From NCBI GenBank assembly GCA_963733095.1, contig CAVTBV010000013.1, positions 352,001-416,000 of the forward strand: a stretch of DNA of 64,000 bases, in the 5' to 3' direction. This stretch comes from Candidatus Bathyarchaeota archaeon. GTDB lineage: Archaea > Thermoproteota > Bathyarchaeia > Bathyarchaeales > Bathycorpusculaceae. Numbering within the stretch: position 1 is the stretch's first letter; each line of letters opens with the position of its first letter. Positions 1 to 64,000 of this stretch are shown one piece after another. The notes beneath the pieces were generated by a model. The model was not told the origin of the DNA and ran no database searches. It saw only the letters and a program-made list of their open reading frames with translations. Made by a program: the position numbers and the translations under genes.

Positions 1-465
1 GTTTCACCAGGCACAACGCAATCTGTGAATGCTATGCGATTCCCCAACGGAGTTCCTGCGGTTTCTGATGCAAGCCAAAGTGCATGGATGGAATACATTT
101 ACATGGAAAAGCCACGCCCAACCAACGTAACTGGCGTAACTGTTGCTTTGAGTGTTGTCGATGCGAACGGTAATCAAAGAGAAATCGGCACAACTACTGC
201 GAACGCTGATGGTTTCTTTAGCTTCGATTGGCAGCCAGACATTGACGGCCAATTCACTGTTACAGCTACTTTTGCAGGCAGCGAATCTTACTGGCCATCA
301 CATGCAGTGACAGCATTCAATGTTGACGCTGCCCCAGCACCTACTCAGACTTCAGAGACAACCATCAATTTGCCGCCAACTGAGATGTACATCGCAGCTT
401 CGACTATCGCCATCATTGTGGCAATCGCCTTAGTTGGCGTGTTGCTGCTAAAGAAGAAAGCGTAA
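1..465 (+). CDS. C-terminal part of PQQ-type beta-propeller surface protein (5'-truncated by window)
   Basis: Frame is open from base 1. RFPNGVPAVSDASQSAWMEY motif shared with 843..3536 and 16796..19435; C-terminal TM helix plus basic tail (LLLKKKA). Confidence 0.8.
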   Translation, partial: VSPGTTQSVNAMRFPNGVPAVSDASQSAWMEYIYMEKPRPTNVTGVTVALSVVDANGNQREIGTTTANADGFFSFDWQPDIDGQFTVTATFAGSESYWPSHAVTAFNVDAAPAPTQTSETTINLPPTEMYIAASTIAIIVAIALVGVLLLKKKA

Positions 466-480
466 GAAGACCAACATAAA

Positions 481-630
481 CAAACAATCTTTCCCCTTTT
501 TTAGTCTTTTAATGCATTAGAGAAAAAATGCGGGCTGAGTAGGCTCTGGTTACAGTTATCCTGGGGATGCGCATTTGCATTTGCGTTCTTCTCTCCTAAA
601 AAATCCTCGCTCCAGAGCCTCAGCAAACCC
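481..630. repeat. Conserved ~150 bp intergenic element, copy 1 (T-rich terminator plus structured core 532-630)
   Basis: Aligns with 3550-3697; shared GGGCTGAGTA, CGCATTTGCATTTGCGTTCT and CCAGAGCCTCA..AAACCC blocks; AGGCTCTGG (541-549) is complementary to CCAGAGCCT (612-620). Confidence 0.85.
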
Positions 631-722
631 ATCATATTACTCGAAAAGTTTAAAATCGACATTTCGGTTTATAGAAGATACTTTTTTAATTATGATTTGA
701 ATAGATTTCAACTTTTTTAGCA

Positions 723-809
723 TCAGTGCCCCCTTGCCACGCAGTATTATAAGCCATAACCTATCATAATCAACGACTGCGCAAAACAAATCTTTCAACA
801 GGTTTGTTT
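723..809 (+). promoter_or_regulatory. Conserved promoter and 5' leader of beta-propeller gene
   Basis: TCAGTGcCCcCTTGCCACGCAGTaTTATAA nearly identical to 16675-16704; TTATAA TATA box; AAACAAATCT..AGGTTTGTTT inverted repeat at 784-809. Confidence 0.7.
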
Positions 810-842
810 CCGCTCAAAGAAATGCATGGAGAAAAAAGAAAA

Positions 843-3536
843 ATGCAAACATTGAAAAACAAAACTATGGCAATAATTTTCGCTCTATTAATGATAACGT
901 CAACAGCAAGCGCAATATCAATTCTTCCTACTGCAAGCGCACATGATCCCGCATGGACTTTCCCAAGCTACTCTTACATCGTTCCAGCACCAGACCCAAT
1001 CGGCGTCGGCCAAACTGGCGCTATCGTAATGTGGGTTGATTACCCACTGCCAGGTGCGTTAGTTACAAACGACATTAGACGCCATGACTACACCCTAACC
1101 ATTACCAAGCCAGACGGAACAACCCAAACACAGCATTGGGACCGCAACACCCCTGATGCAGATACAACCGGTATTCAATACTGGCAATACACCCCTGACC
1201 AAGTTGGAACATATATTCTCAAATTCGACTACGGCGGGCAAGTCTTTACATGGCCCGGAACATACAACGGCGATATCTACTCACCTTCAACAAAATCAGT
1301 AAACTGGACAGTACAACAAGAACAGTTGCCTGCACCCATAACGACATATCCGCTTCCAACCGAATACTGGACACACCCAATTGAGGGACAAAACACTGAC
1401 TGGTGGCTAATCTCATCAAACTGGCTGGGTACGCCACAAATCGTCAACAGGTTCCAACCCTACGGTGCAGCACCTAACAGTGCACACGTTATGTGGTCTA
1501 AGCCTATTCAACAAGGCGGAGTGGTCGGTGGCATGATAGGTCCATCTGAAGATGAACCAGTCAAAACATACTACATGGGTGGGTCATACAACACACGATT
1601 CAGCAACGCATTAATCATGAACGGCAAAATCTACTACGAACTGCCATACGGCAACTCAGGCAGCGGCGGCGGATACGTCTGCAACGACCTAAGGACAGGC
1701 GAAGAGCTTTGGCGAATTAACACAACACAAGTAGGCATCGGAGCATCAGCCACTAACCTCGTGCCATCATTCGGCTGGCTCGAATCCTTTGATGACGGCA
1801 ATCAACACGGCGCACTACCAAATGGCTTGATAGTTGCAACTTCTGGCTCCACATGGTATGGATATGACCCAGATACAGGTGTACTCACAAGAATGAACAT
1901 CACTAACGTCCCAACAGGTACATCAGTTGCAGGTCCAAAAGGCTCAATCCTACGTTTCTGCCTTGTCAACTATGGTACAGCGGCAGATCCACAATGGTAT
2001 CTACAAGAGTGGAACTCAACCAAACTCATTTCATCACCTGGAGGCATAGGACAATCAGGCTGGTACACCGGTACAATACGGGCAGATATTCCAATAACTC
2101 CTGAAAGACCAACAACAAACGCGGGATCGGGACGGACATGGGCTTGGAACGGAACGGGATGGAGCGCAGTGTCTACCGCACAGGCAACAGGAACAACAAC
2201 ACGTTTTGACTTCAACAAATCGATAACATTGATGAATGGTGCATCATGGTCAATCAATAGCTATTCAGCCTATAACGGTTACTTACTATTGACTCAAGGG
2301 CGTTTCGGAGGCAGAGCAGATACTTACTATAGCGGAGACTGGTACGGCGCAAACATAACCTGCATCAGCACCAAACCTGACAACTGGGGAACAGTCTTAT
2401 GGTCTAAGTATTTCCCAGCACCACCAGGCAACGTTACACGTGACCTTGTCGGCGTCGACCAGCAAAACGGTGTCTTCATATTCGAAGACCGCGAATTGCT
2501 ATCCCACACAGGCTACAGTCTAGCAACTGGCGAGAAAATCTGGGGACCAACTGAACCAGTCGACCAATATGACTACTTCAGATCAACCACCCGTGTTGCC
2601 TACGGTAACTTCTACTTTGGCGGTTACGGCGGTATAGTTTACTGCTATGACACCTTAACTGGCAAATTAGAGTGGACTTACGGCAACGGAGGCGAAGGCA
2701 ACAGCACTGCAAGTGGTCTAGTAACCGCTTGGGGACACTACCCAGTGTTCTTCCCAGCAATCGCAGACGGCAAAGTCTTCTTGGCAACAACAGAGCATTC
2801 CCCCGACTCACCATACTACAAGGGTGCACAAGTACGGGTAATCAACGCAACGACCGGCGAAGAAATATGGACACTTGAAGGTTGGGGTACCGGCATGGAT
2901 GCCAACTACGACATTGTCGCAGACGGCTATTATGCTTACTTCAACGGCTATGATAGCAAAGTCTACGTCATTGGCAAGGGTCCAAGTGAAACCTCAATAA
3001 ACATTCAAAACAATGTCATATCAATGGGCAACAATGTTTTGATTGAGGGTACAGTAACAGATATCGCTGCTGGCACTAAACAGAATGAGCAAGCTGCACG
3101 TTTCCCGCAAGGCGTTCCCGCAGTCTCTGACGCAAGCCAAAAAGCATGGATGGAATACGTCTACTTCCAGAAACCACGTCCAACGGATGTTACAGGCGTC
3201 GACGTTGCATTGAAAGTAATTGACCCCAACGGTAACACCTACAACATCGGAACTGCAACAAGCGATGCATACGGACACTACACCCTAATGTACAAACCTG
3301 AAGTGCCCGGAACCTACACAGTTGTCGCCGCATTCAGCGGAACGGAATCATATTACCCATCATACTCTGAAGCAGCCTTCGGTGTATCAGACGCATCACC
3401 AACAGCAGCCCCAACAGCAGAGCCCCTAAAATCCGTAGCTGACACATACTTCATCCCAGCAGTCACAGGCATAATCATAGCAATAGCCATAGTTGGCGCT
3501 TTATTAGCAATCATGTTGCTAAGAAAGCGACCTTAA
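843..3536 (+). CDS. Large secreted, membrane-anchored PQQ-like beta-propeller repeat protein
   Basis: Signal peptide (MQTLKNKTMAIIFALL), repeated YD.LTG..W propeller motifs, C-terminal TM plus RKRP. Start moved from TTG 804 to ATG 843 (GGAGA upstream; matches paralog N-terminus). Confidence 0.85.
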   Translation: MQTLKNKTMAIIFALLMITSTASAISILPTASAHDPAWTFPSYSYIVPAPDPIGVGQTGAIVMWVDYPLPGALVTNDIRRHDYTLTITKPDGTTQTQHWDRNTPDADTTGIQYWQYTPDQVGTYILKFDYGGQVFTWPGTYNGDIYSPSTKSVNWTVQQEQLPAPITTYPLPTEYWTHPIEGQNTDWWLISSNWLGTPQIVNRFQPYGAAPNSAHVMWSKPIQQGGVVGGMIGPSEDEPVKTYYMGGSYNTRFSNALIMNGKIYYELPYGNSGSGGGYVCNDLRTGEELWRINTTQVGIGASATNLVPSFGWLESFDDGNQHGALPNGLIVATSGSTWYGYDPDTGVLTRMNITNVPTGTSVAGPKGSILRFCLVNYGTAADPQWYLQEWNSTKLISSPGGIGQSGWYTGTIRADIPITPERPTTNAGSGRTWAWNGTGWSAVSTAQATGTTTRFDFNKSITLMNGASWSINSYSAYNGYLLLTQGRFGGRADTYYSGDWYGANITCISTKPDNWGTVLWSKYFPAPPGNVTRDLVGVDQQNGVFIFEDRELLSHTGYSLATGEKIWGPTEPVDQYDYFRSTTRVAYGNFYFGGYGGIVYCYDTLTGKLEWTYGNGGEGNSTASGLVTAWGHYPVFFPAIADGKVFLATTEHSPDSPYYKGAQVRVINATTGEEIWTLEGWGTGMDANYDIVADGYYAYFNGYDSKVYVIGKGPSETSINIQNNVISMGNNVLIEGTVTDIAAGTKQNEQAARFPQGVPAVSDASQKAWMEYVYFQKPRPTDVTGVDVALKVIDPNGNTYNIGTATSDAYGHYTLMYKPEVPGTYTVVAAFSGTESYYPSYSEAAFGVSDASPTAAPTAEPLKSVADTYFIPAVTGIIIAIAIVGALLAIMLLRKRP

Positions 3537-3549
3537 AAAATCTAAAACC

Positions 3550-3697
3550 CAAACAATCTTCCCTTTTTTAGTTTTTTTAACGTATTGGAGAAAAAGTTTA
3601 GGGCTGAGTAAGCTCTTGTTACAGCTTACTCGTGATACGCATTTGCATTTGCGTTCTCCTCTCTTAAAATCCCTGCCCCCAGAGCCTCACTAAACCC
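3550..3697. repeat. Conserved ~150 bp intergenic element, copy 2
   Basis: Homologous to 481-630; perfect 9-bp hairpin GAGTAAGCT (3606-3614) / AGCTTACTC (3623-3631). Confidence 0.85.
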
Positions 3698-3793
3698 CTC
3701 CATAATCTTTAAACACATTTTCCTTGAACCGTTAAGCCAATCGATATGCATTTAGGTTTGAAAACAAGATATACAAGAAATAGTTGATGCTCG

Positions 3794-5077
3794 ATGACTT
3801 TGGTTAAAATAAGAGAAGTATTAGCTGGCAACTGCAAGGAACAGAACGTCACCGTTCGCGGATGGGTTTACCGTAAACGCGAAGGAAAAGAACTCATATT
3901 CCTATTAATCCGCGATTCCACTGGCGTAATCCAGTGCACCATAAAGAAAACCAGCCCCGGATGGAATGAAGCCCAAAAAATAACAATTGAATCCTCACTT
4001 ACCCTTGAAGGAACCGCCAAAGAGGACAAGCGTGCCCCAGGCGGATTTGAAATCGGGGCAGAAAGCCTCAGCATCTTGGGGTTAGCCGAAACTTTTCCCA
4101 TCTCCAAAGACAAAAGTGAAGAATTCATACGTGACATGCGCCACCTGTGGTTACGAAGCAGAAAAATGAACTTGGTTATGAAGGTCCGTGCAGAGGTGTT
4201 AGACGCAGCCCGCGAATACTTCAAGAGCCAAAAATACATTGAGGTCTCTCCGCCCATGTTCATTTCAGCAGCAGTTGAAGGTGGCTCAACACTTTTCGGT
4301 TTAAAATACTTTGACCAAGAACTATACTTAACCCAAAGCAGCCAACTCTACCTCGAAATACTCATCTATTCATTAGAAAACGTCTACTGCATTGCGCCGT
4401 CGTTCCGTGCAGAAAAAAGCCGAACCATCCGTCACTTGACTGAGTACTGGCACATTGAGGGTGAATGGCCTTTTGCAGACATGAATGATTTGATAAAGTT
4501 TGAAGAAGGCTTAATGTCACATGTTTGCCAAGTCATCGGTGAGCGGTGCCAAGCTGAATTCAAGGAATTGGGCGCTGACATTGAAAAACTCAAAGCGGTG
4601 GCGGTGCCGTTTCCAAGAATAACCTACAAGGAAGCTATAGAGAGGCTAAAACCTAAAAACCCAGCCCTAAATTGGGGTTCAGACCTTGGCTATGAGGACG
4701 AGAAAGTTTTAGCTGAAGACTTCGGCAAACCTTTCTTCGTTTACGATTACCCCACTGAAATCAAAGCTTTCTATTGCAAAACCTATCGTGACCACCCAGA
4801 AGTTGCAATGTCAGTTGACATGATGGTGCCCCGTATCGGTGAAATCAGCACAGGCGGCGCAAGAGAGGAAAACAAAGACATACTTATCAAGCGCATGAAG
4901 GCGCAGGGTCTAAAACCTGAAGACTATGAATGGTACCTTGATCTGCGACGCTACGGCACAGTCCCACATGTCGGCTTTGGGATGGGGCTTGAGAGGCTTC
5001 TGGTTTGGATGCTGGACTTAGACAACATCATCGATGCCATCCCATTCCCAAGAACCACCCGCAGGTTCTACCCCTAA
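3794..5077 (+). CDS. asnS: Asparagine--tRNA ligase
   Basis: OB-fold N-terminus (VRGWV), LTQSSQLYLE, FRAEKSRTIRHLTEYW, WYLDLRRYG..PH.GFGMGLERL class IIb motifs. Confidence 0.92.
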   Translation: MTLVKIREVLAGNCKEQNVTVRGWVYRKREGKELIFLLIRDSTGVIQCTIKKTSPGWNEAQKITIESSLTLEGTAKEDKRAPGGFEIGAESLSILGLAETFPISKDKSEEFIRDMRHLWLRSRKMNLVMKVRAEVLDAAREYFKSQKYIEVSPPMFISAAVEGGSTLFGLKYFDQELYLTQSSQLYLEILIYSLENVYCIAPSFRAEKSRTIRHLTEYWHIEGEWPFADMNDLIKFEEGLMSHVCQVIGERCQAEFKELGADIEKLKAVAVPFPRITYKEAIERLKPKNPALNWGSDLGYEDEKVLAEDFGKPFFVYDYPTEIKAFYCKTYRDHPEVAMSVDMMVPRIGEISTGGAREENKDILIKRMKAQGLKPEDYEWYLDLRRYGTVPHVGFGMGLERLLVWMLDLDNIIDAIPFPRTTRRFYP

Positions 5078-5090
5078 CCCCTCTTTATTT

Positions 5091-5792
5091 TTAGTACCCT
5101 GAAAAGAGTTCTCGCTTCAATTTTTCTTTAGGCAACCCCAAACTTACCACGAGTCGTTCCATAGCTTCAATCATCGGTGGCGGCCCGCAAGTGTAGAACA
5201 TGTTCTCTTCGTAATCGGGCAAATGCTGCTTTATCAAGTCAGCGTTTATTATGCCTGTGGCTCCCGTCCAACCCTGCGGGGCAGGCGTATTAACGGTGAA
5301 TACCAACTTGAGGTTTCCGTTTTTCGCTGCAAGCTCCTCAAATTCTTTGCGGAAAGCGATATCTTGGGGGGTTCGGCAACCATAGAACAGCGTGATTTTA
5401 CTGCTTAACCCTTTGTCGGTGGCGTTTTTGCAAAAACTCATAAAAGGTGTTATTCCAATGCCACCGCCAAGCAACGCGATTTTGGGGTATTCACCTTCAA
5501 AAGTGAATTGTCCAAACGGTCCATCTACACTTGCCCAGTCGCCAACATTTGCCGCTTTCAGCGCAAGGGAGTATTCATGGTCGGTGAACTTTTTTGTGAA
5601 TTCGATATGGTCTTTTTCCGTTGGGCTGCTGCTGAAGCTGAAGTGTTTCTTCAACTCTTTGTCGCCTTGTTTTAGGGTTACAAAAAAGAATTGACCTGGC
5701 TTGTATTCTAGTTCGGCTGGTCGTGGGAACCTGAAGCTGGTTACGTCATGAGTGCGGGGTATTATTTCTTGGAATTTAGTTTCAAACTTCAT
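5091..5792 (-). CDS. FAD/NAD(P)-binding oxidoreductase, ferredoxin-NADP reductase superfamily
   Basis: YKPGQF, FSFSSSP, DGPFGQF, GGGIGITPF, YTCGPPPM motifs. Confidence 0.88.
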   Translation of the reverse strand: MKFETKFQEIIPRTHDVTSFRFPRPAELEYKPGQFFFVTLKQGDKELKKHFSFSSSPTEKDHIEFTKKFTDHEYSLALKAANVGDWASVDGPFGQFTFEGEYPKIALLGGGIGITPFMSFCKNATDKGLSSKITLFYGCRTPQDIAFRKEFEELAAKNGNLKLVFTVNTPAPQGWTGATGIINADLIKQHLPDYEENMFYTCGPPPMIEAMERLVVSLGLPKEKLKRELFSGY

Positions 5793-6085
5793 TAAAGCAC
5801 CTTAAAAATGTAGTTTATATAGTGACCTTTAGAAGTTATAACTTTTTTGGCTGAAGAAATTACCGCTCCTTTCCAACATACTGCTGACCTCAGAACAACC
5901 CAATTCTGACTACCTTTATCGTTTCTGTAATGAATTTCTCTTAGGCTCATAATATGTTGGTACTTGCCTACCTCTCTAAAGGCCAAGTGCAACGGTTGGA
6001 TATTAGGATTCAAATATGAAATGCTTCTTTAAAAACTCATATATCCTAAGTTACAATAAGAATATCAACAAGCCAGAGCCCAAAA

Positions 6086-6637
6086 ATGAGTACTGATAAT
6101 CACATGGAAGCCACCTATAGACTTTCCAATTATTTAAAAAGCCACAAAGCGTCGCTTGGCTTGTTTTTGGCAGCTTACGGAACATTCTACCTAACATCGG
6201 TAGTGCTGAGCGGTTGGGCACTGGCTGATTGGGGAAAAAACATCGTTCTCTACCCGCCCTCAACCGTAAACACAGTCCTTCCCCGCAGTTTTATCGAACC
6301 TATGTTTTTTGTCTCAAGCTTCCCCGCATTGATAATAGGTGCGGCCATGCTGTGCATTTATAGCATACGCGGAATTTCATCAGAAGCATTTGCCGATAAA
6401 CAGTACGCTGCCATATTGTTAACTGCCTTTGGGTTTAGTTATATTGTGATTGGTGCTTGGCCGCTTGGTCAAAAAGATGTTTTTCCTTGGGAGTGGCAAA
6501 AACAGATAATCAGCTTTGCGCCAGGCTTTGCTTGGATATTGTACATTTTGGGTTTGGCGATTCTGGCAGTTGGCGCCGTCTCGCTCTACAAGCATAGCTT
6601 GATTTACCATCAAAAACATTCGGACGAGGCAGAGTAA
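6086..6637 (+). CDS. Hypothetical membrane protein (about 4 TM helices)
   Basis: 183 aa hydrophobic ORF abutting the P-ATPase start. Confidence 0.7.
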   Translation: MSTDNHMEATYRLSNYLKSHKASLGLFLAAYGTFYLTSVVLSGWALADWGKNIVLYPPSTVNTVLPRSFIEPMFFVSSFPALIIGAAMLCIYSIRGISSEAFADKQYAAILLTAFGFSYIVIGAWPLGQKDVFPWEWQKQIISFAPGFAWILYILGLAILAVGAVSLYKHSLIYHQKHSDEAE

Positions 6638-9409
6638 ATGGCGGCGCAGTGGCACAGCAAAACAACTGAAGAAGCTCTAAGCGAACTTGACGTTACCAGC
6701 AAAGGATTATCTACACGACAAGCCCAAGAACGCCTAAAAACAACGGGACCAAACGAGCTTAGGAAAGAAAAACAAAAATCAATCCTCAAACTTCTGCTCG
6801 ACCAATTCACGGACATTCTAATGGTTATCTTGCTAATAGCGACTGCACTTTCGGTTGCTGTTGGAGAAGTAACCGACGCTATCATTATTGTAGCTATAGT
6901 CATTGCGAGCGCAGCTTTAGGCTTCACCCAAGAGTACCGCAGTGAAAAAGCAGTTGAAGCTCTCAAAAAAATGACGGCGCCCACTGCCAGTGTTCTTCGT
7001 GACGGAAAAGAAACCAAGATTCCAGCAAGTCAACTGGTTCCTGGAGACATAATTTTTCTCTACACCGGAGATAAGGTTCCTGCTGATGCTAGGCTTCTTG
7101 AAGTTTATACTATGAAAACTGATGAAGCCTCATTAACTGGGGAATCTACACCCGTTGGTAAATCAGTCACTGTAATGGCTGAGCAGACACCGCTAAATGA
7201 CAGAACTAACTTGGTTTTCACTGGAACGGTCGTTGTTTATGGAAGAGGCAAAGCAGTTGTCACTTGTACTGGCATGAATACAGAGTTTGGCAAAATAGCT
7301 GAGATGGTTCAAGCTGCCCCCCAAGAGGAAACACCTTTGGAAAAACGCATGGGCAGTGTAGGTAAATGGATAGGCATTCTTTGTGTTGTTGTTGCTTTGA
7401 GTGTTGGAGTTATCGGGATTGTTGTTGAGCATCGTTCTGTTGTTGATATGGTTCTTTGGGCGATTAGCCTTGCGGTTGCCGCGGTTCCTGAGGCGTTACC
7501 TGCCATCATCACAGGAGCTCTTGCCATTGGTATGTACCGTATGGCTAAAGTGAACACTATTGTCAAACGGTTACCAGCCGTGGAGACGCTTGGGAGCACC
7601 AGCGTTATATGCAGCGACAAAACCGGGACCATGACAAAGGGCGAAATGACCATTCAACGCCTCTACGTTAATAACCAAACAATCAAAGTAACAGGAATCG
7701 GTTATGATCCGAAGGGCGAATTTCAAATTGAGGATAAAGCAGTTATCCCCGATGACAACCTGAAGACTCTGCTCAAAGTTGCAGTTCTATGCAACGACTC
7801 AAACCTTCAAAAAGACGGACAAACGGGCAAGTGGACAGTAAAAGGTGACCCAACGGAGGGTGCGCTGGTAGTTGCGGCAGAGAAAGCAGGGATAAACAAA
7901 GAAGAACTGGAAAAGCTGGAGCAACGCGTTTCTGAAGTGCCGTTTTCTTCAGAACGAAAACGCATGACCACCATACATGTCGCTGAAGGCAAAAAAGTCG
8001 CTTACATGAAAGGTGCCCCTGAAATAATCTTTGAGCGGTGCAGCAAAATCTTTTTGGATGGAAAAGTACAGCCATTAACCGAAGAACTGCGTGAAAAACA
8101 CCGCAAAGTCACTGAAGATATGGCTTTGGGTGCCCTGCGAAACCTCGCTTTCGCATACAAAGAGCTGCCAGAGGGAATGGAACAGTTCGTCGAGGAAAAT
8201 GAGCAGGAATTTGTATTTGTCGGCATAATGGGCATGATAGATCCTCCTCGCCCAGAAGTCAAAGACGCCATAGGCATATGCAAGACTGCTGGAATACGCG
8301 TTGTCATGATTACAGGTGACCACAAACTTACTGCCGTAGCAGTCGCCAAAGAGCTTAACCTGCTAAGTGAAGATGAGCAAGATTGCCAGGTCTTGACTGG
8401 TCAGGAGCTTGAGGTGATGAGTAATGAGCAGCTTGCACAAGTGGTGGAGAAGGTGGTAGTTTATGCCCGAGTAGCTCCCGAACACAAAACGCGGATTGTT
8501 AAGGCTTGGAAACAGAAAGACGAAGTTGTCGCCATGACAGGGGACGGCGTCAATGATGCACCTGCGCTTAAAATGAGTGACATAGGCATCGCCATGGGCA
8601 TTTCAGGTACCGAAGTTACCAAAGAAGCCGCGGACATGGTTTTGGCTGACGACAACTTTGCCAGCATCGTGAAAGCTGTGCGGGAAGGCCGAGAAATCTT
8701 TGACAACATTAAAAAATACCTCGCCTACCTGCTTCAATGCAACATCATGGAAATTCTAGTTATGTTCTTTGCTGTTGTTAGTGTGCCTTTCCTTGCCCGC
8801 TTTTTGTCTCCCGGGTCAGACGCAGAATTGGTGAACAGTGCGGCAATTGCATTAACTGCAGTGCAGATTCTTTGGATTAACCTTGTAACGGATGGTTTAC
8901 CCGCCATCGCTTTAGGTGTTGACCCTGGAGACCCTGATTTGATGCAGCGTAAACCGCGTAAGCCCAAAGAGAGCGTATTTAGCAAAGATGTAAAGGTTTA
9001 CTTGAGCACGGTGCCTATTCTCATGACGGTTCTTTTGCTGGTGGCGTTCTTTTCTCATATGCCTTGGTTGAGCCAGTTTAGGCTACTTGAGGCTCGAACA
9101 CAATTACTTACCGCCATGATCGCTATGGAGTTAGCTGTAGCAATCTCCTGCCGCTCACTAAAGTACCCTGTATTCAAGGTTGGAGCCTTCAAGAACAAGT
9201 TCCTCTGGTATGCTGTCATCTCATCGTTTGTATTACAGCTGTTTATTCTATACGTGCCGGGCCTCCAGGTTCTTTTCGATATTCACTCACCTGAACTAAT
9301 CGACTGGGCAATTGCAGGGCTGTTTGCAGCTTTGGTCTTTACCTCTCTCGAAGTTGGCAAATACCTTACTTCAAGGAACAGAAACGTATCGGTTTCCAAA
9401 GCTTTATAA
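6638..9409 (+). CDS. Cation-transporting P-type ATPase (P2A, Ca2+-type)
   Basis: TGES, AVPEALP, CSDKTGT, KGAPE, MITGD, TGDGVNDAPALK, QILWINLVTDGLPA. Confidence 0.92.
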   Translation: MAAQWHSKTTEEALSELDVTSKGLSTRQAQERLKTTGPNELRKEKQKSILKLLLDQFTDILMVILLIATALSVAVGEVTDAIIIVAIVIASAALGFTQEYRSEKAVEALKKMTAPTASVLRDGKETKIPASQLVPGDIIFLYTGDKVPADARLLEVYTMKTDEASLTGESTPVGKSVTVMAEQTPLNDRTNLVFTGTVVVYGRGKAVVTCTGMNTEFGKIAEMVQAAPQEETPLEKRMGSVGKWIGILCVVVALSVGVIGIVVEHRSVVDMVLWAISLAVAAVPEALPAIITGALAIGMYRMAKVNTIVKRLPAVETLGSTSVICSDKTGTMTKGEMTIQRLYVNNQTIKVTGIGYDPKGEFQIEDKAVIPDDNLKTLLKVAVLCNDSNLQKDGQTGKWTVKGDPTEGALVVAAEKAGINKEELEKLEQRVSEVPFSSERKRMTTIHVAEGKKVAYMKGAPEIIFERCSKIFLDGKVQPLTEELREKHRKVTEDMALGALRNLAFAYKELPEGMEQFVEENEQEFVFVGIMGMIDPPRPEVKDAIGICKTAGIRVVMITGDHKLTAVAVAKELNLLSEDEQDCQVLTGQELEVMSNEQLAQVVEKVVVYARVAPEHKTRIVKAWKQKDEVVAMTGDGVNDAPALKMSDIGIAMGISGTEVTKEAADMVLADDNFASIVKAVREGREIFDNIKKYLAYLLQCNIMEILVMFFAVVSVPFLARFLSPGSDAELVNSAAIALTAVQILWINLVTDGLPAIALGVDPGDPDLMQRKPRKPKESVFSKDVKVYLSTVPILMTVLLLVAFFSHMPWLSQFRLLEARTQLLTAMIAMELAVAISCRSLKYPVFKVGAFKNKFLWYAVISSFVLQLFILYVPGLQVLFDIHSPELIDWAIAGLFAALVFTSLEVGKYLTSRNRNVSVSKAL

Positions 9410-9456
9410 AAAAGAATGCTGAATTCACTTAAAACATTAAAATCGGGGAAACATAA

Positions 9457-10047
9457 ATGAGTATTACAGAAAAATTAGCTAATCCTGCACCACTCGGACT
9501 CCTAGGCTTTGGACTGACAACTGTACTGCTGAACCTAGTTAATGCTGGCGCATTTCCACTTGATACAGTAATTCTAGCAATGGGCATAGCTTACGGTGGT
9601 ATAGCACAGATTATTGTTGGCGTCATGGAATTCAAAAAAGGCAACACCTTCGGCACAGTCGCATTTCTTTCTTACGGCTTGTTCTGGTGGAGTCTTGTCA
9701 TGCTTCTGCTTCTACCTAACCTCACAGGCTTCACAGCTCCCTCTACCTCTTCCTTGGCAGCTTACTTCATCATGTGGGGCATCTTCACTCTCGGCATGTT
9801 CTTCGGAACCCTCAAAGCCAACCGCGCCCTACAATTCGTATTCGGTAGCCTCTTCATCCTGTTCTTCATGCTGGCAATAAGAGAGTTAACTAATAACCCA
9901 GTCCTGTCCGGATCCATAACATTCAACACATTCGTAGGAATCGAAGGCGTCATCTGTGGTGCAAGTGCAGTGTACCTTGGCTTAGCAGAAGTTCTAAATG
10001 AAGCTCACTCAAAAACAGTTCTGCCAATCCTGCCAGTCAAAAAATAA
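9457..10047 (+). CDS. satP: Acetate uptake transporter (GPR1/FUN34/SatP family)
   Basis: ANPAPLGL signature, GNTFG, YGLFW; adjacent to acetyl-CoA synthetase. Confidence 0.88.
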
Positions 10048-10234
10048 ATCTTCCAACATTTCTTTTTTATTTTTTATTCAATCTTAAAACTTCTAAGAAG
10101 AATGCATATCAAAAAGCGTGAGCATCTCATTAATGTAAAAACTGCTTAATCGTTTTTGTTTTATGCGTTTTAGTTGAAAAAACTTATATTCTTAGCGGCT
10201 CACTCTTCCCAGCATCTATAGGAAATGATAGCAC

Positions 10235-12196
10235 ATGTCAGACAGTTTACCTTTCAATGAGAAATACAGTCCAAGTATTGCAAAGTTTTCTTCTGGAGAA
10301 ATACGTAAAGCTGAATGGGAAAAATCTATAAAGAACCCGCAAGAGTTCTGGGCAGAAAAAATGAAAGCCATTGACTGGTTTAAGGCTCCAACAAAAATTT
10401 TGGATGACTCAAACCCGCCATTCTTCAACTGGTTCCCCGACGGAGAACTCAACATAAGCTACAATGCTCTCGACCGCCACGTAAAAACCGCACGCAAAAA
10501 CAAACTCGCCTACATTTGGGAAGGCGAAATGGGCGAAATAAAAACTTACACTTACTACCAACTATACCGTGAAGTAAACAAACTCGCAAAAGCACTAAAA
10601 GACCTCGGCGTCAAAAAAGGTGACCGTGTCGCAGTCTTCCTGCCAGTCATCCCAGAGTTGCCTATCGCGTTGCTAGCAACCGCAAGAATCGGAGGAGTCC
10701 ACACAGTAGTCTTCTCTGGCTTTAGCGCTGAAGCACTAGCAGACCGAGTTAACGATTGTGAAGCAAAAATCCTCATAACTGCAGACGGCTCTTTCCGCAG
10801 AGGCAAACCAGTCGGAATAAAAGACAATGCAGACAAAGCAGCACCATTGATGCCGAATATCGAAAAAGTCATCGTTGTCAAACGCACAGGCCAGCCAATC
10901 CAAATGAAGGATGGCAGAGACGTTTGGTACCACGACGCATTGACAGCAGCAGGCGCAGGCGCTTACGTTGAACCTGAACATATGTTGGCAACCGACCCAC
11001 TGTTCATTCTCTACACTTCAGGAACCACCGGCAAACCAAAAGGCGTACAACACGGCACAGGCGGATACCTCGTTTGGGCTTATTGGACCCTTAAATGGGC
11101 ATTCAACCCCACAGACGAAGACATCTACTGGTGCGTTGCAGACATCGGCTGGATCACTGGTCACACATACAACGTTTATGCGCCATTGAGCCACGGCATA
11201 ACCGCGTTCCTCTTCGAAGGCACACCTGACTTCCCCGCACAAGACCGCTGGTGGAGTATGATTGAAAACCACGGCATCACCATACTCTACGGCACACCAA
11301 CCGCAGTTAGAATGTTCATGAAATTCGGTGAAGAATGGGTTAACAAACACGATCTCAGCACTCTACGCTTACTCGGCTCAGTCGGCGAAGCCATAAACCC
11401 CGAAGCATGGAAATGGTACTACCGGGTCATAGGCAAAGAACGCTTACCAATAATCGACACCTGGTGGCAAACCGAAACCGGTGGATTCATGATTTCCCCC
11501 GCAGCAGGCATAGAACTCACGCCACTAAAACCAGGTTCAGCCACGCTTCCTTTGCCAGCAGTTAACGCTGACATATTCGACGAAAAAGGACAATCAGTGC
11601 CACAAGGAACCAAAGGCTACCTAGTGATAAAGTCACCTTGGCCAGGAATGCTACAAACAGTCTGGAAAGACCCGGACCGCTTCAAACAAACATACTTCGG
11701 CAAGTGGCCAGGAATCTATTATGTCGGCGACTATGCAATCCGGGACCCTGACGGATACTTCTGGTTACTTGGCAGAGCAGACGAAGTCCTCAAAGTAGCG
11801 GGACACAGAATCGGCACCGTCGAACTCGAAAGTGCATTAGTCTCACACCCAGCAGTATCTGAAGCAGCAGTCATGGGCAAAGAAGACGTAGTTAAAGGCG
11901 AAGTCCCAGTGGCATTCGTAGTGCTACGCAGCGGATTCACACCCTCAGATGAACTTAGAGCAGAACTCATAAAACACGTTAGAACTACAATCGGTCCAAT
12001 AGCAACTCCAGACGCCGTAGTAATCGTTGCCAAGCTACCTAAAACTCGCAGCGGCAAAATCATGCGCAGACTCCTCAAAGCAGTCCTAACTGGAGCACCA
12101 CTCGGCGACACATCCACAATCGAAGACGAAGGCAGCATCGAAGACATCAAAGCAACATATGCAGAACTACGAAAACAACTCGAAAAGAAACAATAA
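10235..12196 (+). CDS. acsA: Acetate--CoA ligase (AMP-forming)
   Basis: YTSGTTGKPKG, DTWWQTETGG, GRADEVLKVAGHRIG, LPKTRSGKIMRR. Confidence 0.93.
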   Translation: MSDSLPFNEKYSPSIAKFSSGEIRKAEWEKSIKNPQEFWAEKMKAIDWFKAPTKILDDSNPPFFNWFPDGELNISYNALDRHVKTARKNKLAYIWEGEMGEIKTYTYYQLYREVNKLAKALKDLGVKKGDRVAVFLPVIPELPIALLATARIGGVHTVVFSGFSAEALADRVNDCEAKILITADGSFRRGKPVGIKDNADKAAPLMPNIEKVIVVKRTGQPIQMKDGRDVWYHDALTAAGAGAYVEPEHMLATDPLFILYTSGTTGKPKGVQHGTGGYLVWAYWTLKWAFNPTDEDIYWCVADIGWITGHTYNVYAPLSHGITAFLFEGTPDFPAQDRWWSMIENHGITILYGTPTAVRMFMKFGEEWVNKHDLSTLRLLGSVGEAINPEAWKWYYRVIGKERLPIIDTWWQTETGGFMISPAAGIELTPLKPGSATLPLPAVNADIFDEKGQSVPQGTKGYLVIKSPWPGMLQTVWKDPDRFKQTYFGKWPGIYYVGDYAIRDPDGYFWLLGRADEVLKVAGHRIGTVELESALVSHPAVSEAAVMGKEDVVKGEVPVAFVVLRSGFTPSDELRAELIKHVRTTIGPIATPDAVVIVAKLPKTRSGKIMRRLLKAVLTGAPLGDTSTIEDEGSIEDIKATYAELRKQLEKKQ

Positions 12197-12335
12197 AAAC
12201 AACCTTCTTTTCTTTTTCTTAATTTTTTTTCATTTCTTTTTGTTGAACCATTTTCTGTTGCTGTAACTCCGCAACCACAACAGTTTATTTTCTTCTCCAA
12301 GAGAACTGTATCTTAGTAAATTTCTTGGTGACTTT

Positions 12336-12738
12336 ATGAGAAAGAATTACTTTTTGAAGGAAAAGAAAACACAAGCTCAATTAACTTAAAAGAATTCAAC
12401 CCAAAAGGCGCTATGCTCTACAGAACCCTCACCGGAAAAATCAGCGGCAAAGCCTAAGGCTTCATCATGTTCACCCACAACATGTTCATGAAGATAGGCG
12501 GCACAAGCGAAGTCGAAATTAAATCAATCACCTTCAGAGAAGGCAAACCCATCTTCGCTATGGGCAAAGCAAACGGAAAGTTCATAGACCCCACCCCCAT
12601 CGGAAAAATCGATGGGTCCCTAACCTTCCAGACCCCCAACCAAAACTCGTTGACCTCAACACAACCAAGGGGCAATCAGAAGCCCTCTACAACAATGCAA
12701 CAGGCGAATACACCTTCAAAATCTACGCCCAAAAATAA
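12336..12738 (+). pseudogene. Degraded hypothetical protein gene
   Basis: Frame from 12338 (EKELLFEGK...) runs into the 12467 ORF across an in-frame TAA at 12455; second frameshift near 12645 continues as KLVDLNTTKGQSEALYNNATGEYTFKIYAQK*. Confidence 0.55.
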
Positions 12739-13564
12739 CAAAGTATTAACTCAAAAAATAAACCTGCAACAAATCTTCCATTTTAATTTTGCTGACTACT
12801 TGTTTCAGCCGTAATAGTTAGGAATTATCATTTTGCAACCACACATAAGTCATTCGACTTAAGATTTCTATTAAATTCACTTTAGTTGGTAGGCGCATAA
12901 GTCACAGATTTAAGCGGCATTTTGGACAACACTCAACGCCGCCACCACCAATTCCATCACAAGCATCACAAGGACGAGATAGATTAACTATAGCGGTTTT
13001 TGTTGTTTAAACATAATTTAAAGCAAGAGTTGAAAAGATACCTTTAGAAGTGGAGGGTTTAGTGAATGTTTCCCATTATTTGCTTGGATTTTGCTCATTC
13101 GTCTTAGTTTTTGGTTGTTTTTTGTGCATAAAGTAGAGGTAGATGCCGCCGTAGTAGCTTTGGTTTTCAAGTTGGGTTTTTTGGCTGTTCATGTTTAGTG
13201 CCTGATAGCAGGTTACCGTTAATGCTAGATAATGTTTTTTGAGAATATTAATCTGCGAATTTGCGAAGTAGCGTTTGCTTGCTGTGAATTGGGCTTTGCT
13301 TGTTTTAGCAACTTTGTTTTTTGTGTGGAGGATTTGTGTTTTTGTTGGTTAGTCAAGGACTTTTTACTGAGTTTAGTTAAGAAATCTGCCGAGTTAACCC
13401 TGAGCAGATGCGGTAGCTTTGGGGTTTAGGCTTTTTTGTTCCTACTCAATAACAAAATCAAAGAAAAAATGAGGGTTAAAAACTGTTGAGTGGGTTGGGT
13501 AATCCGCCTGTTCCGATGCCAATCAAGGACAAAATGAAGCCTATGATAAAAATGACTATGTCAG

Positions 13565-14680
13565 TTAGAAGCGGAACTTGTGGCCCTTTGATTGCACGTC
13601 GGTGCCGAATTCCTTTGCCAACTGCTCCAAAAGCGCCCTCTGTGAACCTGTCAGCTTCTCTGGAACATATATGCTTATGCGTACCTGCAAGTCGCCTTTG
13701 CCGTAACCTCGAAAACGCGGCATACCCTTACCCCGCAACGTTATGGTTTCGCCCGGCTGGGTTCCAGGATGCACTTTAACAGTTACTGGTCCATCAAGCG
13801 TGGGCACCGAAATTTCTGCTCCCAAAGCCGCCTGAGGATAATAGATGATAGCTATATGCCAGAGGTCGTCTCCTTCTCGCAGGAACTCCGGATGCTGCCT
13901 AACATGAACGACGACGTAGAGGTCTCCCGGTTCTCCGTCGGCGCTGGTCATGTCGCCTTCACCCCTGAGCCGAAGCTGGTAGCCTTCGTCGATGCCCATT
14001 GGGATTTTCACGGTGATTTTGCGTCGTTTACGAACGAGTCCTGAGCCGTGGCAGTTGGTACAGGGGGAATCGATGATTTTGCCTTTTCCTTTGCATGTGG
14101 GACAAGCAGAAACTTGCACATATGTGGCAAAGCCTGCTTTGCGCATGTTCTGGATTTTTCCTGCTCCGCCGCATCGGGGGCAGATTTTGGCTGATGTACC
14201 GGGGGTTGCTCCTGAACCGCCGCAGACCTCACATCGCTCAGTCCGAGGGATTTCGATTTCTTTCACGGTGCCTTTTGCAGCTTCTTCCAAGGTGATTTCC
14301 AAGTTGAACGCGAGGTCCTGTCCTCGATTATGCTCCTCAAAACCGCCGAATCCTCCGCCGCCAAAGAAACTGCGGAACAAATCTCCAAAACCCATATCGC
14401 GGAAAACTGAGTCAAAGTCTGCTCCACGGAAAATATCCTCTGAAGTATAGCGCTGGTCAAAGCCTTGGTGACCAAGGTTGTCGTAGGTTTGCCTTTTTTG
14501 GTCGTCAGACAAAACAGCGTAGGCTTCACTGATTTCTTTAAACCTCTCTTCAGCGCTTGCATCCTTGTTTCGGTCAGGATGAAACTGCATGGCGAGTTTC
14601 CTGTAGGCGTCTTTGATTTCGTCTTTGGATGCGCCTTTTTGTACGCCAAGAACCTCATAGTAATCTCGTTTTTCAGCCAT
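13565..14680 (-). CDS. dnaJ: Chaperone DnaJ
   Basis: J domain with HPD, G/F region, four CxxCxGxG repeats. Confidence 0.96.
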
Positions 14681-15073
14681 GAAGGTTGCCCTGAAATATT
14701 TTTTTTAATGCCTTTATAAGGATGCACAAGACTGTAATTTATACCATTTCCCCTGTTTCGGCGATTTTTTGGGGTGAATGGTTTTTTATGGGTTGTCTTT
14801 GTGGGGGTTATTGAATATGGAATTTGGTCTTTTTTCTTTCTTTTTAGGCAGTTTCTATATTGCGCAGGAGTTTTCGAGTTTGCTGATGGATTTGTAATAG
14901 CCATACCAGCCTATCAGCTTTAAGGAAAATGGGGTCAAGATTAAAAAAGCAAACTAAAACTCAGTAATCTCAGGTAAGCTTTGGATTTGTTCTCTTATCG
15001 CTAACTTCAACTTCCGACTTTTCGATGCGGTGAAAAGTGTTAAAACAAGCTCTTTTGAGAAAAGTTTGTGGGT

Positions 15074-15301
15074 TTAGTTGCCGTTCGGATGAAGGTATCT
15101 AAGTCGGGCATCTGGATTTTGATATTGCACAGATGGGCCTTCTTTCCACAATGAGTTATATATGCTTTGAAATTCTTGACTTGAAAGTCTTTTTTGTTTT
15201 TCGATCTTGCTCACAGCTAGAGCTATTTTCTTATTATCATTGCTGTCTAAGGCTTCTTTGTTTTTTAGAGCGTTGAGCAATCTTTTTTTGAACATGGACA
15301 T
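15074..15301 (-). CDS. Small hypothetical protein
   Basis: 75 aa ORF; preceded by a possible ~45 aa ORF (MIPRTKADEKES...) near 15305-15442. Confidence 0.4.
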   Translation of the reverse strand: MSMFKKRLLNALKNKEALDSNDNKKIALAVSKIEKQKRLSSQEFQSIYNSLWKEGPSVQYQNPDARLRYLHPNGN

Positions 15302-16089
15302 CCCTCATCTTGTCAACAAACGTTGACGTTTTGACAGGCATTTTGGCTTTGGAACTGGCATTCCAAAACTTTTCTCAAGTGCCATCCTGCACTGTTCTGC
15401 AAAATCCGATTCTTTTTCATCTGCTTTGGTTCTTGGAATCATTTAACTCATCTTGTTAAAGGAGTTTAGTTTGTTTAACATAAAAGACGTGTTTCACTTT
15501 GGGACTCATTATTGTTAAAAAATTATTAAGCGGTGTGAAAATATATCAAAAAATAGACAGTGTCATCATTTCAAGCAAGTTAGTTCACTTTCACTACCTC
15601 GTTTTCGATAACGCTTTACCTTTTTTCCGTATTTGTAATACTTTAATTTGAGAATAAAGGCTTTAAAAAATGAAGGCATTATAAAGTCGAAGAGGGCCAT
15701 TAATGGAAGGAAAGGCGGCAGTAGCTCTCCTGAAAGAAATGTCTGCTGAAAATTTAAGTTTTCTTGGATAGTATTGCAAGAAAAAAACTTGGAGACTTCC
15801 AACTCCAAATAAACTGTAACTACGACTCCAAAGCTACGCATCTCCCGCAAAACCCTCATTTCTTATTTAAAGGAAAGTCTAACAAAGCATTCAATACTAA
15901 AATTATAAATCGAATTAGCGCACCAGAAGCCTCAGCAACCCCCTCAACCAGTTACTTTGAGGAATCGCAAATTTTATTTCCTTGTATCTAAATAGCAAGT
16001 TATTGTTGTCTTGTTTGTGTTGTCTAAGTGGCCTACCATCTATAGCAGTTGCTGGGTTGTCCAATTTCAGCTAAAGGGGCAAACGAAAG

Positions 16090-16291
16090 ATTCAAGAAAG
16101 TTAGCAAAATCGATGCCCTCAAACAAATCATGGGTGTCTGGGGAATGAACCTGGATGAACTTTTGACAAGAAAAGCCACAGTCAATCCGAATGCAGCAGA
16201 TATGGGACATTACAGGTACGAATACAACCAAATCTGTCAACTAATTATAGAATTAAAGCACCAGATGATAAAGAAAATCTCAGAGGGATAA
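16090..16291 (+). pseudogene. C-terminal remnant of tyrosine integrase
   Basis: SKIDALKQIMGVWGMNLDELLTRKA aligns by eye with NRIEQLKEIIRAWGQNPEEILTKDA at the C-terminus of integrase 45287..46720. Confidence 0.65.
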
Positions 16292-16301
16292 AAATGGTAT
16301 A

Positions 16302-16353
16302 TATAAAAGAAAAAAAGAATGAGCTGCAGCTTTAGGCTATTTTACTTTGTAGT
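16302..16353 (-). repeat. Duplicated dnaK 3' end and terminator (att-like)
   Basis: 16335-16353 matches 23277-23295 at 18/19 nt (encodes YKVK*); similarity continues through the flanking A-rich terminator. Confidence 0.7.
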
Positions 16354-16674
16354 AACCTTGCTCCAGCCTATCACTCATACTTTTCCACCTTTTTCTCATT
16401 ATTTTAAAGGTGGTAGTCTATTTTGGTCTAGCCTTCGGCTATCGACATCGACATTAACTTGTTTCGTGTTTTTGCGATCTTCCTTTTTTTTAGAGTTTCC
16501 ACTGATGTATCTACTTAGTACGCAATGAATTGGATTTAGACTTACAGCAAATTGGATGAGTCAGGCATAAAATGTTCTGGAACCTACTTCAATATTCTCA
16601 CATAAATTTAGATTTCTACCCATAAAACCCTCAGAATTTTTCATACCAAAAAAATTGATTATCACTTTTTATGG

Positions 16675-16763
16675 TCAGTGACCACTTGCCACGCAGTCTT
16701 ATAAATTAAATCCTCACACAGTCCAAGAGAGTTGACTAAAACAAATCTCAAAACAATTTGTTT
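16675..16763 (+). promoter_or_regulatory. Conserved promoter and leader of beta-propeller gene (copy 2)
   Basis: TCAGTGaCCaCTTGCCACGCAGTcTTATAA and AAACAAAT..ATTTGTTT inverted repeat, matching 723-809. Confidence 0.7.
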
Positions 16764-16795
16764 AAGTAAACTAAAGTTAATGGAGAAAAATAAAA

Positions 16796-19435
16796 ATGCA
16801 AAAAATAAAAACAAAAACTATAACCACCATAATAGCCCTGATTCTACTATCTTCGATGGCTGTTTCCGTATTTGCAATATCAACAACGGATGCACAAGGA
16901 GCACTTAAAACCTATGCCTTCGTTGGTGCTACACCCGATCCTATCGGCGTTGGCCAACAAACCGTTATCCGCTTGGGCATTACTGATCAATTAGCAGCAC
17001 CCAAATATGGCTGGGAAGGTCTCACGGTCACCGTTACACACCCAGACGGCACCACAGAAACACTTGGTCCATTCAGAACCGATGCAACAGGAGGATCATT
17101 TACCGTTTATACACCTGCAGTTGCTGGCAACTACACTCTACAATCATTCTTCCCACAACAAACAAACCCAGCCGCAATCAACTCCAACGGTCTAGTAATT
17201 CCAACCGGAACAACAATGCTTGCCAGTTCAAGTGAAATAGTGACCTTAACCGTCCAAACAGAGCAAGTACCTAGCTACCAAAGCCAACCGCTCCCCACAG
17301 AATACTGGGTGCGCCCTATCAATGACCAATTCCAAAGTTGGCAAAGTATTGGAGGCAATTGGCTTCCAGCATCCAACAATGCAGGCACCTACAACCGTGT
17401 TGCATGGGGCAACGACTATGCTCCACAGGCTCCACACATTCTCTGGAGTAGACCAATAACTGGAGGCGGTCTCATTGGAGGCGCAGAGAGCGCAATCATT
17501 GGAGACATAACCAACGACCGAGTATCAATCGGAGACGCCTACCAAGGCAAATTCCTAGGTAGCGTCATAATGCTAGGAAATCTCTACTACGACGAATATC
17601 CGAGCACATCAAAGATACATCAAATCGATGCTGTAAACCTACACACAGGTCAGACTTTATGGTCAAAAACATTGCTCAATAACCTCACCCTAACGCGCGG
17701 ACAGTTAATGCAATGGAACTCAATTAACCTCTTAGGCACCTACCCATATCTGTGGGCAACAGCAAACAGCGCTACATTGCCTCTCTTAGGATTGCCATCA
17801 ACAGCAGGAACAACCTGGTGCGCATTTGATCCATACACTGGCAGCTTCACATACGCAATTTACGGTGTTCCATCAGGAAACACTGTATTCGGCGAGAACG
17901 GCGAAATCCTCATCTACACAACAAACCTGGCAAAAGGCTACATGACCATGTGGAACTCAACTAACATACCAGCTCTATACAATAGCCAAGAAATTGGCTC
18001 CACCGATATAGAACAATGGATCGCAGAAGGAAAAATCGTTAACGGAACAGGTCTCGCCGGAACAACCCTCAACGGACAACCTGCAAGCTACTACCTAACG
18101 CCAACTGGATATGCTGGCTACATGTGGAATGCGACTATACCTACTAACTTGCCTGGCGCAGTCTATGGAGTCCAAGATGATCGAATAATCGGCGGCTCAG
18201 CATCGTCTTCCGGAGTCAATTTGTGGGCAATAAGCATAGCACCAAACAGCGCAGGACAATTGCTATTCAGCAAAAGTTGGGCACCACCAGCAGACTGGAC
18301 CCAGGGCAACGTAACTATAGCGTGGCAAGCAATGAGCGACATCTCTAAAAACGGCATAATTGTTTTCGGTGAAAAAGAAACAAGACAAGACTATGCTTTC
18401 AGCACCGAAACAGGAGACTATATGTGGGTAAGCCAATCACACGACTATTTAGACTTCTACACTATGGGACTCGCCGGAACATCTGCCCGTGCAGTAAACC
18501 AAATCTATGACGGCAAATACTATACCGCCGGCTACTCAGGAATCCTATACTGCTACGATACATTGACAGGCGAACTTCTATGGAGTTACACCGCAACAAA
18601 CCCATTTGCTGCAGGCTCAGCGTTCTCACAATGGCCACTATATCCAATGTTCATTGCTAACGGAATGATCTATGTAATTCACACCGAACACTCAGGATAC
18701 GAGCAATCTCTCCCACCTGATGCGCCAATGATTGCCCTCAACGCAACAACAGGCGAACTCATCTGGAGAGCCGATGGACTATTACGCGGAACACACTGGG
18801 GTGGATACCCAATAATTGGCGACAGCATAATTGCAGCCATGAACACCTATGATCAACAAATTTATGCAATCGGCAAAGGACCAAGCTCCGTTACCGTAGA
18901 TGCTCCAATGTCAGGAGTTACAGTTGGAAACAGCATAGTCATAAGAGGCACAGTATCTGATGTCTCTCCAGGCACAGAGCAAACAGCTGTTCAATTGCGA
19001 TTCCCTAATGGAGTTCCAGCAGTTTCAGACATGAACATGACCAGTTGGATGCAATACGTCTATGAGCAATTCTCAAAGCCAACAAATATCCAAGGTGTCA
19101 ACGTTGAAATCAGCGTTATTGACTCTAATGGCAACTGTAGAACAATCGGCAGCACAACGAGTGATGAAAGCGGCACATACAGCTTAGGATGGGCACCTGA
19201 CATTGCAGGCAAATACACAGTTATCGCTACCTTCATAGGCACAAACTCGTACTATGGCTCTTCTGCGCAAACAGCTTTCATCGCTGACGAAGCACCAATA
19301 GCCACCCCGACAGCTACAACGCAACCCGCATCGGTGGTAGACACATACTTCATGCCGTCGATCGCAGCAATAATAGTGGTAATAGTAGTAGTCGGAGCAG
19401 TTCTAGCAATACTCATGCTTAGAAAACGACCCTAA
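16796..19435 (+). CDS. Large secreted, membrane-anchored PQQ-like beta-propeller repeat protein
   Basis: Paralog of 843..3536 (PDPIGVGQ, PLPTEYW.RPI, RFPNGVPAVSD, TM plus RKRP). Confidence 0.85.
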   Translation: MQKIKTKTITTIIALILLSSMAVSVFAISTTDAQGALKTYAFVGATPDPIGVGQQTVIRLGITDQLAAPKYGWEGLTVTVTHPDGTTETLGPFRTDATGGSFTVYTPAVAGNYTLQSFFPQQTNPAAINSNGLVIPTGTTMLASSSEIVTLTVQTEQVPSYQSQPLPTEYWVRPINDQFQSWQSIGGNWLPASNNAGTYNRVAWGNDYAPQAPHILWSRPITGGGLIGGAESAIIGDITNDRVSIGDAYQGKFLGSVIMLGNLYYDEYPSTSKIHQIDAVNLHTGQTLWSKTLLNNLTLTRGQLMQWNSINLLGTYPYLWATANSATLPLLGLPSTAGTTWCAFDPYTGSFTYAIYGVPSGNTVFGENGEILIYTTNLAKGYMTMWNSTNIPALYNSQEIGSTDIEQWIAEGKIVNGTGLAGTTLNGQPASYYLTPTGYAGYMWNATIPTNLPGAVYGVQDDRIIGGSASSSGVNLWAISIAPNSAGQLLFSKSWAPPADWTQGNVTIAWQAMSDISKNGIIVFGEKETRQDYAFSTETGDYMWVSQSHDYLDFYTMGLAGTSARAVNQIYDGKYYTAGYSGILYCYDTLTGELLWSYTATNPFAAGSAFSQWPLYPMFIANGMIYVIHTEHSGYEQSLPPDAPMIALNATTGELIWRADGLLRGTHWGGYPIIGDSIIAAMNTYDQQIYAIGKGPSSVTVDAPMSGVTVGNSIVIRGTVSDVSPGTEQTAVQLRFPNGVPAVSDMNMTSWMQYVYEQFSKPTNIQGVNVEISVIDSNGNCRTIGSTTSDESGTYSLGWAPDIAGKYTVIATFIGTNSYYGSSAQTAFIADEAPIATPTATTQPASVVDTYFMPSIAAIIVVIVVVGAVLAILMLRKRP

Positions 19436-19473
19436 AATTACCAAACAAAAACTATCTTTCCCTTTTTTTAGCT

Positions 19474-19962
19474 GAAAAAAAGAAATCGGCCGCTCGTTGA
19501 ACTCCAAATCCATCGGTGCGGCGCTAACCTTTGGAAAATATTTCGGAACTATCACTATCTAAACGGTTTCAGGGTGCAGGAGTCAGATGTTATACAGAAG
19601 TCTATCAGAGCAAACCTGTTGCATTCATAGCTGTCGCGTGTGTGAGAATGAAAGCAAAATACTATCGCGTCAGTCGATTAGTCGTTCTCCCGGATTACCA
19701 AGGAATCGGCGTGGGCAAACAGCTTCTCAACTTTATCGCCGAACTCTATTCTACCCAGACAAAATTGCCCTTCTATATCTTAACAAGTAATCCACAGATC
19801 ATCAAGGGAAATCTCAAGAATTGGGAAATATCTCGTTTTGGCCATGCCAGCAGGGGTAGAGAGAACACAAGAATAAACTCTGAAATCAAAAGCAGCCTTA
19901 GCCGAAAAATGATAACTGTCTCTATGCAGTTTGTTTGGGCAAAAAGAGGTTTACCCCCTTAA
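19474..19962 (+). pseudogene. Frameshifted GNAT acetyltransferase fragment (viral ATPase-GNAT family)
   Basis: KRNRPLVELQIHRCGANLWKIFRNYHYLN, then frameshift to ...YRVSRLVVLPDYQGIGVG; homologous to 55716..56357. Confidence 0.75.
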
Positions 19963-20148
19963 GAAAGTCTTGCAATCCAAAGTGTTCAATACTCCATAAC
20001 ATTTATACACTTAAGCGCATATGCTTATAAGAGCGTATGTACATATATGTTTATATTAATAAGCGAACTCAAGCGAATGAAAAATGGTAAAAAAACCTGT
20101 AATTGTAAATAACTCGCTTATTTCAAAAATAGTGACAAGTGACTAAAA

Positions 20149-20292
20149 ATGGGCCGAATTAATGTTGACATCCAAGATGAATTAGAAAAACAGCTAAGAC
20201 TAAAAACTGTGGAGAAATTCGGCGGCAAAAAAGGCGACTTATCCAAAGCAGTCCAAGAAGCAGTAAAAACATGGATTAACATCAAACAATAA
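20149..20292 (+). CDS. Small ribbon-helix-helix DNA-binding protein (47 aa, not in ORF track)
   Basis: MGRINVDIQDELEKQLRLKTVEKFGGKKGDLSKAVQEAVKTWI: strand-helix-helix pattern. Confidence 0.7.
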   Translation: MGRINVDIQDELEKQLRLKTVEKFGGKKGDLSKAVQEAVKTWINIKQ

Positions 20293-20501
20293 AGTCGCCT
20301 CCTCAAAATACTGATAACTACATTATAAGAAGCCTATGGAAAGGCCTGGGCAAGCCAGTTAGCCTGGAACATCCTCGTATGAGGGTTATGGGCAATCTAT
20401 CTGGAAAGTTCCCTTTGCAGAATAGTTCAAAGCAAAGCTACAACATTATTGTTCGCCAGCTCAAAAGAAAATTCGAGAATGTTTTCGCAGATTAATATTA
20501 A

Positions 20502-21503
20502 TTGAATGGAGTCAGAAAAATGAGTATAACCCAAATGAGTATAACTAAAGAAGTTCCAATAATTAATTCGCGCTCAGTTGATAAGTGCCCTGAATGTATA
20601 AGCAAAAATCTAGTTCACGACAACGACTCCGGCGAAACTATCTGTGGTGACTGCGGCTTAGTTGTCTATGAACAAATGATGGATAAAGGTCCTGAGTGGC
20701 GCGCTTTTACTTCAGAAGAAAAAGCGTCAAGAAGCCGCGTCGGCATGCCCACGTCATATTCGATTCATGATAAAGGATTATCCACAGTAATAAGTCAAGT
20801 TGACAGGGACGCATTTGGAAGAAAATTGCCAATGTCCACTAGATTGCAGATGTGGCGTCTTAGGAAATGGCAAATACGAAGCCGGGTACATTCATCAACC
20901 GACCGAAATCTCGCACAAGCAATGTCTGAACTTGAACGTTTATCAAGCAAAATAAATATTTCAGCACCAATCAAAGAAAAAGCCGCCGTCGCTTACAGAA
21001 AAGCACTCGAAAAAGGCTTAGTCCGAGGAAGATCAATCAACGCAATCGCCGCAGCAGCACTATATGCCGCATGCCGCAAAAGCGGATCACCCAAAACCCT
21101 TAGCGAAATCTCGAAAGCAAGTATAGTGAACAAGAAAGAGGTAGCCAGATGCTATCGATTGCTGCTGCAAAAACTCGATTTTCACATGCCAATTTCCGAC
21201 CCTCTGACATTCGTTTCAAAAATTGCAGAAAAAACAGGAATCTCGGGTAAAACACAAGGCGCAGCTATAGCAATACTCAGAGAGGCTAGACAAAAACGGT
21301 TTTCAGCAGGAAAAGACCCAATAGGGTTAGCTGCAGCCGCACTCTATATCGCATGCCTACAGAACGCTGAAAAAAACACACAAAAAGACATCGCAGAAGC
21401 ATCCGGAGTCACCGAAGTTACAGTCAGAAACAGATACAAGGTCCTAATAAAGCAGCTTCACATAGAAATACCCGACCGAAAAATTTGTTTGTCGCCCCTT
21501 TGA
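20502..21503 (+). CDS. tfb: Transcription initiation factor IIB (TFB), probably an accessory paralog
   Basis: Zn ribbon CPEC..CGDCG, GPEWRAF, two cyclin repeats, TQKDIAEASGVTEVTVRNRYK; start may be ATG 20520. Confidence 0.95.
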   Translation: MNGVRKMSITQMSITKEVPIINSRSVDKCPECISKNLVHDNDSGETICGDCGLVVYEQMMDKGPEWRAFTSEEKASRSRVGMPTSYSIHDKGLSTVISQVDRDAFGRKLPMSTRLQMWRLRKWQIRSRVHSSTDRNLAQAMSELERLSSKINISAPIKEKAAVAYRKALEKGLVRGRSINAIAAAALYAACRKSGSPKTLSEISKASIVNKKEVARCYRLLLQKLDFHMPISDPLTFVSKIAEKTGISGKTQGAAIAILREARQKRFSAGKDPIGLAAAALYIACLQNAEKNTQKDIAEASGVTEVTVRNRYKVLIKQLHIEIPDRKICLSPL

Positions 21504-21749
21504 GGCCGCTTTTTTGAATTAACCTTTTCTATAATACTTAGTGATTATTTTTTAGAAAATTAAACCTTTGACATGGCTTTCAACAATGACTTCAACTAGA
21601 ACAAAGTATTGCTGAAATATGCAATATTGTGCCTGTCCAATCACAACAACATCACTTTTTAAGTAAAGCTATTCAAAGTTAACTTGCCTACTGCGTAAGC
21701 TAATAAAAAGTAAGCTAACTCAAGAATTTTTAATCGGAGGTGAAAAATA

Positions 21750-22823
21750 ATGGAAGATATTGTAGAAATTGCAGTTGCGGCTGGAGGTTTTAAAACATTT
21801 ATCAAGGCAGTTCAAGCCGCAGGATTAGCCGAAACCCTAAAAGGTCCAGGGCCATTCACAATCTTTGCACCAGATGACCGCGCTTTTTCATTGCTTCCCC
21901 CAGGTTCAACAGATGAGCTAATGAAGAATATTCCAAAGCTCAAGGCGGTTCTGATGTACCATGTTGTTGCGGGCAAGTTTACAATTGACGAAATAGGACA
22001 AATGAAATCTGCCAAAACTATACAAGGGCAAGAAATTCAGATTGATGGAAGCAAATGGCATTTTCATATGAACCCAGTAATCAACAACGATGCACACATC
22101 GTTAACACTGACGTTGTTACAGACAACGGAATCGTTCAAGTTGTGGACAGAGTGCTTATGCCAAATATGGCGCTGACTTGTCCTGTTTGCGGAATGGGGT
22201 TCATGACCACGCAAGCATTGGATGAACACACCAAGATGGCTCACGTAGTTGAGAAACCAAAAGAAGCATCGATGCCTGCTGAAGTTATGCCAGTAGTTGA
22301 AAAAGTCGCAGAGCCGATGCCAAGCACTGAGGTCATGCCATTAGTTGAAGAGAAGCCTGAAGAATTGCCATCCACCGAAGCGATAACCGAGTCGATGCCG
22401 ACTATTGCAAAAGTGACAGGGATTTTTGAGGTTTTTTACGATGCTGCTTGTCGATTCCGTTTCCACTTGAAAGCAGGTAACGGACAGATAATCGCTGCAA
22501 GCCAGTCTTATGGAGCAAAAGAGTCTGCACTAAAGGGAATTGCTTCAATAAAAAAGATCGCACCCATAGCCAAGGTCGCTGATTTAGCAACGGCACAGAA
22601 CACCGAGGAGTCTGCACACCAAGGAGTAGTCCAAGACCCTGTTTTTGAAATTCACTGCGATGCTGCTGGAAAATTCCGTTTCCACCTAAAGGCTGGCAAT
22701 GGACAGATAATCGCTTTAAGCCAATCCTACCTATCAAGACAATCTGCTGAAAACGGCATAGAATCCATAAAGAAGAATGCTCCAACAGCCAAGATCATCG
22801 ATCAAACCACTGCAATGACATAA
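21750..22823 (+). CDS. Fasciclin (FAS1) + C2H2 zinc finger + tandem YegP/DUF1508 fusion protein
   Basis: GPFTIFAPDDRAF and NGIVQVVDRVL (FAS1); CPVC..H....H; two FRFHLKAGNGQIIA.SQSY repeats. Confidence 0.8.
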   Translation: MEDIVEIAVAAGGFKTFIKAVQAAGLAETLKGPGPFTIFAPDDRAFSLLPPGSTDELMKNIPKLKAVLMYHVVAGKFTIDEIGQMKSAKTIQGQEIQIDGSKWHFHMNPVINNDAHIVNTDVVTDNGIVQVVDRVLMPNMALTCPVCGMGFMTTQALDEHTKMAHVVEKPKEASMPAEVMPVVEKVAEPMPSTEVMPLVEEKPEELPSTEAITESMPTIAKVTGIFEVFYDAACRFRFHLKAGNGQIIAASQSYGAKESALKGIASIKKIAPIAKVADLATAQNTEESAHQGVVQDPVFEIHCDAAGKFRFHLKAGNGQIIALSQSYLSRQSAENGIESIKKNAPTAKIIDQTTAMT

Positions 22824-22978
22824 AATCCTTAATTTTCCCTTATTTTTTTTAGTCATCACCCGAGAGGAGACTAATCATTCTAATTTTATGTTTCCCAAAC
22901 AAAAATGCGTCTGATTTATTAAAGCTAAGCTGAATTTTATGCTTTTAATCAAGCGGTAACTAAGATAGAGGGGGAAAC

Positions 22979-23154
22979 ATGGATAAAAAACATATAACCG
23001 TCGCCGAAGCAGGAAGACTCGGCGGAAGAAAAACCGCGTCAACCCATGGGCGCGAGTTCTACGAAGAAATTGGTCGCAAAGGTGGCGAAAAAGTTTCCGA
23101 AGAATATGGTCTGAGTTCTACAGAGAAATCGGCAGTAAAGGTGGCAAAGTGTGA
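22979..23154 (+). pseudogene. KGG-repeat (GsiB/Em-like) general stress protein, apparently frameshifted
   Basis: TVAEAGRLGG, HGREFYEEIGRKGG; the second repeat EFYREIGSKGGKV* is in another frame after ~23111. Confidence 0.65.
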
Positions 23155-23278
23155 GTGTTAAGCAGCATGAAGGTTCTAAAGAAGCCCGAGGCAAAGTTAG
23201 CTTAGAAGATGTTAAAGGAAATCTGAGAGGAAAAAAATTAAGTATAAAAAAGAAAAAAGTATGAATTGTAGCCTGGGG

Positions 23279-25189
23279 CTACTTTACTTTGTAGTCTTCT
23301 GAGTCGACTACGTGTTCGCCTTCAGGGCCAGCTTGTGTTTCACCGGTCGGTGGCATCTCTGGTCCTGCACCAGGCTGTGGACCTTCTTGCGGACCACCCG
23401 GCTGCTGTTTTGCTGCTTCGGCTGCTGCCTGCTGGTACACTTTAGTTCCGACTTCTTGAAGAACCTTCTGAAGAGCGTCAGATTTAGCTTTGACTTGGGT
23501 CATGTCGTTGCTGGCTAAGGCGTTTTTGAGGTCAGTTACAGCCGCGTCTAGTTTGGCGACTTCTTCAGCGCTGATTTTGCCCGCCAAGTCTGACTTGGTT
23601 CTTTCTGCTGTGTATACTAGGCTGTCGGCGTTGTTGCGGGTTTCGGCTTCTTCTTTCTTCTTGCGGTCTTGCTCGGCATATTGTTCTGCGTCTTTGATTA
23701 GGCGTTCTTTTTCTTCTGGACTGAGTTTGGTTGAGGCTGTTATACGGATTTTGTTTTCTTTGCCTGTTGCGCGGTCTTTAGCTGTTACGTTTAGGATGCC
23801 GTTTGCGTCTATGTCGAAGGTTACTTCGATCTGGGGAACTCCTCGTGGTGCTGGGGGCAAGTCGACGAGGTTGAATTCGCCCAGTGAGACGTTGTCGGAT
23901 GCCATAGCGCGTTCGCCCTGTAGCACGTGGATTGTGACTGCGGTTTGGAAGTCTGCCGCTGTAGTGAAGACTTGGCTGCGTTTAGTGGGGATGGTGGTGT
24001 TTTTCTCCATGACTTTAGTGAAGACTCCGCCCATAGTCTCCAAGCCAAGGGTAAGCGGGGTAACGTCTAAGAGCAGCAGGTCAGTGACTTCGCCCGAAAC
24101 AACTCCTCCTTGGATGGCTGCGCCGATGGCGACGCTTTCCATGGGATCAATTCCGCGTTCTGGTGCTTTACCCAGGATTTGCTCGACGAAGCGTTGTACA
24201 AGGGGCATTCGGGTCATCCCGCCGATGAGGATGATTTTGTCGATTCCCTGTGGGGTGAGTTTTGCGTCTTCGAGGGCTTTTAGGAGGGTCGGTCTTGTGC
24301 GTTCAACGATTGGTTGGGCTAAAGATTCAAGTTTTGTTCGGGTTAGAGTCATTTTGAGGTGTTTGGGTCCTGAAGCATCCGCTGTCAAGAATGGCAGGTC
24401 AATGTCGGTGCTCATAAGAGTGGATAGCTCGATTTTGGCTTTTTCCGCGGCTTCTTTTAGCCGAGACATCGCCATCCTGTCGCCTGACACGTCGACGCCT
24501 GTTTGACGCTTGAACTCGCCAAGGATGTAGTCCATGACTGCTTTGTCAACGTCTGTTCCGCCCAGCTGGGTGTCGCCGCTTGTGCTAAGCACTTGGAAGA
24601 CTCCTTTGCCGAAGTCCATGGCGGTTACGTCGTGGGTGCCTCCTCCGAAGCTGAACACGAGAATTTTCATTTCTTGCTGGAGCTTGTCGATGCCATAGGC
24701 GAGGCATGCAGCGGTAGGTTCGTTGATGATACGCATGACTTGGAACCCTGCGATTTCGCCCGCGTCTTTAGTTGCCTGTCGTTGGTTGTCGTTGAAGTGA
24801 GCTGGCACTGTGATGACAGCTTTGCTGATTGTGCCACCGAGGTAGGTTTCTGCGTCTTTCTTTATCTTCTGTAGGATGAACGCTGAGATCTGCTGGGGTG
24901 TGTATTCTTTGCCGTGGATGTTGACTTTGTAGTCGGTACCCATTTTGCGTTTTATTTCAAAGATGGTTCCTTCTGAGTTCGTAGTTGCTTGGCGTTTTGC
25001 CGATTCACCTACCAAGAGTTGACCGTCTTTTGTGAAGGCAACAACTGACGGAAACATTTTTCCCGCCATGGTGGGGCCTTCTGCGCTTGGAATAACCGTC
25101 GCGTGTCCGCCTTCATAGATGGCGGCTGCTGAATTAGTTGTTCCCAAATCGATACCTAACACTTTTTCGTTTGTTTTTGGATTACTCAT
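23279..25189 (-). CDS. dnaK: Chaperone DnaK (Hsp70)
   Basis: [47 protein letters not shown]. Confidence 0.97.
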
Positions 25190-25728
25190 TTATTTTTTTC
25201 CTCCGTTTGGTTACTTTGATTTTCTTTTTTTGTTGACTTTACAGCTACCTTAACGATTGTGGGCCGAATAACTTTGCCACGCATCAGGTAGCCTTTTCTT
25301 ATTTCTTCAAGCACCGTGCATGGTGCAACATCGTCTTTTTCCTCGGTAAAGACGGCGTGGTGGCGTGCTGGATCAAAAGCTTTGCCTTCAGGGCTCTCTA
25401 TTGGTGTTACGCCTTCTTGCTCAAGAACCTTTCTGAGCTTCTTTAGAGTCATTTCGACGCCTTCAATTAGGGATTCGGGTGAAGTAGAGATTTCTCCGTT
25501 CTTAACCGCCAACTCCAACTCATCGACTACATCCAACAGTTGGATGACTAAGCGTTCGGTGCCGTAGTTCTTGATTTGCTCTGATTCCCTTTCGTAGCGT
25601 TTCTTTAGGTTTTCGAAATCAGCCTGCAGATATTTTAGCCGTGTCAGGTAATCTTCGGAGCGCTTCTTTTCAGATTCCAAAAGCTCCTCAAAATTAACTG
25701 GCTGAGGCTCTTGTTGCTCATCAACCAT
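25186..25728 (-). CDS. grpE: Nucleotide exchange factor GrpE
   Basis: [31 protein letters not shown]; overlaps dnaK start. Confidence 0.93.
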
Positions 25729-25802
25729 TAGCTTATCCCTCTTTTGTTAAACCAGAGCAAACTAATAAAGGCGATAAAAAAATATTTCGTAGCAGGCACT
25801 TC

Positions 25803-26207
25803 CTACGTGATGTATTCTTGGTTTTTTGCATTTGTTGGGCTGGGTTTTTGAGGGGGGAGTGCGGGTGTGTCTTTTTGTCTGATTTGTTCGCCTGCGGTTT
25901 TGTTGTATTGTTCGATCAATTTTCTTATGACGATTTCAGCGAATTGGTCTCCGACTGATTCTTCTTTGAGTTCAGAGCTGAAGGCGTGTTTTTTGAAGAC
26001 TTCGAAGATTTCGTTTTTGGTCATGGTGATGTTTGGGTTGTTGCTGTTGCTTAGTGCGGTGGACATTACTTTGTGTCCGAGTTCTATGAAGATGTTGACC
26101 AGGGTGGTGTAGTCGATATCGAATGGTTCGTCTCCTGTTAGGAATAGGCCTTTGGTAAGTAGGATTTTTTTGTCGTTTTCGGGGGTTACTGTTAAGCTTC
26201 TGCGCAT
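25803..26207 (-). CDS. Hypothetical protein, possible RHH-like regulator upstream of grpE
   Basis: ATG 26207 preceded by GGTGA; N-terminus RRSLTVTPENDKKI...DYTTLVNIFIELG. Confidence 0.6.
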   Translation of the reverse strand: MRRSLTVTPENDKKILLTKGLFLTGDEPFDIDYTTLVNIFIELGHKVMSTALSNSNNPNITMTKNEIFEVFKKHAFSSELKEESVGDQFAEIVIRKLIEQYNKTAGEQIRQKDTPALPPQKPSPTNAKNQEYIT

Positions 26208-26381
26208 ATGTTCACCAGCGTAAACGTGCTTTTGCACGCTTCACCTTAAGCACACCTGTGCGTGCTCGCTTATATATTTTCTGGCAAAAAATTGACAGTA
26301 AAACATGTACAAAAGAGGAAGAAAAAGCGAGATATAAAGTTGGCTTCAAAGCAAACCGTCGCTTAAGTCCCCATTCTACCG

Positions 26382-26735
26382 CTACGATGTTTGATTAGAA
26401 GAGGGAATTGAGGTTGCATTTTCAATAATGGTCATTTTGTTGTTAAAATCTATGCGACCATCAAAAACATAACTTTGATTCTCCAAGATGTGCTGGTAAA
26501 GAGAGGGGTTGTTGAGTATGTAGAGGACTTGGTTGTCAGAGAGGCTAATAGTGTAGTTCGCGGGGTGGTTATCTGAAACGGGCGCCTTTGAAACCACAAG
26601 TCCCCTTGTTACTTCAGGGATATTTGCGTTGCTTATAGCATCTTGCAAAAAGTAGATGGTGCCACCTAAAACTGCCAGAGAAATCAGTATGGTTACAATA
26701 ACAACGATTTTGAATTCATCCATACTTAATTGCAT
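26382..26735 (-). CDS. Hypothetical membrane-anchored protein
   Basis: N-terminal TM helix followed by a beta-rich domain. Confidence 0.6.
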   Translation of the reverse strand: MQLSMDEFKIVVIVTILISLAVLGGTIYFLQDAISNANIPEVTRGLVVSKAPVSDNHPANYTISLSDNQVLYILNNPSLYQHILENQSYVFDGRIDFNNKMTIIENATSIPSSNQTS

Positions 26736-26829
26736 CAGTGTCTAAACGGTAAACTCTTGTTCAGTATATAAAAATTGGTGCTAAACCTGAATTTTTAAGA
26801 AAAATTAACCCAAGAAGGTCTTAAAAATG

Positions 26830-29637
26830 TTAGTGGGTGACTTGTTTTTTGACTCCTTCTTCAGCCGCCTGTACCGCTTCCGCTAGTTTGTCTGGTTTTG
26901 TTCCGCCGCCCTGTGCAAAGTTAGGTCTTCCGCCACCTCCGCCGCCAAAAATCGGCGCCGCCTCCTTAACAATGATCCCTGCGTTGACACCCTTCTGCAC
27001 CGCGATATCTCCAGCCATAAGCATTATCCTGCAGGTTTTGCCATCTGAACCATAGAATAACGTGACGGTCGCCTCATTTTTCTTTATGATTTCGCTTCCG
27101 GTTCGCAGCATGCGGTCTGCATCGATTATTTCGCCGAAGTCCCGCTTAACAATCACTACTCCATCAACTTCCGTTGTTGCTTCACAGGTCTGAGACTGCC
27201 CAACCGCGCTTTCCTTCTCGGCTAATTCCTTGATTAGCTTGCGTTTTTCGACGTTAGCTTCTTTGAGTTCCTTAACTACTTTTTCGGCGGTCTTGTCGAG
27301 TTTGTCGATGGGTGATTTTAGGGCTTCGGAGACTTTCAAGAGCAGGCTCTCCTGGTCCTGCACTGCCTTTAAGGCCTTTAGTCCAACTGCATAGCCAAGA
27401 CGCTCAATGCCATCTTGCACGCGTTCAGTGTAAACTATTTTAACAAAACCTACCTCACCCGTGTGGTCAAGATGTGTACCCGCACATGCTTCAACATCCC
27501 AATCGCCCGTCCTGACGACACGGATATCTTTGCCGGGAACTGCTCCACCCTGATAGAGCCTAAAGCCGTAGCGGGTTTCTGCTTCGTTGCGTGGGAGCCA
27601 GGTGGTTTCTATTTTCATGTTGGCGGCGATAGCTTGATTTGCGAGGGTTTCAATTTTGTAGATTTCTTCTTGGGTTAGTCTTCGGTAGTGTGTGATGTCG
27701 AGGCGTGAGGTTTCCAAGCCTTTTTGCGTGCCCGATTGCCAAATGTGCTCGCCTAAAACGCGTCTTGCGGCTCCGTTGATGAGGTGGGTGACTGTGTGGG
27801 CTTTCATGAGCGAGTAGCGTCTTTCCCAATCAATTGTTCCATGCACTGTACTGCCTTCCGTGAAAGTTGCTGGGGACTTGAGTTTGTGCATGATAACTTT
27901 GCCGATTTTCTGTACGTCAATCACGTCGAACTTTGCGTCGCCGCTTGTTAGCCAGCCTTGATCAGTTGGTTGTCCTCCGCCTTCAGGGTACAAGCAGGTT
28001 TTGTCCAGCACCACGTAGGTGCCGTTGATGATTTTGAGGACTTCAGCATCGAACTCTTTTTGGTAAACGTCAGAGTAATAAAGTTGCTCTGTTCCCGGCA
28101 GCTGCTCAGCGGCTTTCTGAAGTGTCTGTTCAGCTTGTGCCTCTTCTTCCTCCACTGGCTTAGGCGCCTGCATGTGACGGTTGGCGATTAGTGCGTAAAA
28201 GTTCTCGGGTACCTCAACTTCGACGCCTTCTTTTTCGGCGGCTTGCTTTACGATTTCTGGTGGGAGTCCATGTGAATCGTAGAGTTCTGTGAGTGTGTCC
28301 ATGGGTAGTTTGCCTGTGCCTTTGGTCTTAAGGTCAGCTGCGATGCGTTTAACCATGCCTTCGCCGCGTTTGAGGGTTTCCACGAACTTTTCTTCTTCAA
28401 CTTTAAGCATTTCGATGATTTCTTTTTGCATTTCTTTTATGCGTGGGAAATCTTTGCCCCAGTAATCCGCCTGCATGTCCAATATGTCATAGAGTTTGGC
28501 TGGGTCCATGTTTAAGGAGCGCATTAAGCGATAAACTCGTCGGAACAGCAGTCTTGCTAGATAGCCTTCTTGGATGTTTGATGGCACGACGCCTTCGCTT
28601 AGCATGAAGCTTAGGGTTTTGGTGTGGTCGGTGACTGCCCACGCGTTCTCAATTGGGATGAGGACTTTGTCGAGGGTTTGCATGTCGATGCCCGTTAACT
28701 CGGAAACGCGTTTGCGGGCAACGAGGCGGTTTGCACGTTTGTCAACGCTGACCAAACCTGAATACTTGGCTACCCGTGTCAAGAAATCGTTGTCAACGTT
28801 AGTTATTCCAGCCATCCCCATGACTTTGTCGAGCATGTCGCCATAGATTGCTTGAAATAGGCTTGGAACGCCCTGGCTTATCCATGTGAAACGGTCAATA
28901 CCATAACCAGTATCCACCGTGCGAATGGGTAACTCAACGAAGTCGTCGCCCACAACCTTGTACTGCATAAACACTAGTGTGCCGACTTCGAGTCCGCGGC
29001 ATATGCATTCTACATCTGGACCAGCGTTTCCTCCGCCAACCCACACGCCCTCCTTGTAGATGACTTCCTCCGACTTTATGCCAAGACATTCGGTGGCAAA
29101 TCGGTGGTGAAAGCGTACTGTGTCGTCTTTCCAGTAGATTTCCTTGTTTGGGTAGTTAAAGGCGTGTGCTCCGCCCATTTCAAAGATGGTTAAGTGCCTT
29201 CCAAAAGTGGGGCCAGTGTTGGATATGTCGGTGAGTCTGATGCAAGGCTGAGAAATGACGAGCGGGTTAGCTGGCGGCGGCGCGATTCCCTCCGTAACGT
29301 AGGGTTGAAAATCGATGATGCTTGCATGAGTTAGGTAAATGTCTTTTCTCCAACGCGCCACAACTGGGTAAGGCTTGATGCGGGTATGCCCGTTCTTTTC
29401 AAAAAATGAAAGGAATGCTTCCCGCATTTCGGAGAGGCTGAACTTTTTGCTTGTTGCGGGGTTGCCAAGGAAAGTGTAGCATCCGCACTCGTCTGAGCCT
29501 GATTCGCCGCAGGTTTCTTGGTCTGCGTTTTGAGTCCAGAAATATTCGCCGCATTTTGGGCAGTGTTTGCGTACGAATCCTTCTTGTTTGAAGAATGGAA
29601 GTTGGTATGCTTCTGGCGGGAAGGTTTTTTCAACCAT
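26830..29637 (-). CDS. alaS: Alanine--tRNA ligase
   Basis: Archaeal N-terminal Zn motif, VDTGYGIDR, YPEGGGQPTD, HTVTH and CAGTH editing motifs, GGGGGRPNFAQGGG. Confidence 0.96.
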   Translation of the reverse strand: MVEKTFPPEAYQLPFFKQEGFVRKHCPKCGEYFWTQNADQETCGESGSDECGCYTFLGNPATSKKFSLSEMREAFLSFFEKNGHTRIKPYPVVARWRKDIYLTHASIIDFQPYVTEGIAPPPANPLVISQPCIRLTDISNTGPTFGRHLTIFEMGGAHAFNYPNKEIYWKDDTVRFHHRFATECLGIKSEEVIYKEGVWVGGGNAGPDVECICRGLEVGTLVFMQYKVVGDDFVELPIRTVDTGYGIDRFTWISQGVPSLFQAIYGDMLDKVMGMAGITNVDNDFLTRVAKYSGLVSVDKRANRLVARKRVSELTGIDMQTLDKVLIPIENAWAVTDHTKTLSFMLSEGVVPSNIQEGYLARLLFRRVYRLMRSLNMDPAKLYDILDMQADYWGKDFPRIKEMQKEIIEMLKVEEEKFVETLKRGEGMVKRIAADLKTKGTGKLPMDTLTELYDSHGLPPEIVKQAAEKEGVEVEVPENFYALIANRHMQAPKPVEEEEAQAEQTLQKAAEQLPGTEQLYYSDVYQKEFDAEVLKIINGTYVVLDKTCLYPEGGGQPTDQGWLTSGDAKFDVIDVQKIGKVIMHKLKSPATFTEGSTVHGTIDWERRYSLMKAHTVTHLINGAARRVLGEHIWQSGTQKGLETSRLDITHYRRLTQEEIYKIETLANQAIAANMKIETTWLPRNEAETRYGFRLYQGGAVPGKDIRVVRTGDWDVEACAGTHLDHTGEVGFVKIVYTERVQDGIERLGYAVGLKALKAVQDQESLLLKVSEALKSPIDKLDKTAEKVVKELKEANVEKRKLIKELAEKESAVGQSQTCEATTEVDGVVIVKRDFGEIIDADRMLRTGSEIIKKNEATVTLFYGSDGKTCRIMLMAGDIAVQKGVNAGIIVKEAAPIFGGGGGGRPNFAQGGGTKPDKLAEAVQAAEEGVKKQVTH

Positions 29638-29824
29638 GAATGGTCATCTTTTCTTGTGAGTTGGTTTATTGTTGCAGGGTTTAAGGGTTTCGCGGATTTA
29701 AAGGATTTCAATGAAATTTATGGTTTATTTATCTCAAAACGGCTTAGATTATTTCCCGACAGCATCGTGCATAAAGGTTTGTTTGGTATAAAAAACCTAT
29801 TATATTTCTTATGAAAACATCGGG

Positions 29825-30145
29825 TTGATTGGCTTGAAGAGAAAAATTGTATTAATCTTATTTTTTGCTGTTGCAGTGTTAACTTTTGCTGGAATTTTAT
29901 TGGAACAAACTTATGTTGAAACACAGAACCTCTCTGTCGCCAATCCAAATAACACCGATAACCCAACAGCAAGTTCAACTCCGACTACAACAACATTCAT
30001 CTCACCCTCACCCACAAGCACAATTGCGCCCACAATGACGCCCTTGGAAAGCGTAAAGATAGCTTCAGCAAGCATAGACAACGCCACCGCCGCCTCAGTA
30101 ACTGCCAACTCACAAACTGGACAAGATATTATTTCACAAAAATAA
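29825..30145 (+). CDS. Hypothetical secreted Ser/Thr/Pro-rich protein, possibly truncated
   Basis: N-terminal TM or signal peptide, low-complexity linker, abrupt end. Confidence 0.45.
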   Translation: MIGLKRKIVLILFFAVAVLTFAGILLEQTYVETQNLSVANPNNTDNPTASSTPTTTTFISPSPTSTIAPTMTPLESVKIASASIDNATAASVTANSQTGQDIISQK

Positions 30146-30469
30146 TCTTAAAAGATGCGTTGGGAAACACGTTAGCCATTGACGAATCCATCCATCAAAC
30201 CTTGCCTGCAGATGGAACCCCCGACAAAAATCGCAATTAACTAGCATAACACTGATTTTGATATGGATGGTAACTTTAAGTTGATTATTGCAACCACTGA
30301 TGGCATTAGTTTTACTTACCCCACTTGCTACCGCTGTTCTATTAAGTAAATTTTTTTTGTATTTTGCCAAGCATGCGCTCCAAAAATCGATTTTGATCAA
30401 TCACTATTAATAATTTTTAATTTAAAGATAAAAGAAACCACAAGTTAGCAAGCGGTTTTATAGTTTCTC

Positions 30470-30838
30470 TTATGCCTGGCACACAATTACATGTCTGGGC
30501 TTCATGGTTAAGGAGGCTTTATCAACTGTGGCTAACTCGTAGACTGTTAAGTTATTTATGGCCTTTCGGGTGCAGCTATCGGCACATTGGTAGCAGAAGA
30601 GGCATTTGTCTAGTCTGAATTGGGGGCGTTTTTTCCCGTAGAAATCAACCATTTGTATGGCTCCGCTGGGGCAATCTCTGCTACAAATCCCGCAACCGAC
30701 GCATTTTTTCATGTCGAGTTCCATTTGACCTCGATAATTATCTTGTAATTGTGGTTTGTCAAAAGGGTATCCAGCTGTTGCTGGTTTGGTAAAAAAATAG
30801 GATGCTACTTTTTTATATATTGGAGATATTTTTGCCAT
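30470..30838 (-). CDS. 2x[4Fe-4S] protein, NuoI/EchF/HycF-like
   Basis: KPATAGYPF, YRG, CVGCGICSRDCP, CLFCYQCADSC; start moved to ATG 30838. Confidence 0.8.
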   Translation of the reverse strand: MAKISPIYKKVASYFFTKPATAGYPFDKPQLQDNYRGQMELDMKKCVGCGICSRDCPSGAIQMVDFYGKKRPQFRLDKCLFCYQCADSCTRKAINNLTVYELATVDKASLTMKPRHVIVCQA

Positions 30839-31118
30839 TTTTTTTTCACCCGCTCCTTTTTGGCAAAAGCAAATGGCTATTGTTATCTCTTTGTTTGTGT
30901 GGTCAGAACGCGTGCGGGAATACTTTGAGTCCTCCACAATTTGGAGGTTAATGCTCCTTATCTTGTTGAGAGTGACTTGTTTGCGAGGTTTTGCTGTTTT
31001 GCTTTTGCCTCACTATATAACAATGTTATGTGTGCTTATTATGGATTATGCCTTTCCACAAATTTAAACCCCATTTCGGGCTCGTTTCCATATAAAAACC
31101 AAAAGTTTAAACAACACA

Positions 31119-32489
31119 CTATGGAAAATGCCACATACCAATCAACCTACAGCCTGAATCTTCACGCTTTTCTTGTCCATAACGTCTAAGTGGCTTAGTT
31201 AAGTGCCGCTGGGAACGTGTCGAAGTTACATAAAGCCCAGTCTCAAGACCCCTATGAACAACGGACTCCTTCTTTTGCAAATCAGAATACTTGCCGCCGC
31301 ATTTCTCACATCGAAAGCCCTGATTTTTCCCCATCGACTTCAAACGTTTGCCGCAGTTGAGGCAGAGCGGATTTTCAAAACTTAACTGGGGTGAAAGCTT
31401 TAGGACATTAATTTTTTCCAAATTAATCGTTAACGGCTTGCTCGCAGTTGCCTTGTGCACGGCACCGTAGACTTCGATGCTATCGCTAATCACGAGTTCC
31501 CTCGCAATCTTGCGTAGGTCTCCTGTGGGCTCATAGGCAGCACAATCAACTTCGGCTGAATCGTCTTTAATGGAGAAGATGACATGACGCAGTGGAATTA
31601 TCCTTGGGTTTTTTGAGACCGTGCCCTTGACGATGACCGAGCTGTAGGCTTCAAGTTTACTTAACTTTACCATCGGTTTTAGGTGGGCATCTGTGCCTTG
31701 GTTGCTGCGGAAAATCACCCAGCGTTCCACAGGCTCCAGAGGCTTAACCAACTCGAACGCTTTCTTAACTATTTCTGGGGATTCACCTCTTATCCCAAAC
31801 AAGATTGGGTCCGGACCACGCGGCGTGATGATAACTCTGCCCTTTTCCAAATCCACATTGTTAAATGTATAAGGCGCTGTCAACTTATCCATTTCAAAAA
31901 TCGATGCTTCATAAACCTGTCTTTTTGTGCCCAAGTTTTCAGGGGTGCGGTAAGCGATTAATTCGTAGGTGTGGTCACCATCTAAAGTTTCGCCAATTGC
32001 CGCCAACGCACCAATGATGCCTCGGCAGGTGTTGAACCCGACTGCTTCAGCCCCCCACTTTTGAATGAGCACGGTTGCTTCTTTTAGGGTCACGATGGCG
32101 GTTTCGGTTTTTTTCGCAAAAGCCTTCAGCTCCTCGGGTATTTCGCTATTTTGGTAGAAGACGATGCCGGGGTCGGTGCCTTTCTCTTTGACCGCCGATT
32201 GTGCTTCCCACAGTTCCAAAGCCAACTCTTTTATTTGGGTTTCAAACTCGGCTTTATAAATGAATCGTAGGCATAGAGCGCCGTTGCCTCTGGTTTTCCA
32301 AGGCACGTTGGGGTTAAGCCTAGTCAAAGCAGGATAATCGATAAACTTCACTTTGAATCTTTCAAGAAGTTTTTCAACGAGCACCGCGGCAAGGTAAGTG
32401 GTACAGCCTCCCTTCGTTGAATCTGTATCATCTAACCCAATATGCATAGTCTGCTGTGTCAATTGCGGTTGCGCTCCAAGATAAAACAA
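31119..32489 (-). CDS. tiaS: tRNA(Ile2) 2-agmatinylcytidine synthetase
   Basis: IGLDDTDS, NPNVPWKTRGNGA, PRGPDPILFGIRG, SNQGTDAH, AAYEPTG, C-terminal Zn ribbon, RHLTKPL. Confidence 0.93.
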   Translation of the reverse strand: MFYLGAQPQLTQQTMHIGLDDTDSTKGGCTTYLAAVLVEKLLERFKVKFIDYPALTRLNPNVPWKTRGNGALCLRFIYKAEFETQIKELALELWEAQSAVKEKGTDPGIVFYQNSEIPEELKAFAKKTETAIVTLKEATVLIQKWGAEAVGFNTCRGIIGALAAIGETLDGDHTYELIAYRTPENLGTKRQVYEASIFEMDKLTAPYTFNNVDLEKGRVIITPRGPDPILFGIRGESPEIVKKAFELVKPLEPVERWVIFRSNQGTDAHLKPMVKLSKLEAYSSVIVKGTVSKNPRIIPLRHVIFSIKDDSAEVDCAAYEPTGDLRKIARELVISDSIEVYGAVHKATASKPLTINLEKINVLKLSPQLSFENPLCLNCGKRLKSMGKNQGFRCEKCGGKYSDLQKKESVVHRGLETGLYVTSTRSQRHLTKPLRRYGQEKREDSGCRLIGMWHFP

Positions 32490-32545
32490 GAAATGTGCGT
32501 GGAAGGTAAAAAATATTGTTAGCTAAAAAAAGTTTAGACTTGGGA

Positions 32546-32830
32546 CTATTGGATTAGTGGGCTTTCAAAAAGTGCTCGCTCTTGCAGCGCATTTTGGGGT
32601 TTATCCGTGATTATCATGGTTAATTTTGAGTTTATTTGGCCGATTTTCTCGATGTGATGAGTAATTATGTTCTTGAGTTCTTCCATGCTTTCGGATTTAA
32701 CATTAGCAATTATGTCGTAGACGCCCCAGAGAGTATTCACTTCTTCAACGCCTTCAACTCGCTTTAGGGCTCTGATAACTTGTTTTTCTGCTCCAATTTC
32801 CGTGTTTATAAGAATATATGCTATGGGCAA
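32546..32830 (-). CDS. Stand-alone Lrp/AsnC ligand-binding (RAM) domain protein
   Basis: PIAYILINTEIG...WGVYDIIA; likely TTG start at 32830. Confidence 0.8.
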   Translation of the reverse strand: MPIAYILINTEIGAEKQVIRALKRVEGVEEVNTLWGVYDIIANVKSESMEELKNIITHHIEKIGQINSKLTMIITDKPQNALQERALFESPLIQ

Positions 32831-33165
32831 TTCTTTCTCCTCTTCGGGGTGGTGGTTGGTTTCAGAGGTTCGGGTGCTCTTTATCGTTCGAGGGGAACAC
32901 AAAAAGTTTCATTGATATCCGAACCCCTTTATCCAACCGATTAAAAATTTTGTGCATCTGCTGGTAGCTAGAGCTTCGATTTCAGATGGGCTCTTTTTGG
33001 GCATTCCGTTTATTTGCAGGTTTGTTTTCATTTTGTCACTACCTGACGCACAGGAGTGATACATTGGTTAAAAATAATTTAAAATTATGTGACTGTATTG
33101 TGCTAGTCACAAATGTAACAACAAAGTTGGAATAATCCTTGTGTTTTAAAGAAAAGAAATGGTGT

Positions 33166-33402
33166 TTACTTGTCTTCGACGATAATCATCGTTAGTGTTG
33201 AACGTACTTTGTCCAGTCGCCTAATTCGCCAAGTAACAATTTCTTTCAGTTTGTCCATGGTGTCTGCTTTGACTCTTGCTACTATGTCGTAGACTCCGTA
33301 AACCGCTGAGGCTTCCTCTACACCCTCAACTTTTTTTAGCTCCTTTAAAACATCCGATTCAGAGCCTATCTCAGTATTTATTAACACAAACGCTGTAGGC
33401 AT
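33166..33402 (-). CDS. Stand-alone Lrp/AsnC ligand-binding domain protein
   Basis: AFVLINTEIG, YGVYDIVARV, VRSTLTMI. Confidence 0.88.
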   Translation of the reverse strand: MPTAFVLINTEIGSESDVLKELKKVEGVEEASAVYGVYDIVARVKADTMDKLKEIVTWRIRRLDKVRSTLTMIIVEDK

Positions 33403-33418
33403 AACAATCCTCTAACAA

Positions 33419-34525
33419 TTACTTAGGATTAGTTTGCATTAAAATGTTTCCTTGCTGAACTTGTCCGGTTTGTCTGATAATTTTTATTCCAGCCCATTGC
33501 AGGGCAGAATAAGATATAATGAGTCGGAACCAAAGGTTCACCACCCTTGTCAGCAAGGTAACTGAGAAACTCAGATCAACCGGTATGCCTAAGAAAGTAA
33601 AGGTAGAAGTCATAACTATCTCGGTGAAACCAAAAATTGTTACCCCAACAGTCTGTAATGCTCCTGTCAAGGTAAAGACGATGAGTACTTTATCCACGGG
33701 TACAGGGTAGCCTAAAGCGATGAAAGTAAAAAAAACAACAGAGATTTCAAAGACAAAGCTAATAACTGCAAAGATTATTGGCCCAATTAACGCTTTAGGA
33801 TTTGCCTTTAATTGACCAAAGCCGACGTGAAAGTTGCCAAGTATTTCTTCGGTCTTATCCTTAAAATTTCGAGGGTTCCAACGTTTTCGGAAAAATAAAG
33901 CTATTTTTATTGACAAGTTCAGCAAGGTTTTGGTCGCTGTAGGCTTAATGCTAACATAATAGACGATGGATACACCCAGAATTGATAAACTCAAAATTGC
34001 GGTGATTAACAAAGCTGTTGCAAGCGACAAGGAATAATTAACAAGCACCAAACCCAAACCCGTCGTCAACGCAACGACACTAATAGTCATCGTGAAGATT
34101 TTTTGTCCAACCACTGACGCAACAATCTTTCCGGCATCAACCCTCGCGTCTTTAGTTAACATATAGGTCTTTGATACCTCCCCTGACCAGCCAAACTGCG
34201 GAACTGTTGCTTCAAAAAACAACCCGACCCACGTGAACAGAAAAGTTGTGCGTCTGCTAATTCTTACCGATAAACAGTTGAGTAATCCTTGCCAGACTAA
34301 CGACGAGAACAATGCAAACAGTGCATAAGCCACAAACGCAGCTGCGTAGATGCTAAGGTTGGTTTCCGAGAGAATGTCTATGACTTGTGTAGGATTAATG
34401 AAGAAGCAAACATAGAAGATGAAGGCGACTAAACCCAAAATCAAAACTATAGCAATGGGGTTTATGCGAAGGGGTTTTTTTGCTTGGGTCAATTTGGGTT
34501 TCAAGTCTTCTATAGACTTCGGCAA
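33419..34525 (-). CDS. Lysylphosphatidylglycerol-synthase-TM (UPF0104) flippase-like membrane protein
   Basis: Multi-TM; P..G.SGE.SK and G.TE...T...LLTR motifs. Confidence 0.75.
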   Translation of the reverse strand: MPKSIEDLKPKLTQAKKPLRINPIAIVLILGLVAFIFYVCFFINPTQVIDILSETNLSIYAAAFVAYALFALFSSLVWQGLLNCLSVRISRRTTFLFTWVGLFFEATVPQFGWSGEVSKTYMLTKDARVDAGKIVASVVGQKIFTMTISVVALTTGLGLVLVNYSLSLATALLITAILSLSILGVSIVYYVSIKPTATKTLLNLSIKIALFFRKRWNPRNFKDKTEEILGNFHVGFGQLKANPKALIGPIIFAVISFVFEISVVFFTFIALGYPVPVDKVLIVFTLTGALQTVGVTIFGFTEIVMTSTFTFLGIPVDLSFSVTLLTRVVNLWFRLIISYSALQWAGIKIIRQTGQVQQGNILMQTNPK

Positions 34526-34660
34526 ATTGACTTTTAAGGATTATACAAAACGAAGTTATGTAGCCCAAAGTTGCTAATGGGCTTAATGCTTTATTATGTT
34601 AAGCTGAAGCTTGATTCAAACAAAAGAAGAAAAATAAGCTAAAAATTTTGGCGGAAGCGT

Positions 34661-34894
34661 TTACTCTTCCATCATAATCAACGTTAGAGTTGAGCGGACC
34701 CTATTGAGTGTTCTTACTCTACGAGTTACCATGTCCTTGAGTTTCTCCATCGAGTCAGCTTTGACCTTAGCAATAATGTCGTAGACGCCATAAGAAAAGT
34801 AGGCTTCCTCTACACCCTCAATTGTTTTCAATTCTTTAACTATGTCTTCTTCTGCTCCTGATTCAACATTTATCAATACAAAGGCTTGTGGCAT
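34661..34894 (-). CDS. Stand-alone Lrp/AsnC ligand-binding domain protein
   Basis: AFVLINVESG, YGVYDIIAKV, VRSTLTLI. Confidence 0.88.
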   Translation of the reverse strand: MPQAFVLINVESGAEEDIVKELKTIEGVEEAYFSYGVYDIIAKVKADSMEKLKDMVTRRVRTLNRVRSTLTLIMMEE

Positions 34895-35024
34895 TATGAG
34901 TCTCCAAGTAATAATAAGAACCCCTTAGTAATTAATATTTTATGCAGTAAACGGATATTTATAGAAAGAGACCACAAATTTTATGAGCTTAAGCCTTCTA
35001 TGAGCATGATTTGAGGCGTAACAA

Positions 35025-35359
35025 GTGGTTTATTGTTCAAAATGCGGCACCCTCAACTCTGACACTGATAATAATTGTTCAAACTGCACGCACCCCTTTC
35101 TATAACTCAAAACAGACCTTACTCAAAGTACGGAAGACGACGATATTGCCAAGAGCAACACGGATACCGTCAAAGAGGAAATGATGTCGGGCTTCTCATC
35201 GCAGGCTTATTTATCGTTCTAATCGGGTTAGCTGCCTTCTCGGGTTTTGCCGCGTTCTGGAACTATTTCTGGCCCATAGTAATTATTCTAGTCGGCGTCT
35301 GGATTCTTGTGCAGGGATTAAGACATAACCGCAAATACAAGCAAACCTCACCCTTATAG
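35025..35359 (+). pseudogene. Zinc-ribbon membrane protein with a 1-nt frameshift
   Basis: GTG 35025 gives VYCSKCG...CSNC; continuation APLSITQ...two TM helices is in another frame after ~35088. Confidence 0.6.
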
Positions 35360-35476
35360 TCTAAACCTTACACCTTTTCAGTAATGAACATGCCTGATTG
35401 CACGTTTTTACAGCTTGGCACACAAAAGAGTTATATTAATTTAGCATGAAAGGAGTAGGTTATTGCGGGGAAAAGC

Positions 35477-37105
35477 ATGGTTAAGTACATTTTCGTAACA
35501 GGCGGCGTGTTGAGTTCAGTCGGCAAAGGCATCTTAACTTCCTCCATTGGAAAAATGCTTCAAGCAAGAGGACTAAAACCAACAGTTGTTAAAATCGACC
35601 CTTACGTCAACATTGATGCGGGAACAATGAATCCGTACATGCACGGCGAAGTTTTCGTAACCGACGACGGTGGCGAAACCGACTTGGATCTCGGCTGGTA
35701 CGAACGCTTCTTGGATTTAAGCCTAAAACAAGAAAACAACTTAACCACAGGAACAATCTATCGTTCCATAATTGAAAAAGAACGCCACGGCGACTTCTTA
35801 GGACGCTGCGTCCAGATTGTTCCGCATGTAACTAACGAAATAAAAAACCGCATCAGAAACGCCGCCAAAATGGTAAACGCTGAAATCGTACTAACAGAGG
35901 TCGGCGGCACAGTTGGCGACATCGAGGGCTTACCGTTTCTTGAAGCCATACGCCAGATGCGGGTAGAAGAAGGCTACGAGAATACACTCTACGTTCACGT
36001 AGCTTTGGTTCCAGTTTTAGACGTTACGGGCGAAATGAAGACTAAACCCCTCCAGCATAGCGTAAACGAATTGCGACGCATTGGTATTCAACCCGACACG
36101 ATCGTAGCTCGAAGCCCACATATGATTGACGCTGAAGCACTCAGAAAAATCGCGTTATTCGGCACCATTCCTGAAAGCGCTGTTTTCTGCTCATACAATG
36201 CTGAAACAGTCTATCAGGTCCCGCTTATTCTTGACAAGCAGGGCATGGGCGATTTTATTTGTCAACGCTTGGGATTCAAATGTGAAGGCAAAGATTTCGG
36301 TCAATGGCAAATCTTCGTTGACGGCATGGTTAATCCTGAGCATGAGGTAAAGATTGCTTTGGTCGGAAAGTACGCCGGATTATCTGATAGTTACGTTAGC
36401 ATGACTGAAGCATTACGGCACGGTGGCGCAGCATGCAAGACCAAAGTCTGCATATCATACTTAGAAGCAGAAAAATTTGAGCGGGAACCCCAATGCCTCA
36501 AAGACCTGTCAAATTTTGATGGCGTCTTTGTTCCCTATGGGTTTGGTCCAAGAGGAACAGAAGGTAAAATCGCCGCCGCTAGGTACGCAAGAGAAAACGA
36601 CATTCCATTCTTGGGAATTTGCTATGGCTTCCAGTTAGCAGTTATTGAATTTGCTCGCAATGTCTGCGGTTTAACAGATGCCAACAGCACCGAAATAAAC
36701 CCAGACACACCCTACCCCGTCATCGACCTTATGCCTGAGCAACGCGGAATCGAAACCAAAGGAGCAACTATGCGTCTGGGCGCGCATAAAGTGGTTTTGC
36801 AGAAGGGAAGCTTAGCCTATAGCATGTTTGGGCAAGAAGATATTCATGAGCGTCATCGTCACCGTTTCGAAGTAAACCTCGACTACATCGATGCCCTCAA
36901 AAACAACGGTTTACGCTTTACAGGAAAGAGCAGCGATGGCAGAAGAATGGAAACTTTAGAGTTGCCTGATAAATACTTCTATTTTGCCAGCCAATTCCAC
37001 GGTGAATTCAGAAGTCGCCCGGGAAGACCTTCACCCGAATACCTTGGTTTCATCCAAGCCTGTGTTAACCGCAAGCTGGGTAAACCCAAAGCCCCCCTCC
37101 CATAA
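35477..37105 (+). CDS. pyrG: CTP synthase
   Basis: [49 protein letters not shown]. Confidence 0.97.
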
Positions 37106-37184
37106 ACCTCTTTTTGTCTTTGAATGGCGGCGTTTACTAGAAAAGGCTATAATGCGCCGTTGACATTTCTGCCTAAAGGATCGA

Positions 37185-37481
37185 TTGAAAATGGAACCTA
37201 CTGGAAAAAGAGATTCAGATGCTTATAGCAAAAAAATGACTGAAAGCAAAGATGAACTAACCCTGTTACAAGAAGAACTCAACAATGTAATCGTAAGATT
37301 TGTATTACGTGCGTTGCGCGTGTATCAATCAACAAGACCTGAACCGTTGCGTGTCAACGAAATTGCATTGCTTGTTCGAAACGAAATCAAAAATGTTTTA
37401 ATAGATTTAAATGATCAGACAAACACCGACAACTTGGCAAAGTTAGCTAAAGAAGCCTGGGTCAAAGAAACCAAACAATAA
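37185..37481 (+). CDS. Hypothetical protein
   Basis: 98 aa helical ORF followed by a T-rich terminator. Confidence 0.6.
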   Translation: MKMEPTGKRDSDAYSKKMTESKDELTLLQEELNNVIVRFVLRALRVYQSTRPEPLRVNEIALLVRNEIKNVLIDLNDQTNTDNLAKLAKEAWVKETKQ

Positions 37482-37581
37482 TTTTTCTTATTTTTTTCTG
37501 TCTAAACCTTGGCAGAAACATATGTTTTGTTCGATTGTTTGGAAAAATGTTGGTAAATAAAAAACTAAAATTGGGAAGAAA

Positions 37582-38004
37582 TTATTTTCGGCGGCAGAAT
37601 TCTTCCATTATTGACATCAATTTTGGAACCGCGTAGACGATTGCTCTATCATCCAATAAGCCTACGAGGGCGCCTTGTTTGTCAACGACTGGTAAGTGTT
37701 TGATATTCCAGTGTTTCATAAGTTTTGCTGCTTCTTCAACAGTTGCATTTTCGTCGATAACTACAAGTGGATTTGTGTAGACCATTCTTGCGATGACTGT
37801 TTTGAGTGGAACATTAGCTTCAACTGCTCTGATCAGTACGTCTTTGACGGTGATGATTCCGGTTGGTTTTCCGCTTTGGACAACGAGGATTGCGTCTTTG
37901 TCGAATTTGTTCATTATTGCAACTACTTCTTGCATTACAGTGTTGTTGTTTACGACTTTAACGTCTTTTTGCATGATGTCTTTTACAACGACATTACTTG
38001 CCAT
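37582..38004 (-). CDS. CBS domain pair protein
   Basis: VKDIM, GIITVKD, IKHLPVVD. Confidence 0.88.
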   Translation of the reverse strand: MASNVVVKDIMQKDVKVVNNNTVMQEVVAIMNKFDKDAILVVQSGKPTGIITVKDVLIRAVEANVPLKTVIARMVYTNPLVVIDENATVEEAAKLMKHWNIKHLPVVDKQGALVGLLDDRAIVYAVPKLMSIMEEFCRRK

Positions 38005-38306
38005 TCAATTTTCACCTATAACGCTATCACAGAAGCATTTGTTGTTTATCAATTTTACGATTATTGAGGCTTATCTAATGTCTTCTTTAAGTTGGCGACT
38101 GTCTTGTTTTTTATTAGTAATTGTAATAGAACCATGTTATACCACAACTGCAACCCTCAGACGCCGTTAGGTGCTGCATTTTGTCCTCTGATTTAGCTTT
38201 TATTTGAAGACAGGCTGTGCAAGCCCCCATCTTGCTATAAAATCCAAAGTTGCATTAATGTGACGTATATAGTGTTGTGAGTTACAAAAGTAATCCATAT
38301 AGGATA

Positions 38307-38560
38307 CTAGAATTGAAGCTGTGTGATCTGAATTAGATTGCCACAGGTGTCATCCAACACTGCGATGGTCGAACCCGTACCCTTTAGCTCTTTTGGCTCG
38401 ATAGTAAACTTCAAGCCAAGCTTTTTCAATCGTTCACGCTCTTTTTGTATATCATCCACAACGAATAATGTTGCCTTAATACCCTGCTTAAAAAGAGCGT
38501 GTAAAACTTGAGAGCTTTGCTCTGATCATTAACGTACACGATAGTATACTTAATCCTTAT
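38307..38560 (-). pseudogene. VOC/glyoxalase family remnant with internal deletion
   Basis: Manual translation IRIKYTIVYVNDQSKALKFYT // ...FVVDDIQKERERLKKLG...AVLDDTCGNLIQITQ; ATA in place of start codon, middle missing. Confidence 0.7.
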
Positions 38561-38652
38561 AAAATCAGCAGTTGTAATTATCTTAAAAATAATAAGCTTG
38601 CGCCAAGAATTACATTTTAATATGATAAAAAGAAAGATTCTACTGTGATATT

Positions 38653-39084
38653 ATGACCCAGATTCAGCGAGGCGATGCAAAAAGTGGTCCCCAAAGAGTC
38701 AAATCTGCATCTCAACTGATAGACGCGAGAATCCGGGAGCTAGGCGACTGGCGCGGAGAGATGCTTTCCCGCCTCCGCACTTTAATTAAGCAAGCCGACC
38801 CCGAAGTCGTTGAGGAAGTAAAGTGGGTAAAGCCGACCAATCCGCTGGGCACCGCGGTTTGGTCTCACAACGGGTTGATCTGCACCGGCGAGACCTACAA
38901 GAATGTCGTAAAGATGACATTCCCAAAGGGCGCTTCGCTGGATGACTCATCAAGTCTCTTCAATTCTTGTCTCGAAGGTAGCGCGAGACGAGCCATCGAC
39001 TCCCACGAAGGCGACAAGGTTAACGAGGAAGCTCTGAAAACTCTTATTCGCGCCGCCGTGGCCCTGAACACGTCCTCGACATAG
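38653..39084 (+). CDS. DUF1801 (YdhG-like) protein
   Basis: LGDWRGEML, ADPEVVEEVKW, CTGETYKNVVKMTF.KGASL. Confidence 0.85.
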   Translation: MTQIQRGDAKSGPQRVKSASQLIDARIRELGDWRGEMLSRLRTLIKQADPEVVEEVKWVKPTNPLGTAVWSHNGLICTGETYKNVVKMTFPKGASLDDSSSLFNSCLEGSARRAIDSHEGDKVNEEALKTLIRAAVALNTSST

Positions 39085-39250
39085 ATGGTTGATGGGATTC
39101 TAACTCGCTACTTCACTAATTTCACCAGACAACGATCTTTCGTTGTAAAGGAAGCGGCTCTGTGGTCAAGCCATTCTTAGATAAGAGAAGCTTGAAACAA
39201 CTTTGTTAAAAAGGTGTAATCCTTAAAGGCTCGTTTCTTTTATTTTAAAT

Positions 39251-39772
39251 TTGAAGGCACCGATTTTGAATAGCAACTCCAAAGACATCGAACGGTTTGG
39301 CACATGCTTAGATAAGGCTAAAAATTACGCTGAAGTCTGGAAAATCGTGAAGGAAACCGTAGAGTTCGCGTTGGGCAAACGCAGGGATAGCATGATGCTA
39401 TTTTTGGATGATTTGCCATTGCAGCTGGGAGCATACTACCCCGTCGGAACAAACAACATCGTCTTAAACCGTGCGCTCGTTGAAATCGTCGAGTCAGCAA
39501 TGAGTGATAAACCCACAGTTAATGCATTAATCTATAACCTTTTGCTCCACGAATATCTTCATGCATTAGGTGAAATGTCTGAAACGGGAGTTAGATGCGA
39601 AGTTGTTGAGGTAGCAAAGAAAAGCTTCGGAGAAACCCACATTGCCACGGTGGTTGCGTGTAAGTCGCCTTGGGTTTTGCTTAAAGATATTCCGCTTGGA
39701 CCCTACAATGCGCCTAAGCGTGTGATGGAGATTGTTCGGGATTTCGAGAAAACAGGAAAATACATCGTTTAA
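39251..39772 (+). CDS. Hypothetical HExxH metallopeptidase-like protein
   Basis: LLLHEYLHALG motif. Confidence 0.7.
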   Translation: MKAPILNSNSKDIERFGTCLDKAKNYAEVWKIVKETVEFALGKRRDSMMLFLDDLPLQLGAYYPVGTNNIVLNRALVEIVESAMSDKPTVNALIYNLLLHEYLHALGEMSETGVRCEVVEVAKKSFGETHIATVVACKSPWVLLKDIPLGPYNAPKRVMEIVRDFEKTGKYIV

Positions 39773-39838
39773 ATTTTGAGTTGCAGTGCCCTATTGGTTG
39801 TACTAAAATTGAAATAGTTAAACGCCCCATTATTATTC

Positions 39839-40699
39839 GTGGTTTGCGTTATGTTTGAAAATATTCTTCTCCCGTTAGATGGCTCTCACTCGTGTCAGAG
39901 GGCAAGAGAACTAGCAGCCACAATCGCCAAACAATTTGGATCAAAAGTCACGGTGTTGCATGTAATTTCCTATGACTTTATGCATCCTGAATTAAAAGCC
40001 AGCTATGAGTTGCCACAGTTGGTTTTAGAAGAACTCGATAAAGCCTACCAGAAAGCAGGTGAAAAAATCATTAAGGCAGCGGAAGAATTTTTCCTTGAAG
40101 AAAACATTCCTGTAGATGCCCTTCTTGAAAAAGCCGAAGACCCCGCTGACAGAATTCTGCAGAAAGTGAAGGCACTAAACTGCGACCTTATAGTGATGGG
40201 AAATATCGCGGAAGAACATGCCCACCGTTATTCGCTTGGCAGTGTAGCGGACAAAGTTTCGTTACATGCTCCCTGTTCAGTTTTGATTGCAAAGAGAAAA
40301 ACAGGAATCGGCAAATTGCTCGTGGGGTTTGATAGCTCCGAACAAGCCATTAAAGCGCTCAAGTATTCTGTTGAATTGTGTAAGCATTTTGAACATGCTA
40401 AAATGACGATACTTAATGTTGAGAACGGTGAATTGCATAGATTAGAACCCGCTCTAACCGAAAAAGTCGGCGAAAAAATACTAAACAAAGCCTCTACCCA
40501 TGTTGATGGGGTTGTTTGCGATAGGCGTTTAGAATATGGGCAGCCTGCTGAGATGATTATGAAAATATCAAAGATTGACGATTATGACCTTATCGTGCTT
40601 GGAAGCCGAGGCTTAAGCAGCATCAGAAGATTCTTGATTGGAAGCGTAGGCACCTATGTCAGTATGAATGCTGAACGTTCAGTGTTACTTGTTCGATAG
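39839..40699 (+). CDS. Universal stress protein (tandem USP domains)
   Basis: ILLPLDGS, DLIVMG..LGSV, DLIVLGSRGLS..LIGSV. Confidence 0.9.
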   Translation: MVCVMFENILLPLDGSHSCQRARELAATIAKQFGSKVTVLHVISYDFMHPELKASYELPQLVLEELDKAYQKAGEKIIKAAEEFFLEENIPVDALLEKAEDPADRILQKVKALNCDLIVMGNIAEEHAHRYSLGSVADKVSLHAPCSVLIAKRKTGIGKLLVGFDSSEQAIKALKYSVELCKHFEHAKMTILNVENGELHRLEPALTEKVGEKILNKASTHVDGVVCDRRLEYGQPAEMIMKISKIDDYDLIVLGSRGLSSIRRFLIGSVGTYVSMNAERSVLLVR

Positions 40700-40855
40700 T
40701 CCTAAAAAATAATTCCTTAAACTCTTTTATTTTCCCACAGCGGTTTATTAGTCAAAATTTTTTGTCCTTGAGATGGTAAGGCTACATTTTTTGAATGTTG
40801 AAGTTCAAAGCTTAAATGGAACAACCACGTTTCACTTCCAAAAGAGGAAAAACAG

Positions 40856-41746
40856 GTGGCTAACCAAAGAATCCAAGACGGCGACTATGTGCTAATCTAC
40901 TTAGATGCTCGTAGAACTTACATGATAAAGATACAGGCAGGACAAACCTTCCACACTCACAAAGGCTACCTTAAACTCGACGAGCTCATCGGCAAAGAAT
41001 ACGGCGAATCCATCAAGAGCAGCCTCGGCATCTACTTCACCACCCTAAAACCTAGCTTAACGGATTACATCATGAAGTCCAGTCGCAACACACAGATTAT
41101 TTATCCCAAAGACGCCGCCTTAATCGTTATGTTCAGTGGGATTGGACCGGGAAGCCGCGTGGTTGAATCGGGCACGGGCACGGGCTCATTAACAACAGCG
41201 TTGGCACATTACGTTGGTCCAACAGGAAAAGTCTACACTTACGAGTTACGACCTGAATTCCAAAAAAACGCAGCCAAAAACCTACAGCGTTCCAACCTCA
41301 TCGACTATGTTGAAATGAAAAGTGGCGACGTCACTGCAACCGGATATGAGGAGCGTGACGTTGATGCTGTGATTTTGGACCTTGCGGTTCCATGGCTTGT
41401 GGTTCCGCACGCTTACACTGCGCTGAAACCCTCAGGGGTACTTATTTCGTTTAGCCCCACAATTGACCAAGTCGTGAAAACCACCGAAGCCCTGCGCGAA
41501 ATCGGTTTTGTCTTCATCGAAACAGTCGAGTGCTTGATGCGTACCATGCAGGTGGAACGCGGAAAAACCCGACCTAACACAATGATGACTGGACACACAG
41601 GCTACATTACGCATGCCCGAAAAATCCTGAAACCACCCGTCCAAGAAACACCGCAGGCACCGCTTCAAGAACTAACTACAATACAGGACGTATCTGCAGA
41701 CCAAGAAGAAAATTTTGAAGATGTGGCAGAAGAAGAAACTGCCTAA
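40856..41746 (+). CDS. trmI: tRNA (adenine-N1)-methyltransferase
   Basis: TQIIYPKD, VESGTGTGSLT, VILDLAVPW, FSPTIDQV, GHTGY. Confidence 0.92.
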   Translation: MANQRIQDGDYVLIYLDARRTYMIKIQAGQTFHTHKGYLKLDELIGKEYGESIKSSLGIYFTTLKPSLTDYIMKSSRNTQIIYPKDAALIVMFSGIGPGSRVVESGTGTGSLTTALAHYVGPTGKVYTYELRPEFQKNAAKNLQRSNLIDYVEMKSGDVTATGYEERDVDAVILDLAVPWLVVPHAYTALKPSGVLISFSPTIDQVVKTTEALREIGFVFIETVECLMRTMQVERGKTRPNTMMTGHTGYITHARKILKPPVQETPQAPLQELTTIQDVSADQEENFEDVAEEETA

Positions 41747-43368
41747 ACCCTATTTTTCATTTTGTGTTTTGAAGATTCAGGCATGGGCATGCTGAGTTGC
41801 CAGACTGCTTGCTTTAGTTGTTCGCTCTTTTCGCCGCGTGTTAAGCCGTAGTATGTGCCTAGGATTTTGCCGAAGTAGGGAATGATGAAGTTGTCGAAGG
41901 TTTTGTAGAGCAATGGATTGGTTATGCGGTTTTCTAGGAAGGTTGGTTTCCAGATTTTAATATTGTATTCCCAGCATTTTATGAAGAAGTCCCAGCGTGC
42001 TTTGGACAGTGAATCCATTTCTGTGCCTTTCTTGTTCATCAAAACACAGTTTTCAAGCGGCACGAAAAACAGCGGCACGTAGAATGCGTTGTAGCCTTTG
42101 AGTTTATCCATTAACTCAAGCGTCTGGAGCATGTCTTCTTCTTTTTCTTCAGGTAACCCGATGATTAAAGTTGCAAGTGGGTACCAGTCGTTATCGTTTA
42201 GGATGCCGAAAGCGTTGGTGACAACGTCTTGCCATTGTTCGGGCTTAAATGGTAACATCTTGCCTCCCATGTATTTCTTCATGAGGCGCGGGCTACCTGT
42301 TTCAACGCCTGTTTCGGCGGTGATGATTGGTTTTTTGCCGAATGAATACCAGCTTTTCTCGATGAGGATTTCCGCGAGTTGCTTAATCATTAATGGGTCG
42401 TGCCAAACAGGCGCCAATGACATGTGTGAAGCTTGGATGCTCTTTACACCAGGATGGCTTGCGACGCTTTTGACTAATTTAACGACTGCTTCGCGGTTTG
42501 GGATGAAGTTTTTGTTTGTGGCGCCATAGATGAAAAGGTCCTCCGTGATTAGGGTAACGTGGTCGCTGCCTTCAGCGGTTGTTAAGGCAACTTCCTGCAT
42601 AATTTTCTCAAGCGGTACATCAACTTTGTTTTGCATTGTTGGAGTGCAGAACTGGCAGTTTCTGCCGCATCCTTTGGAAATTTCTACTGCACCATGAATT
42701 GCTAAATGTTTGGTTAAGGGCATTTGAACATTATAGCTCCAGCTGCTCAACGATTCGTCTGCTTTTGCGATGCGGGGAATTGCTTCGCCGTTAACTGCTT
42801 TTTTGAAGATTTCAACGATTGGTTCTGGTTTTCCGCCGATGAGTACGCAGTCTATGCCGTAACTGTCCGAGACATGTTTGCGTTCAAGTTGCCATGAGCC
42901 AAAGCCACCAACGATGATTTTGGGTTTGTACTTTTTGATACTGGGATGCATGATGAGTTTCTTGAATTCAATAGCGTTCATGGGTTCTCCGCCGCCGACG
43001 ATGGAGGAGTATGTTTTGCTGACGTATCCCATGCCTGTGGGGTCCATGGAGGATATTCCTACGACCTTGGTTTCTGGACCGATGAAGTTTTGCAGGTCAT
43101 CAGGGTGAACAACTGCGATGTCCTGCTGTGAAAAACCACCCTGTAGAAGTATTGATTCAACTTTTCGCAATCCGTAAGGTGCACATTTTGCTTGCCCGTC
43201 GGGTTTGCGTCCAGTTGATGGGTAGAGTGTTTTTCGAACGTACGATAATGGAATAGGACCTTTGCCAAAGCCCCCTACGAATGCAATGAAGGGGTTATTG
43301 TAAAAATCACTCATTTCGGTGGACGATGCGGTTAGCACAATCTTTTTGCCCAATGGTGTTGTTGCCAA
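41743..43368 (-). CDS. Radical SAM protein with B12-binding-like N-terminal domain
   Basis: APYGLRK, SSMDP.G, EISKGCGRNCQFC, GVETGS. Confidence 0.85.
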   Translation of the reverse strand: MATTPLGKKIVLTASSTEMSDFYNNPFIAFVGGFGKGPIPLSYVRKTLYPSTGRKPDGQAKCAPYGLRKVESILLQGGFSQQDIAVVHPDDLQNFIGPETKVVGISSMDPTGMGYVSKTYSSIVGGGEPMNAIEFKKLIMHPSIKKYKPKIIVGGFGSWQLERKHVSDSYGIDCVLIGGKPEPIVEIFKKAVNGEAIPRIAKADESLSSWSYNVQMPLTKHLAIHGAVEISKGCGRNCQFCTPTMQNKVDVPLEKIMQEVALTTAEGSDHVTLITEDLFIYGATNKNFIPNREAVVKLVKSVASHPGVKSIQASHMSLAPVWHDPLMIKQLAEILIEKSWYSFGKKPIITAETGVETGSPRLMKKYMGGKMLPFKPEQWQDVVTNAFGILNDNDWYPLATLIIGLPEEKEEDMLQTLELMDKLKGYNAFYVPLFFVPLENCVLMNKKGTEMDSLSKARWDFFIKCWEYNIKIWKPTFLENRITNPLLYKTFDNFIIPYFGKILGTYYGLTRGEKSEQLKQAVWQLSMPMPESSKHKMKNRV

Positions 43369-43647
43369 ACCTTTTTCTTCCTCGTGAATAGTCTAAATGA
43401 TTAGTCCATACTCCTTTTAAGAATTACTATCGCTCACATGTTCTTGTTGAAGAATGATGCGAAAAACAGCCCTGAATCCTCAAAAAATTTGGCTGTTTGG
43501 GTTACCTTGGAGCCGCTTTTTAAAAAATAAAATTGAAGTTAACACATCATTTTTAACAAGCTAGCAAAAAGTTATATTTCCCTGTGACTGACTAGACTTT
43601 TGCTCAAAGAGCAGTTTTGAAAAGATAGACAAACGAGGAATACCCCC

Positions 43648-45111
43648 ATGGCAGATATCCTTTTAACCGCAGACCGAACCCTAATGAGCAATTATCATCA
43701 AAACGAATTTCTAGGCTTTGGAACCTGTGCTCCCCCAAACTTTATTCCCGAATGGCTCTACGCCTACCTTTTCTTTCCGCCTCTTCAAACAAGCAATGGA
43801 CAGCCATGGACAGCCCCTTACGGATTAAGAAAAACTGAAGCTCAACTTATAAAAGAAGGTTTCAAAGTAAAAACCGTGAGCCCAACTCGCATAGGAAACG
43901 CACTACGAAATGCGAAGGTTCTTGGAATTCATGCTATGGATCCGTTTGGTTTAGGTCCTGCTTCTACTACACTAGCATCCTTGTTCAAAAAGGAACCGTA
44001 TCTTGCAAAACATTTTCAAGCATTGCTGAAAAGCCCCTCTATCAAAAAAGCAAAACAAAACGGGCTAAAAATCATCGTTGGTGGACCTGGTGCATGGCAG
44101 TTTAAGTTCCGTGAAAAATCAGTAAACGCCTTAAACATAGACTGTGTTGTGGAAGGGGAAGGAGAAAACGTAGTTGGGAAACTCTTCAAAGCCGCTCTAG
44201 AAGGCCAAGAACTTCCCAAACACTACGAAGTCGGCCTTGGCGAAGTGCCCACAATTGAAGAAATACCCGACATAGTCCAGCCTTCAATCAATGGTTTAAT
44301 CGAAATCGGAAGAGGCTGCTGCCGAGGCTGCCAATTCTGCAACGTAACAACGCGGCCTCTTCGTTGGTATCCAATCGAAAAGATTATGCGTGAACTAAAC
44401 GTTAACCTTGATTCTGGAAAAGTTGCCGATGTCTGCCTCCATTCTGAGGACGTTATGCTTTATGGGTCAAATAACACGATTCCTCATGAAGACAAACTTG
44501 TGGAGCTACATGAGTTAGTGCTCAAAGAGGTGGATGGGGTTAGCTGGAGCCACTGTTCCCTTGCTGCCGTCGCGTCTGCTCCTAAACTTTTCTCGAAACT
44601 GTCGGAGACTATTTTGCAGAAACAGACTTGGTGGGGCGCTGAAGTAGGCATTGAGACGGGGTCTCCCGAGGTTGCTAAGAAAATTATGCCTGCAAAGGCT
44701 CATCCGTTTAAGGCTGAAAATTGGCATGACGTTGTTGTTGACGGCATGGGTTTAATGCATGATAACAAGTTAGTTCCAGCGTGCACCTTGATTGTAGGTT
44801 TGCCTGATGAACGCCAAGAAGACGTAATCCAAACTATGGATTTGGTAGCCGATTTAAAGGACATGCGAAGCCTCATCGTCCCATTGTTCTTTGTGCCGCT
44901 GGGAAAGTTGAAGAGTGAAAACTGGTTCAACGACACAAAACTCAGCAATTTACAAAAGCAGCTTCTGATTCAGTGTGCTGAACACGATTTCCGCTGGGTC
45001 GATAACTTGTTGGACTGGTCTTTTTCGGGAAAATGGTACTCGCGAATAATGAAGGACTTCTACAAAGGCTTCTCGGCGATTGCTAAGTATAAAGTGCGGC
45101 AAATAGAATAA
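43648..45111 (+). CDS. Radical SAM protein with B12-binding-like N-terminal domain (paralog)
   Basis: LTADRTLMSNY, APYGLRK, HAMDPFGLGP, EIGRGCCRGCQFC, GIETGS. Confidence 0.85.
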   Translation: MADILLTADRTLMSNYHQNEFLGFGTCAPPNFIPEWLYAYLFFPPLQTSNGQPWTAPYGLRKTEAQLIKEGFKVKTVSPTRIGNALRNAKVLGIHAMDPFGLGPASTTLASLFKKEPYLAKHFQALLKSPSIKKAKQNGLKIIVGGPGAWQFKFREKSVNALNIDCVVEGEGENVVGKLFKAALEGQELPKHYEVGLGEVPTIEEIPDIVQPSINGLIEIGRGCCRGCQFCNVTTRPLRWYPIEKIMRELNVNLDSGKVADVCLHSEDVMLYGSNNTIPHEDKLVELHELVLKEVDGVSWSHCSLAAVASAPKLFSKLSETILQKQTWWGAEVGIETGSPEVAKKIMPAKAHPFKAENWHDVVVDGMGLMHDNKLVPACTLIVGLPDERQEDVIQTMDLVADLKDMRSLIVPLFFVPLGKLKSENWFNDTKLSNLQKQLLIQCAEHDFRWVDNLLDWSFSGKWYSRIMKDFYKGFSAIAKYKVRQIE

Positions 45112-45176
45112 CCTTTTTTGAAATGACTAAATTTAAATAGTCTTGTGGAACTGAAAGAGGAGAAGAACAATGGTTT

Positions 45177-45253
45177 GCCGCCGTTGCACAGCCCGGTAGT
45201 GCAACTGACTGTTAATCAGTAGGTCAAAGGTTCGAGTCCTTTCGGCGGCGCCA
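45177..45253 (+). tRNA. tRNA-Asn (GTT), intronless, CCA encoded; probable provirus attachment site
   Basis: Acceptor stem GCCGCCG/CGGCGGC, anticodon arm CTGA-CTGTTAA-TCAG, TTCGAGT T-loop. Confidence 0.96.
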
Positions 45254-45286
45254 CTGATAACGCGAAAAAACTACCAGTTTTTTCGT

Positions 45287-46720
45287 TCACTGAACTGAAA
45301 CCTCCGATCTAACCAGTTGCTTTAGCTGGTCTGCCAGAAGAGACAATTGATGATTCTGGTACACTTCTTGGGTCTCAGTGATGTTTCCCCGCAACAAAGC
45401 ATCCTTGGTTAATATTTCCTCTGGGTTTTGTCCCCAAGCGCGTATGATTTCTTTAAGTTGCTCTATTCTGTTTGCTTGAGTCTTCGGTCTTATGGCTAAT
45501 CCTGCAGAAACGTACAGATTTCTTAGAGTTTCTATTCCTAAGCTTTGGACGTCTTCATAGGTGTCGATTGTCTTGCCCATAAAGTACTTGGTGATTTCAC
45601 TGTCTATTTTTGATGCACTCATCTGTGTTCTAAACCATTTCCGCAAACTATGAGTTCTTACGCTATACATCCAGCTATTTGGCAGTTTCTCTGCAACGTC
45701 TGCTGCGACGGCGATTGTGTGGACGATTTTTCTTATTGTTTTCTCGCTTACACCTAATACTTTGTAGGCGTTATGGTCGCTTCGTATGAGAGGTGATTCG
45801 TCGGTGATTTCTTCTGGTGGCGTGTATCTGCTGCCTCGTCTTCTGTCGGCGATGTACATTTTTAGCAGTTGGCTTGCTTCTGCGTTTATGAAGGTGTCGT
45901 AATCGTGGTATTTTCCCTTGGTAATTTCTGCTTCTACATGGATGTGTATGGGAATTCTGTTGGCTTCTAGGTCGTCTTTTATGTGTCGATATTTTAGTTT
46001 ACTGAAGGTTCCTTCTCTAAATCCGCCTGTTGCTATGGCTGCTATGATGAAGGCTTCGCGGACAGCTGATTTGTCTATCATTGCTGTAATTTCTTCAGGT
46101 TTTGGGGCTCGGTCTTTGTAGGCGACTTTTCTGCTCAGTCGCTCTGAGAGTTTGACATCGATGCCATTTACGTGATAGAAGGTTTTGACGGCTTTTATAC
46201 AGTTATTTACGGCGGCTGGTTTGAGGTCGTCATCTTGTAGTTCGGCGAGATAGTCGTTTAAGAATCCACAGTGGTTCTGAACTTTTATAGGGTCAGAGAT
46301 GGCGCCTTGGGGTTTTACGTCTTGGATGATTAAGTCTGGGCTGTATCCTAACCAGATAGCGTATTTTCGCACGTTAACAGAATAGATTAGGCAGCTTCTG
46401 TGGGAGCCTGAGAGATGGCGTAGAAAATGGCGGGCGAGTTTTAGCATGCTTTGGTTGTCGAATATGAAGGGAATTACGCCTGGGCGCTCGTTTAGGCAAG
46501 ATCTGATTATGTAGTCGACGAGGTCTTTTTCTTTGGCTTCCAAGATTTTTTGGAGTTGTATCTTCACTGGGTTTTTGAGCTTCCAACCAGTTAAGCTAGT
46601 GTAGATCGTGACATAATCGTCTTCGAATGTCAGTGGAAGGTTGAGGCTTTTTAGTTCTTCAATGGAGAGTTGGCGGTTTCGAGAGATAGCGGGGGCTAAA
46701 GTAGTCGTTCGCTGTATCAA
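45287..46720 (-). CDS. Tyrosine recombinase/integrase
   Basis: GGFREGT (R), ITKGK, HSLRKWF (HxxR), FMGK..DTY (Y). Confidence 0.92.
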   Translation of the reverse strand: MIQRTTTLAPAISRNRQLSIEELKSLNLPLTFEDDYVTIYTSLTGWKLKNPVKIQLQKILEAKEKDLVDYIIRSCLNERPGVIPFIFDNQSMLKLARHFLRHLSGSHRSCLIYSVNVRKYAIWLGYSPDLIIQDVKPQGAISDPIKVQNHCGFLNDYLAELQDDDLKPAAVNNCIKAVKTFYHVNGIDVKLSERLSRKVAYKDRAPKPEEITAMIDKSAVREAFIIAAIATGGFREGTFSKLKYRHIKDDLEANRIPIHIHVEAEITKGKYHDYDTFINAEASQLLKMYIADRRRGSRYTPPEEITDESPLIRSDHNAYKVLGVSEKTIRKIVHTIAVAADVAEKLPNSWMYSVRTHSLRKWFRTQMSASKIDSEITKYFMGKTIDTYEDVQSLGIETLRNLYVSAGLAIRPKTQANRIEQLKEIIRAWGQNPEEILTKDALLRGNITETQEVYQNHQLSLLADQLKQLVRSEVSVQ

Positions 46721-47229
46721 GTTTGTTGTCTCCTTGCGGAGTCTTTAGCTCCGTGAGTTTTTCGCTCCGATGGTCGGAACGCATACTCACCCTCTGGTAT
46801 TGGACGTTTGATATTTAAATGCCAGTTTGAATTTTTTTGTAATGGTCGCTGGCAGATTTTGAGTTTCTGCAGTTCCAAAACGTCGGTTTTTAGCAGGACT
46901 AAGCCTGAAGCTTTTGGGTCGCCACCGTGCAGCGTAGGCGGCTGGGCGTCTCTATCCCATGCTAAGGTTATGTAGAGTTCGCAATCGTAAACCAGCCAAC
47001 CAATGGCCTCCCTAATTTGCGGCTGCATCATTAAAGCGGAGCTGCGATTGTATAGAACATGGTCTCGATACCGAACATAAATCAACTTTTGGGGTGGGAT
47101 TTGGGAGCTGGTGGTGCCGGTGTCCTCTTTTGAGGGCAACTTACAAGATTTGGAACCGGCTTTAGTGCCAAAAACGACTTCGGAGGAGACTTGAAGGTTT
47201 GTAAGCTCAGCCATTCCCTCCCACCTCAT
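46717..47229 (-). CDS. Hypothetical proviral protein
   Basis: Overlaps integrase start; YVRYRDH..EAIGWLV beta-rich domain. Confidence 0.6.
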   Translation of the reverse strand: MRWEGMAELTNLQVSSEVVFGTKAGSKSCKLPSKEDTGTTSSQIPPQKLIYVRYRDHVLYNRSSALMMQPQIREAIGWLVYDCELYITLAWDRDAQPPTLHGGDPKASGLVLLKTDVLELQKLKICQRPLQKNSNWHLNIKRPIPEGEYAFRPSERKTHGAKDSARRQQT

Positions 47230-47487
47230 TTAGCAATCTGAAAAATCGGAAATCCCAAACAACTCAGCCAGATTCCTAAGAGCCGCCGACGCCTGCGCCT
47301 GCTTTTCTAAATCATGAATGCCTCTAATTTTGGACTCCATTTGCGCAAGTTCAGCCCTCAATTCAGCCTTCTCAACTAGCTGCAAACGGTCCTCATGTTC
47401 CCGCAGTGCAACGCCGACTTCGCTTACTATTACGCCGATTTGAGCCAGGACATCCACAAGGAGTTTTTCTCTCTTTGAATTAATCAA
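47230..47487 (-). CDS. Hypothetical coiled-coil proviral protein
   Basis: Translationally coupled in the leftward operon. Confidence 0.6.
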   Translation of the reverse strand: MINSKREKLLVDVLAQIGVIVSEVGVALREHEDRLQLVEKAELRAELAQMESKIRGIHDLEKQAQASAALRNLAELFGISDFSDC

Positions 47488-47698
47488 TCACACCTACCTC
47501 CTCGACTAAAATGGATCCATTGTTAATTTTGGCGTAGCGATGCAGAGCATACAGCATCACGTCAATTATTGTTCCGTCTCCCTTAACAGAAATGCAGCCT
47601 GCTCCCTTAGATTTCACCTTTAGTTGAACCCATCTGCTCACGATTAACTTTACGTGTGGGAGGGCTGATTCATCAAAAGTCAATTTTACCTCTCGCAA
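47480..47698 (-). CDS. Hypothetical proviral protein
   Basis: First gene of the leftward operon, GGAGG upstream. Confidence 0.55.
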   Translation of the reverse strand: MREVKLTFDESALPHVKLIVSRWVQLKVKSKGAGCISVKGDGTIIDVMLYALHRYAKINNGSILVEEVGVID

Positions 47699-47920
47699 CC
47701 ATTCATGCCTCCAAAAACGTCAGAGTTGAAGAAGTGTCTTGTTTGGGAAGTTTGCAAGAGAAACTCCGATTGGTGAGATGAGAGAAGGTTATGCGGGGAC
47801 ACATACATGCTCCCAAGGGAGAAGAAACCCTGCGAACTCTTTTTCCCCAAGATATTTTCCTTCAACTTTGCCGCCTTACCCCTACGTGGAGTTTAAAGTT
47901 TAAGAAAATTCTGTGTTCAC

Positions 47921-47995
47921 CAAAGTACAGTGTACTTTGTGAAGCTTCCGAAAGTATAGTGTACTTTGCGGGCTCTTCCAAAGTCCTGTATCTTT
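47921..47995. promoter_or_regulatory. Three palindromic operator-like boxes at 29-bp period
   Basis: CAAAGTACA-G-TGTACTTTG (47921-47939), AAAGTATAGTGTACTTT (47951-47967), degenerate AAAGTCCTGTATCTTT (from 47980). Confidence 0.7.
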
Positions 47996-48425
47996 AAAAG
48001 ACATATTCGTTTTTTTCTTCTAAGAAAAGCACCATAGCAGCAAGTTGTGTGGTTAATGCTTGGTCACTTGCTTCTCTGTTAAACTGGTCTGCATTAATTT
48101 TATCCTGGTAGAAGGCGACTTTGGCTCTGATTGTGGCCTTATAAAGTGTGACTTGGGAGCCTGTTTGGGTCTGTCTTGTGCCAACTGATTTTAGGTACCC
48201 TTGCTGGGTTAGCGCTCGTACTCTGCGGTTAACATTCGAGTATTTTGTGAACTTCAATCCTTTATTTTTCTTGACCTCTTTTGCTATGTCATAGATGACT
48301 AGAGGGCTATTTTGGAAGAGGGTTAGCAGTATTACTCGGTTTAATTTGGCTTCTCTGCCTTTGAAGATCGAAATTGTTGAGTTGTGTCTTTTTGATTTGG
48401 AAAATGTGGGGAGGCGTTTTGCTAT
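47994..48425 (-). CDS. Winged-helix DNA-binding protein (candidate proviral repressor)
   Basis: Frame stays open upstream of the listed ORF (IFKGREAKLNRVILLTL..PLVIYDIAKEV..YSNVNRRVRALTQQGYL..TLY); start uncertain (ATA 48425). Confidence 0.65.
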   Translation of the reverse strand: MAKRLPTFSKSKRHNSTISIFKGREAKLNRVILLTLFQNSPLVIYDIAKEVKKNKGLKFTKYSNVNRRVRALTQQGYLKSVGTRQTQTGSQVTLYKATIRAKVAFYQDKINADQFNREASDQALTTQLAAMVLFLEEKNEYVF

Positions 48426-48733
48426 TTTGATTGTGTCTTTATAGTTCTTGGGTGTTTTGGAGGGCCCTAAAATTAAGGGGACACCGCTCCCAAGAGTGAT
48501 TGACTAACTATTTGCATGGAATCAAAGCTGAAGTATTCAAGGGTTCCTATGTCTAAGGGGTCGAGTACCAAAACACAGTCAAGCACAATGACTACTGCTG
48601 TTGCAACTGCTGTTCCCCGGCTCTCCATAAACTCTGGAGCAAGCATGCAAGTCATAAAAGGTTAACTGAAATAAGGTTTTTTCAATATACAAGTTTAACA
48701 ATAGTTCAGAAAAAGTAATTTGTTTTTAGTAAT

Positions 48734-48988
48734 TTAAGTCTGAGGATGCTCACCATTTTGCTCACCCAACGATATTTTATTATGTTTAGCAAAGGCTGCT
48801 AGCTTGCGTTCAAGTTGGAGTATCTTTTTTTGTTGGCCTGTCAGAATAGAAATAACCATGGGCTCAAAGACGATTGGATTTGTCGCCATGCTACTCTCCG
48901 AAGCGTAATTCCTGCACATATCCATAAGGTCCTCAAACGCTTCCCTGTCCTCCTTACATAAAGTGACAATAGAAAATAGATATTTCAA
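48734..48988 (-). CDS. Hypothetical helical protein, probably an N-truncated fragment
   Basis: DREAFEDLMDMCRNYAS...PIVFEPMVISIL resembles, from memory, small archaeal proteins encoded beside PolB2. Confidence 0.4.
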   Translation of the reverse strand: MKYLFSIVTLCKEDREAFEDLMDMCRNYASESSMATNPIVFEPMVISILTGQQKKILQLERKLAAFAKHNKISLGEQNGEHPQT

Positions 48989-49046
48989 TTTATAACAAAA
49001 TTTAAATGTAATTATGTATTGTCAGGTTTAAATCAGGTGGTCGCTC

Positions 49047-49628
49047 ATGAGTTTAGATTGGAAAAAATGGTCAAAAAATGACGTACTCTTTGGAATTATC
49101 CTACCTGTAATCGCAGTTTTTGTCATTGTATTAATTTCAAAACTTCAGTCGCTAGTCGGTGGAGGTCCTGGAATCGTTTTTGGGCTTACGATGGAAATAC
49201 TGGAGCTTGTCGTTATAGTAGGTGTTCCCTTAGCCCTTGGTTTACTATGGAATCAATGGGCAGGCGGCGCCTCAGGCTTCCTAATGGGTACATTCTACGC
49301 ATTGTACTGGGCAAACAGCTTCCATGACACATCAGGTTCAGGAACAGTCCTTTTAGCATATATCCTAAGTCCAATGTTAATCGGATACATGGCTGGGGCT
49401 CTAAATAAGCGGTCAGATAATTTCAAAAGGCTACTTATTGCAGGCATTGTCGATGCTACAATCGGAGGCATAGTTATGTTCAGTATATTCCAAATGTCGC
49501 CTGCAAACGTAGTAACAGGTGTGACCGGATTTGCATTGACAGTTTTGACGCGGATGCTTGCCGCTGTACTAACAGCTGTTGTAGTCAAAATATTCTTCTG
49601 GTACGGCATGGGTGCTCAAAAACAGTAA
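49047..49628 (+). CDS. Hypothetical integral membrane protein
   Basis: About 6 TM helices; GGTGG upstream. Confidence 0.7.
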   Translation: MSLDWKKWSKNDVLFGIILPVIAVFVIVLISKLQSLVGGGPGIVFGLTMEILELVVIVGVPLALGLLWNQWAGGASGFLMGTFYALYWANSFHDTSGSGTVLLAYILSPMLIGYMAGALNKRSDNFKRLLIAGIVDATIGGIVMFSIFQMSPANVVTGVTGFALTVLTRMLAAVLTAVVVKIFFWYGMGAQKQ

Positions 49629-49825
49629 ACAACATCAAAGAAAACATCGCTGTTTCATTGATAAACATCGCCTTCATGGTCACTGCAGCTTTGCTTGGCT
49701 ACTTAGGGCTTGTCACAGGTTTACTGCTAAACGAAGTAAGTGTATTATTAGTGATCGGAAACGCGCTAAGACCATTGACTACCAAAAACAAATTCGACGC
49801 GGCAAACAAAAAACAGATGGAGTAA
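49625..49825 (+). pseudogene. C-terminal remnant of heavy-metal P1B-type ATPase
   Basis: Manual translation NIKENIAVS...GLLLNEVSVLLVIGNALR matches the last two TM helices of CadA/ZntA-type pumps. Confidence 0.65.
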
Positions 49826-49828
49826 GTG

Positions 49829-50206
49829 CTATATTGAGCGCCCTTTATCTGTAATTTTATATATCTTCCAGTTTTTCTTTTTGTAAGAAATAATGAGCCC
49901 TGCTTCTTCCAAAACCATAAGATGGTAAGACAGGCGCGAATCCGAAATTTTTATCAAAACTTTGATAACACAAGGACATAAATCGCATTGCCTAATAGCC
50001 TTCAAAATCGTCAGCCTTGTTTTGTCTGACAGAATTCGGTGCAGTTTAACTTCTGTGTCAACTTCGCCAGGTTTTATCGCACCTAAAATTCGGTCCAATC
50101 CGCCTATTTCAGCGATTGCCTCTGTGACTTCCTGAGGCAGAGCATCATTTTTGATTTTTTCTGAATCAGGGCAATTGCATTCTGTTACCATTTGGTGTCT
50201 ACACAA
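49829..50206 (-). CDS. ArsR/SmtB family regulator
   Basis: LSDKTRLTIL, DLCPC, SRLSYHLMVLEEAGLI. Confidence 0.85.
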   Translation of the reverse strand: MCRHQMVTECNCPDSEKIKNDALPQEVTEAIAEIGGLDRILGAIKPGEVDTEVKLHRILSDKTRLTILKAIRQCDLCPCVIKVLIKISDSRLSYHLMVLEEAGLIISYKKKNWKIYKITDKGRSI

Positions 50207-50343
50207 AAACTACAACTGGACACTAATAAAAAGTAGTAGTTGAGCACCGCCTCAAATCTCCGTAAACTCGCACTTATTGCAGAGGCATCCAAAACAGTGA
50301 TGTGCACTTTCTCCTAATCAAGTTTAAGAATGCGAAAATGTTA

Positions 50344-50567
50344 ATGAGCGATTACGGTCCAGACTGCAAAAATGAATCAATTGTAACCGTAGATACGAAA
50401 GGCAGATTGTTCTCCCAAAAAATCCGAGAAAGGGAGCTGGTTTCAAGCCAAATAGCAAATTAGCTCTCCTATCTTTTGAAAAGGGAGGCGAAACATGTTG
50501 TGTTATAGTGATGAAGGCAGAAAGCCTATAGGAAGCCGTGAAAAAAACCTTAAGCTCACAGGCATAG
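50344..50567 (+). pseudogene. Degraded AbrB-fold protein resembling hgcAB-associated HgcC
   Basis: Pieced across frameshifts: CKNESIVTVDTKG/QIVLPK/AGFKPNSKLALLSFEKGGETCCVIVMKAE, with an internal TAG. Confidence 0.55.
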
Positions 50568-50610
50568 CGGAAAAAGAAGAATTCGAAACACTAAAAGCAA
50601 ACTAACAAGG

Positions 50611-50961
50611 CTATTTTTTAGCCTCGCAGTCATAACAGACATTAATTTTTCGATTTGTCCAATAGTGTTTTCCGCATACTTCACACGTAGTCTTCCAAAT
50701 CATGCCCTTATCTTCTTCCTTCACCGGCGGATATGAAGCATTTCTTGACGGGAAAACTATCGCCTTCTTGTGGCAAAGAGGCGCACATGCTGAACAACCT
50801 TTGACACATTTAGTTGGGTATGCAACCACCGCTTTTCCTTCTAGAAAAGTGAAAACGCGGTTTGGGCAGTATTCAATGCAGCGTGGTTTTCCAGTGCCGA
50901 CACAGCCATCACACTTGTCAGAAAAAACTGTAGGAAACCAAGGGACATCTAAGTCAGACAT
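50611..50961 (-). CDS. 4Fe-4S ferredoxin with C-terminal Cys motif
   Basis: PWFPTV..KCDGC..CIEYCP, CVKGCSACAPLC, CEVC..CYDC. Confidence 0.8.
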   Translation of the reverse strand: MSDLDVPWFPTVFSDKCDGCVGTGKPRCIEYCPNRVFTFLEGKAVVAYPTKCVKGCSACAPLCHKKAIVFPSRNASYPPVKEEDKGMIWKTTCEVCGKHYWTNRKINVCYDCEAKK

Positions 50962-51017
50962 AAATATCCTCCGTTTGTCTTGTGAATTTTCGGTTTAAAT
51001 TCTTTTGTATTGAAATG

Positions 51018-53429
51018 TTACCTCCGAGTTGTCTTAAATTTATCTACAAGGTATACTTTGATTGGGTCGTTGATTATAAAAGTCGTTAGCAGTCCATATC
51101 CGAGGATTGCAAGGACAGGTATGTAGCCGAGGGGTGCAAGCTCTAAGATGCCAAAGATGGAGATTGCAATCACAAATAGGACTTCAGATAGAACCGTAAC
51201 GCTTAAGAATCTGCTTGGTCTTGATTTCCAAAAGTGACTTCTCTCACGTACAATCATTAGAGTGAACACTCCAATAAGGTTCAGATAAGCAAACCCAAAT
51301 GTGTAGATTTTCTCCACATTTCCAATCAGCCCAAAATATGATAGTGCAGGTACAGCAAAGATTGCGCTTTCAACCGTCATAAGTACGCCAAGTGATCCAC
51401 TGACTCCGAACAAACGTCGCATATCGAACGTGTCAGGCTTGAGAGAAGCCTTTACGTTATCGGTTGATATGGACATCGAGACGAAGTCGCCAAGGAAAAG
51501 CAGCAATACTGTGCCCGTTATTGATAGCATTAATGAGTGTGTAAGGAAGAGCATCACAACGATGAAGCCTGCGATGTGCAGTTTTCGGGCAACCATCATC
51601 AGGGCCCAACTGTAGATTCGCTGGTAAATAGTACGCGAAGTTTTTATCATAGATATTATTCCGCCCAAGCCCTCCACAGTAAGTACGGCGCTTGCAGAAT
51701 CCTTGGCAATATCCGTTGCGTTTTTCACAGCTATTCCCACCTCTGCTTGCCCCAGAGCAGGAGCATCGTTAACGCCGTCACCGGTCATTCCTACCACGTG
51801 CCCTATGCGCTGCAAAGTTTTGACTATGCTGAACTTGTCTTCAGGATAAATTTGAGCTATGCCATGACTGTTTTCGATCGTTGAGTCGATGGGTGTGGCC
51901 TTGGTTTCGTCTTCCTGAATTTTAGACATCGTTGTTACGTTGTTGCCTAATCCAATCTGCTGGGCGATATTCTTGGCAATAGGAAGAGAATCTCCAGTAA
52001 GCATCTTCACTTCCACGCCTAAAGCGCGAGCCTGTTCTATTATATCCCGTGAATCTTCTCTGATGCGGTCGGCTATGCCTGCAAGACCAACAAACTGTAG
52101 ATTATTTCGGTGAGATCCCTTAGACACTGCGATAACTCTCAGACCCCGCGCGGAAAGATCCTCAGCAATCGTTAACATTGCTTTTGCTTCGTGTTCGGGA
52201 ACGTTGCAGACAGCACATATTGTGTCAAAAGAACCTTTTCCTACATAGAGTTTCTCGCCAGCTCTGTCGATTGTAGCTTCTGTCATTCTAGTTTTAGGGT
52301 CGAAAGGTATGAATTCTTTTTGCACGTAAGTGTTCAAGGGTATGTGTGCTTCTGTGGCAGCGGTTAAGAAGGCTGTGTCAATTGGGTCTTGATTAGCCTC
52401 ATTTGATGCAAGTGTCCCATAAAGCAGCACGTCACCTTCGACAAATCCGTTTAATGGGACTTCTTTTTCAACGAATAGCTTGTTCATCGTGATTGTACCT
52501 GTTTTATCTGCGCACAATACATCCATAGTGGCGGCATCTTCGCTTGCGCTGAGCCTTGTAACGAGGACACCTTGCTTTGCAAGGACCGCTGAGCCAAGAG
52601 CCATGTTTATTGTGAACATGGTGGGCATCGCAACTGGCACGGAAGCTATGAGCAGCACTCCGGCGAGGGGTAGCAAGACGGCAAGTTCAAAACCTGTCAG
52701 AACGGCGTATACAAAGACTATTAGAAGAGATGCCAGGACTAGTATGGCCAGTTGGCGTGCAACTTTGACTGTGACTTCTTCCATGTGGAGTTTGGGTTTT
52801 GCAAGGTTAAGCAGCGAAATGGTTCGTCCAAAATAGGTTTTTAGTCCTGTAGCCTCGACTATGCCTGTGGCTTCTCCACGTTTAACGGCTGATCCTGAAT
52901 AAGCGATTTCTTTAGGTAACTTATCTACGATTCCAGATTCTCCAGTGAGCACTGACTGGTCTAAACCAAGAGAACCGTCAATTATCTTCACGTCTGCTGG
53001 AAGTAGGTCGCCGATTCTTAGTCTTACGAGGTCTCCTGGGACAAGTTCTCTGGCTGGGATGGTGGACCATTTTCCTTCCCTTTTTACTCGGCTTTCGATT
53101 CGTAGTCTCTGCTTGAGTTTGGCCATTGCTGCTTTTGCTCTTCCTTCACGCCATAGCGACATGCCTGCGTTGAATAGAAGGAGAAAGACGATGACGAGCG
53201 CCTGTGGATATTTGCCAAGAATTAGTGTAATGATAGCTGTGGCTTCAAGCATCCAAGGTACAATACCCCAGAAACGTTTTCCCAGCCTTGAAAGAAAGCT
53301 TACTTTTTTCTCGGGGACCTCATTGTACCCGTAGGTGACTATTCTTTCCTGAACTTCTTGGTTTTGTAGTCCAGTTTCTAAATTTGTTTCTTGAATCTCT
53401 TTTTTTGTTTCCTTTTCCATTTTCCTCAC
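51018..53429 (-). CDS. Plasma-membrane-type H+ P-ATPase (P3A)
   Basis: PWMLE, TGES, VPVAMP, CADKTGT, PFDP, GMTGDGVNDAPAL, SISTDNV. Confidence 0.85.
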   Translation of the reverse strand: MRKMEKETKKEIQETNLETGLQNQEVQERIVTYGYNEVPEKKVSFLSRLGKRFWGIVPWMLEATAIITLILGKYPQALVIVFLLLFNAGMSLWREGRAKAAMAKLKQRLRIESRVKREGKWSTIPARELVPGDLVRLRIGDLLPADVKIIDGSLGLDQSVLTGESGIVDKLPKEIAYSGSAVKRGEATGIVEATGLKTYFGRTISLLNLAKPKLHMEEVTVKVARQLAILVLASLLIVFVYAVLTGFELAVLLPLAGVLLIASVPVAMPTMFTINMALGSAVLAKQGVLVTRLSASEDAATMDVLCADKTGTITMNKLFVEKEVPLNGFVEGDVLLYGTLASNEANQDPIDTAFLTAATEAHIPLNTYVQKEFIPFDPKTRMTEATIDRAGEKLYVGKGSFDTICAVCNVPEHEAKAMLTIAEDLSARGLRVIAVSKGSHRNNLQFVGLAGIADRIREDSRDIIEQARALGVEVKMLTGDSLPIAKNIAQQIGLGNNVTTMSKIQEDETKATPIDSTIENSHGIAQIYPEDKFSIVKTLQRIGHVVGMTGDGVNDAPALGQAEVGIAVKNATDIAKDSASAVLTVEGLGGIISMIKTSRTIYQRIYSWALMMVARKLHIAGFIVVMLFLTHSLMLSITGTVLLLFLGDFVSMSISTDNVKASLKPDTFDMRRLFGVSGSLGVLMTVESAIFAVPALSYFGLIGNVEKIYTFGFAYLNLIGVFTLMIVRERSHFWKSRPSRFLSVTVLSEVLFVIAISIFGILELAPLGYIPVLAILGYGLLTTFIINDPIKVYLVDKFKTTRR

Positions 53430-53509
53430 TTTTGGGCGGTTCTAATTTTTGAAGCGGTGATTGTTGTGAATAAAAAAGGGGTTTAAGTGCAAAAAATTAA
53501 CGTTCAGTT

Positions 53510-53791
53510 TTAGGTTATTGCTTTTAGTTTGTCGATTGTCTTTTGGGTTTCCTCTTCTGATGGATGCGTAATGGCGCCAACAGGGCAAATGTCTTCACAA
53601 CCTCTGCAGAATACGATGCATTTGTTTGGGTTTACTACTGTTCTTTTTTGGTTGTCTTTTTCTTCAACTTTGAAGGTGCCCACATGGCAGAAGTCAACGC
53701 ATTTTCCGCAGGCTATGCATTTTTCGTAGTCTATTTTTGGGTCCCAAGGGATTTTTTCACGAGGAATGCCCTCGTAAGATTCTTCAGACAT
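53510..53791 (-). CDS. 2x[4Fe-4S] ferredoxin
   Basis: GIPREKIPW.PKID, CIACGKCVDFC, CIVFCRGCEDICP. Confidence 0.88.
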   Translation of the reverse strand: MSEESYEGIPREKIPWDPKIDYEKCIACGKCVDFCHVGTFKVEEKDNQKRTVVNPNKCIVFCRGCEDICPVGAITHPSEEETQKTIDKLKAIT

Positions 53792-53896
53792 GTTTTCACC
53801 ATTTGTTTAGCTATTACAAAAGGAAACAATATTTAAATATTGTTATGAATCTGAATTCGTTCACTACAATAAAGAATTAAAAAACAAAGTGATTTC

Positions 53897-54177
53897 TCAT
53901 TCAACTCTTTTTCTTAATTTGCTGATAATCTTGCCCGTCTCCAGCTTTGAAGGGTTGCTAATGGCGCCTGATGGACATATGGAATCACAACCAATGCAGT
54001 ATACGATGCAATTATCAGCATTTTTACAAAAGGCGATCTTTTTTTCTCACAAAAACTATAGAAACAGTGCTTGCAGTAATCCAAGCATTTTCTACACGAG
54101 ATACATTTTCCGTAATCGATAGTTGGATACCAAGGTATCATACTCCGTGGAACCCCGTGAAATGCTCTTTTCGACAT
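53897..54177 (-). pseudogene. Frameshifted 2x[4Fe-4S] ferredoxin (paralog of 53510..53791)
   Basis: CISCRKCLDYC in the ORF frame; CIVYCIGCDSICPSGAI in a shifted frame after an A run near 54022. Confidence 0.75.
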
Positions 54178-54193
54178 TCAAACTATCCTCTGT

Positions 54194-54526
54194 TTACGTT
54201 GTCCAGAACGAGTAAACTTCCAAGTTTATGAACTGTTTTTTTAGGAAAGCCTTGACTTCATCCTCATCTAGATTTAGAATACCGTTCTTATCTGCATGCA
54301 ATGGTATACCCGTTTCTCTTAGAGAACTACCTTTTGCAAAATCAAAGAACATGTAATAGCGTCTGTCATGCAGCATTATAATTCTAAGGGATGAAAGCTC
54401 CTTGTTAGGTGAGAGCCCGTTTTGCTCAAGGATGAAAGTTATTGACTGAGGCTTCTTTTCGCCAACTAACCTTTTGAATTCTTGCCAATCTCTAATTCTA
54501 ATATGACCCTCACTCATTTTCTTCAA
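54194..54526 (-). CDS. Hypothetical protein
   Basis: Overlaps the arsC stop codon. Confidence 0.65.
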   Translation of the reverse strand: MKKMSEGHIRIRDWQEFKRLVGEKKPQSITFILEQNGLSPNKELSSLRIIMLHDRRYYMFFDFAKGSSLRETGIPLHADKNGILNLDEDEVKAFLKKQFINLEVYSFWTT

Positions 54527-54935
54527 TTAACCTTTTGACTTTTTGCTCGATTTCATCTCTTATCTCGCGGACTTTTTCTATGGGCTTTCCTTTTGGATCC
54601 TCAAGTTTCCAATCGATTGTTGGTTTAAAGAATGGCCCGGGACATATTCCTTGGTCATTGCAGCCCATTGTCACAATCAAATCTTCATCTAGCGCCATTT
54701 TAGCAGTAAGTTGTTTGGGTTTGTTATTTGAGATGTCGATGCCTACCTCTTTCATTGCTTCAACAACTGTTGGATTTACTTTATCAGCAGGTTTGTTACC
54801 CGCACTAGATGCATTAATTTTGTCTTTTCCATTCTTATTAGCGAATGCTTCTGCCATCTGACTTCTGCCAGCATTTTCAACGCAAACAAAAAGAATTTTC
54901 TTTGGCTGAGTAGTTTTTTGGGCTTGCTTTATCAT
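54510..54935 (-). CDS. arsC: Arsenate reductase, LMW-PTP family
   Basis: CVENAGRSQMAE P-loop, TMGC...CP, DWKLEDPKGK. Confidence 0.88.
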   Translation of the reverse strand: MIKQAQKTTQPKKILFVCVENAGRSQMAEAFANKNGKDKINASSAGNKPADKVNPTVVEAMKEVGIDISNNKPKQLTAKMALDEDLIVTMGCNDQGICPGPFFKPTIDWKLEDPKGKPIEKVREIRDEIEQKVKRLIEENE

Positions 54936-54985
54936 TGTTTTTCACTCAATTATAAATAGGAGACTTTCATAACAACTTTTAAATA

Positions 54986-55336
54986 TTGTTACTAATAAAG
55001 AATCGTTGGGTAGCTAAATTGGAGCGCCAAAACCGATTCAAAGCAACAGTTTTTCATGCACTTTCCGACCCAATTAGAATGGAAATAGTTTCTTTTTTGA
55101 GGGATGGCGAGAAGTGCGTTTGTGAAATAGTTCCCCATCTGAACATTATTCAACCGCTCATTTCACGTCATCTAAGGATTCTAAAAGAATCAGGCATCGT
55201 GAAATGCAGAAAGGATGGAACTAAGCGCATGTACTCGATTGTTGACCAGAGACTATTCAACGTTATTGATGCATTAACCTCTGAACTATTAGATGCACTC
55301 ACAAAAGAGGTTTACGAAAACGCAACCTGCTGCTAG
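54986..55336 (+). CDS. arsR: ArsR family regulator divergent from arsC
   Basis: ALSDPIR, EKCVCEI, ISRHLRILKESG, C-terminal CC. Confidence 0.85.
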   Translation: MLLIKNRWVAKLERQNRFKATVFHALSDPIRMEIVSFLRDGEKCVCEIVPHLNIIQPLISRHLRILKESGIVKCRKDGTKRMYSIVDQRLFNVIDALTSELLDALTKEVYENATCC

Positions 55337-55360
55337 GCGACTTTTAAAAATGACCTGTGA

Positions 55361-55756
55361 AGAAAAACCGAAAGCACAGTTGACGAAATAACAACAGCTC
55401 TCTGTAACGTTGGTTTTGCTTCTCCGCCTGACTGGCTCAAGAGCTACGATTGCTTAAGTCAAGGCGAAAAAATGCGGGTAGATATCGCGCGTGCACTTTG
55501 CACTAAGATGCCCATTAACCAAATAACTGGAAAAGAGCTCATAGTTTTCGATGAGTTCACAAGCGTAGTTGACCGAGAAATCGCTAAAATAGCGTCTTTC
55601 GTAATCAGTAAATCAATTAAACGTTCAAACAAACAGTTTGTTGCGGTCACATGCCACTATGATGTTGAAGATTGGCTTGAACCTGACTGGGTACTTTACA
55701 CAGACACTATGAAGTTTGAGCTTCGTGATAAAAAAAAGTTCACGACCCCCAATTGA
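55361..55756 (+). pseudogene. N-truncated viral ABC-type ATPase
   Basis: Frame open from 55361: VGFASPPDWLK..LSQGEKMR (signature), VFDEFTSVVDR (Walker B), VTCH; Walker A absent. Confidence 0.75.
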
Positions 55757-56357
55757 GCTTGAAATCTATGAATGCAGCCGGAGTCTTTGGGGCATCTTTA
55801 GGCAATATCATTATCTAAACACAAACATCTTGACATCAAACAAACATTACGTGGCGCTCTACAACAGCAAACCCGTAGCGTTCATCTCGATTGGGCGTTC
55901 ACAGTACAAATACAAGTATTGGCGGGTTAGCCGCCTCGTGGTTTTGCCAGATTACCAGGGAGTAGGCATTGGAACAAGACTCTTGACATGGGCAGCCCAA
56001 CACTTTTATGAAAAAACGCGCCTGGACTTTTTCATCGTTTCCAGTAATCCTCAGCTGATACATTTACGCAACAGCCCTTGCTGGATCCTGAAACGAGCAG
56101 GGCACAGCGTAAACAAGAATAACAGGTTTAGGCGAGAAAAGAACCTACTTAATAGTAGCAGCCAAAACCGCTTAACTTTCAGTTTCAAGTACAAACCTCA
56201 AACTCACAGTGCGCGCACACTGGCCTCTGACATCTATGCGATGGCGGCAGCGGTTGCAAGTCTTTACGGTAACGGTAGCGGCATTTTAGCTGAGTTCCCT
56301 GAGATTGCTTTTGAGATGATGAATTGGGACCAAGAGTTGCTTAAAGCAAAAGAGTAG
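55716..56357 (+). CDS. GNAT acetyltransferase domain, partner of upstream ATPase, with apparently foreign C-terminal extension
   Basis: YHYLN, RVSRLVVLPDYQGVGIG (motif A); overlaps the ATPase end across an A8 run. Confidence 0.75.
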   Translation: MSFVIKKSSRPPIELEIYECSRSLWGIFRQYHYLNTNILTSNKHYVALYNSKPVAFISIGRSQYKYKYWRVSRLVVLPDYQGVGIGTRLLTWAAQHFYEKTRLDFFIVSSNPQLIHLRNSPCWILKRAGHSVNKNNRFRREKNLLNSSSQNRLTFSFKYKPQTHSARTLASDIYAMAAAVASLYGNGSGILAEFPEIAFEMMNWDQELLKAKE

Positions 56358-56426
56358 TCTGCTTTGCTTCCCGGTAAGAAAAAACAAAAAGAAAAAAGTG
56401 TTGAGCGTTTTGTAAACGTTTTGCAT

Positions 56427-56828
56427 CTATGCTAGTTTTTTGCTACCTTGTCCAGGTGAGGCTTGGAAGACTGCGTCCACTTTTATTATGCCAACACTTT
56501 TTATTTTCATTTTCGAGGTTTCCATACTCTTCTTTGCGAAGTCATCGAAAATTGGTCCACTTGTTTGGAAACCGCCGAATGTTCCCTTTAATTGGTAGCC
56601 TGTCATTGGTCCTTTGAACACAGCAATAGCAACTTGCTTGTTCTTTTCAAGGTTCTCCTTTGTTTTTATGATGAAAACTTCTGCGAACGCAATAGTTTCG
56701 GGGTCTACTGCTACAAAGCTCCACATTGGAACTACGTTTGGAATGCCTTTAGCGTCTACTGTTGCTATCATTTTCGCTGAATCACTTGCACTTAAAACAT
56801 CCATTACTTCTTTAGGTATACTAACCAA
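56427..56828 (-). CDS. Pyridoxamine 5'-phosphate oxidase-like FMN-binding protein
   Basis: IATVDAKGIPNVVP, KTKENLEKN, GYQLKG. Confidence 0.85.
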   Translation of the reverse strand: MVSIPKEVMDVLSASDSAKMIATVDAKGIPNVVPMWSFVAVDPETIAFAEVFIIKTKENLEKNKQVAIAVFKGPMTGYQLKGTFGGFQTSGPIFDDFAKKSMETSKMKIKSVGIIKVDAVFQASPGQGSKKLA

Positions 56829-57010
56829 AAATCACACATCCTATTAAGGGAAACGACTGTAAAAGTCTAATAAACTTTTAGGGAATTTGAATAGAAAGTA
56901 GGCAGGCGTAAGTGTGTGTGGTTAGTCTGGTGGGGATGTTTGAAATTGACCCAACCCGCACTTCCTTGCTTTATTTTTTCAATACATTGAGTTAGAGTTA
57001 ATGTGTGTGA

Positions 57011-57109
57011 AGGCCCGAATTTCCGTTTCTGCGAATTATTGATGAGAACACGATTAACCCCAATGTCCATCCGCATTGTGAGTGCCTTCTAATTCGGGTT
57101 AAAGCTTAA
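57011..57109 (+). pseudogene. C-terminal remnant of head morphogenesis (Mu gpF/SPP1 gp7-like) protein
   Basis: EFPFLRIIDENTINPNVHPHCECLLIRV* resembles the HPNCRC motif; lies upstream of protease/capsid gene. Confidence 0.55.
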
Positions 57110-57145
57110 CACATTGCGAAGTAATAGAGGAAAGAAAGTCAAGCT

Positions 57146-58366
57146 CTAGCGTTTTTGATGCTTTCTAAAAAGCAAAACTGATGTTATAACAACTGCTAAC
57201 AGAATTATAGCAATGAATACTACTGTTGAAGTTGGGAACGACTCGGGGCTGTTGTCGTTAGGATATATATCGTTATACTGTGTAGCGGTGTTGCCAGAAA
57301 TTACGCCACCACGTCTGTTAAATGTGCCAGCATTATATACGCCTCCCCCAACTTCAGCTTTATTGTTAGAAATTACAGCATTTTCATACAAGCTAAAATT
57401 GCCATCAGGATAGTTGTATACCCCGCCCCCATAGGTAGCTTCATTATTAGAAATCATACCACCAGACATGCTAAAGATACCACTGTTAGAAACACCACCA
57501 CCTGATTGCATTAAATTCCCGCCTTCATTGTTGGAAATTTCACCGCCCGACATGCTAAAGATGGCACTGTTTTGCACTCCCCCGCCATCGTTATTACTGA
57601 TTAAACCCCCAGACATGTTAAAAGTGCCATAGTTCCAGCCCTGGTTATACGTACCGCGGTTATACACGCCAAAGCCTGTGTTGTTGGAGATTTCACCGCC
57701 AAACATACTAAACGTGCCGTACTCCATGTTGAACACAACACCACCACTACCACCATGACCAACTTTGGAAGTGTTATTGGAGATTTTGCCACCATACATT
57801 TCAAACCTACCACTATTAACCACACCATCACCCAAAATATTACCCGAAATCTCGCCATCGTACAGGATAAGTGTGCCACTTACATTAACACGCACAAGCT
57901 TGTTCCAAGCAAGAGGATAATTTCCACAAGTCACAGCAACACCATCAATCCTTAACACCCCACTACCCTCAACAATAATAACAGCATCAGAAAAACTAAC
58001 AGGAATACCATCCTCATTTCTAACAAGCTCTCTATCCCCCCCGATCAATTTGAAAAATTTAGACGTACTTGTCAAGGTTATGTCTTTGTTAGCAGCAATA
58101 ACAAGTTGTTCTGTAAGTGTAATGTCGTTATCAAGAGCGATAACTGTAGGTTCTACAGCGTTACTTACAGCATTTCTAAGTTCTATCTCGTTACCAACTA
58201 TTCTGTCCGATGTAGGGTGAGCAGTTGTTTGACCTGCAACTGGAGACAAAAAAACACCAAGAAAAGATGTTGCAAATAACAAAACAAGCACTGTCGTCAA
58301 AACTTTTGCCAAATAGTCCTGTTTTATCAACCCTTTTGGTCTTCCAAAGACATTAATGCTATGCAT
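57146..58366 (-). CDS. Adhesin-like parallel beta-helix surface protein (cargo)
   Basis: Signal peptide, repeated GGGV.N.G.F.MSGG.ISNN, C-terminal TM plus basic tail. Confidence 0.8.
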   Translation of the reverse strand: MHSINVFGRPKGLIKQDYLAKVLTTVLVLLFATSFLGVFLSPVAGQTTAHPTSDRIVGNEIELRNAVSNAVEPTVIALDNDITLTEQLVIAANKDITLTSTSKFFKLIGGDRELVRNEDGIPVSFSDAVIIVEGSGVLRIDGVAVTCGNYPLAWNKLVRVNVSGTLILYDGEISGNILGDGVVNSGRFEMYGGKISNNTSKVGHGGSGGVVFNMEYGTFSMFGGEISNNTGFGVYNRGTYNQGWNYGTFNMSGGLISNNDGGGVQNSAIFSMSGGEISNNEGGNLMQSGGGVSNSGIFSMSGGMISNNEATYGGGVYNYPDGNFSLYENAVISNNKAEVGGGVYNAGTFNRRGGVISGNTATQYNDIYPNDNSPESFPTSTVVFIAIILLAVVITSVLLFRKHQKR

Positions 58367-58399
58367 GATTTGCTCAAGAATTCAAGGCCTTGAAATGAT

Positions 58400-58429
58400 A
58401 TAAAAAACTATTCGTCAAACTTTCTTGAC
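58400..58429 (-). promoter_or_regulatory. Cargo-gene promoter with GTCAA-N6-TTGAC palindrome
   Basis: ATAAAAAACTATTCGT identical to 60597-60612; GTCAAACTTTCTTGAC at 58414-58429. Confidence 0.7.
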
Positions 58430-58540
58430 TAAGACAGAGCTAACAATTAGAACATAAGTCAAGGCATCAACGTCTAACCTTCATTGTGAATATCTTCTGA
58501 TTAGGGTTTCAGCTTAACAGTACCTAGAGAGGAAAAAAGT

Positions 58541-59686
58541 TTGTCAAAACCGCATAGCCGTGAGTTAGTCTTCATTGCGGGTTTGCATCGGCTTGATGCT
58601 TCCAACAAGAAGGCAGTTTTCTATTTGATGAATACTAGCCGGAATCGTAATCGCTGGGGAGTCACGCAGAAAGCGCTGGATGAGGCTTTGCCGTCGCTGT
58701 TAAAGAAGCCTTTGGGCATGGGTAAGGACTATAAGCTGGGGCATTTTGCAGACGATGAATGCATGAATGTTGGGTTGTTTTCGGCTTTTGAGAATAAAGG
58801 TAACTATGCATTGGGCACCGTCGACATAACAGATGATAAAGCCTTAAGCGATGTTGAAGCAGTCGAAGCCGTAACAATCCTCGAACAAGTCTTAGGCTAC
58901 GCATGGCCCAACTACAACTTGAGAGCGATTTGCCGCACCATCCCAATGGATAACTTGCAAGAACGCATAGACATCGCAACTAAATCGACAGGTCAACGCA
59001 AAGTTAAACCAATGCAGGAAGCCGAAATCAGCAAAGACGCATTCGCACCAGTAAACTTTGACCTCTGGAAGAACGTTGTGCACGTTGCAGTTGCCGATGA
59101 GGCAGGCATGAAATCAGCACATAACATACTTCAGCTCCAAACTGAAGCCGCTGGCAGAGATCTAGGTCGCATGGAAAACCTCGACATCAAAGACATTGCC
59201 GAAGCCTGCACCGAAAAAACATCCAGCACCCCATACGTGGATTGGGCAGCAAAATCAAGCGGCATAAGCACAAACGACCCATTCGACGCTATCATTCCCG
59301 CAATCGATTACATCCAGGGAAAAGGCTGGCCAGTTGACTTCATGGCATTGCACCAAACAATCTACAGCAAATTCATCCGCAACACTTACGTCCGAGAATT
59401 GGTTCATGCGGGCATTGCAAGTTTGGGTCCAAACGGCGGCGCCTTCACATTACCAGGTTACCCAACCGTTAAGGTTGTCACAGACTATGCATTAACAGAA
59501 ACTCCGGATGGCACTCATGGTCCACTGATCGGCAGTTCAGTTGCTCCAGGCTTGGTTTTCGGTGAAGGCCCAACAATGGCAGCACAGTACAGAGACGAAG
59601 CGAAAGGCTTTGACGGCTACATTATCCGCAAATGGCAAGAGCCAAAAGTAGTCATACAAGACGCTATCACAAAAATCTGCACCTAA
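58541..59686 (+). CDS. Major capsid protein (HK97-like), fused to a prohead-protease-like N-terminus
   Basis: Position upstream of neck genes; capsid-like segments (DPFDAII.AI..I...G..VDFMALH; YRDEAKG.DGYIIR); N-terminus LMNTSRNRNRWGVT resembles protease starts. Confidence 0.65.
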   Translation: MSKPHSRELVFIAGLHRLDASNKKAVFYLMNTSRNRNRWGVTQKALDEALPSLLKKPLGMGKDYKLGHFADDECMNVGLFSAFENKGNYALGTVDITDDKALSDVEAVEAVTILEQVLGYAWPNYNLRAICRTIPMDNLQERIDIATKSTGQRKVKPMQEAEISKDAFAPVNFDLWKNVVHVAVADEAGMKSAHNILQLQTEAAGRDLGRMENLDIKDIAEACTEKTSSTPYVDWAAKSSGISTNDPFDAIIPAIDYIQGKGWPVDFMALHQTIYSKFIRNTYVRELVHAGIASLGPNGGAFTLPGYPTVKVVTDYALTETPDGTHGPLIGSSVAPGLVFGEGPTMAAQYRDEAKGFDGYIIRKWQEPKVVIQDAITKICT

Positions 59687-59815
59687 ACCCTTCTTTTTTT
59701 CATGCAATATCTAATCAGTCAAGCTTAGGTTTTTTGATACCTGAGTATCATAGCAACAGAGAATAAAGAAAGAAGCAAAGGCGTGATTGTCCACCAATTT
59801 AACTTAACTCGATTA

Positions 59816-60571
59816 TCAAAGAAAGTTCTTTGTAATCGCTGTTTGCCCAGCAGTTGCGTTAACGGTAAAGGTTGTAATGTAGTCTGTTTTTATCGAAATG
59901 TTGCCTGCTGTTGGACCCAAATAGTAAGTTACTGTGATGTTATAGGTATGCTCATTTATCAATACAACCGAATAATCTCCGATAGCACTGTTACCACCTA
60001 TGATACCACTTTGCGGAGGATAATTGTAAGGAAAACTAAAAGAATTGTTAGCACCTGTTTGAATGTCAGTGAATTGAATTCTAATCAAACTTGATGGGAA
60101 GGGTTGGGATAAAGGTATACTGTTTATTTTGCCTGATACAGTTATGCCAGCACTTAGTGGATAAACGAAGACAACAAATGTAGCGTTCTCTGCTTGTCCA
60201 TTGTCTAATGCTGTTACAGTGACTGTGTAGTTTCCTGTTGGTGTTGAATCAGGCACATAAACGGTTAGAATACTGGTGAAGTTTGATATTCCTCTCGCAG
60301 GTTCAAAGGTGCAGTTGACACCGCTTGAACCAGTATTACTGCTTAGCGTTATATTTTCAGCTTTACCTATTGAGGTTAAGTTGACTTGGGCTTGTAGATT
60401 GTTTCCTCGAATAACTTCTGTTTGGTTTAAAGACACATTTACGCTAAGTTTTGTAATTGACTGATCAGTTGTAGGTTGACGATAAAAAACAATCAATGAA
60501 GCAACCACAAGCACAACTATGATTACCGTAACGACCATTAAATTTCTACGCCTAGTTGAAGTTTGAACCAT
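59816..60571 (-). CDS. Membrane-anchored Ig-like secreted protein (cargo)
   Basis: N-terminal TM; STPTGNYTVTVTA Ig-like strand; many NxT/S sequons. Confidence 0.75.
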   Translation of the reverse strand: MVQTSTRRRNLMVVTVIIVVLVVASLIVFYRQPTTDQSITKLSVNVSLNQTEVIRGNNLQAQVNLTSIGKAENITLSSNTGSSGVNCTFEPARGISNFTSILTVYVPDSTPTGNYTVTVTALDNGQAENATFVVFVYPLSAGITVSGKINSIPLSQPFPSSLIRIQFTDIQTGANNSFSFPYNYPPQSGIIGGNSAIGDYSVVLINEHTYNITVTYYLGPTAGNISIKTDYITTFTVNATAGQTAITKNFL

Positions 60572-60596
60572 GCTTAGTACTGAGAAATTAAAGCCA

Positions 60597-60649
60597 ATAA
60601 AAAACTATTCGTTAAAAAACTTGACAGTTGGCAGTCAAAGTTTCTTGAC
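60597..60649 (-). promoter_or_regulatory. Cargo-gene promoter with GTCAA-N6-TTGAC palindrome (copy 2)
   Basis: 16-nt identity to 58400-58415; GTCAAAGTTTCTTGAC at 60634-60649 plus a degenerate box at 60611-60625. Confidence 0.7.
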
Positions 60650-60686
60650 ATGATAATAATCAAAGATTTGGCAGGAGCAAATTGGT

Positions 60687-61034
60687 TTGTCTATTAGGTA
60701 TGGTTGTTTGGTTAATGTTCAGGTTATGGCAGCCGTGACTGTCAATGATGGCGTGAGTTCTGCCGATCCTGAGTTAACTATGTACTTGGGTAAGGCCTGC
60801 GATTTCATTAACGACTCCCTCAAGGGATTTGTTTCGGTGCCGCTGGATCCTGTGCCTGCAGTTGTCGATACGATTGCAGAATTTTATGCTTCGGGACTCT
60901 ATCTTGCCCGAAACAATCTTGCTGACGGCCAGACACAGCATCCCAACGTGGTCTTGGCAGAAAAGAAGCTCTCTGAGTATAGGGCGAGCCTTCGCCGGAG
61001 CTATAAACTGTTCAGTAATTCTGATGAGGAGTAG
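60687..61034 (+). CDS. Putative head-tail adaptor protein
   Basis: Helical 115 aa; A.DFINDSL..VSVPL..VP.VV; gene order. Confidence 0.6.
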   Translation: MSIRYGCLVNVQVMAAVTVNDGVSSADPELTMYLGKACDFINDSLKGFVSVPLDPVPAVVDTIAEFYASGLYLARNNLADGQTQHPNVVLAEKKLSEYRASLRRSYKLFSNSDEE

Positions 61035-61500
61035 TGGCGCCTTGTCTGTTCGGGTTAGGGTGAATTTCACTAGGGTCGAGAGTCTAGTCAGTGGGGTAGC
61101 TGCTCGGCAGAGGCTTGTTTTTGGTGAATGGCAGCGACAGGGATCCGCCGAGGCTGAACATGTGTTGCGGGCTAATACGCCTGTTCGCACGGGGTTTCTG
61201 CGTGATAGTATCGTTAAGCAGTTGACGCCTTCGGGCTTCACAGTTTACCCCACAGCATCCTATGCATCAGCAGTAGAGCATGGGACTGGTCCGCACACGA
61301 TTTTTCCTTCACATGCTAAGGTTCTCTGTTTCAGGACGGGCAATCTTGGTTGGGCGTTTGGTGAAGGCGCAATATTTGCTAAGCGGGTTGAGCATCCGGG
61401 GTTTGCTGGTCGCTTCTTCATACGCAAAAGCCGTGATGAGTTGCGTGGCAAGTTAAGAGATTTGTATTTGATGCTTTGGATTAGGATGCAAAATGAGTAA
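61024..61500 (+). CDS. HK97 gp10-like neck/tail-completion protein
   Basis: TPVRTGFLRDSI, YASAVEHGTGPH, VEHPG; start moved to ATG 61024. Confidence 0.8.
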   Translation: MRSSGALSVRVRVNFTRVESLVSGVAARQRLVFGEWQRQGSAEAEHVLRANTPVRTGFLRDSIVKQLTPSGFTVYPTASYASAVEHGTGPHTIFPSHAKVLCFRTGNLGWAFGEGAIFAKRVEHPGFAGRFFIRKSRDELRGKLRDLYLMLWIRMQNE

Positions 61501-61915
61501 CGGAATACTAGCTATAAAGACGGCTGTTAAGAGTGTTCTTGCGGACGCTTCTTTAGGTCAGGTTTCTAAGTGGCTCTCAGCTGAGCCTTCGCCTTCTGCT
61601 TATCCTGGATTATGTTTTGGGTGGGTTGAGTGGAGCGGCGGTCCAGTTGTTCAAGCAAATTTTGACCGCAAAAAAGCGGTTGATGAATTCTTCATAGTCA
61701 TAATTACGAAGAACGCTGATGCCGATCAAGCAGAAAGTGACGGATTGTCACTAGCCGAGAAGGCTGAAGCTTTGTTCTGTGCTGATCGTAAGTTGGGTGG
61801 TGCCGTAACTGATAGTTTGGTTACGTTGCGTGAGAAGCAAAAAGTGTTTGACGGCAAGTTCAGCGTTAATGCTGTTCGTTTGACGCTACAGACTTGGCGA
61901 TGGATGACTGGTTAG
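61493..61915 (+). CDS. Putative tail terminator protein
   Basis: Overlaps the gp10-like gene; YP..., DRKLGGAV; gene order. Confidence 0.6.
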   Translation: MSNGILAIKTAVKSVLADASLGQVSKWLSAEPSPSAYPGLCFGWVEWSGGPVVQANFDRKKAVDEFFIVIITKNADADQAESDGLSLAEKAEALFCADRKLGGAVTDSLVTLREKQKVFDGKFSVNAVRLTLQTWRWMTG

Positions 61916-62044
61916 CGAGCACACCACACTATGTAGGACCTTCCTCGATACTAACGACTGGAATCAATCATCTTACATTAATTTTAAAGCGATAGGTCAA
62001 TTGTAAGTAAATTATATAACCACACAAACCCATTAGTTTCTAAT

Positions 62045-62848
62045 ATGCGTAGTCTGGGCAAATATCTGTTGTTATGCTTAGTTATTCTCTCAGCATCTAG
62101 CCTGTGGATGGTAAAACTCTCTGATGCTCAAGCCACACCTAATCCTGCTGCTACATTTGTCACTGGTGTTATATCCTCAGACACGACATGGACCAAGGTT
62201 AATAGTCCCTACAATATAACAGGCGCGGTAATAGCAAAAGGCGTAACTGTGACGATTGAACCAGGAACGGTTATTTATGTCAATGCTTTCGAAGGATTAG
62301 GCGTAATTGGGACACTTCGCGCAATAGGCACAAGTAATGAACCCATTACCCTTAACGGAGACTTTCGCATGAGAGCACCCGTTTTCGGAAGCAGTTCTTA
62401 CAACGGAATTTTATCGTTTAGCAATGAAAGCCAACCATGGGATGACAAAACAGGAACAGGATGCATCATCGAAAACACGAACATTGTTTCCTTGAGCGTC
62501 TATATTCATAATGCAACCATAAAATTGAACAATAACGTTTTCAGCGGGTACTACGAATACCATAGGCTTTGGATAGAAGGTGGTAACTCGATAGTCACCA
62601 ATAATAGAATATTAGCGGATACAATCGGAGCGGATAATAATTTTCCCCAATCTGGCAATAATACAGTTATAGGTTCTGGCGGCGTCAGTTATACACCGAA
62701 TCCAGTCAGTTATACTCCGAATCCAACTGCAACTCCTTCCCCTTCAGTTCCAGAGTTTTCTTGGTTAACAATCCTACCCATGCTTCTCGCCATACCAATT
62801 GTTCTGGTCATAATCAGAAAAACCGTTTCTAGAAACATTACTTTGTAG
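62045..62848 (+). CDS. Secreted beta-helix protein with PEF-CTERM-like sorting signal (cargo)
   Basis: Signal peptide, DTTWTKVNSPY..VTIEPG, VPEF plus TM plus basic tail. Confidence 0.78.
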   Translation: MRSLGKYLLLCLVILSASSLWMVKLSDAQATPNPAATFVTGVISSDTTWTKVNSPYNITGAVIAKGVTVTIEPGTVIYVNAFEGLGVIGTLRAIGTSNEPITLNGDFRMRAPVFGSSSYNGILSFSNESQPWDDKTGTGCIIENTNIVSLSVYIHNATIKLNNNVFSGYYEYHRLWIEGGNSIVTNNRILADTIGADNNFPQSGNNTVIGSGGVSYTPNPVSYTPNPTATPSPSVPEFSWLTILPMLLAIPIVLVIIRKTVSRNITL

Positions 62849-62979
62849 GATTGAAGCCAGCTTAAAAAGTAGTTTGGCATAAGGCGATTTTAGCTAACAC
62901 ACCTGTTAATCGATTATTTTGGTAACTGCCATTTTGGCATTACAACTAAAAATTTAGAAATTTTGGAGGAAAAAAAATT

Positions 62980-63380
62980 ATGTCTAGTCCTGTCCCTGTT
63001 TTGGGTAGAGATGCCCGTTTAATAAAATCCAGTGTAGCCATCGGTTATGGCAAAAGCATTAAGGTATCCGCGGATGCTGAAGAAATAAAAGTTTACAGTA
63101 TGGATTCTTTGCAGCCTGCTATCACTGCTGCTGGGAAGCAGTCTTTTAAGTGGTCCTGTGATCGCCTTTTCACCGATAAAACCTATTTGGCGCTGCTGAT
63201 GGCTGGCACCAAGTTTGATTTGGTGTTTGCTCCCGAGGGCGATGCTGAAGGCGATACGATTGAGACTTGGAAGAACTGTTCAGTATTTTGCATTGTGAGC
63301 GTTCAGCCGGCGAAGACGACGGTGTTCTGGAAAGCATCAGTGGTTCTGCTGAAACTGTAGAGTTCCCAGCTCCATCATAG
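62980..63380 (+). pseudogene. Tail tube (major tail) protein with a 1-nt frameshift
   Basis: Extra T near 63287; corrected frame continues LHCERSAGEDDGVLESISGSAETVEFPAPS* to TAG 63378-63380, next to the following RBS. Confidence 0.6.
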
Positions 63381-63386
63381 GAGAAA

Positions 63387-63980
63387 TTGTTCTTGTCTGA
63401 AAAGAAGATGAGTTCTGCTGCAGCTGCCAAGTTGCCTGAGAATGAGGCAAAAATTGCAGAGTTTAAGAGGCGTGCTGAAGCTGACGATGCCCGAAATGAA
63501 GCAGTTGCTAAGCTATTCGATCCTGTTGCATTGCTGCAGCGAGCTGGCCAAATCCATGAAGCTCAACATCCAACTTTGGGCTTGATTCGTTATGGTGAGT
63601 TGGTGATCGCTGACTCGGAAATCATCAATAAATGCAAAAACAAAGCAGATCGCAACGCCATGAGCATCTACTTGATGCTGAAAAAAGCCTATTCTAACCT
63701 ACCTGATTATACCCCTGAGAATATTAGCGAATTTAACTGTTCTTTTCCAATGTTGGAAGCTTCAGAACTGATAAAATTCCTAAATGAACAGCCGGGTTTT
63801 TTGTTAACCAAATCGCCAACTGGATCAAGCACAGACTCAGATGCCGAAAACATCGGTTTAATTCTCTCTACTTTTCCCCAATTCAATTTCAGTAGCTTGC
63901 GGGAGCTCACAGTTTTTCAGTTTAACTATTTGGTCGCCTGGGCAAGACTGCATCAGGTTAAGGTGAGGCAGATTGGCTGA
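63387..63980 (+). CDS. Putative tail assembly chaperone
   Basis: Lies between tail tube and tape measure; slippery heptamer G GGT TTT at 63794-63800. Confidence 0.6.
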   Translation: MFLSEKKMSSAAAAKLPENEAKIAEFKRRAEADDARNEAVAKLFDPVALLQRAGQIHEAQHPTLGLIRYGELVIADSEIINKCKNKADRNAMSIYLMLKKAYSNLPDYTPENISEFNCSFPMLEASELIKFLNEQPGFLLTKSPTGSSTDSDAENIGLILSTFPQFNFSSLRELTVFQFNYLVAWARLHQVKVRQIG

Positions 63981-64000
63981 TTCTGACATAGAAATCAATC
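63973..64000 (+). CDS. Probable start of tape measure protein (cut by window)
   Basis: AGGTGAGG RBS, TTG start, (M)ADSDIEIN; inferred from gene order only. Confidence 0.4.

What the first reader, a model, noticed from the sequence alone, without database searches (positions are those of the whole stretch)
45177..64000. tRNA-Asn provirus whose virion operon alternates with single cargo genes
Seen: order is GNAT | PNPOx(-) | head-morphogenesis remnant | adhesin(-) | capsid | Ig-like protein(-) | adaptor, gp10-like, terminator | PEF-CTERM protein(+) | tail tube, chaperone, probable tape measure. Cargo ORFs look intact and sit at gene boundaries. Viral genes show deletions and frameshifts, and no terminase or full portal is visible. 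Three of four inserts are cell-surface proteins. Inference: a defective archaeal virus serving as a scaffold for a cassette-like array of surface genes, more regular than typical scattered morons.
Basis: partly seen in the sequence, partly recalled or inferred. Interest (0 to 1): 0.78.

Follow-up and report, generated by a model that had tools for sequence, protein, structure and literature searches.

The report
Defective archaeal provirus with surface-gene morons
A broken tailed-virus remnant in an archaeal genome belongs to a provirus family in which the same few gaps between virion genes are filled, copy by copy, with different host-like cell-surface genes, a notably regular archaeal case of the phage 'moron' phenomenon.

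Summary
The region is the remnant of an HK97-fold tailed archaeal provirus. An 8.7-kb deletion removed the terminase and most of the portal. A 1.3-kb deletion fused the gene upstream of the capsid gene to the capsid gene. Tail genes carry frameshifts.

Six related elements in four genomes of the same genus share an 85-95% identical backbone. They carry unrelated genes at the same junctions: after the ATPase/GNAT, portal|next gene, capsid|adaptor, terminator|tube. Of 36 junction ORFs, 23 have terminal hydrophobic segments, against 23% genome-wide. Several carry a host-type palindromic upstream element. A more distant relative has none of these inserts.

- The GNAT is viral, not cargo.
- PNPOx sits inside a broken gene, not at a boundary.
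- 'Ig-like' and 'PEF-CTERM' did not pass family models.
- The integrase beside tRNA-Asn is inverted relative to the virion genes. It is separated from them by a genus-wide host-type metal-resistance cluster, so the region is composite.
- Cargo also occurs in a copy with every backbone ORF open, so it is a trait of the virus lineage rather than of decay.

No cassette machinery was found. This is a regular, surface-biased variant of morons.

The parts
45177..45253 (+). tRNA-Asn (GTT) with encoded CCA. Its last 16 nt are the att core used by a family member in genome G223.
   Evidence: ARAGORN. In G223b a 16-nt direct repeat lies at the tRNA 3' end and at 38342-38357. No distal copy was found in the window's own genome.
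45287..46720 (-). Tyrosine-recombinase integrase. It is 64-69% identical (aa) to the integrases of related proviruses, and its ortholog in G223 is 81% identical (nt). Its strand is opposite to the virion genes, unlike the family's canonical layout.
   Evidence: Pfam Phage_integrase E 3.6e-4, below cut-off. phrog_216 E 1.2e-7. XerA_Arch E 1.4e-11, below cut-off. Homology.
46717..48988 (-). Integrase-proximal module. It holds the conserved integrase-adjacent ORF 46717-47229 (cluster cl36) and small element-specific ORFs.
   Evidence: cl36 is 31% identical to G265a and 56-57% identical to the ORFs next to the int(-) genes of G223 and G274. Window 47200-48980 gave no listed match in 119 other genomes of the genus.
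48980..55344 (.). Host-type metal/arsenic-resistance cluster: membrane protein, ArsR, ferredoxins, P-type ATPase 51018-53429, LMW phosphatase/ArsC-type 54510-54935, ArsR 54986-55336. It is not part of the virus.
   Evidence: Pfam. Parts are present in 117 of 119 other genus genomes. The longest match is G236:C7, 82% over window 49618-55343.
55400..55756 (+). 5'-truncated viral ABC-type ATPase remnant (ORF 55472-55756). This is the left edge of the provirus remnant.
   Evidence: phrog_11143 E 6.4e-24, profile positions 120-196 of 357. Nucleotide homology to relatives starts at 55400-55409.
55716..56357 (+). Viral GNAT (second part of phrog_11143) fused by an ~8.7-kb deletion to the last 44 codons of a portal ORF (56222-56359).
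   Evidence: phrog_11143 E 4.3e-32; Pfam Acetyltransf_1 E 2e-11. Window 56222-56359 matches G265a 12871-13008 at 94%, whereas 55400-55967 matches G265a 3669-4207. Portal fragments by tblastn.
56427..56828 (-). PNPOx-like cargo gene. It replaces 274 bp of the ORF that follows the portal. G236a holds a different gene at the same spot.
   Evidence: Pfam PNPOx_N E 8.9e-11. Gap mapping. G236a has a cl23 gene there. No paralog in the genome.
57015..57111 (+). Its end (57074-57111) is duplicated at 58482-58519.
   Evidence: 86-91% identical to relatives. tblastn hit to portal ORF residues 518-547. Duplication scores 20.5 against a shuffle maximum of 13; alignment.
57146..58366 (-). Cargo at the portal|next-gene junction: a 406-aa repeat protein with an N-terminal hydrophobic segment and a C-terminal TM plus basic tail (adhesin-like).
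   Evidence: No Pfam or NCBIfam hit. 859 homologs at E<=1e-5. Some are named 'predicted outer membrane repeat protein' or carry PF02415/PF13229, and named sources are Bathyarchaeota/Bathyarchaeia/Nitrososphaerota MAGs. Hydrophobic ends.
58400..58429 (-). Upstream element of the adhesin-like gene. It consists of the palindrome GTCAAGAAAGTTTGAC and an identical 15-nt A/T-rich box (read on the gene's - strand; window coordinates 58414-58429 and 58400-58414). The same pair lies upstream of the 59816-60571 gene.
   Evidence: There are 31 genome sites against 2-6 in shuffles, and 22 of 31 lie within 150 nt upstream of an ORF start.
58482..58519 (+). Second, diverged copy (30 of 38 identical) of the 3' end of the ORF that follows the portal. 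It flanks the cargo insert on the right.
   Evidence: G236a shows the same flanking duplication at the same junction.
58541..59686 (+). Fusion ORF. It joins the first ~108 codons of the 349-aa gene upstream of the capsid gene (protease/scaffold position) to the HK97-fold major capsid protein from about residue 38. The 1.3-kb deletion joint lies at 58846-58866, at a short microhomology.
   Evidence: Split matches to two ORFs in relatives. Window 58482-58866 matches G265a 13341-13733 and 58846-59701 matches 15032-15885. Joint sequence. Capsid family fold: pLDDT 91.3, best PDB match HFTV1 capsid protein at E 1.8e-13; profile E 8.8e-13.
59816..60571 (-). Cargo at the capsid|adaptor junction: a 251-aa protein with an N-terminal TM anchor. 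'Ig-like' is unconfirmed.
   Evidence: DUF4469 E 0.0028, below cut-off. Atlas lead 0.82 to CARDB/NPCBM_assoc clusters. A 51% identical paralog lies on contig C14. Metagenome contigs bridge both joints.
60597..60649 (-). Upstream element of the 59816-60571 gene: the palindrome GTCAAGAAACTTTGAC (60634-60649) and the same 15-nt box (60597-60611).
60687..61034 (+). Head-tail adaptor-position gene, intact (115 aa against 112 aa in G265a, no indels).
   Evidence: Only a weak Mu Gp36 hit on the relative's copy (E 0.004).
61042..61500 (+). HK97 gp10-like / Neck1 tail-completion gene, intact.
   Evidence: phrog_5 E 1.5e-15. Pfam HK97-gp10_like 23.3 bits, above the 21.4-bit cut-off. 89% aa identity to G265a.
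61493..61915 (+). Tail-terminator-position gene, intact.
   Evidence: Weak phrog_4204 hit, E 0.004. 95% aa identity to G265a.
62045..62848 (+). Cargo at the terminator|tube junction: a 267-aa protein with a signal-like N-terminus (by eye; the crude hydrophobicity test flagged only the C-terminus) and a PEF...TM...basic C-terminus. Its last ~120 nt, together with the following intergenic stretch up to 62962 (62725-62962 in all), are shared with the different cargo of G223a.
   Evidence: No TIGR03024 or Pfam hit. 88% identity over 256 nt with G223a J3. G265a has only 39-50 bp at this junction. An exosortase/archaeosortase-family gene is present in the genome.
62980..63360 (+). Tail-tube-position gene with a +2-nt frameshift at 63279 that replaces the last ~25 residues.
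   Evidence: 98% identical over 103 aa to G265a. Indel. The 2 nt are absent in contigs of runs X2 and X3. No profile hit.
63387..63980 (+). Tail-chaperone-position gene with +1 nt at 63835 relative to G265a.
   Evidence: No profile hit.
63973..64000 (+). Start of the tape-measure gene. It continues beyond the window to window-equivalent 65313. The tail genes reach about 70045, followed by a surface-gene-rich variable region.
   Evidence: phrog_167 E 2.3e-6. ORFs of L001. Laminin_G_3 domain in a tail gene, E 5.4e-18.

Best explanation
Window 55400-64000, continuing to about 70045 in window-equivalent coordinates, is the inactivated virion module of a temperate HK97-fold tailed archaeal virus. 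Seven copies of this lineage were found in five genomes of one genus; the host is probably Bathyarchaeia. In this lineage the transcription-unit boundaries of the morphogenesis region act as recurrent landing sites for extra genes (morons). The sites are: after the ATPase/GNAT, portal|next gene, capsid|adaptor, terminator|tube, and after the tail fibres.

The extra genes are mostly complete host-type transcription units for membrane-anchored or secreted proteins. They often lie on the opposite strand, and several carry a palindromic upstream element that also precedes host surface-protein genes.

Inferred mechanism: new genes enter by illegitimate recombination at the A/T-rich terminator/promoter gaps, sometimes duplicating 26-50 bp of the upstream gene's 3' end. 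They are then swapped between viruses by homologous recombination in the highly similar flanking virion genes. They are expressed from the lysogen and change the host's surface. The window's copy later lost its terminase, portal, left arm and its own attachment sites by microhomology deletions and frameshifts.

The integrase next to tRNA-Asn and the metal-resistance cluster are separate pieces of a composite island.

Shown: homology, junction maps, enrichment, fold, deletions. Inferred: the mode of entry, expression, and benefit to host or virus.
For: VIRAL IDENTITY
- Capsid family: profile against PDB matches the HFTV1 HK97-like capsid protein at E 8.8e-13. The AF2 model has pLDDT 91.3. The Foldseek top hit is HFTV1 at E 1.8e-13, TMq 0.61. 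Of 115 homologs, 19 match Pfam Phage_capsid_4 and 13 match Phage_capsid.
- The terminase in relatives matches phrog_2 at E 3.6e-30.
- gp10/Neck1 matches phrog_5 at E 1.5e-15.
- One complete copy (G223b) is bounded by tRNA-Asn and a 16-nt repeat.

SAME JUNCTIONS, DIFFERENT CARGO
- The backbone is 85-95% identical at nucleotide level, yet junction contents are unrelated.
- Capsid|adaptor is occupied in 7 of 7 elements, by 6 different gene sets.
- Portal|next gene is occupied in 3 of 7 elements.
- Terminator|tube is occupied in 2 of the 3 elements that have that tail module.
- The slot after the GNAT is different in all 6 elements that retain it, spanning 3.2-5.4 kb with sharp conserved edges.
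- The more distant G317 (capsid 58% identical) has tight junctions with no inserts.
- Metagenome contigs show insert-free portal|next-gene and terminator|tube joints, and an adhesin-like gene placed directly upstream of the adaptor.

SURFACE BIAS
- 23 of 36 junction ORFs of 100 aa or more have a terminal hydrophobic segment, against 551 of 2416 genome ORFs (odds ratio 6.0, p 2e-7).
- 9 of 36 have one at both ends, against 93 of 2416.

HOST-TYPE REGULATORY ELEMENT
- The palindrome occurs at 31 genome sites against 2-6 in shuffles.
- 22 of 31 sites lie within 150 nt upstream of an ORF.
- 12 of those 22 ORFs have a hydrophobic N-terminus, against 460 of 2448 overall.
- The palindrome precedes 8 of 36 junction cargo ORFs. 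Within the elements it otherwise lies only beside the tail-distal surface-type genes (clusters cl1, cl15, one singleton) or, across a divergent cargo promoter, within 150 nt of the adjacent backbone gene.

OTHER SUPPORT
- An oligo-T run follows the capsid stop codon in all 7 elements.
- A flanking duplication of the upstream gene's 3' end is present in 4 of 14 junction instances.
- Cargo pairs show dN/dS of 0.15-0.30.
- Virion-gene dS is 0.32-0.66, against 1.95 for the host flank gene.
- Decay of the window copy is documented.
Against: - 10 of 14 junction instances show no flanking repeat above shuffles, so the mode of entry is not established.
- Portal|next-gene inserts occur only in copies whose portal region is damaged (window, G236a, G274a). 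The two most degraded copies (window, G236a) carry the most inserts. Some insertions may therefore post-date inactivation.
- 13 of 36 junction ORFs have no terminal hydrophobic segment, including PNPOx, a 1104-aa ORF and a 344-aa ORF.
- The hydrophobicity test and the ORF calling are crude scripts of my own. The elements are related, so the p-values overstate.
- Frameshifts in relatives may be assembly errors, or may mean that no copy is truly active.
- The intact cargo ORFs in the window are not significantly more than neutral decay would leave. By my own rough estimate from the frameshift counts (about 5 breaks in ~11.5 kb of viral DNA), about 1.5 breaks are expected in the 3.2 kb of cargo, which gives P(0) of about 0.2.
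- The portal, the 349-aa gene, the tube and the chaperone have no significant family or PDB match.
Confidence: 0.62

Rival explanations
1. Graveyard model. The surface genes were inserted into already dead proviruses, because decaying prophages tolerate insertions. The virus never carried them. The junction pattern only reflects where A/T-rich intergenic DNA is available.
For: - Portal|next-gene inserts are seen only in copies with a damaged portal region.
- The window and G236a, the most degraded copies, have the most inserts.
- PNPOx replaces part of a viral ORF.
- Most copies show at least one split backbone gene.
- G350 has a 12-kb block of surface genes where the terminase region should be.
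Against: - The capsid|adaptor slot is filled in all 7 elements, including G274b with every backbone ORF open.
- The slot after the GNAT has sharp conserved edges and a similar size (3.2-5.4 kb) but different contents in 6 elements.
- Virion genes show strong purifying selection (dN/dS 0.04-0.17) and a dS far below the host flank.
- The same adhesin-like gene occurs at two different junctions in environmental variants.
Confidence: 0.2
2. Dedicated cassette system. A site-specific mechanism inserts single-gene cassettes at defined sites at the 3' ends of virion genes, duplicating the target in the way integration into a tRNA 3' end does. The array would then be integron-like rather than a set of ordinary morons.
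For: - 4 of 14 junction instances are flanked by 26-50-bp direct repeats of the upstream gene's 3' end. They occur at three different junction types and in three elements.
- Insert boundaries fall within about 15 bp of the stop codon and at the next start codon.
- The cargo families cl1, cl52 and cl23 recur at different junction types.
- Two cargo genes of the window share an identical 15-nt box plus palindrome.
Against: - No recombinase other than the element integrase is present in or near the virion module.
- 10 of 14 instances have no flanking repeat.
- The palindrome is a genome-wide upstream element of host genes, not a cassette end.
- Cargo has mixed orientation and its own upstream elements.
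- The repeat copies are diverged (30 of 38 identical). This fits recombination between two virus variants.
Confidence: 0.1
3. Assembly artefact. The alternation of viral and host-like genes is a chimeric join of contigs from different organisms in a metagenome bin.
For: The genome is in 16 contigs with 2% estimated contamination. No sequencing run holds more than 14% of the sampled words of window 55001-64000.
Against: - Contigs of independent runs bridge capsid end to cargo (59657-59933), cargo to adaptor (60512-60816, 60503-60826), and adhesin-like gene to next gene (57250-58586).
- Six related elements in four other assemblies show the same architecture.
- GC content is uniform over the region.
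Confidence: 0.03

Closest known systems
Morons of temperate tailed bacteriophages (HK97/lambda-type, as defined by Juhala, Hendrix and colleagues; recalled, not read here)
   Same: Single extra genes sit between two genes that are adjacent in related genomes. They often lie on the opposite strand with their own upstream element and a T-run downstream. They differ between otherwise near-identical genomes, and many encode membrane or surface proteins thought to act in the lysogen.
   Different: The host is archaeal. Up to five recurrent slots exist, three of them inside the head-to-tail morphogenesis block. Cargo is strongly biased towards anchored surface proteins. Several genes carry an upstream palindrome shared with host surface-protein genes. 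Expression and any conversion phenotype are untested.
Head-tailed proviruses of Bathyarchaeia and other archaea next to tRNA and integrase genes (PMC11705971, passages read; PMC10848311, passages read)
   Same: Integrase-bearing HK97-fold tailed proviruses of about 30-40 kb, bounded by direct repeats at tRNA genes. One relative here (G223b) is bounded by tRNA-Asn and a 16-nt repeat.
   Different: The passages I read describe defence and auxiliary metabolic genes, not junction-specific surface-gene inserts. I could not tell whether this family is among their proviruses, because their supplementary tables were not seen. The host class here is inferred only from the names of homologs.
Haloferax tailed virus 1 (HFTV1) major capsid protein, PDB 8qpq
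   Same: It is the best structural and profile match of the capsid family.
   Different: Only about 10% sequence identity. No match of the capsid protein in 50,697 phage/virus records by tblastn. One IMG/VR scan found no relative.
Integron gene-cassette arrays
   Same: An ordered series of single, exchangeable genes at fixed positions.
   Different: No integron integrase, attI or attC was found. Cargo has its own upstream elements and mixed orientation, and is interleaved with essential virion genes.

Membership tests
Tailed HK97-fold virus (Caudoviricetes-type) provirus | HK97-fold major capsid protein | tested here: met
   Family profile against PDB HFTV1 capsid protein, E 8.8e-13. AF2 pLDDT 91.3 and Foldseek E 1.8e-13. 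The window's copy lacks the first ~37 residues and is fused to another gene.
Tailed HK97-fold virus (Caudoviricetes-type) provirus | Large terminase subunit | tested here: not met
   Absent from the window and from the whole genome (tblastn with both terminase types). Present in relatives (phrog_2 E 3.6e-30). The window copy is therefore a remnant.
Tailed HK97-fold virus (Caudoviricetes-type) provirus | Portal protein | tested here: inconclusive
   The relatives' 460-547-aa ORF gives only weak portal hits (phrog_2662 E 0.0093; PDB portal proteins E 0.07 and 0.42). The window keeps two fragments.
Tailed HK97-fold virus (Caudoviricetes-type) provirus | Tail and connector genes | tested here: met
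   gp10/Neck1 phrog_5 E 1.5e-15 and tape measure phrog_167 E 2.3e-6. Laminin_G_3 tail protein E 5.4e-18. Tube, chaperone and terminator are assigned by position only or by weak hits.
Tailed HK97-fold virus (Caudoviricetes-type) provirus | Integrase with flanking att repeats | tested here: inconclusive
   An integrase is present at 45287-46720, but on the strand opposite to the family layout and about 8.7 kb from the virion remnant. No distal att was found. The feature is met in relative G223b.
Phage morons | Extra gene between two genes that are adjacent in related genomes | tested here: met
   G265a, G317 and metagenome contigs show the insert-free joints.
Phage morons | Own promoter and terminator | tested here: inconclusive
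   An upstream palindrome plus an A/T-rich box lies 56-71 nt before two cargo starts. An oligo-T run lies at the junction. There are no transcript data, and no RNA run was listed.
Phage morons | Nucleotide composition unlike the surrounding virus | tested here: not met
   The GC of 1-kb windows over 55-64 kb is 0.40-0.48, like the rest of the window and like the contig means of 0.42-0.45. This is a coarse test only.
Integron-like cassette array | Integron integrase with attI beside the array, and attC at cassette ends | tested here: not met
   No recombinase lies in the virion region. No shared boundary motif was found, and 10 of 14 junction instances lack repeats. The palindrome is a genome-wide upstream element.
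PEF-CTERM / archaeosortase substrates | Match to the PEF-CTERM sorting-domain model TIGR03024 | tested here: not met
   No hit at E<=0.01 for 62045-62848. A neighbouring gene beyond the window scores E 0.0089 at 16.2 bits, under the 23-bit cut-off. The P-E-F, TM, basic-tail pattern is visible by eye.
PEF-CTERM / archaeosortase substrates | Archaeosortase gene in the genome | tested here: met
   PF09721 Exosortase_EpsH at 46.3 bits, over the cut-off, at C1:33047-33844. The subfamily was not determined.

The most novel reading that the evidence does not exclude
A lineage of archaeal (probably Bathyarchaeia) tailed viruses has evolved fixed 'landing pads' at the operon boundaries of its morphogenesis genes. 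These pads capture whole host surface-protein transcription units, complete with the operator of a host surface regulon, and shuttle them between species. The virus would then be a dedicated vehicle for diversifying the archaeal cell surface. Dead copies would persist as surface-gene islands. Entry would occur by a target-duplicating, site-preferring mechanism rather than by random illegitimate recombination.
Probability: 0.2. Interest if true: 0.8.

Novelty: new variant of a known kind. Interest (0 to 1): 0.52.

Why it matters
Little is known about what temperate archaeal viruses give their hosts. This family offers a tractable comparative system. Near-identical virion backbones carry different host-type surface genes at the same few junctions. 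Virion genes are much younger than the host genomes they sit in, with synonymous divergence of about 0.3-0.7 against about 2. If the cargo is expressed, these viruses move and reshuffle cell-surface proteins among species of an abundant, largely uncultured sediment archaeal group. The shared palindromic upstream element also points to a testable surface-protein regulon. If the cargo is not expressed, the region is simply a decaying composite island.

Tried and rejected
TOOLS THAT GAVE NO ANSWER
- The search for related loci on genome contigs gave no answer three times. Organism names and further loci from that collection were therefore not obtained.
- The IMG/VR scan with the window's fused capsid ORF found no relative.

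SEARCHES THAT FOUND NOTHING USEFUL
- tblastn of the capsid protein against 50,697 phage records: no match.
- The first AF2 run, with an 8-sequence alignment, failed (pLDDT 32.9). It was replaced by a 115-sequence alignment.
- The 349-aa gene upstream of the capsid gene has no protease support. Pfam and PHROGs gave nothing relevant, and the PDB profile search gave only coiled-coil noise. 'Protease/scaffold' is therefore a positional label. The invariant His68 and Ser114 of alignment A4 resemble the HK97 protease catalytic pair only by my recollection.
- The MCR family search was negative. The AmoA search was uninformative because its controls did not ring. Alba was found four times, so the genome is archaeal. 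The host class rests only on names of homologs.

SEQUENCING RUNS
- No RNA holder was listed, so nothing can be said about expression.
- All listed runs hold 14% or less of the sampled words.
- Parts of the region without contig cover are not interpreted.

REJECTED IDEAS
- A distal att copy of the tRNA: none found.
- A second integrase, or left-arm genes elsewhere in the genome: none found.
- The palindrome as a cassette recombination site: rejected because it is a genome-wide upstream element.
- Selection on the window's cargo inferred from intact ORFs alone: rejected as not significant (my rough estimate, see the Against line).

LITERATURE
- Two full-text searches were made. Passages of four papers were read.
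- Nothing on junction-specific surface-gene inserts in archaeal tailed proviruses was seen.
- This is not an exhaustive search. The supplementary tables of PMC11705971 and PMC10848311 were not seen and may list members of this family.

Full report
WHAT IS AT THE COORDINATES

The window is G000:C13:352001-416000 of a 2.84-Mb, 16-contig genome. The genome is archaeal, with four Alba genes. No MCR was found.

ARAGORN finds one tRNA, tRNA-Asn(GTT), at 45177-45253. The ORFs to its right fall into four blocks.

(i) Integrase module, 45287-48988. All ORFs but one short one lie on the minus strand.
- The integrase is a tyrosine recombinase: phrog_216 E 1.2e-7, with Pfam and NCBIfam hits below their cut-offs.
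- Next to it is a conserved integrase-adjacent ORF, followed by small ORFs.

(ii) Metal/arsenic-type resistance cluster, about 48980-55344.
- It encodes ArsR, ferredoxins, a P-type ATPase, an LMW phosphatase and a second ArsR.
- Parts of it occur in 117 of 119 other genomes of the genus at 67-85% identity.
- G236:C7 matches window 49618-55343 at 82% in a single stretch.
- It is therefore host-type DNA, not virus.

(iii) Virion-gene remnant interleaved with other genes, 55400 to the window end.

(iv) Beyond the window (L001).
- The tape measure, tail genes and fibre genes run to window-equivalent ~70045.
- They are followed by about 10 kb rich in anchored surface proteins and small gene pairs.

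ARE THE STRUCTURAL CALLS REAL?

- ATPase/GNAT. The ORFs at 55472-55756 and 55716-56357 match consecutive parts of one viral family, phrog_11143 (E 6e-24 and 4e-32). The 'GNAT' is therefore viral.
- gp10-like. It matches phrog_5 (Neck1) at E 1.5e-15 and passes the Pfam cut-off.
- Tape measure. It matches phrog_167 at E 2.3e-6.
- Tail protein. One carries Laminin_G_3 (E 5.4e-18).
- Capsid ORF. It had no Pfam or PHROG hit. A profile of its family found 350 representatives at E<=0.001.
  - Of 115 aligned homologs, 19 match Phage_capsid_4 and 13 match Phage_capsid.
  - The profile hits the HFTV1 'HK97 gp5-like major capsid protein' at E 8.8e-13.
  - With that alignment AF2 gives pLDDT 91.3. The best PDB fold matches are HFTV1 (E 1.8e-13, TMq 0.61) and many phage capsids and encapsulins.
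  - An earlier model from 8 sequences failed.
- Terminase. It is confirmed in relatives (phrog_2 E 3.6e-30).
- Portal, the 349-aa gene before the capsid gene, tube and chaperone. These remain positional or weak calls.

RELATIVES

The capsid ORF matched 10 of 301 sampled genomes of the order, counting the window's own genome; 8 of the 9 others belong to the window's own genus.

In G265, G236, G274 and G223 the window's ORF matches two separate ORFs. Residues 1-~130 match a 349-351-aa ORF, and residues 102-381 match a 317-aa capsid gene that is 96-98% identical.

I fetched six elements: G265a, G223a, G223b, G274a, G274b and G236a. I compared them by blastn and by all-against-all blastp of ORFs called with my own script.

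They share this backbone:
left-arm genes | ATPase/GNAT | J0 | small genes, TerS?, TerL (two types), portal, a 114-aa ORF | J1 | 349-aa gene, 152-aa gene, capsid | J2 | adaptor, gp10, terminator | J3 | tube, chaperone, tape measure, tail genes (or an alternative tail module from J2 on) | a 69-aa membrane protein and a variable surface-gene region | four small genes, integrase.

- G265a ends with its integrase next to tRNA-Lys.
- G223b lies between tRNA-Asn and a 16-nt repeat of its 3' end, 35.2 kb apart.

STATE OF THE WINDOW'S COPY

Measured against G265a:
- An 8.7-kb segment (G265a 4207-12871) is missing between window 55967 and 56222. This joins the GNAT ORF to the last 44 codons of a portal ORF and removes J0, the terminase and most of the portal.
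- A 1.3-kb segment (G265a 13733-15032) is missing at 58846-58866. The joint lies at a short microhomology, and the loss fuses the 349-aa gene to the capsid gene.
- PNPOx replaces 274 bp of the 114-aa ORF.
- The tube has +2 nt at 63279, which are absent in contigs of two metagenome runs.
- The chaperone has +1 nt at 63835.
- The hub gene is split in two and a fibre gene is split in three.
- The genome holds no terminase, no left-arm gene and no second integrase of this type.
- No distal copy of the tRNA 3' end exists.

IS IT A 'tRNA-Asn PROVIRUS'?

Only loosely.
- In the family, the integrase is co-oriented with the virion genes and lies at the far end of the element (G265a, G223b). In the window it is on the opposite strand and lies upstream.
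- The sequence that follows the window's tRNA is the same sequence that in G223b follows the attR repeat and leads into an orthologous minus-strand integrase (81% nt identity). In G223 and G274 such a minus-strand integrase starts a second, different element.
- The host-type metal cluster lies between the integrase module and the virion remnant.

The simplest reading is a composite: the remnant of one integrated element at the tRNA, host-type DNA, then a truncated provirus. An internal inversion of a single provirus that took flanking DNA with it is not excluded.

THE CARGO PATTERN

They do.

- J2 (capsid|adaptor) is occupied in all 7 elements by 6 unrelated gene sets.
  - window: 251 aa (-)
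  - G265a: 344 aa (+)
  - G223a: 417-aa PQQ-type beta-propeller (-), Pfam E 3e-45
  - G223b: 221-aa protein with five hydrophobic segments (-)
  - G274a: 206 aa (-)
  - G274b: 201 + 385 aa (-)
  - G236a: 110 aa (-)
- J1 is occupied in 3 of 7 elements.
  - window: 406 aa (-)
  - G236a: 428-aa NosD/beta-helix protein (-), Pfam E 1e-22
  - G274a: 468-aa beta-helix protein (+)
- The spot where the window holds PNPOx holds a different gene in G236a.
- J3 is occupied in 2 of the 3 elements that have this tail module. The window and G223a share only 62725-62962 there: the last ~120 nt of the window's gene plus the intergenic stretch before the tube (88% identity).
- J0 differs in all 6 elements that retain it. 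Its conserved edges span 125-190 bp and its size is 3.2-5.4 kb.

Insert boundaries lie about 11-15 bp after the capsid stop codon, just after a conserved oligo-T run, and at the next start codon.

More distant relatives:
- G317 (capsid 58% identical, left arm 86-92%) is compact, with no inserts at J1-J3.
- G350 (capsid 59% identical) has none at J1 or J2.
- G052, G180 and G064 have a large same-strand ORF after the capsid gene.

Metagenome contigs from marsh, wetland and sediment runs show:
- an insert-free J1 joint (57115->58540)
- an insert-free J3 joint (61905->62972, weak)
- an adhesin-like gene joined directly to the region upstream of the adaptor (58432->60632, in three runs)
- contigs that bridge the window's own J2 and J1 joints

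The last point argues against a chimeric assembly at those two junctions.

WHAT THE CARGO IS

- Of 36 junction ORFs of 100 aa or more in the 7 elements, 23 have an N- and/or C-terminal hydrophobic segment. The genome background is 551 of 2416 (odds ratio 6.0, p 2e-7). Nine have both, against 93 of 2416. The predictor is crude and the elements are related.
- Inside the virion block, 12 of 17 such ORFs lie on the opposite strand.
- The window's 406-aa protein has 859 homologs at E<=1e-5. Named ones come from Bathyarchaeota/Bathyarchaeia/Nitrososphaerota MAGs. Some are called 'predicted outer membrane repeat protein' or carry Chlam_PMP or Beta_helix domains.
- The 251-aa protein has a 51% identical paralog elsewhere in the genome.
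- The 267-aa protein ends in a PEF/TM/basic tail but does not match TIGR03024. An exosortase/archaeosortase-family gene is present in the genome.
- Pairs of shared cargo show dN/dS of 0.15-0.30.

A HOST-TYPE UPSTREAM ELEMENT

The two minus-strand cargo genes of the window share a palindrome and an identical 15-nt A/T-rich box 56-71 nt before their starts. The palindrome is GTCAAGAAASTTTGAC.
- With 2 or fewer mismatches it occurs at 31 genome sites, against 2-6 in five shuffles.
- 22 of the 31 sites lie within 150 nt upstream of an ORF of 100 aa or more.
- 12 of those 22 ORFs have a hydrophobic N-terminus, against 460 of 2448 overall (odds ratio 5.2, p 2e-4).
- In the 7 elements it precedes 8 of 36 junction cargo ORFs. 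Otherwise it lies only beside the tail-distal surface-type genes (clusters cl1, cl15, one singleton) or, across a divergent cargo promoter, within 150 nt of the adjacent backbone gene.

The cargo therefore looks like complete host-type transcription units.

HOW IT PROBABLY WORKS

The slots coincide with transcription-unit boundaries. One of them, J2, is also the breakpoint where alternative tail modules are exchanged: G274b keeps a remnant of the other adaptor there.

Four of 14 junction instances are flanked by 26-50-bp direct repeats of the upstream gene's 3' end. These are window J1, G236a J1 and J1a, and G223b J2. In the window the two copies differ at 8 of 38 positions, and each resembles a different relative. 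This suggests recombination between virus variants. The other 10 instances show no repeat.

I infer two steps. Genes enter by illegitimate recombination at these gaps. They then spread and are replaced by homologous recombination in the flanking genes, which are 85-95% identical.

Synonymous divergence also points to a recently mobile virus. Virion genes of the window and G265a differ by dS 0.32-0.66. A host flank gene of G000 and G223 differs by dS 1.95. Even the window's truncated capsid part has dN/dS of 0.04. Inactivation was therefore late.

Expression in lysogens and any benefit are inference only. Candidates for a benefit are altered adhesion, receptor masking and superinfection exclusion.

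COMPARISON WITH WHAT IS KNOWN

The pattern matches phage morons (definition recalled, not read here). Extra genes lie between genes that are adjacent in relatives, with likely signals of their own.

It fails the integron criteria. There is no integron integrase, attI or attC.

Head-tailed Bathyarchaeia proviruses at tRNA genes are in print (PMC11705971 and PMC10848311, passages read). In two full-text searches and in the passages I read I saw no description of junction-specific surface-gene inserts in archaeal tailed proviruses. Supplementary tables were not seen.

VERDICT

The regularity is real, and it is a property of the virus lineage. However, the region is a composite, the 'scaffold' idea is not needed, and no cassette machinery is evident. 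I rate it a new variant of a known kind, of moderate interest.

Noticed in passing
window 48980-55344: A metal/arsenic-type resistance cluster (ArsR, ferredoxins, P-type ATPase, LMW phosphatase, ArsR) lies between the integrase module and the virus remnant. Parts of it occur in 117 of 119 other genomes of the genus, often more than once per genome. ORF 53914-54177 looks like a degenerate duplicate of the ferredoxin at 53510-53791.
   Followed up: partly
L001:11040-11249 and L001:16197-16406 (window-equivalent 73040-73249 and 78197-78406), plus a partial copy at window-equivalent 77488-77627: A 69-aa membrane protein gene (cluster cl13) marks the end of the tail module in relatives. It occurs two and a half times to the right of the window. 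It is 94-97% identical (aa) even in G350, whose capsid protein is only 59% identical, which makes it the most conserved gene of these elements. Its function is unknown.
   Followed up: partly
own genome, 31 sites (e.g. window 58414, 60634; window-equivalent 71119, 71167): The palindrome GTCAAGAAASTTTGAC lies 40-110 nt upstream of many ORFs with hydrophobic N-termini. It is a candidate operator of a surface-protein regulon in this genus.
   Followed up: partly
L023:3375-4459 and the equivalent in all relatives; window 55472-56357: The ATPase and GNAT parts match one PHROG profile (357 positions). In every element they are two overlapping ORFs in different frames (227 + 144-151 aa). This could be a conserved programmed frameshift or two genes; it was not resolved.
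   Followed up: no
G223:C14 (loci L033-L035) and G274:C7 (L027, L028, L037): In both genomes a complete-looking provirus is followed directly by a second minus-strand integrase with its adjacent ORF, which starts a different element. This is a tandem array at one att site. In G274 the second element is about 20 kb of minus-strand genes with large ORFs.
   Followed up: partly
relatives, junction J2 and the terminase region: The family is mosaic. It has two unrelated large-terminase types (clusters cl28 and cl24) and two alternative tail modules that are exchanged at the capsid|adaptor junction. G274b keeps a remnant of the other adaptor's 5' end.
   Followed up: partly
L001:11277-11803 and L001:15651-16087 (beyond the window): Two small gene pairs look by eye like toxin-antitoxin modules (RelE/ParE-like with a ribbon-helix-helix partner; HicA/HicB-like). 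They lie among the surface genes to the right of the tail module. No family search was run.
   Followed up: no
L062/L063 (G317:C5), positions 30244-37644 of the joined locus: The compact relative G317 carries three large ORFs (820, 610 and 1039 aa) after its tail and lysis region. They may be a restriction or defence system. They were not examined.
   Followed up: no
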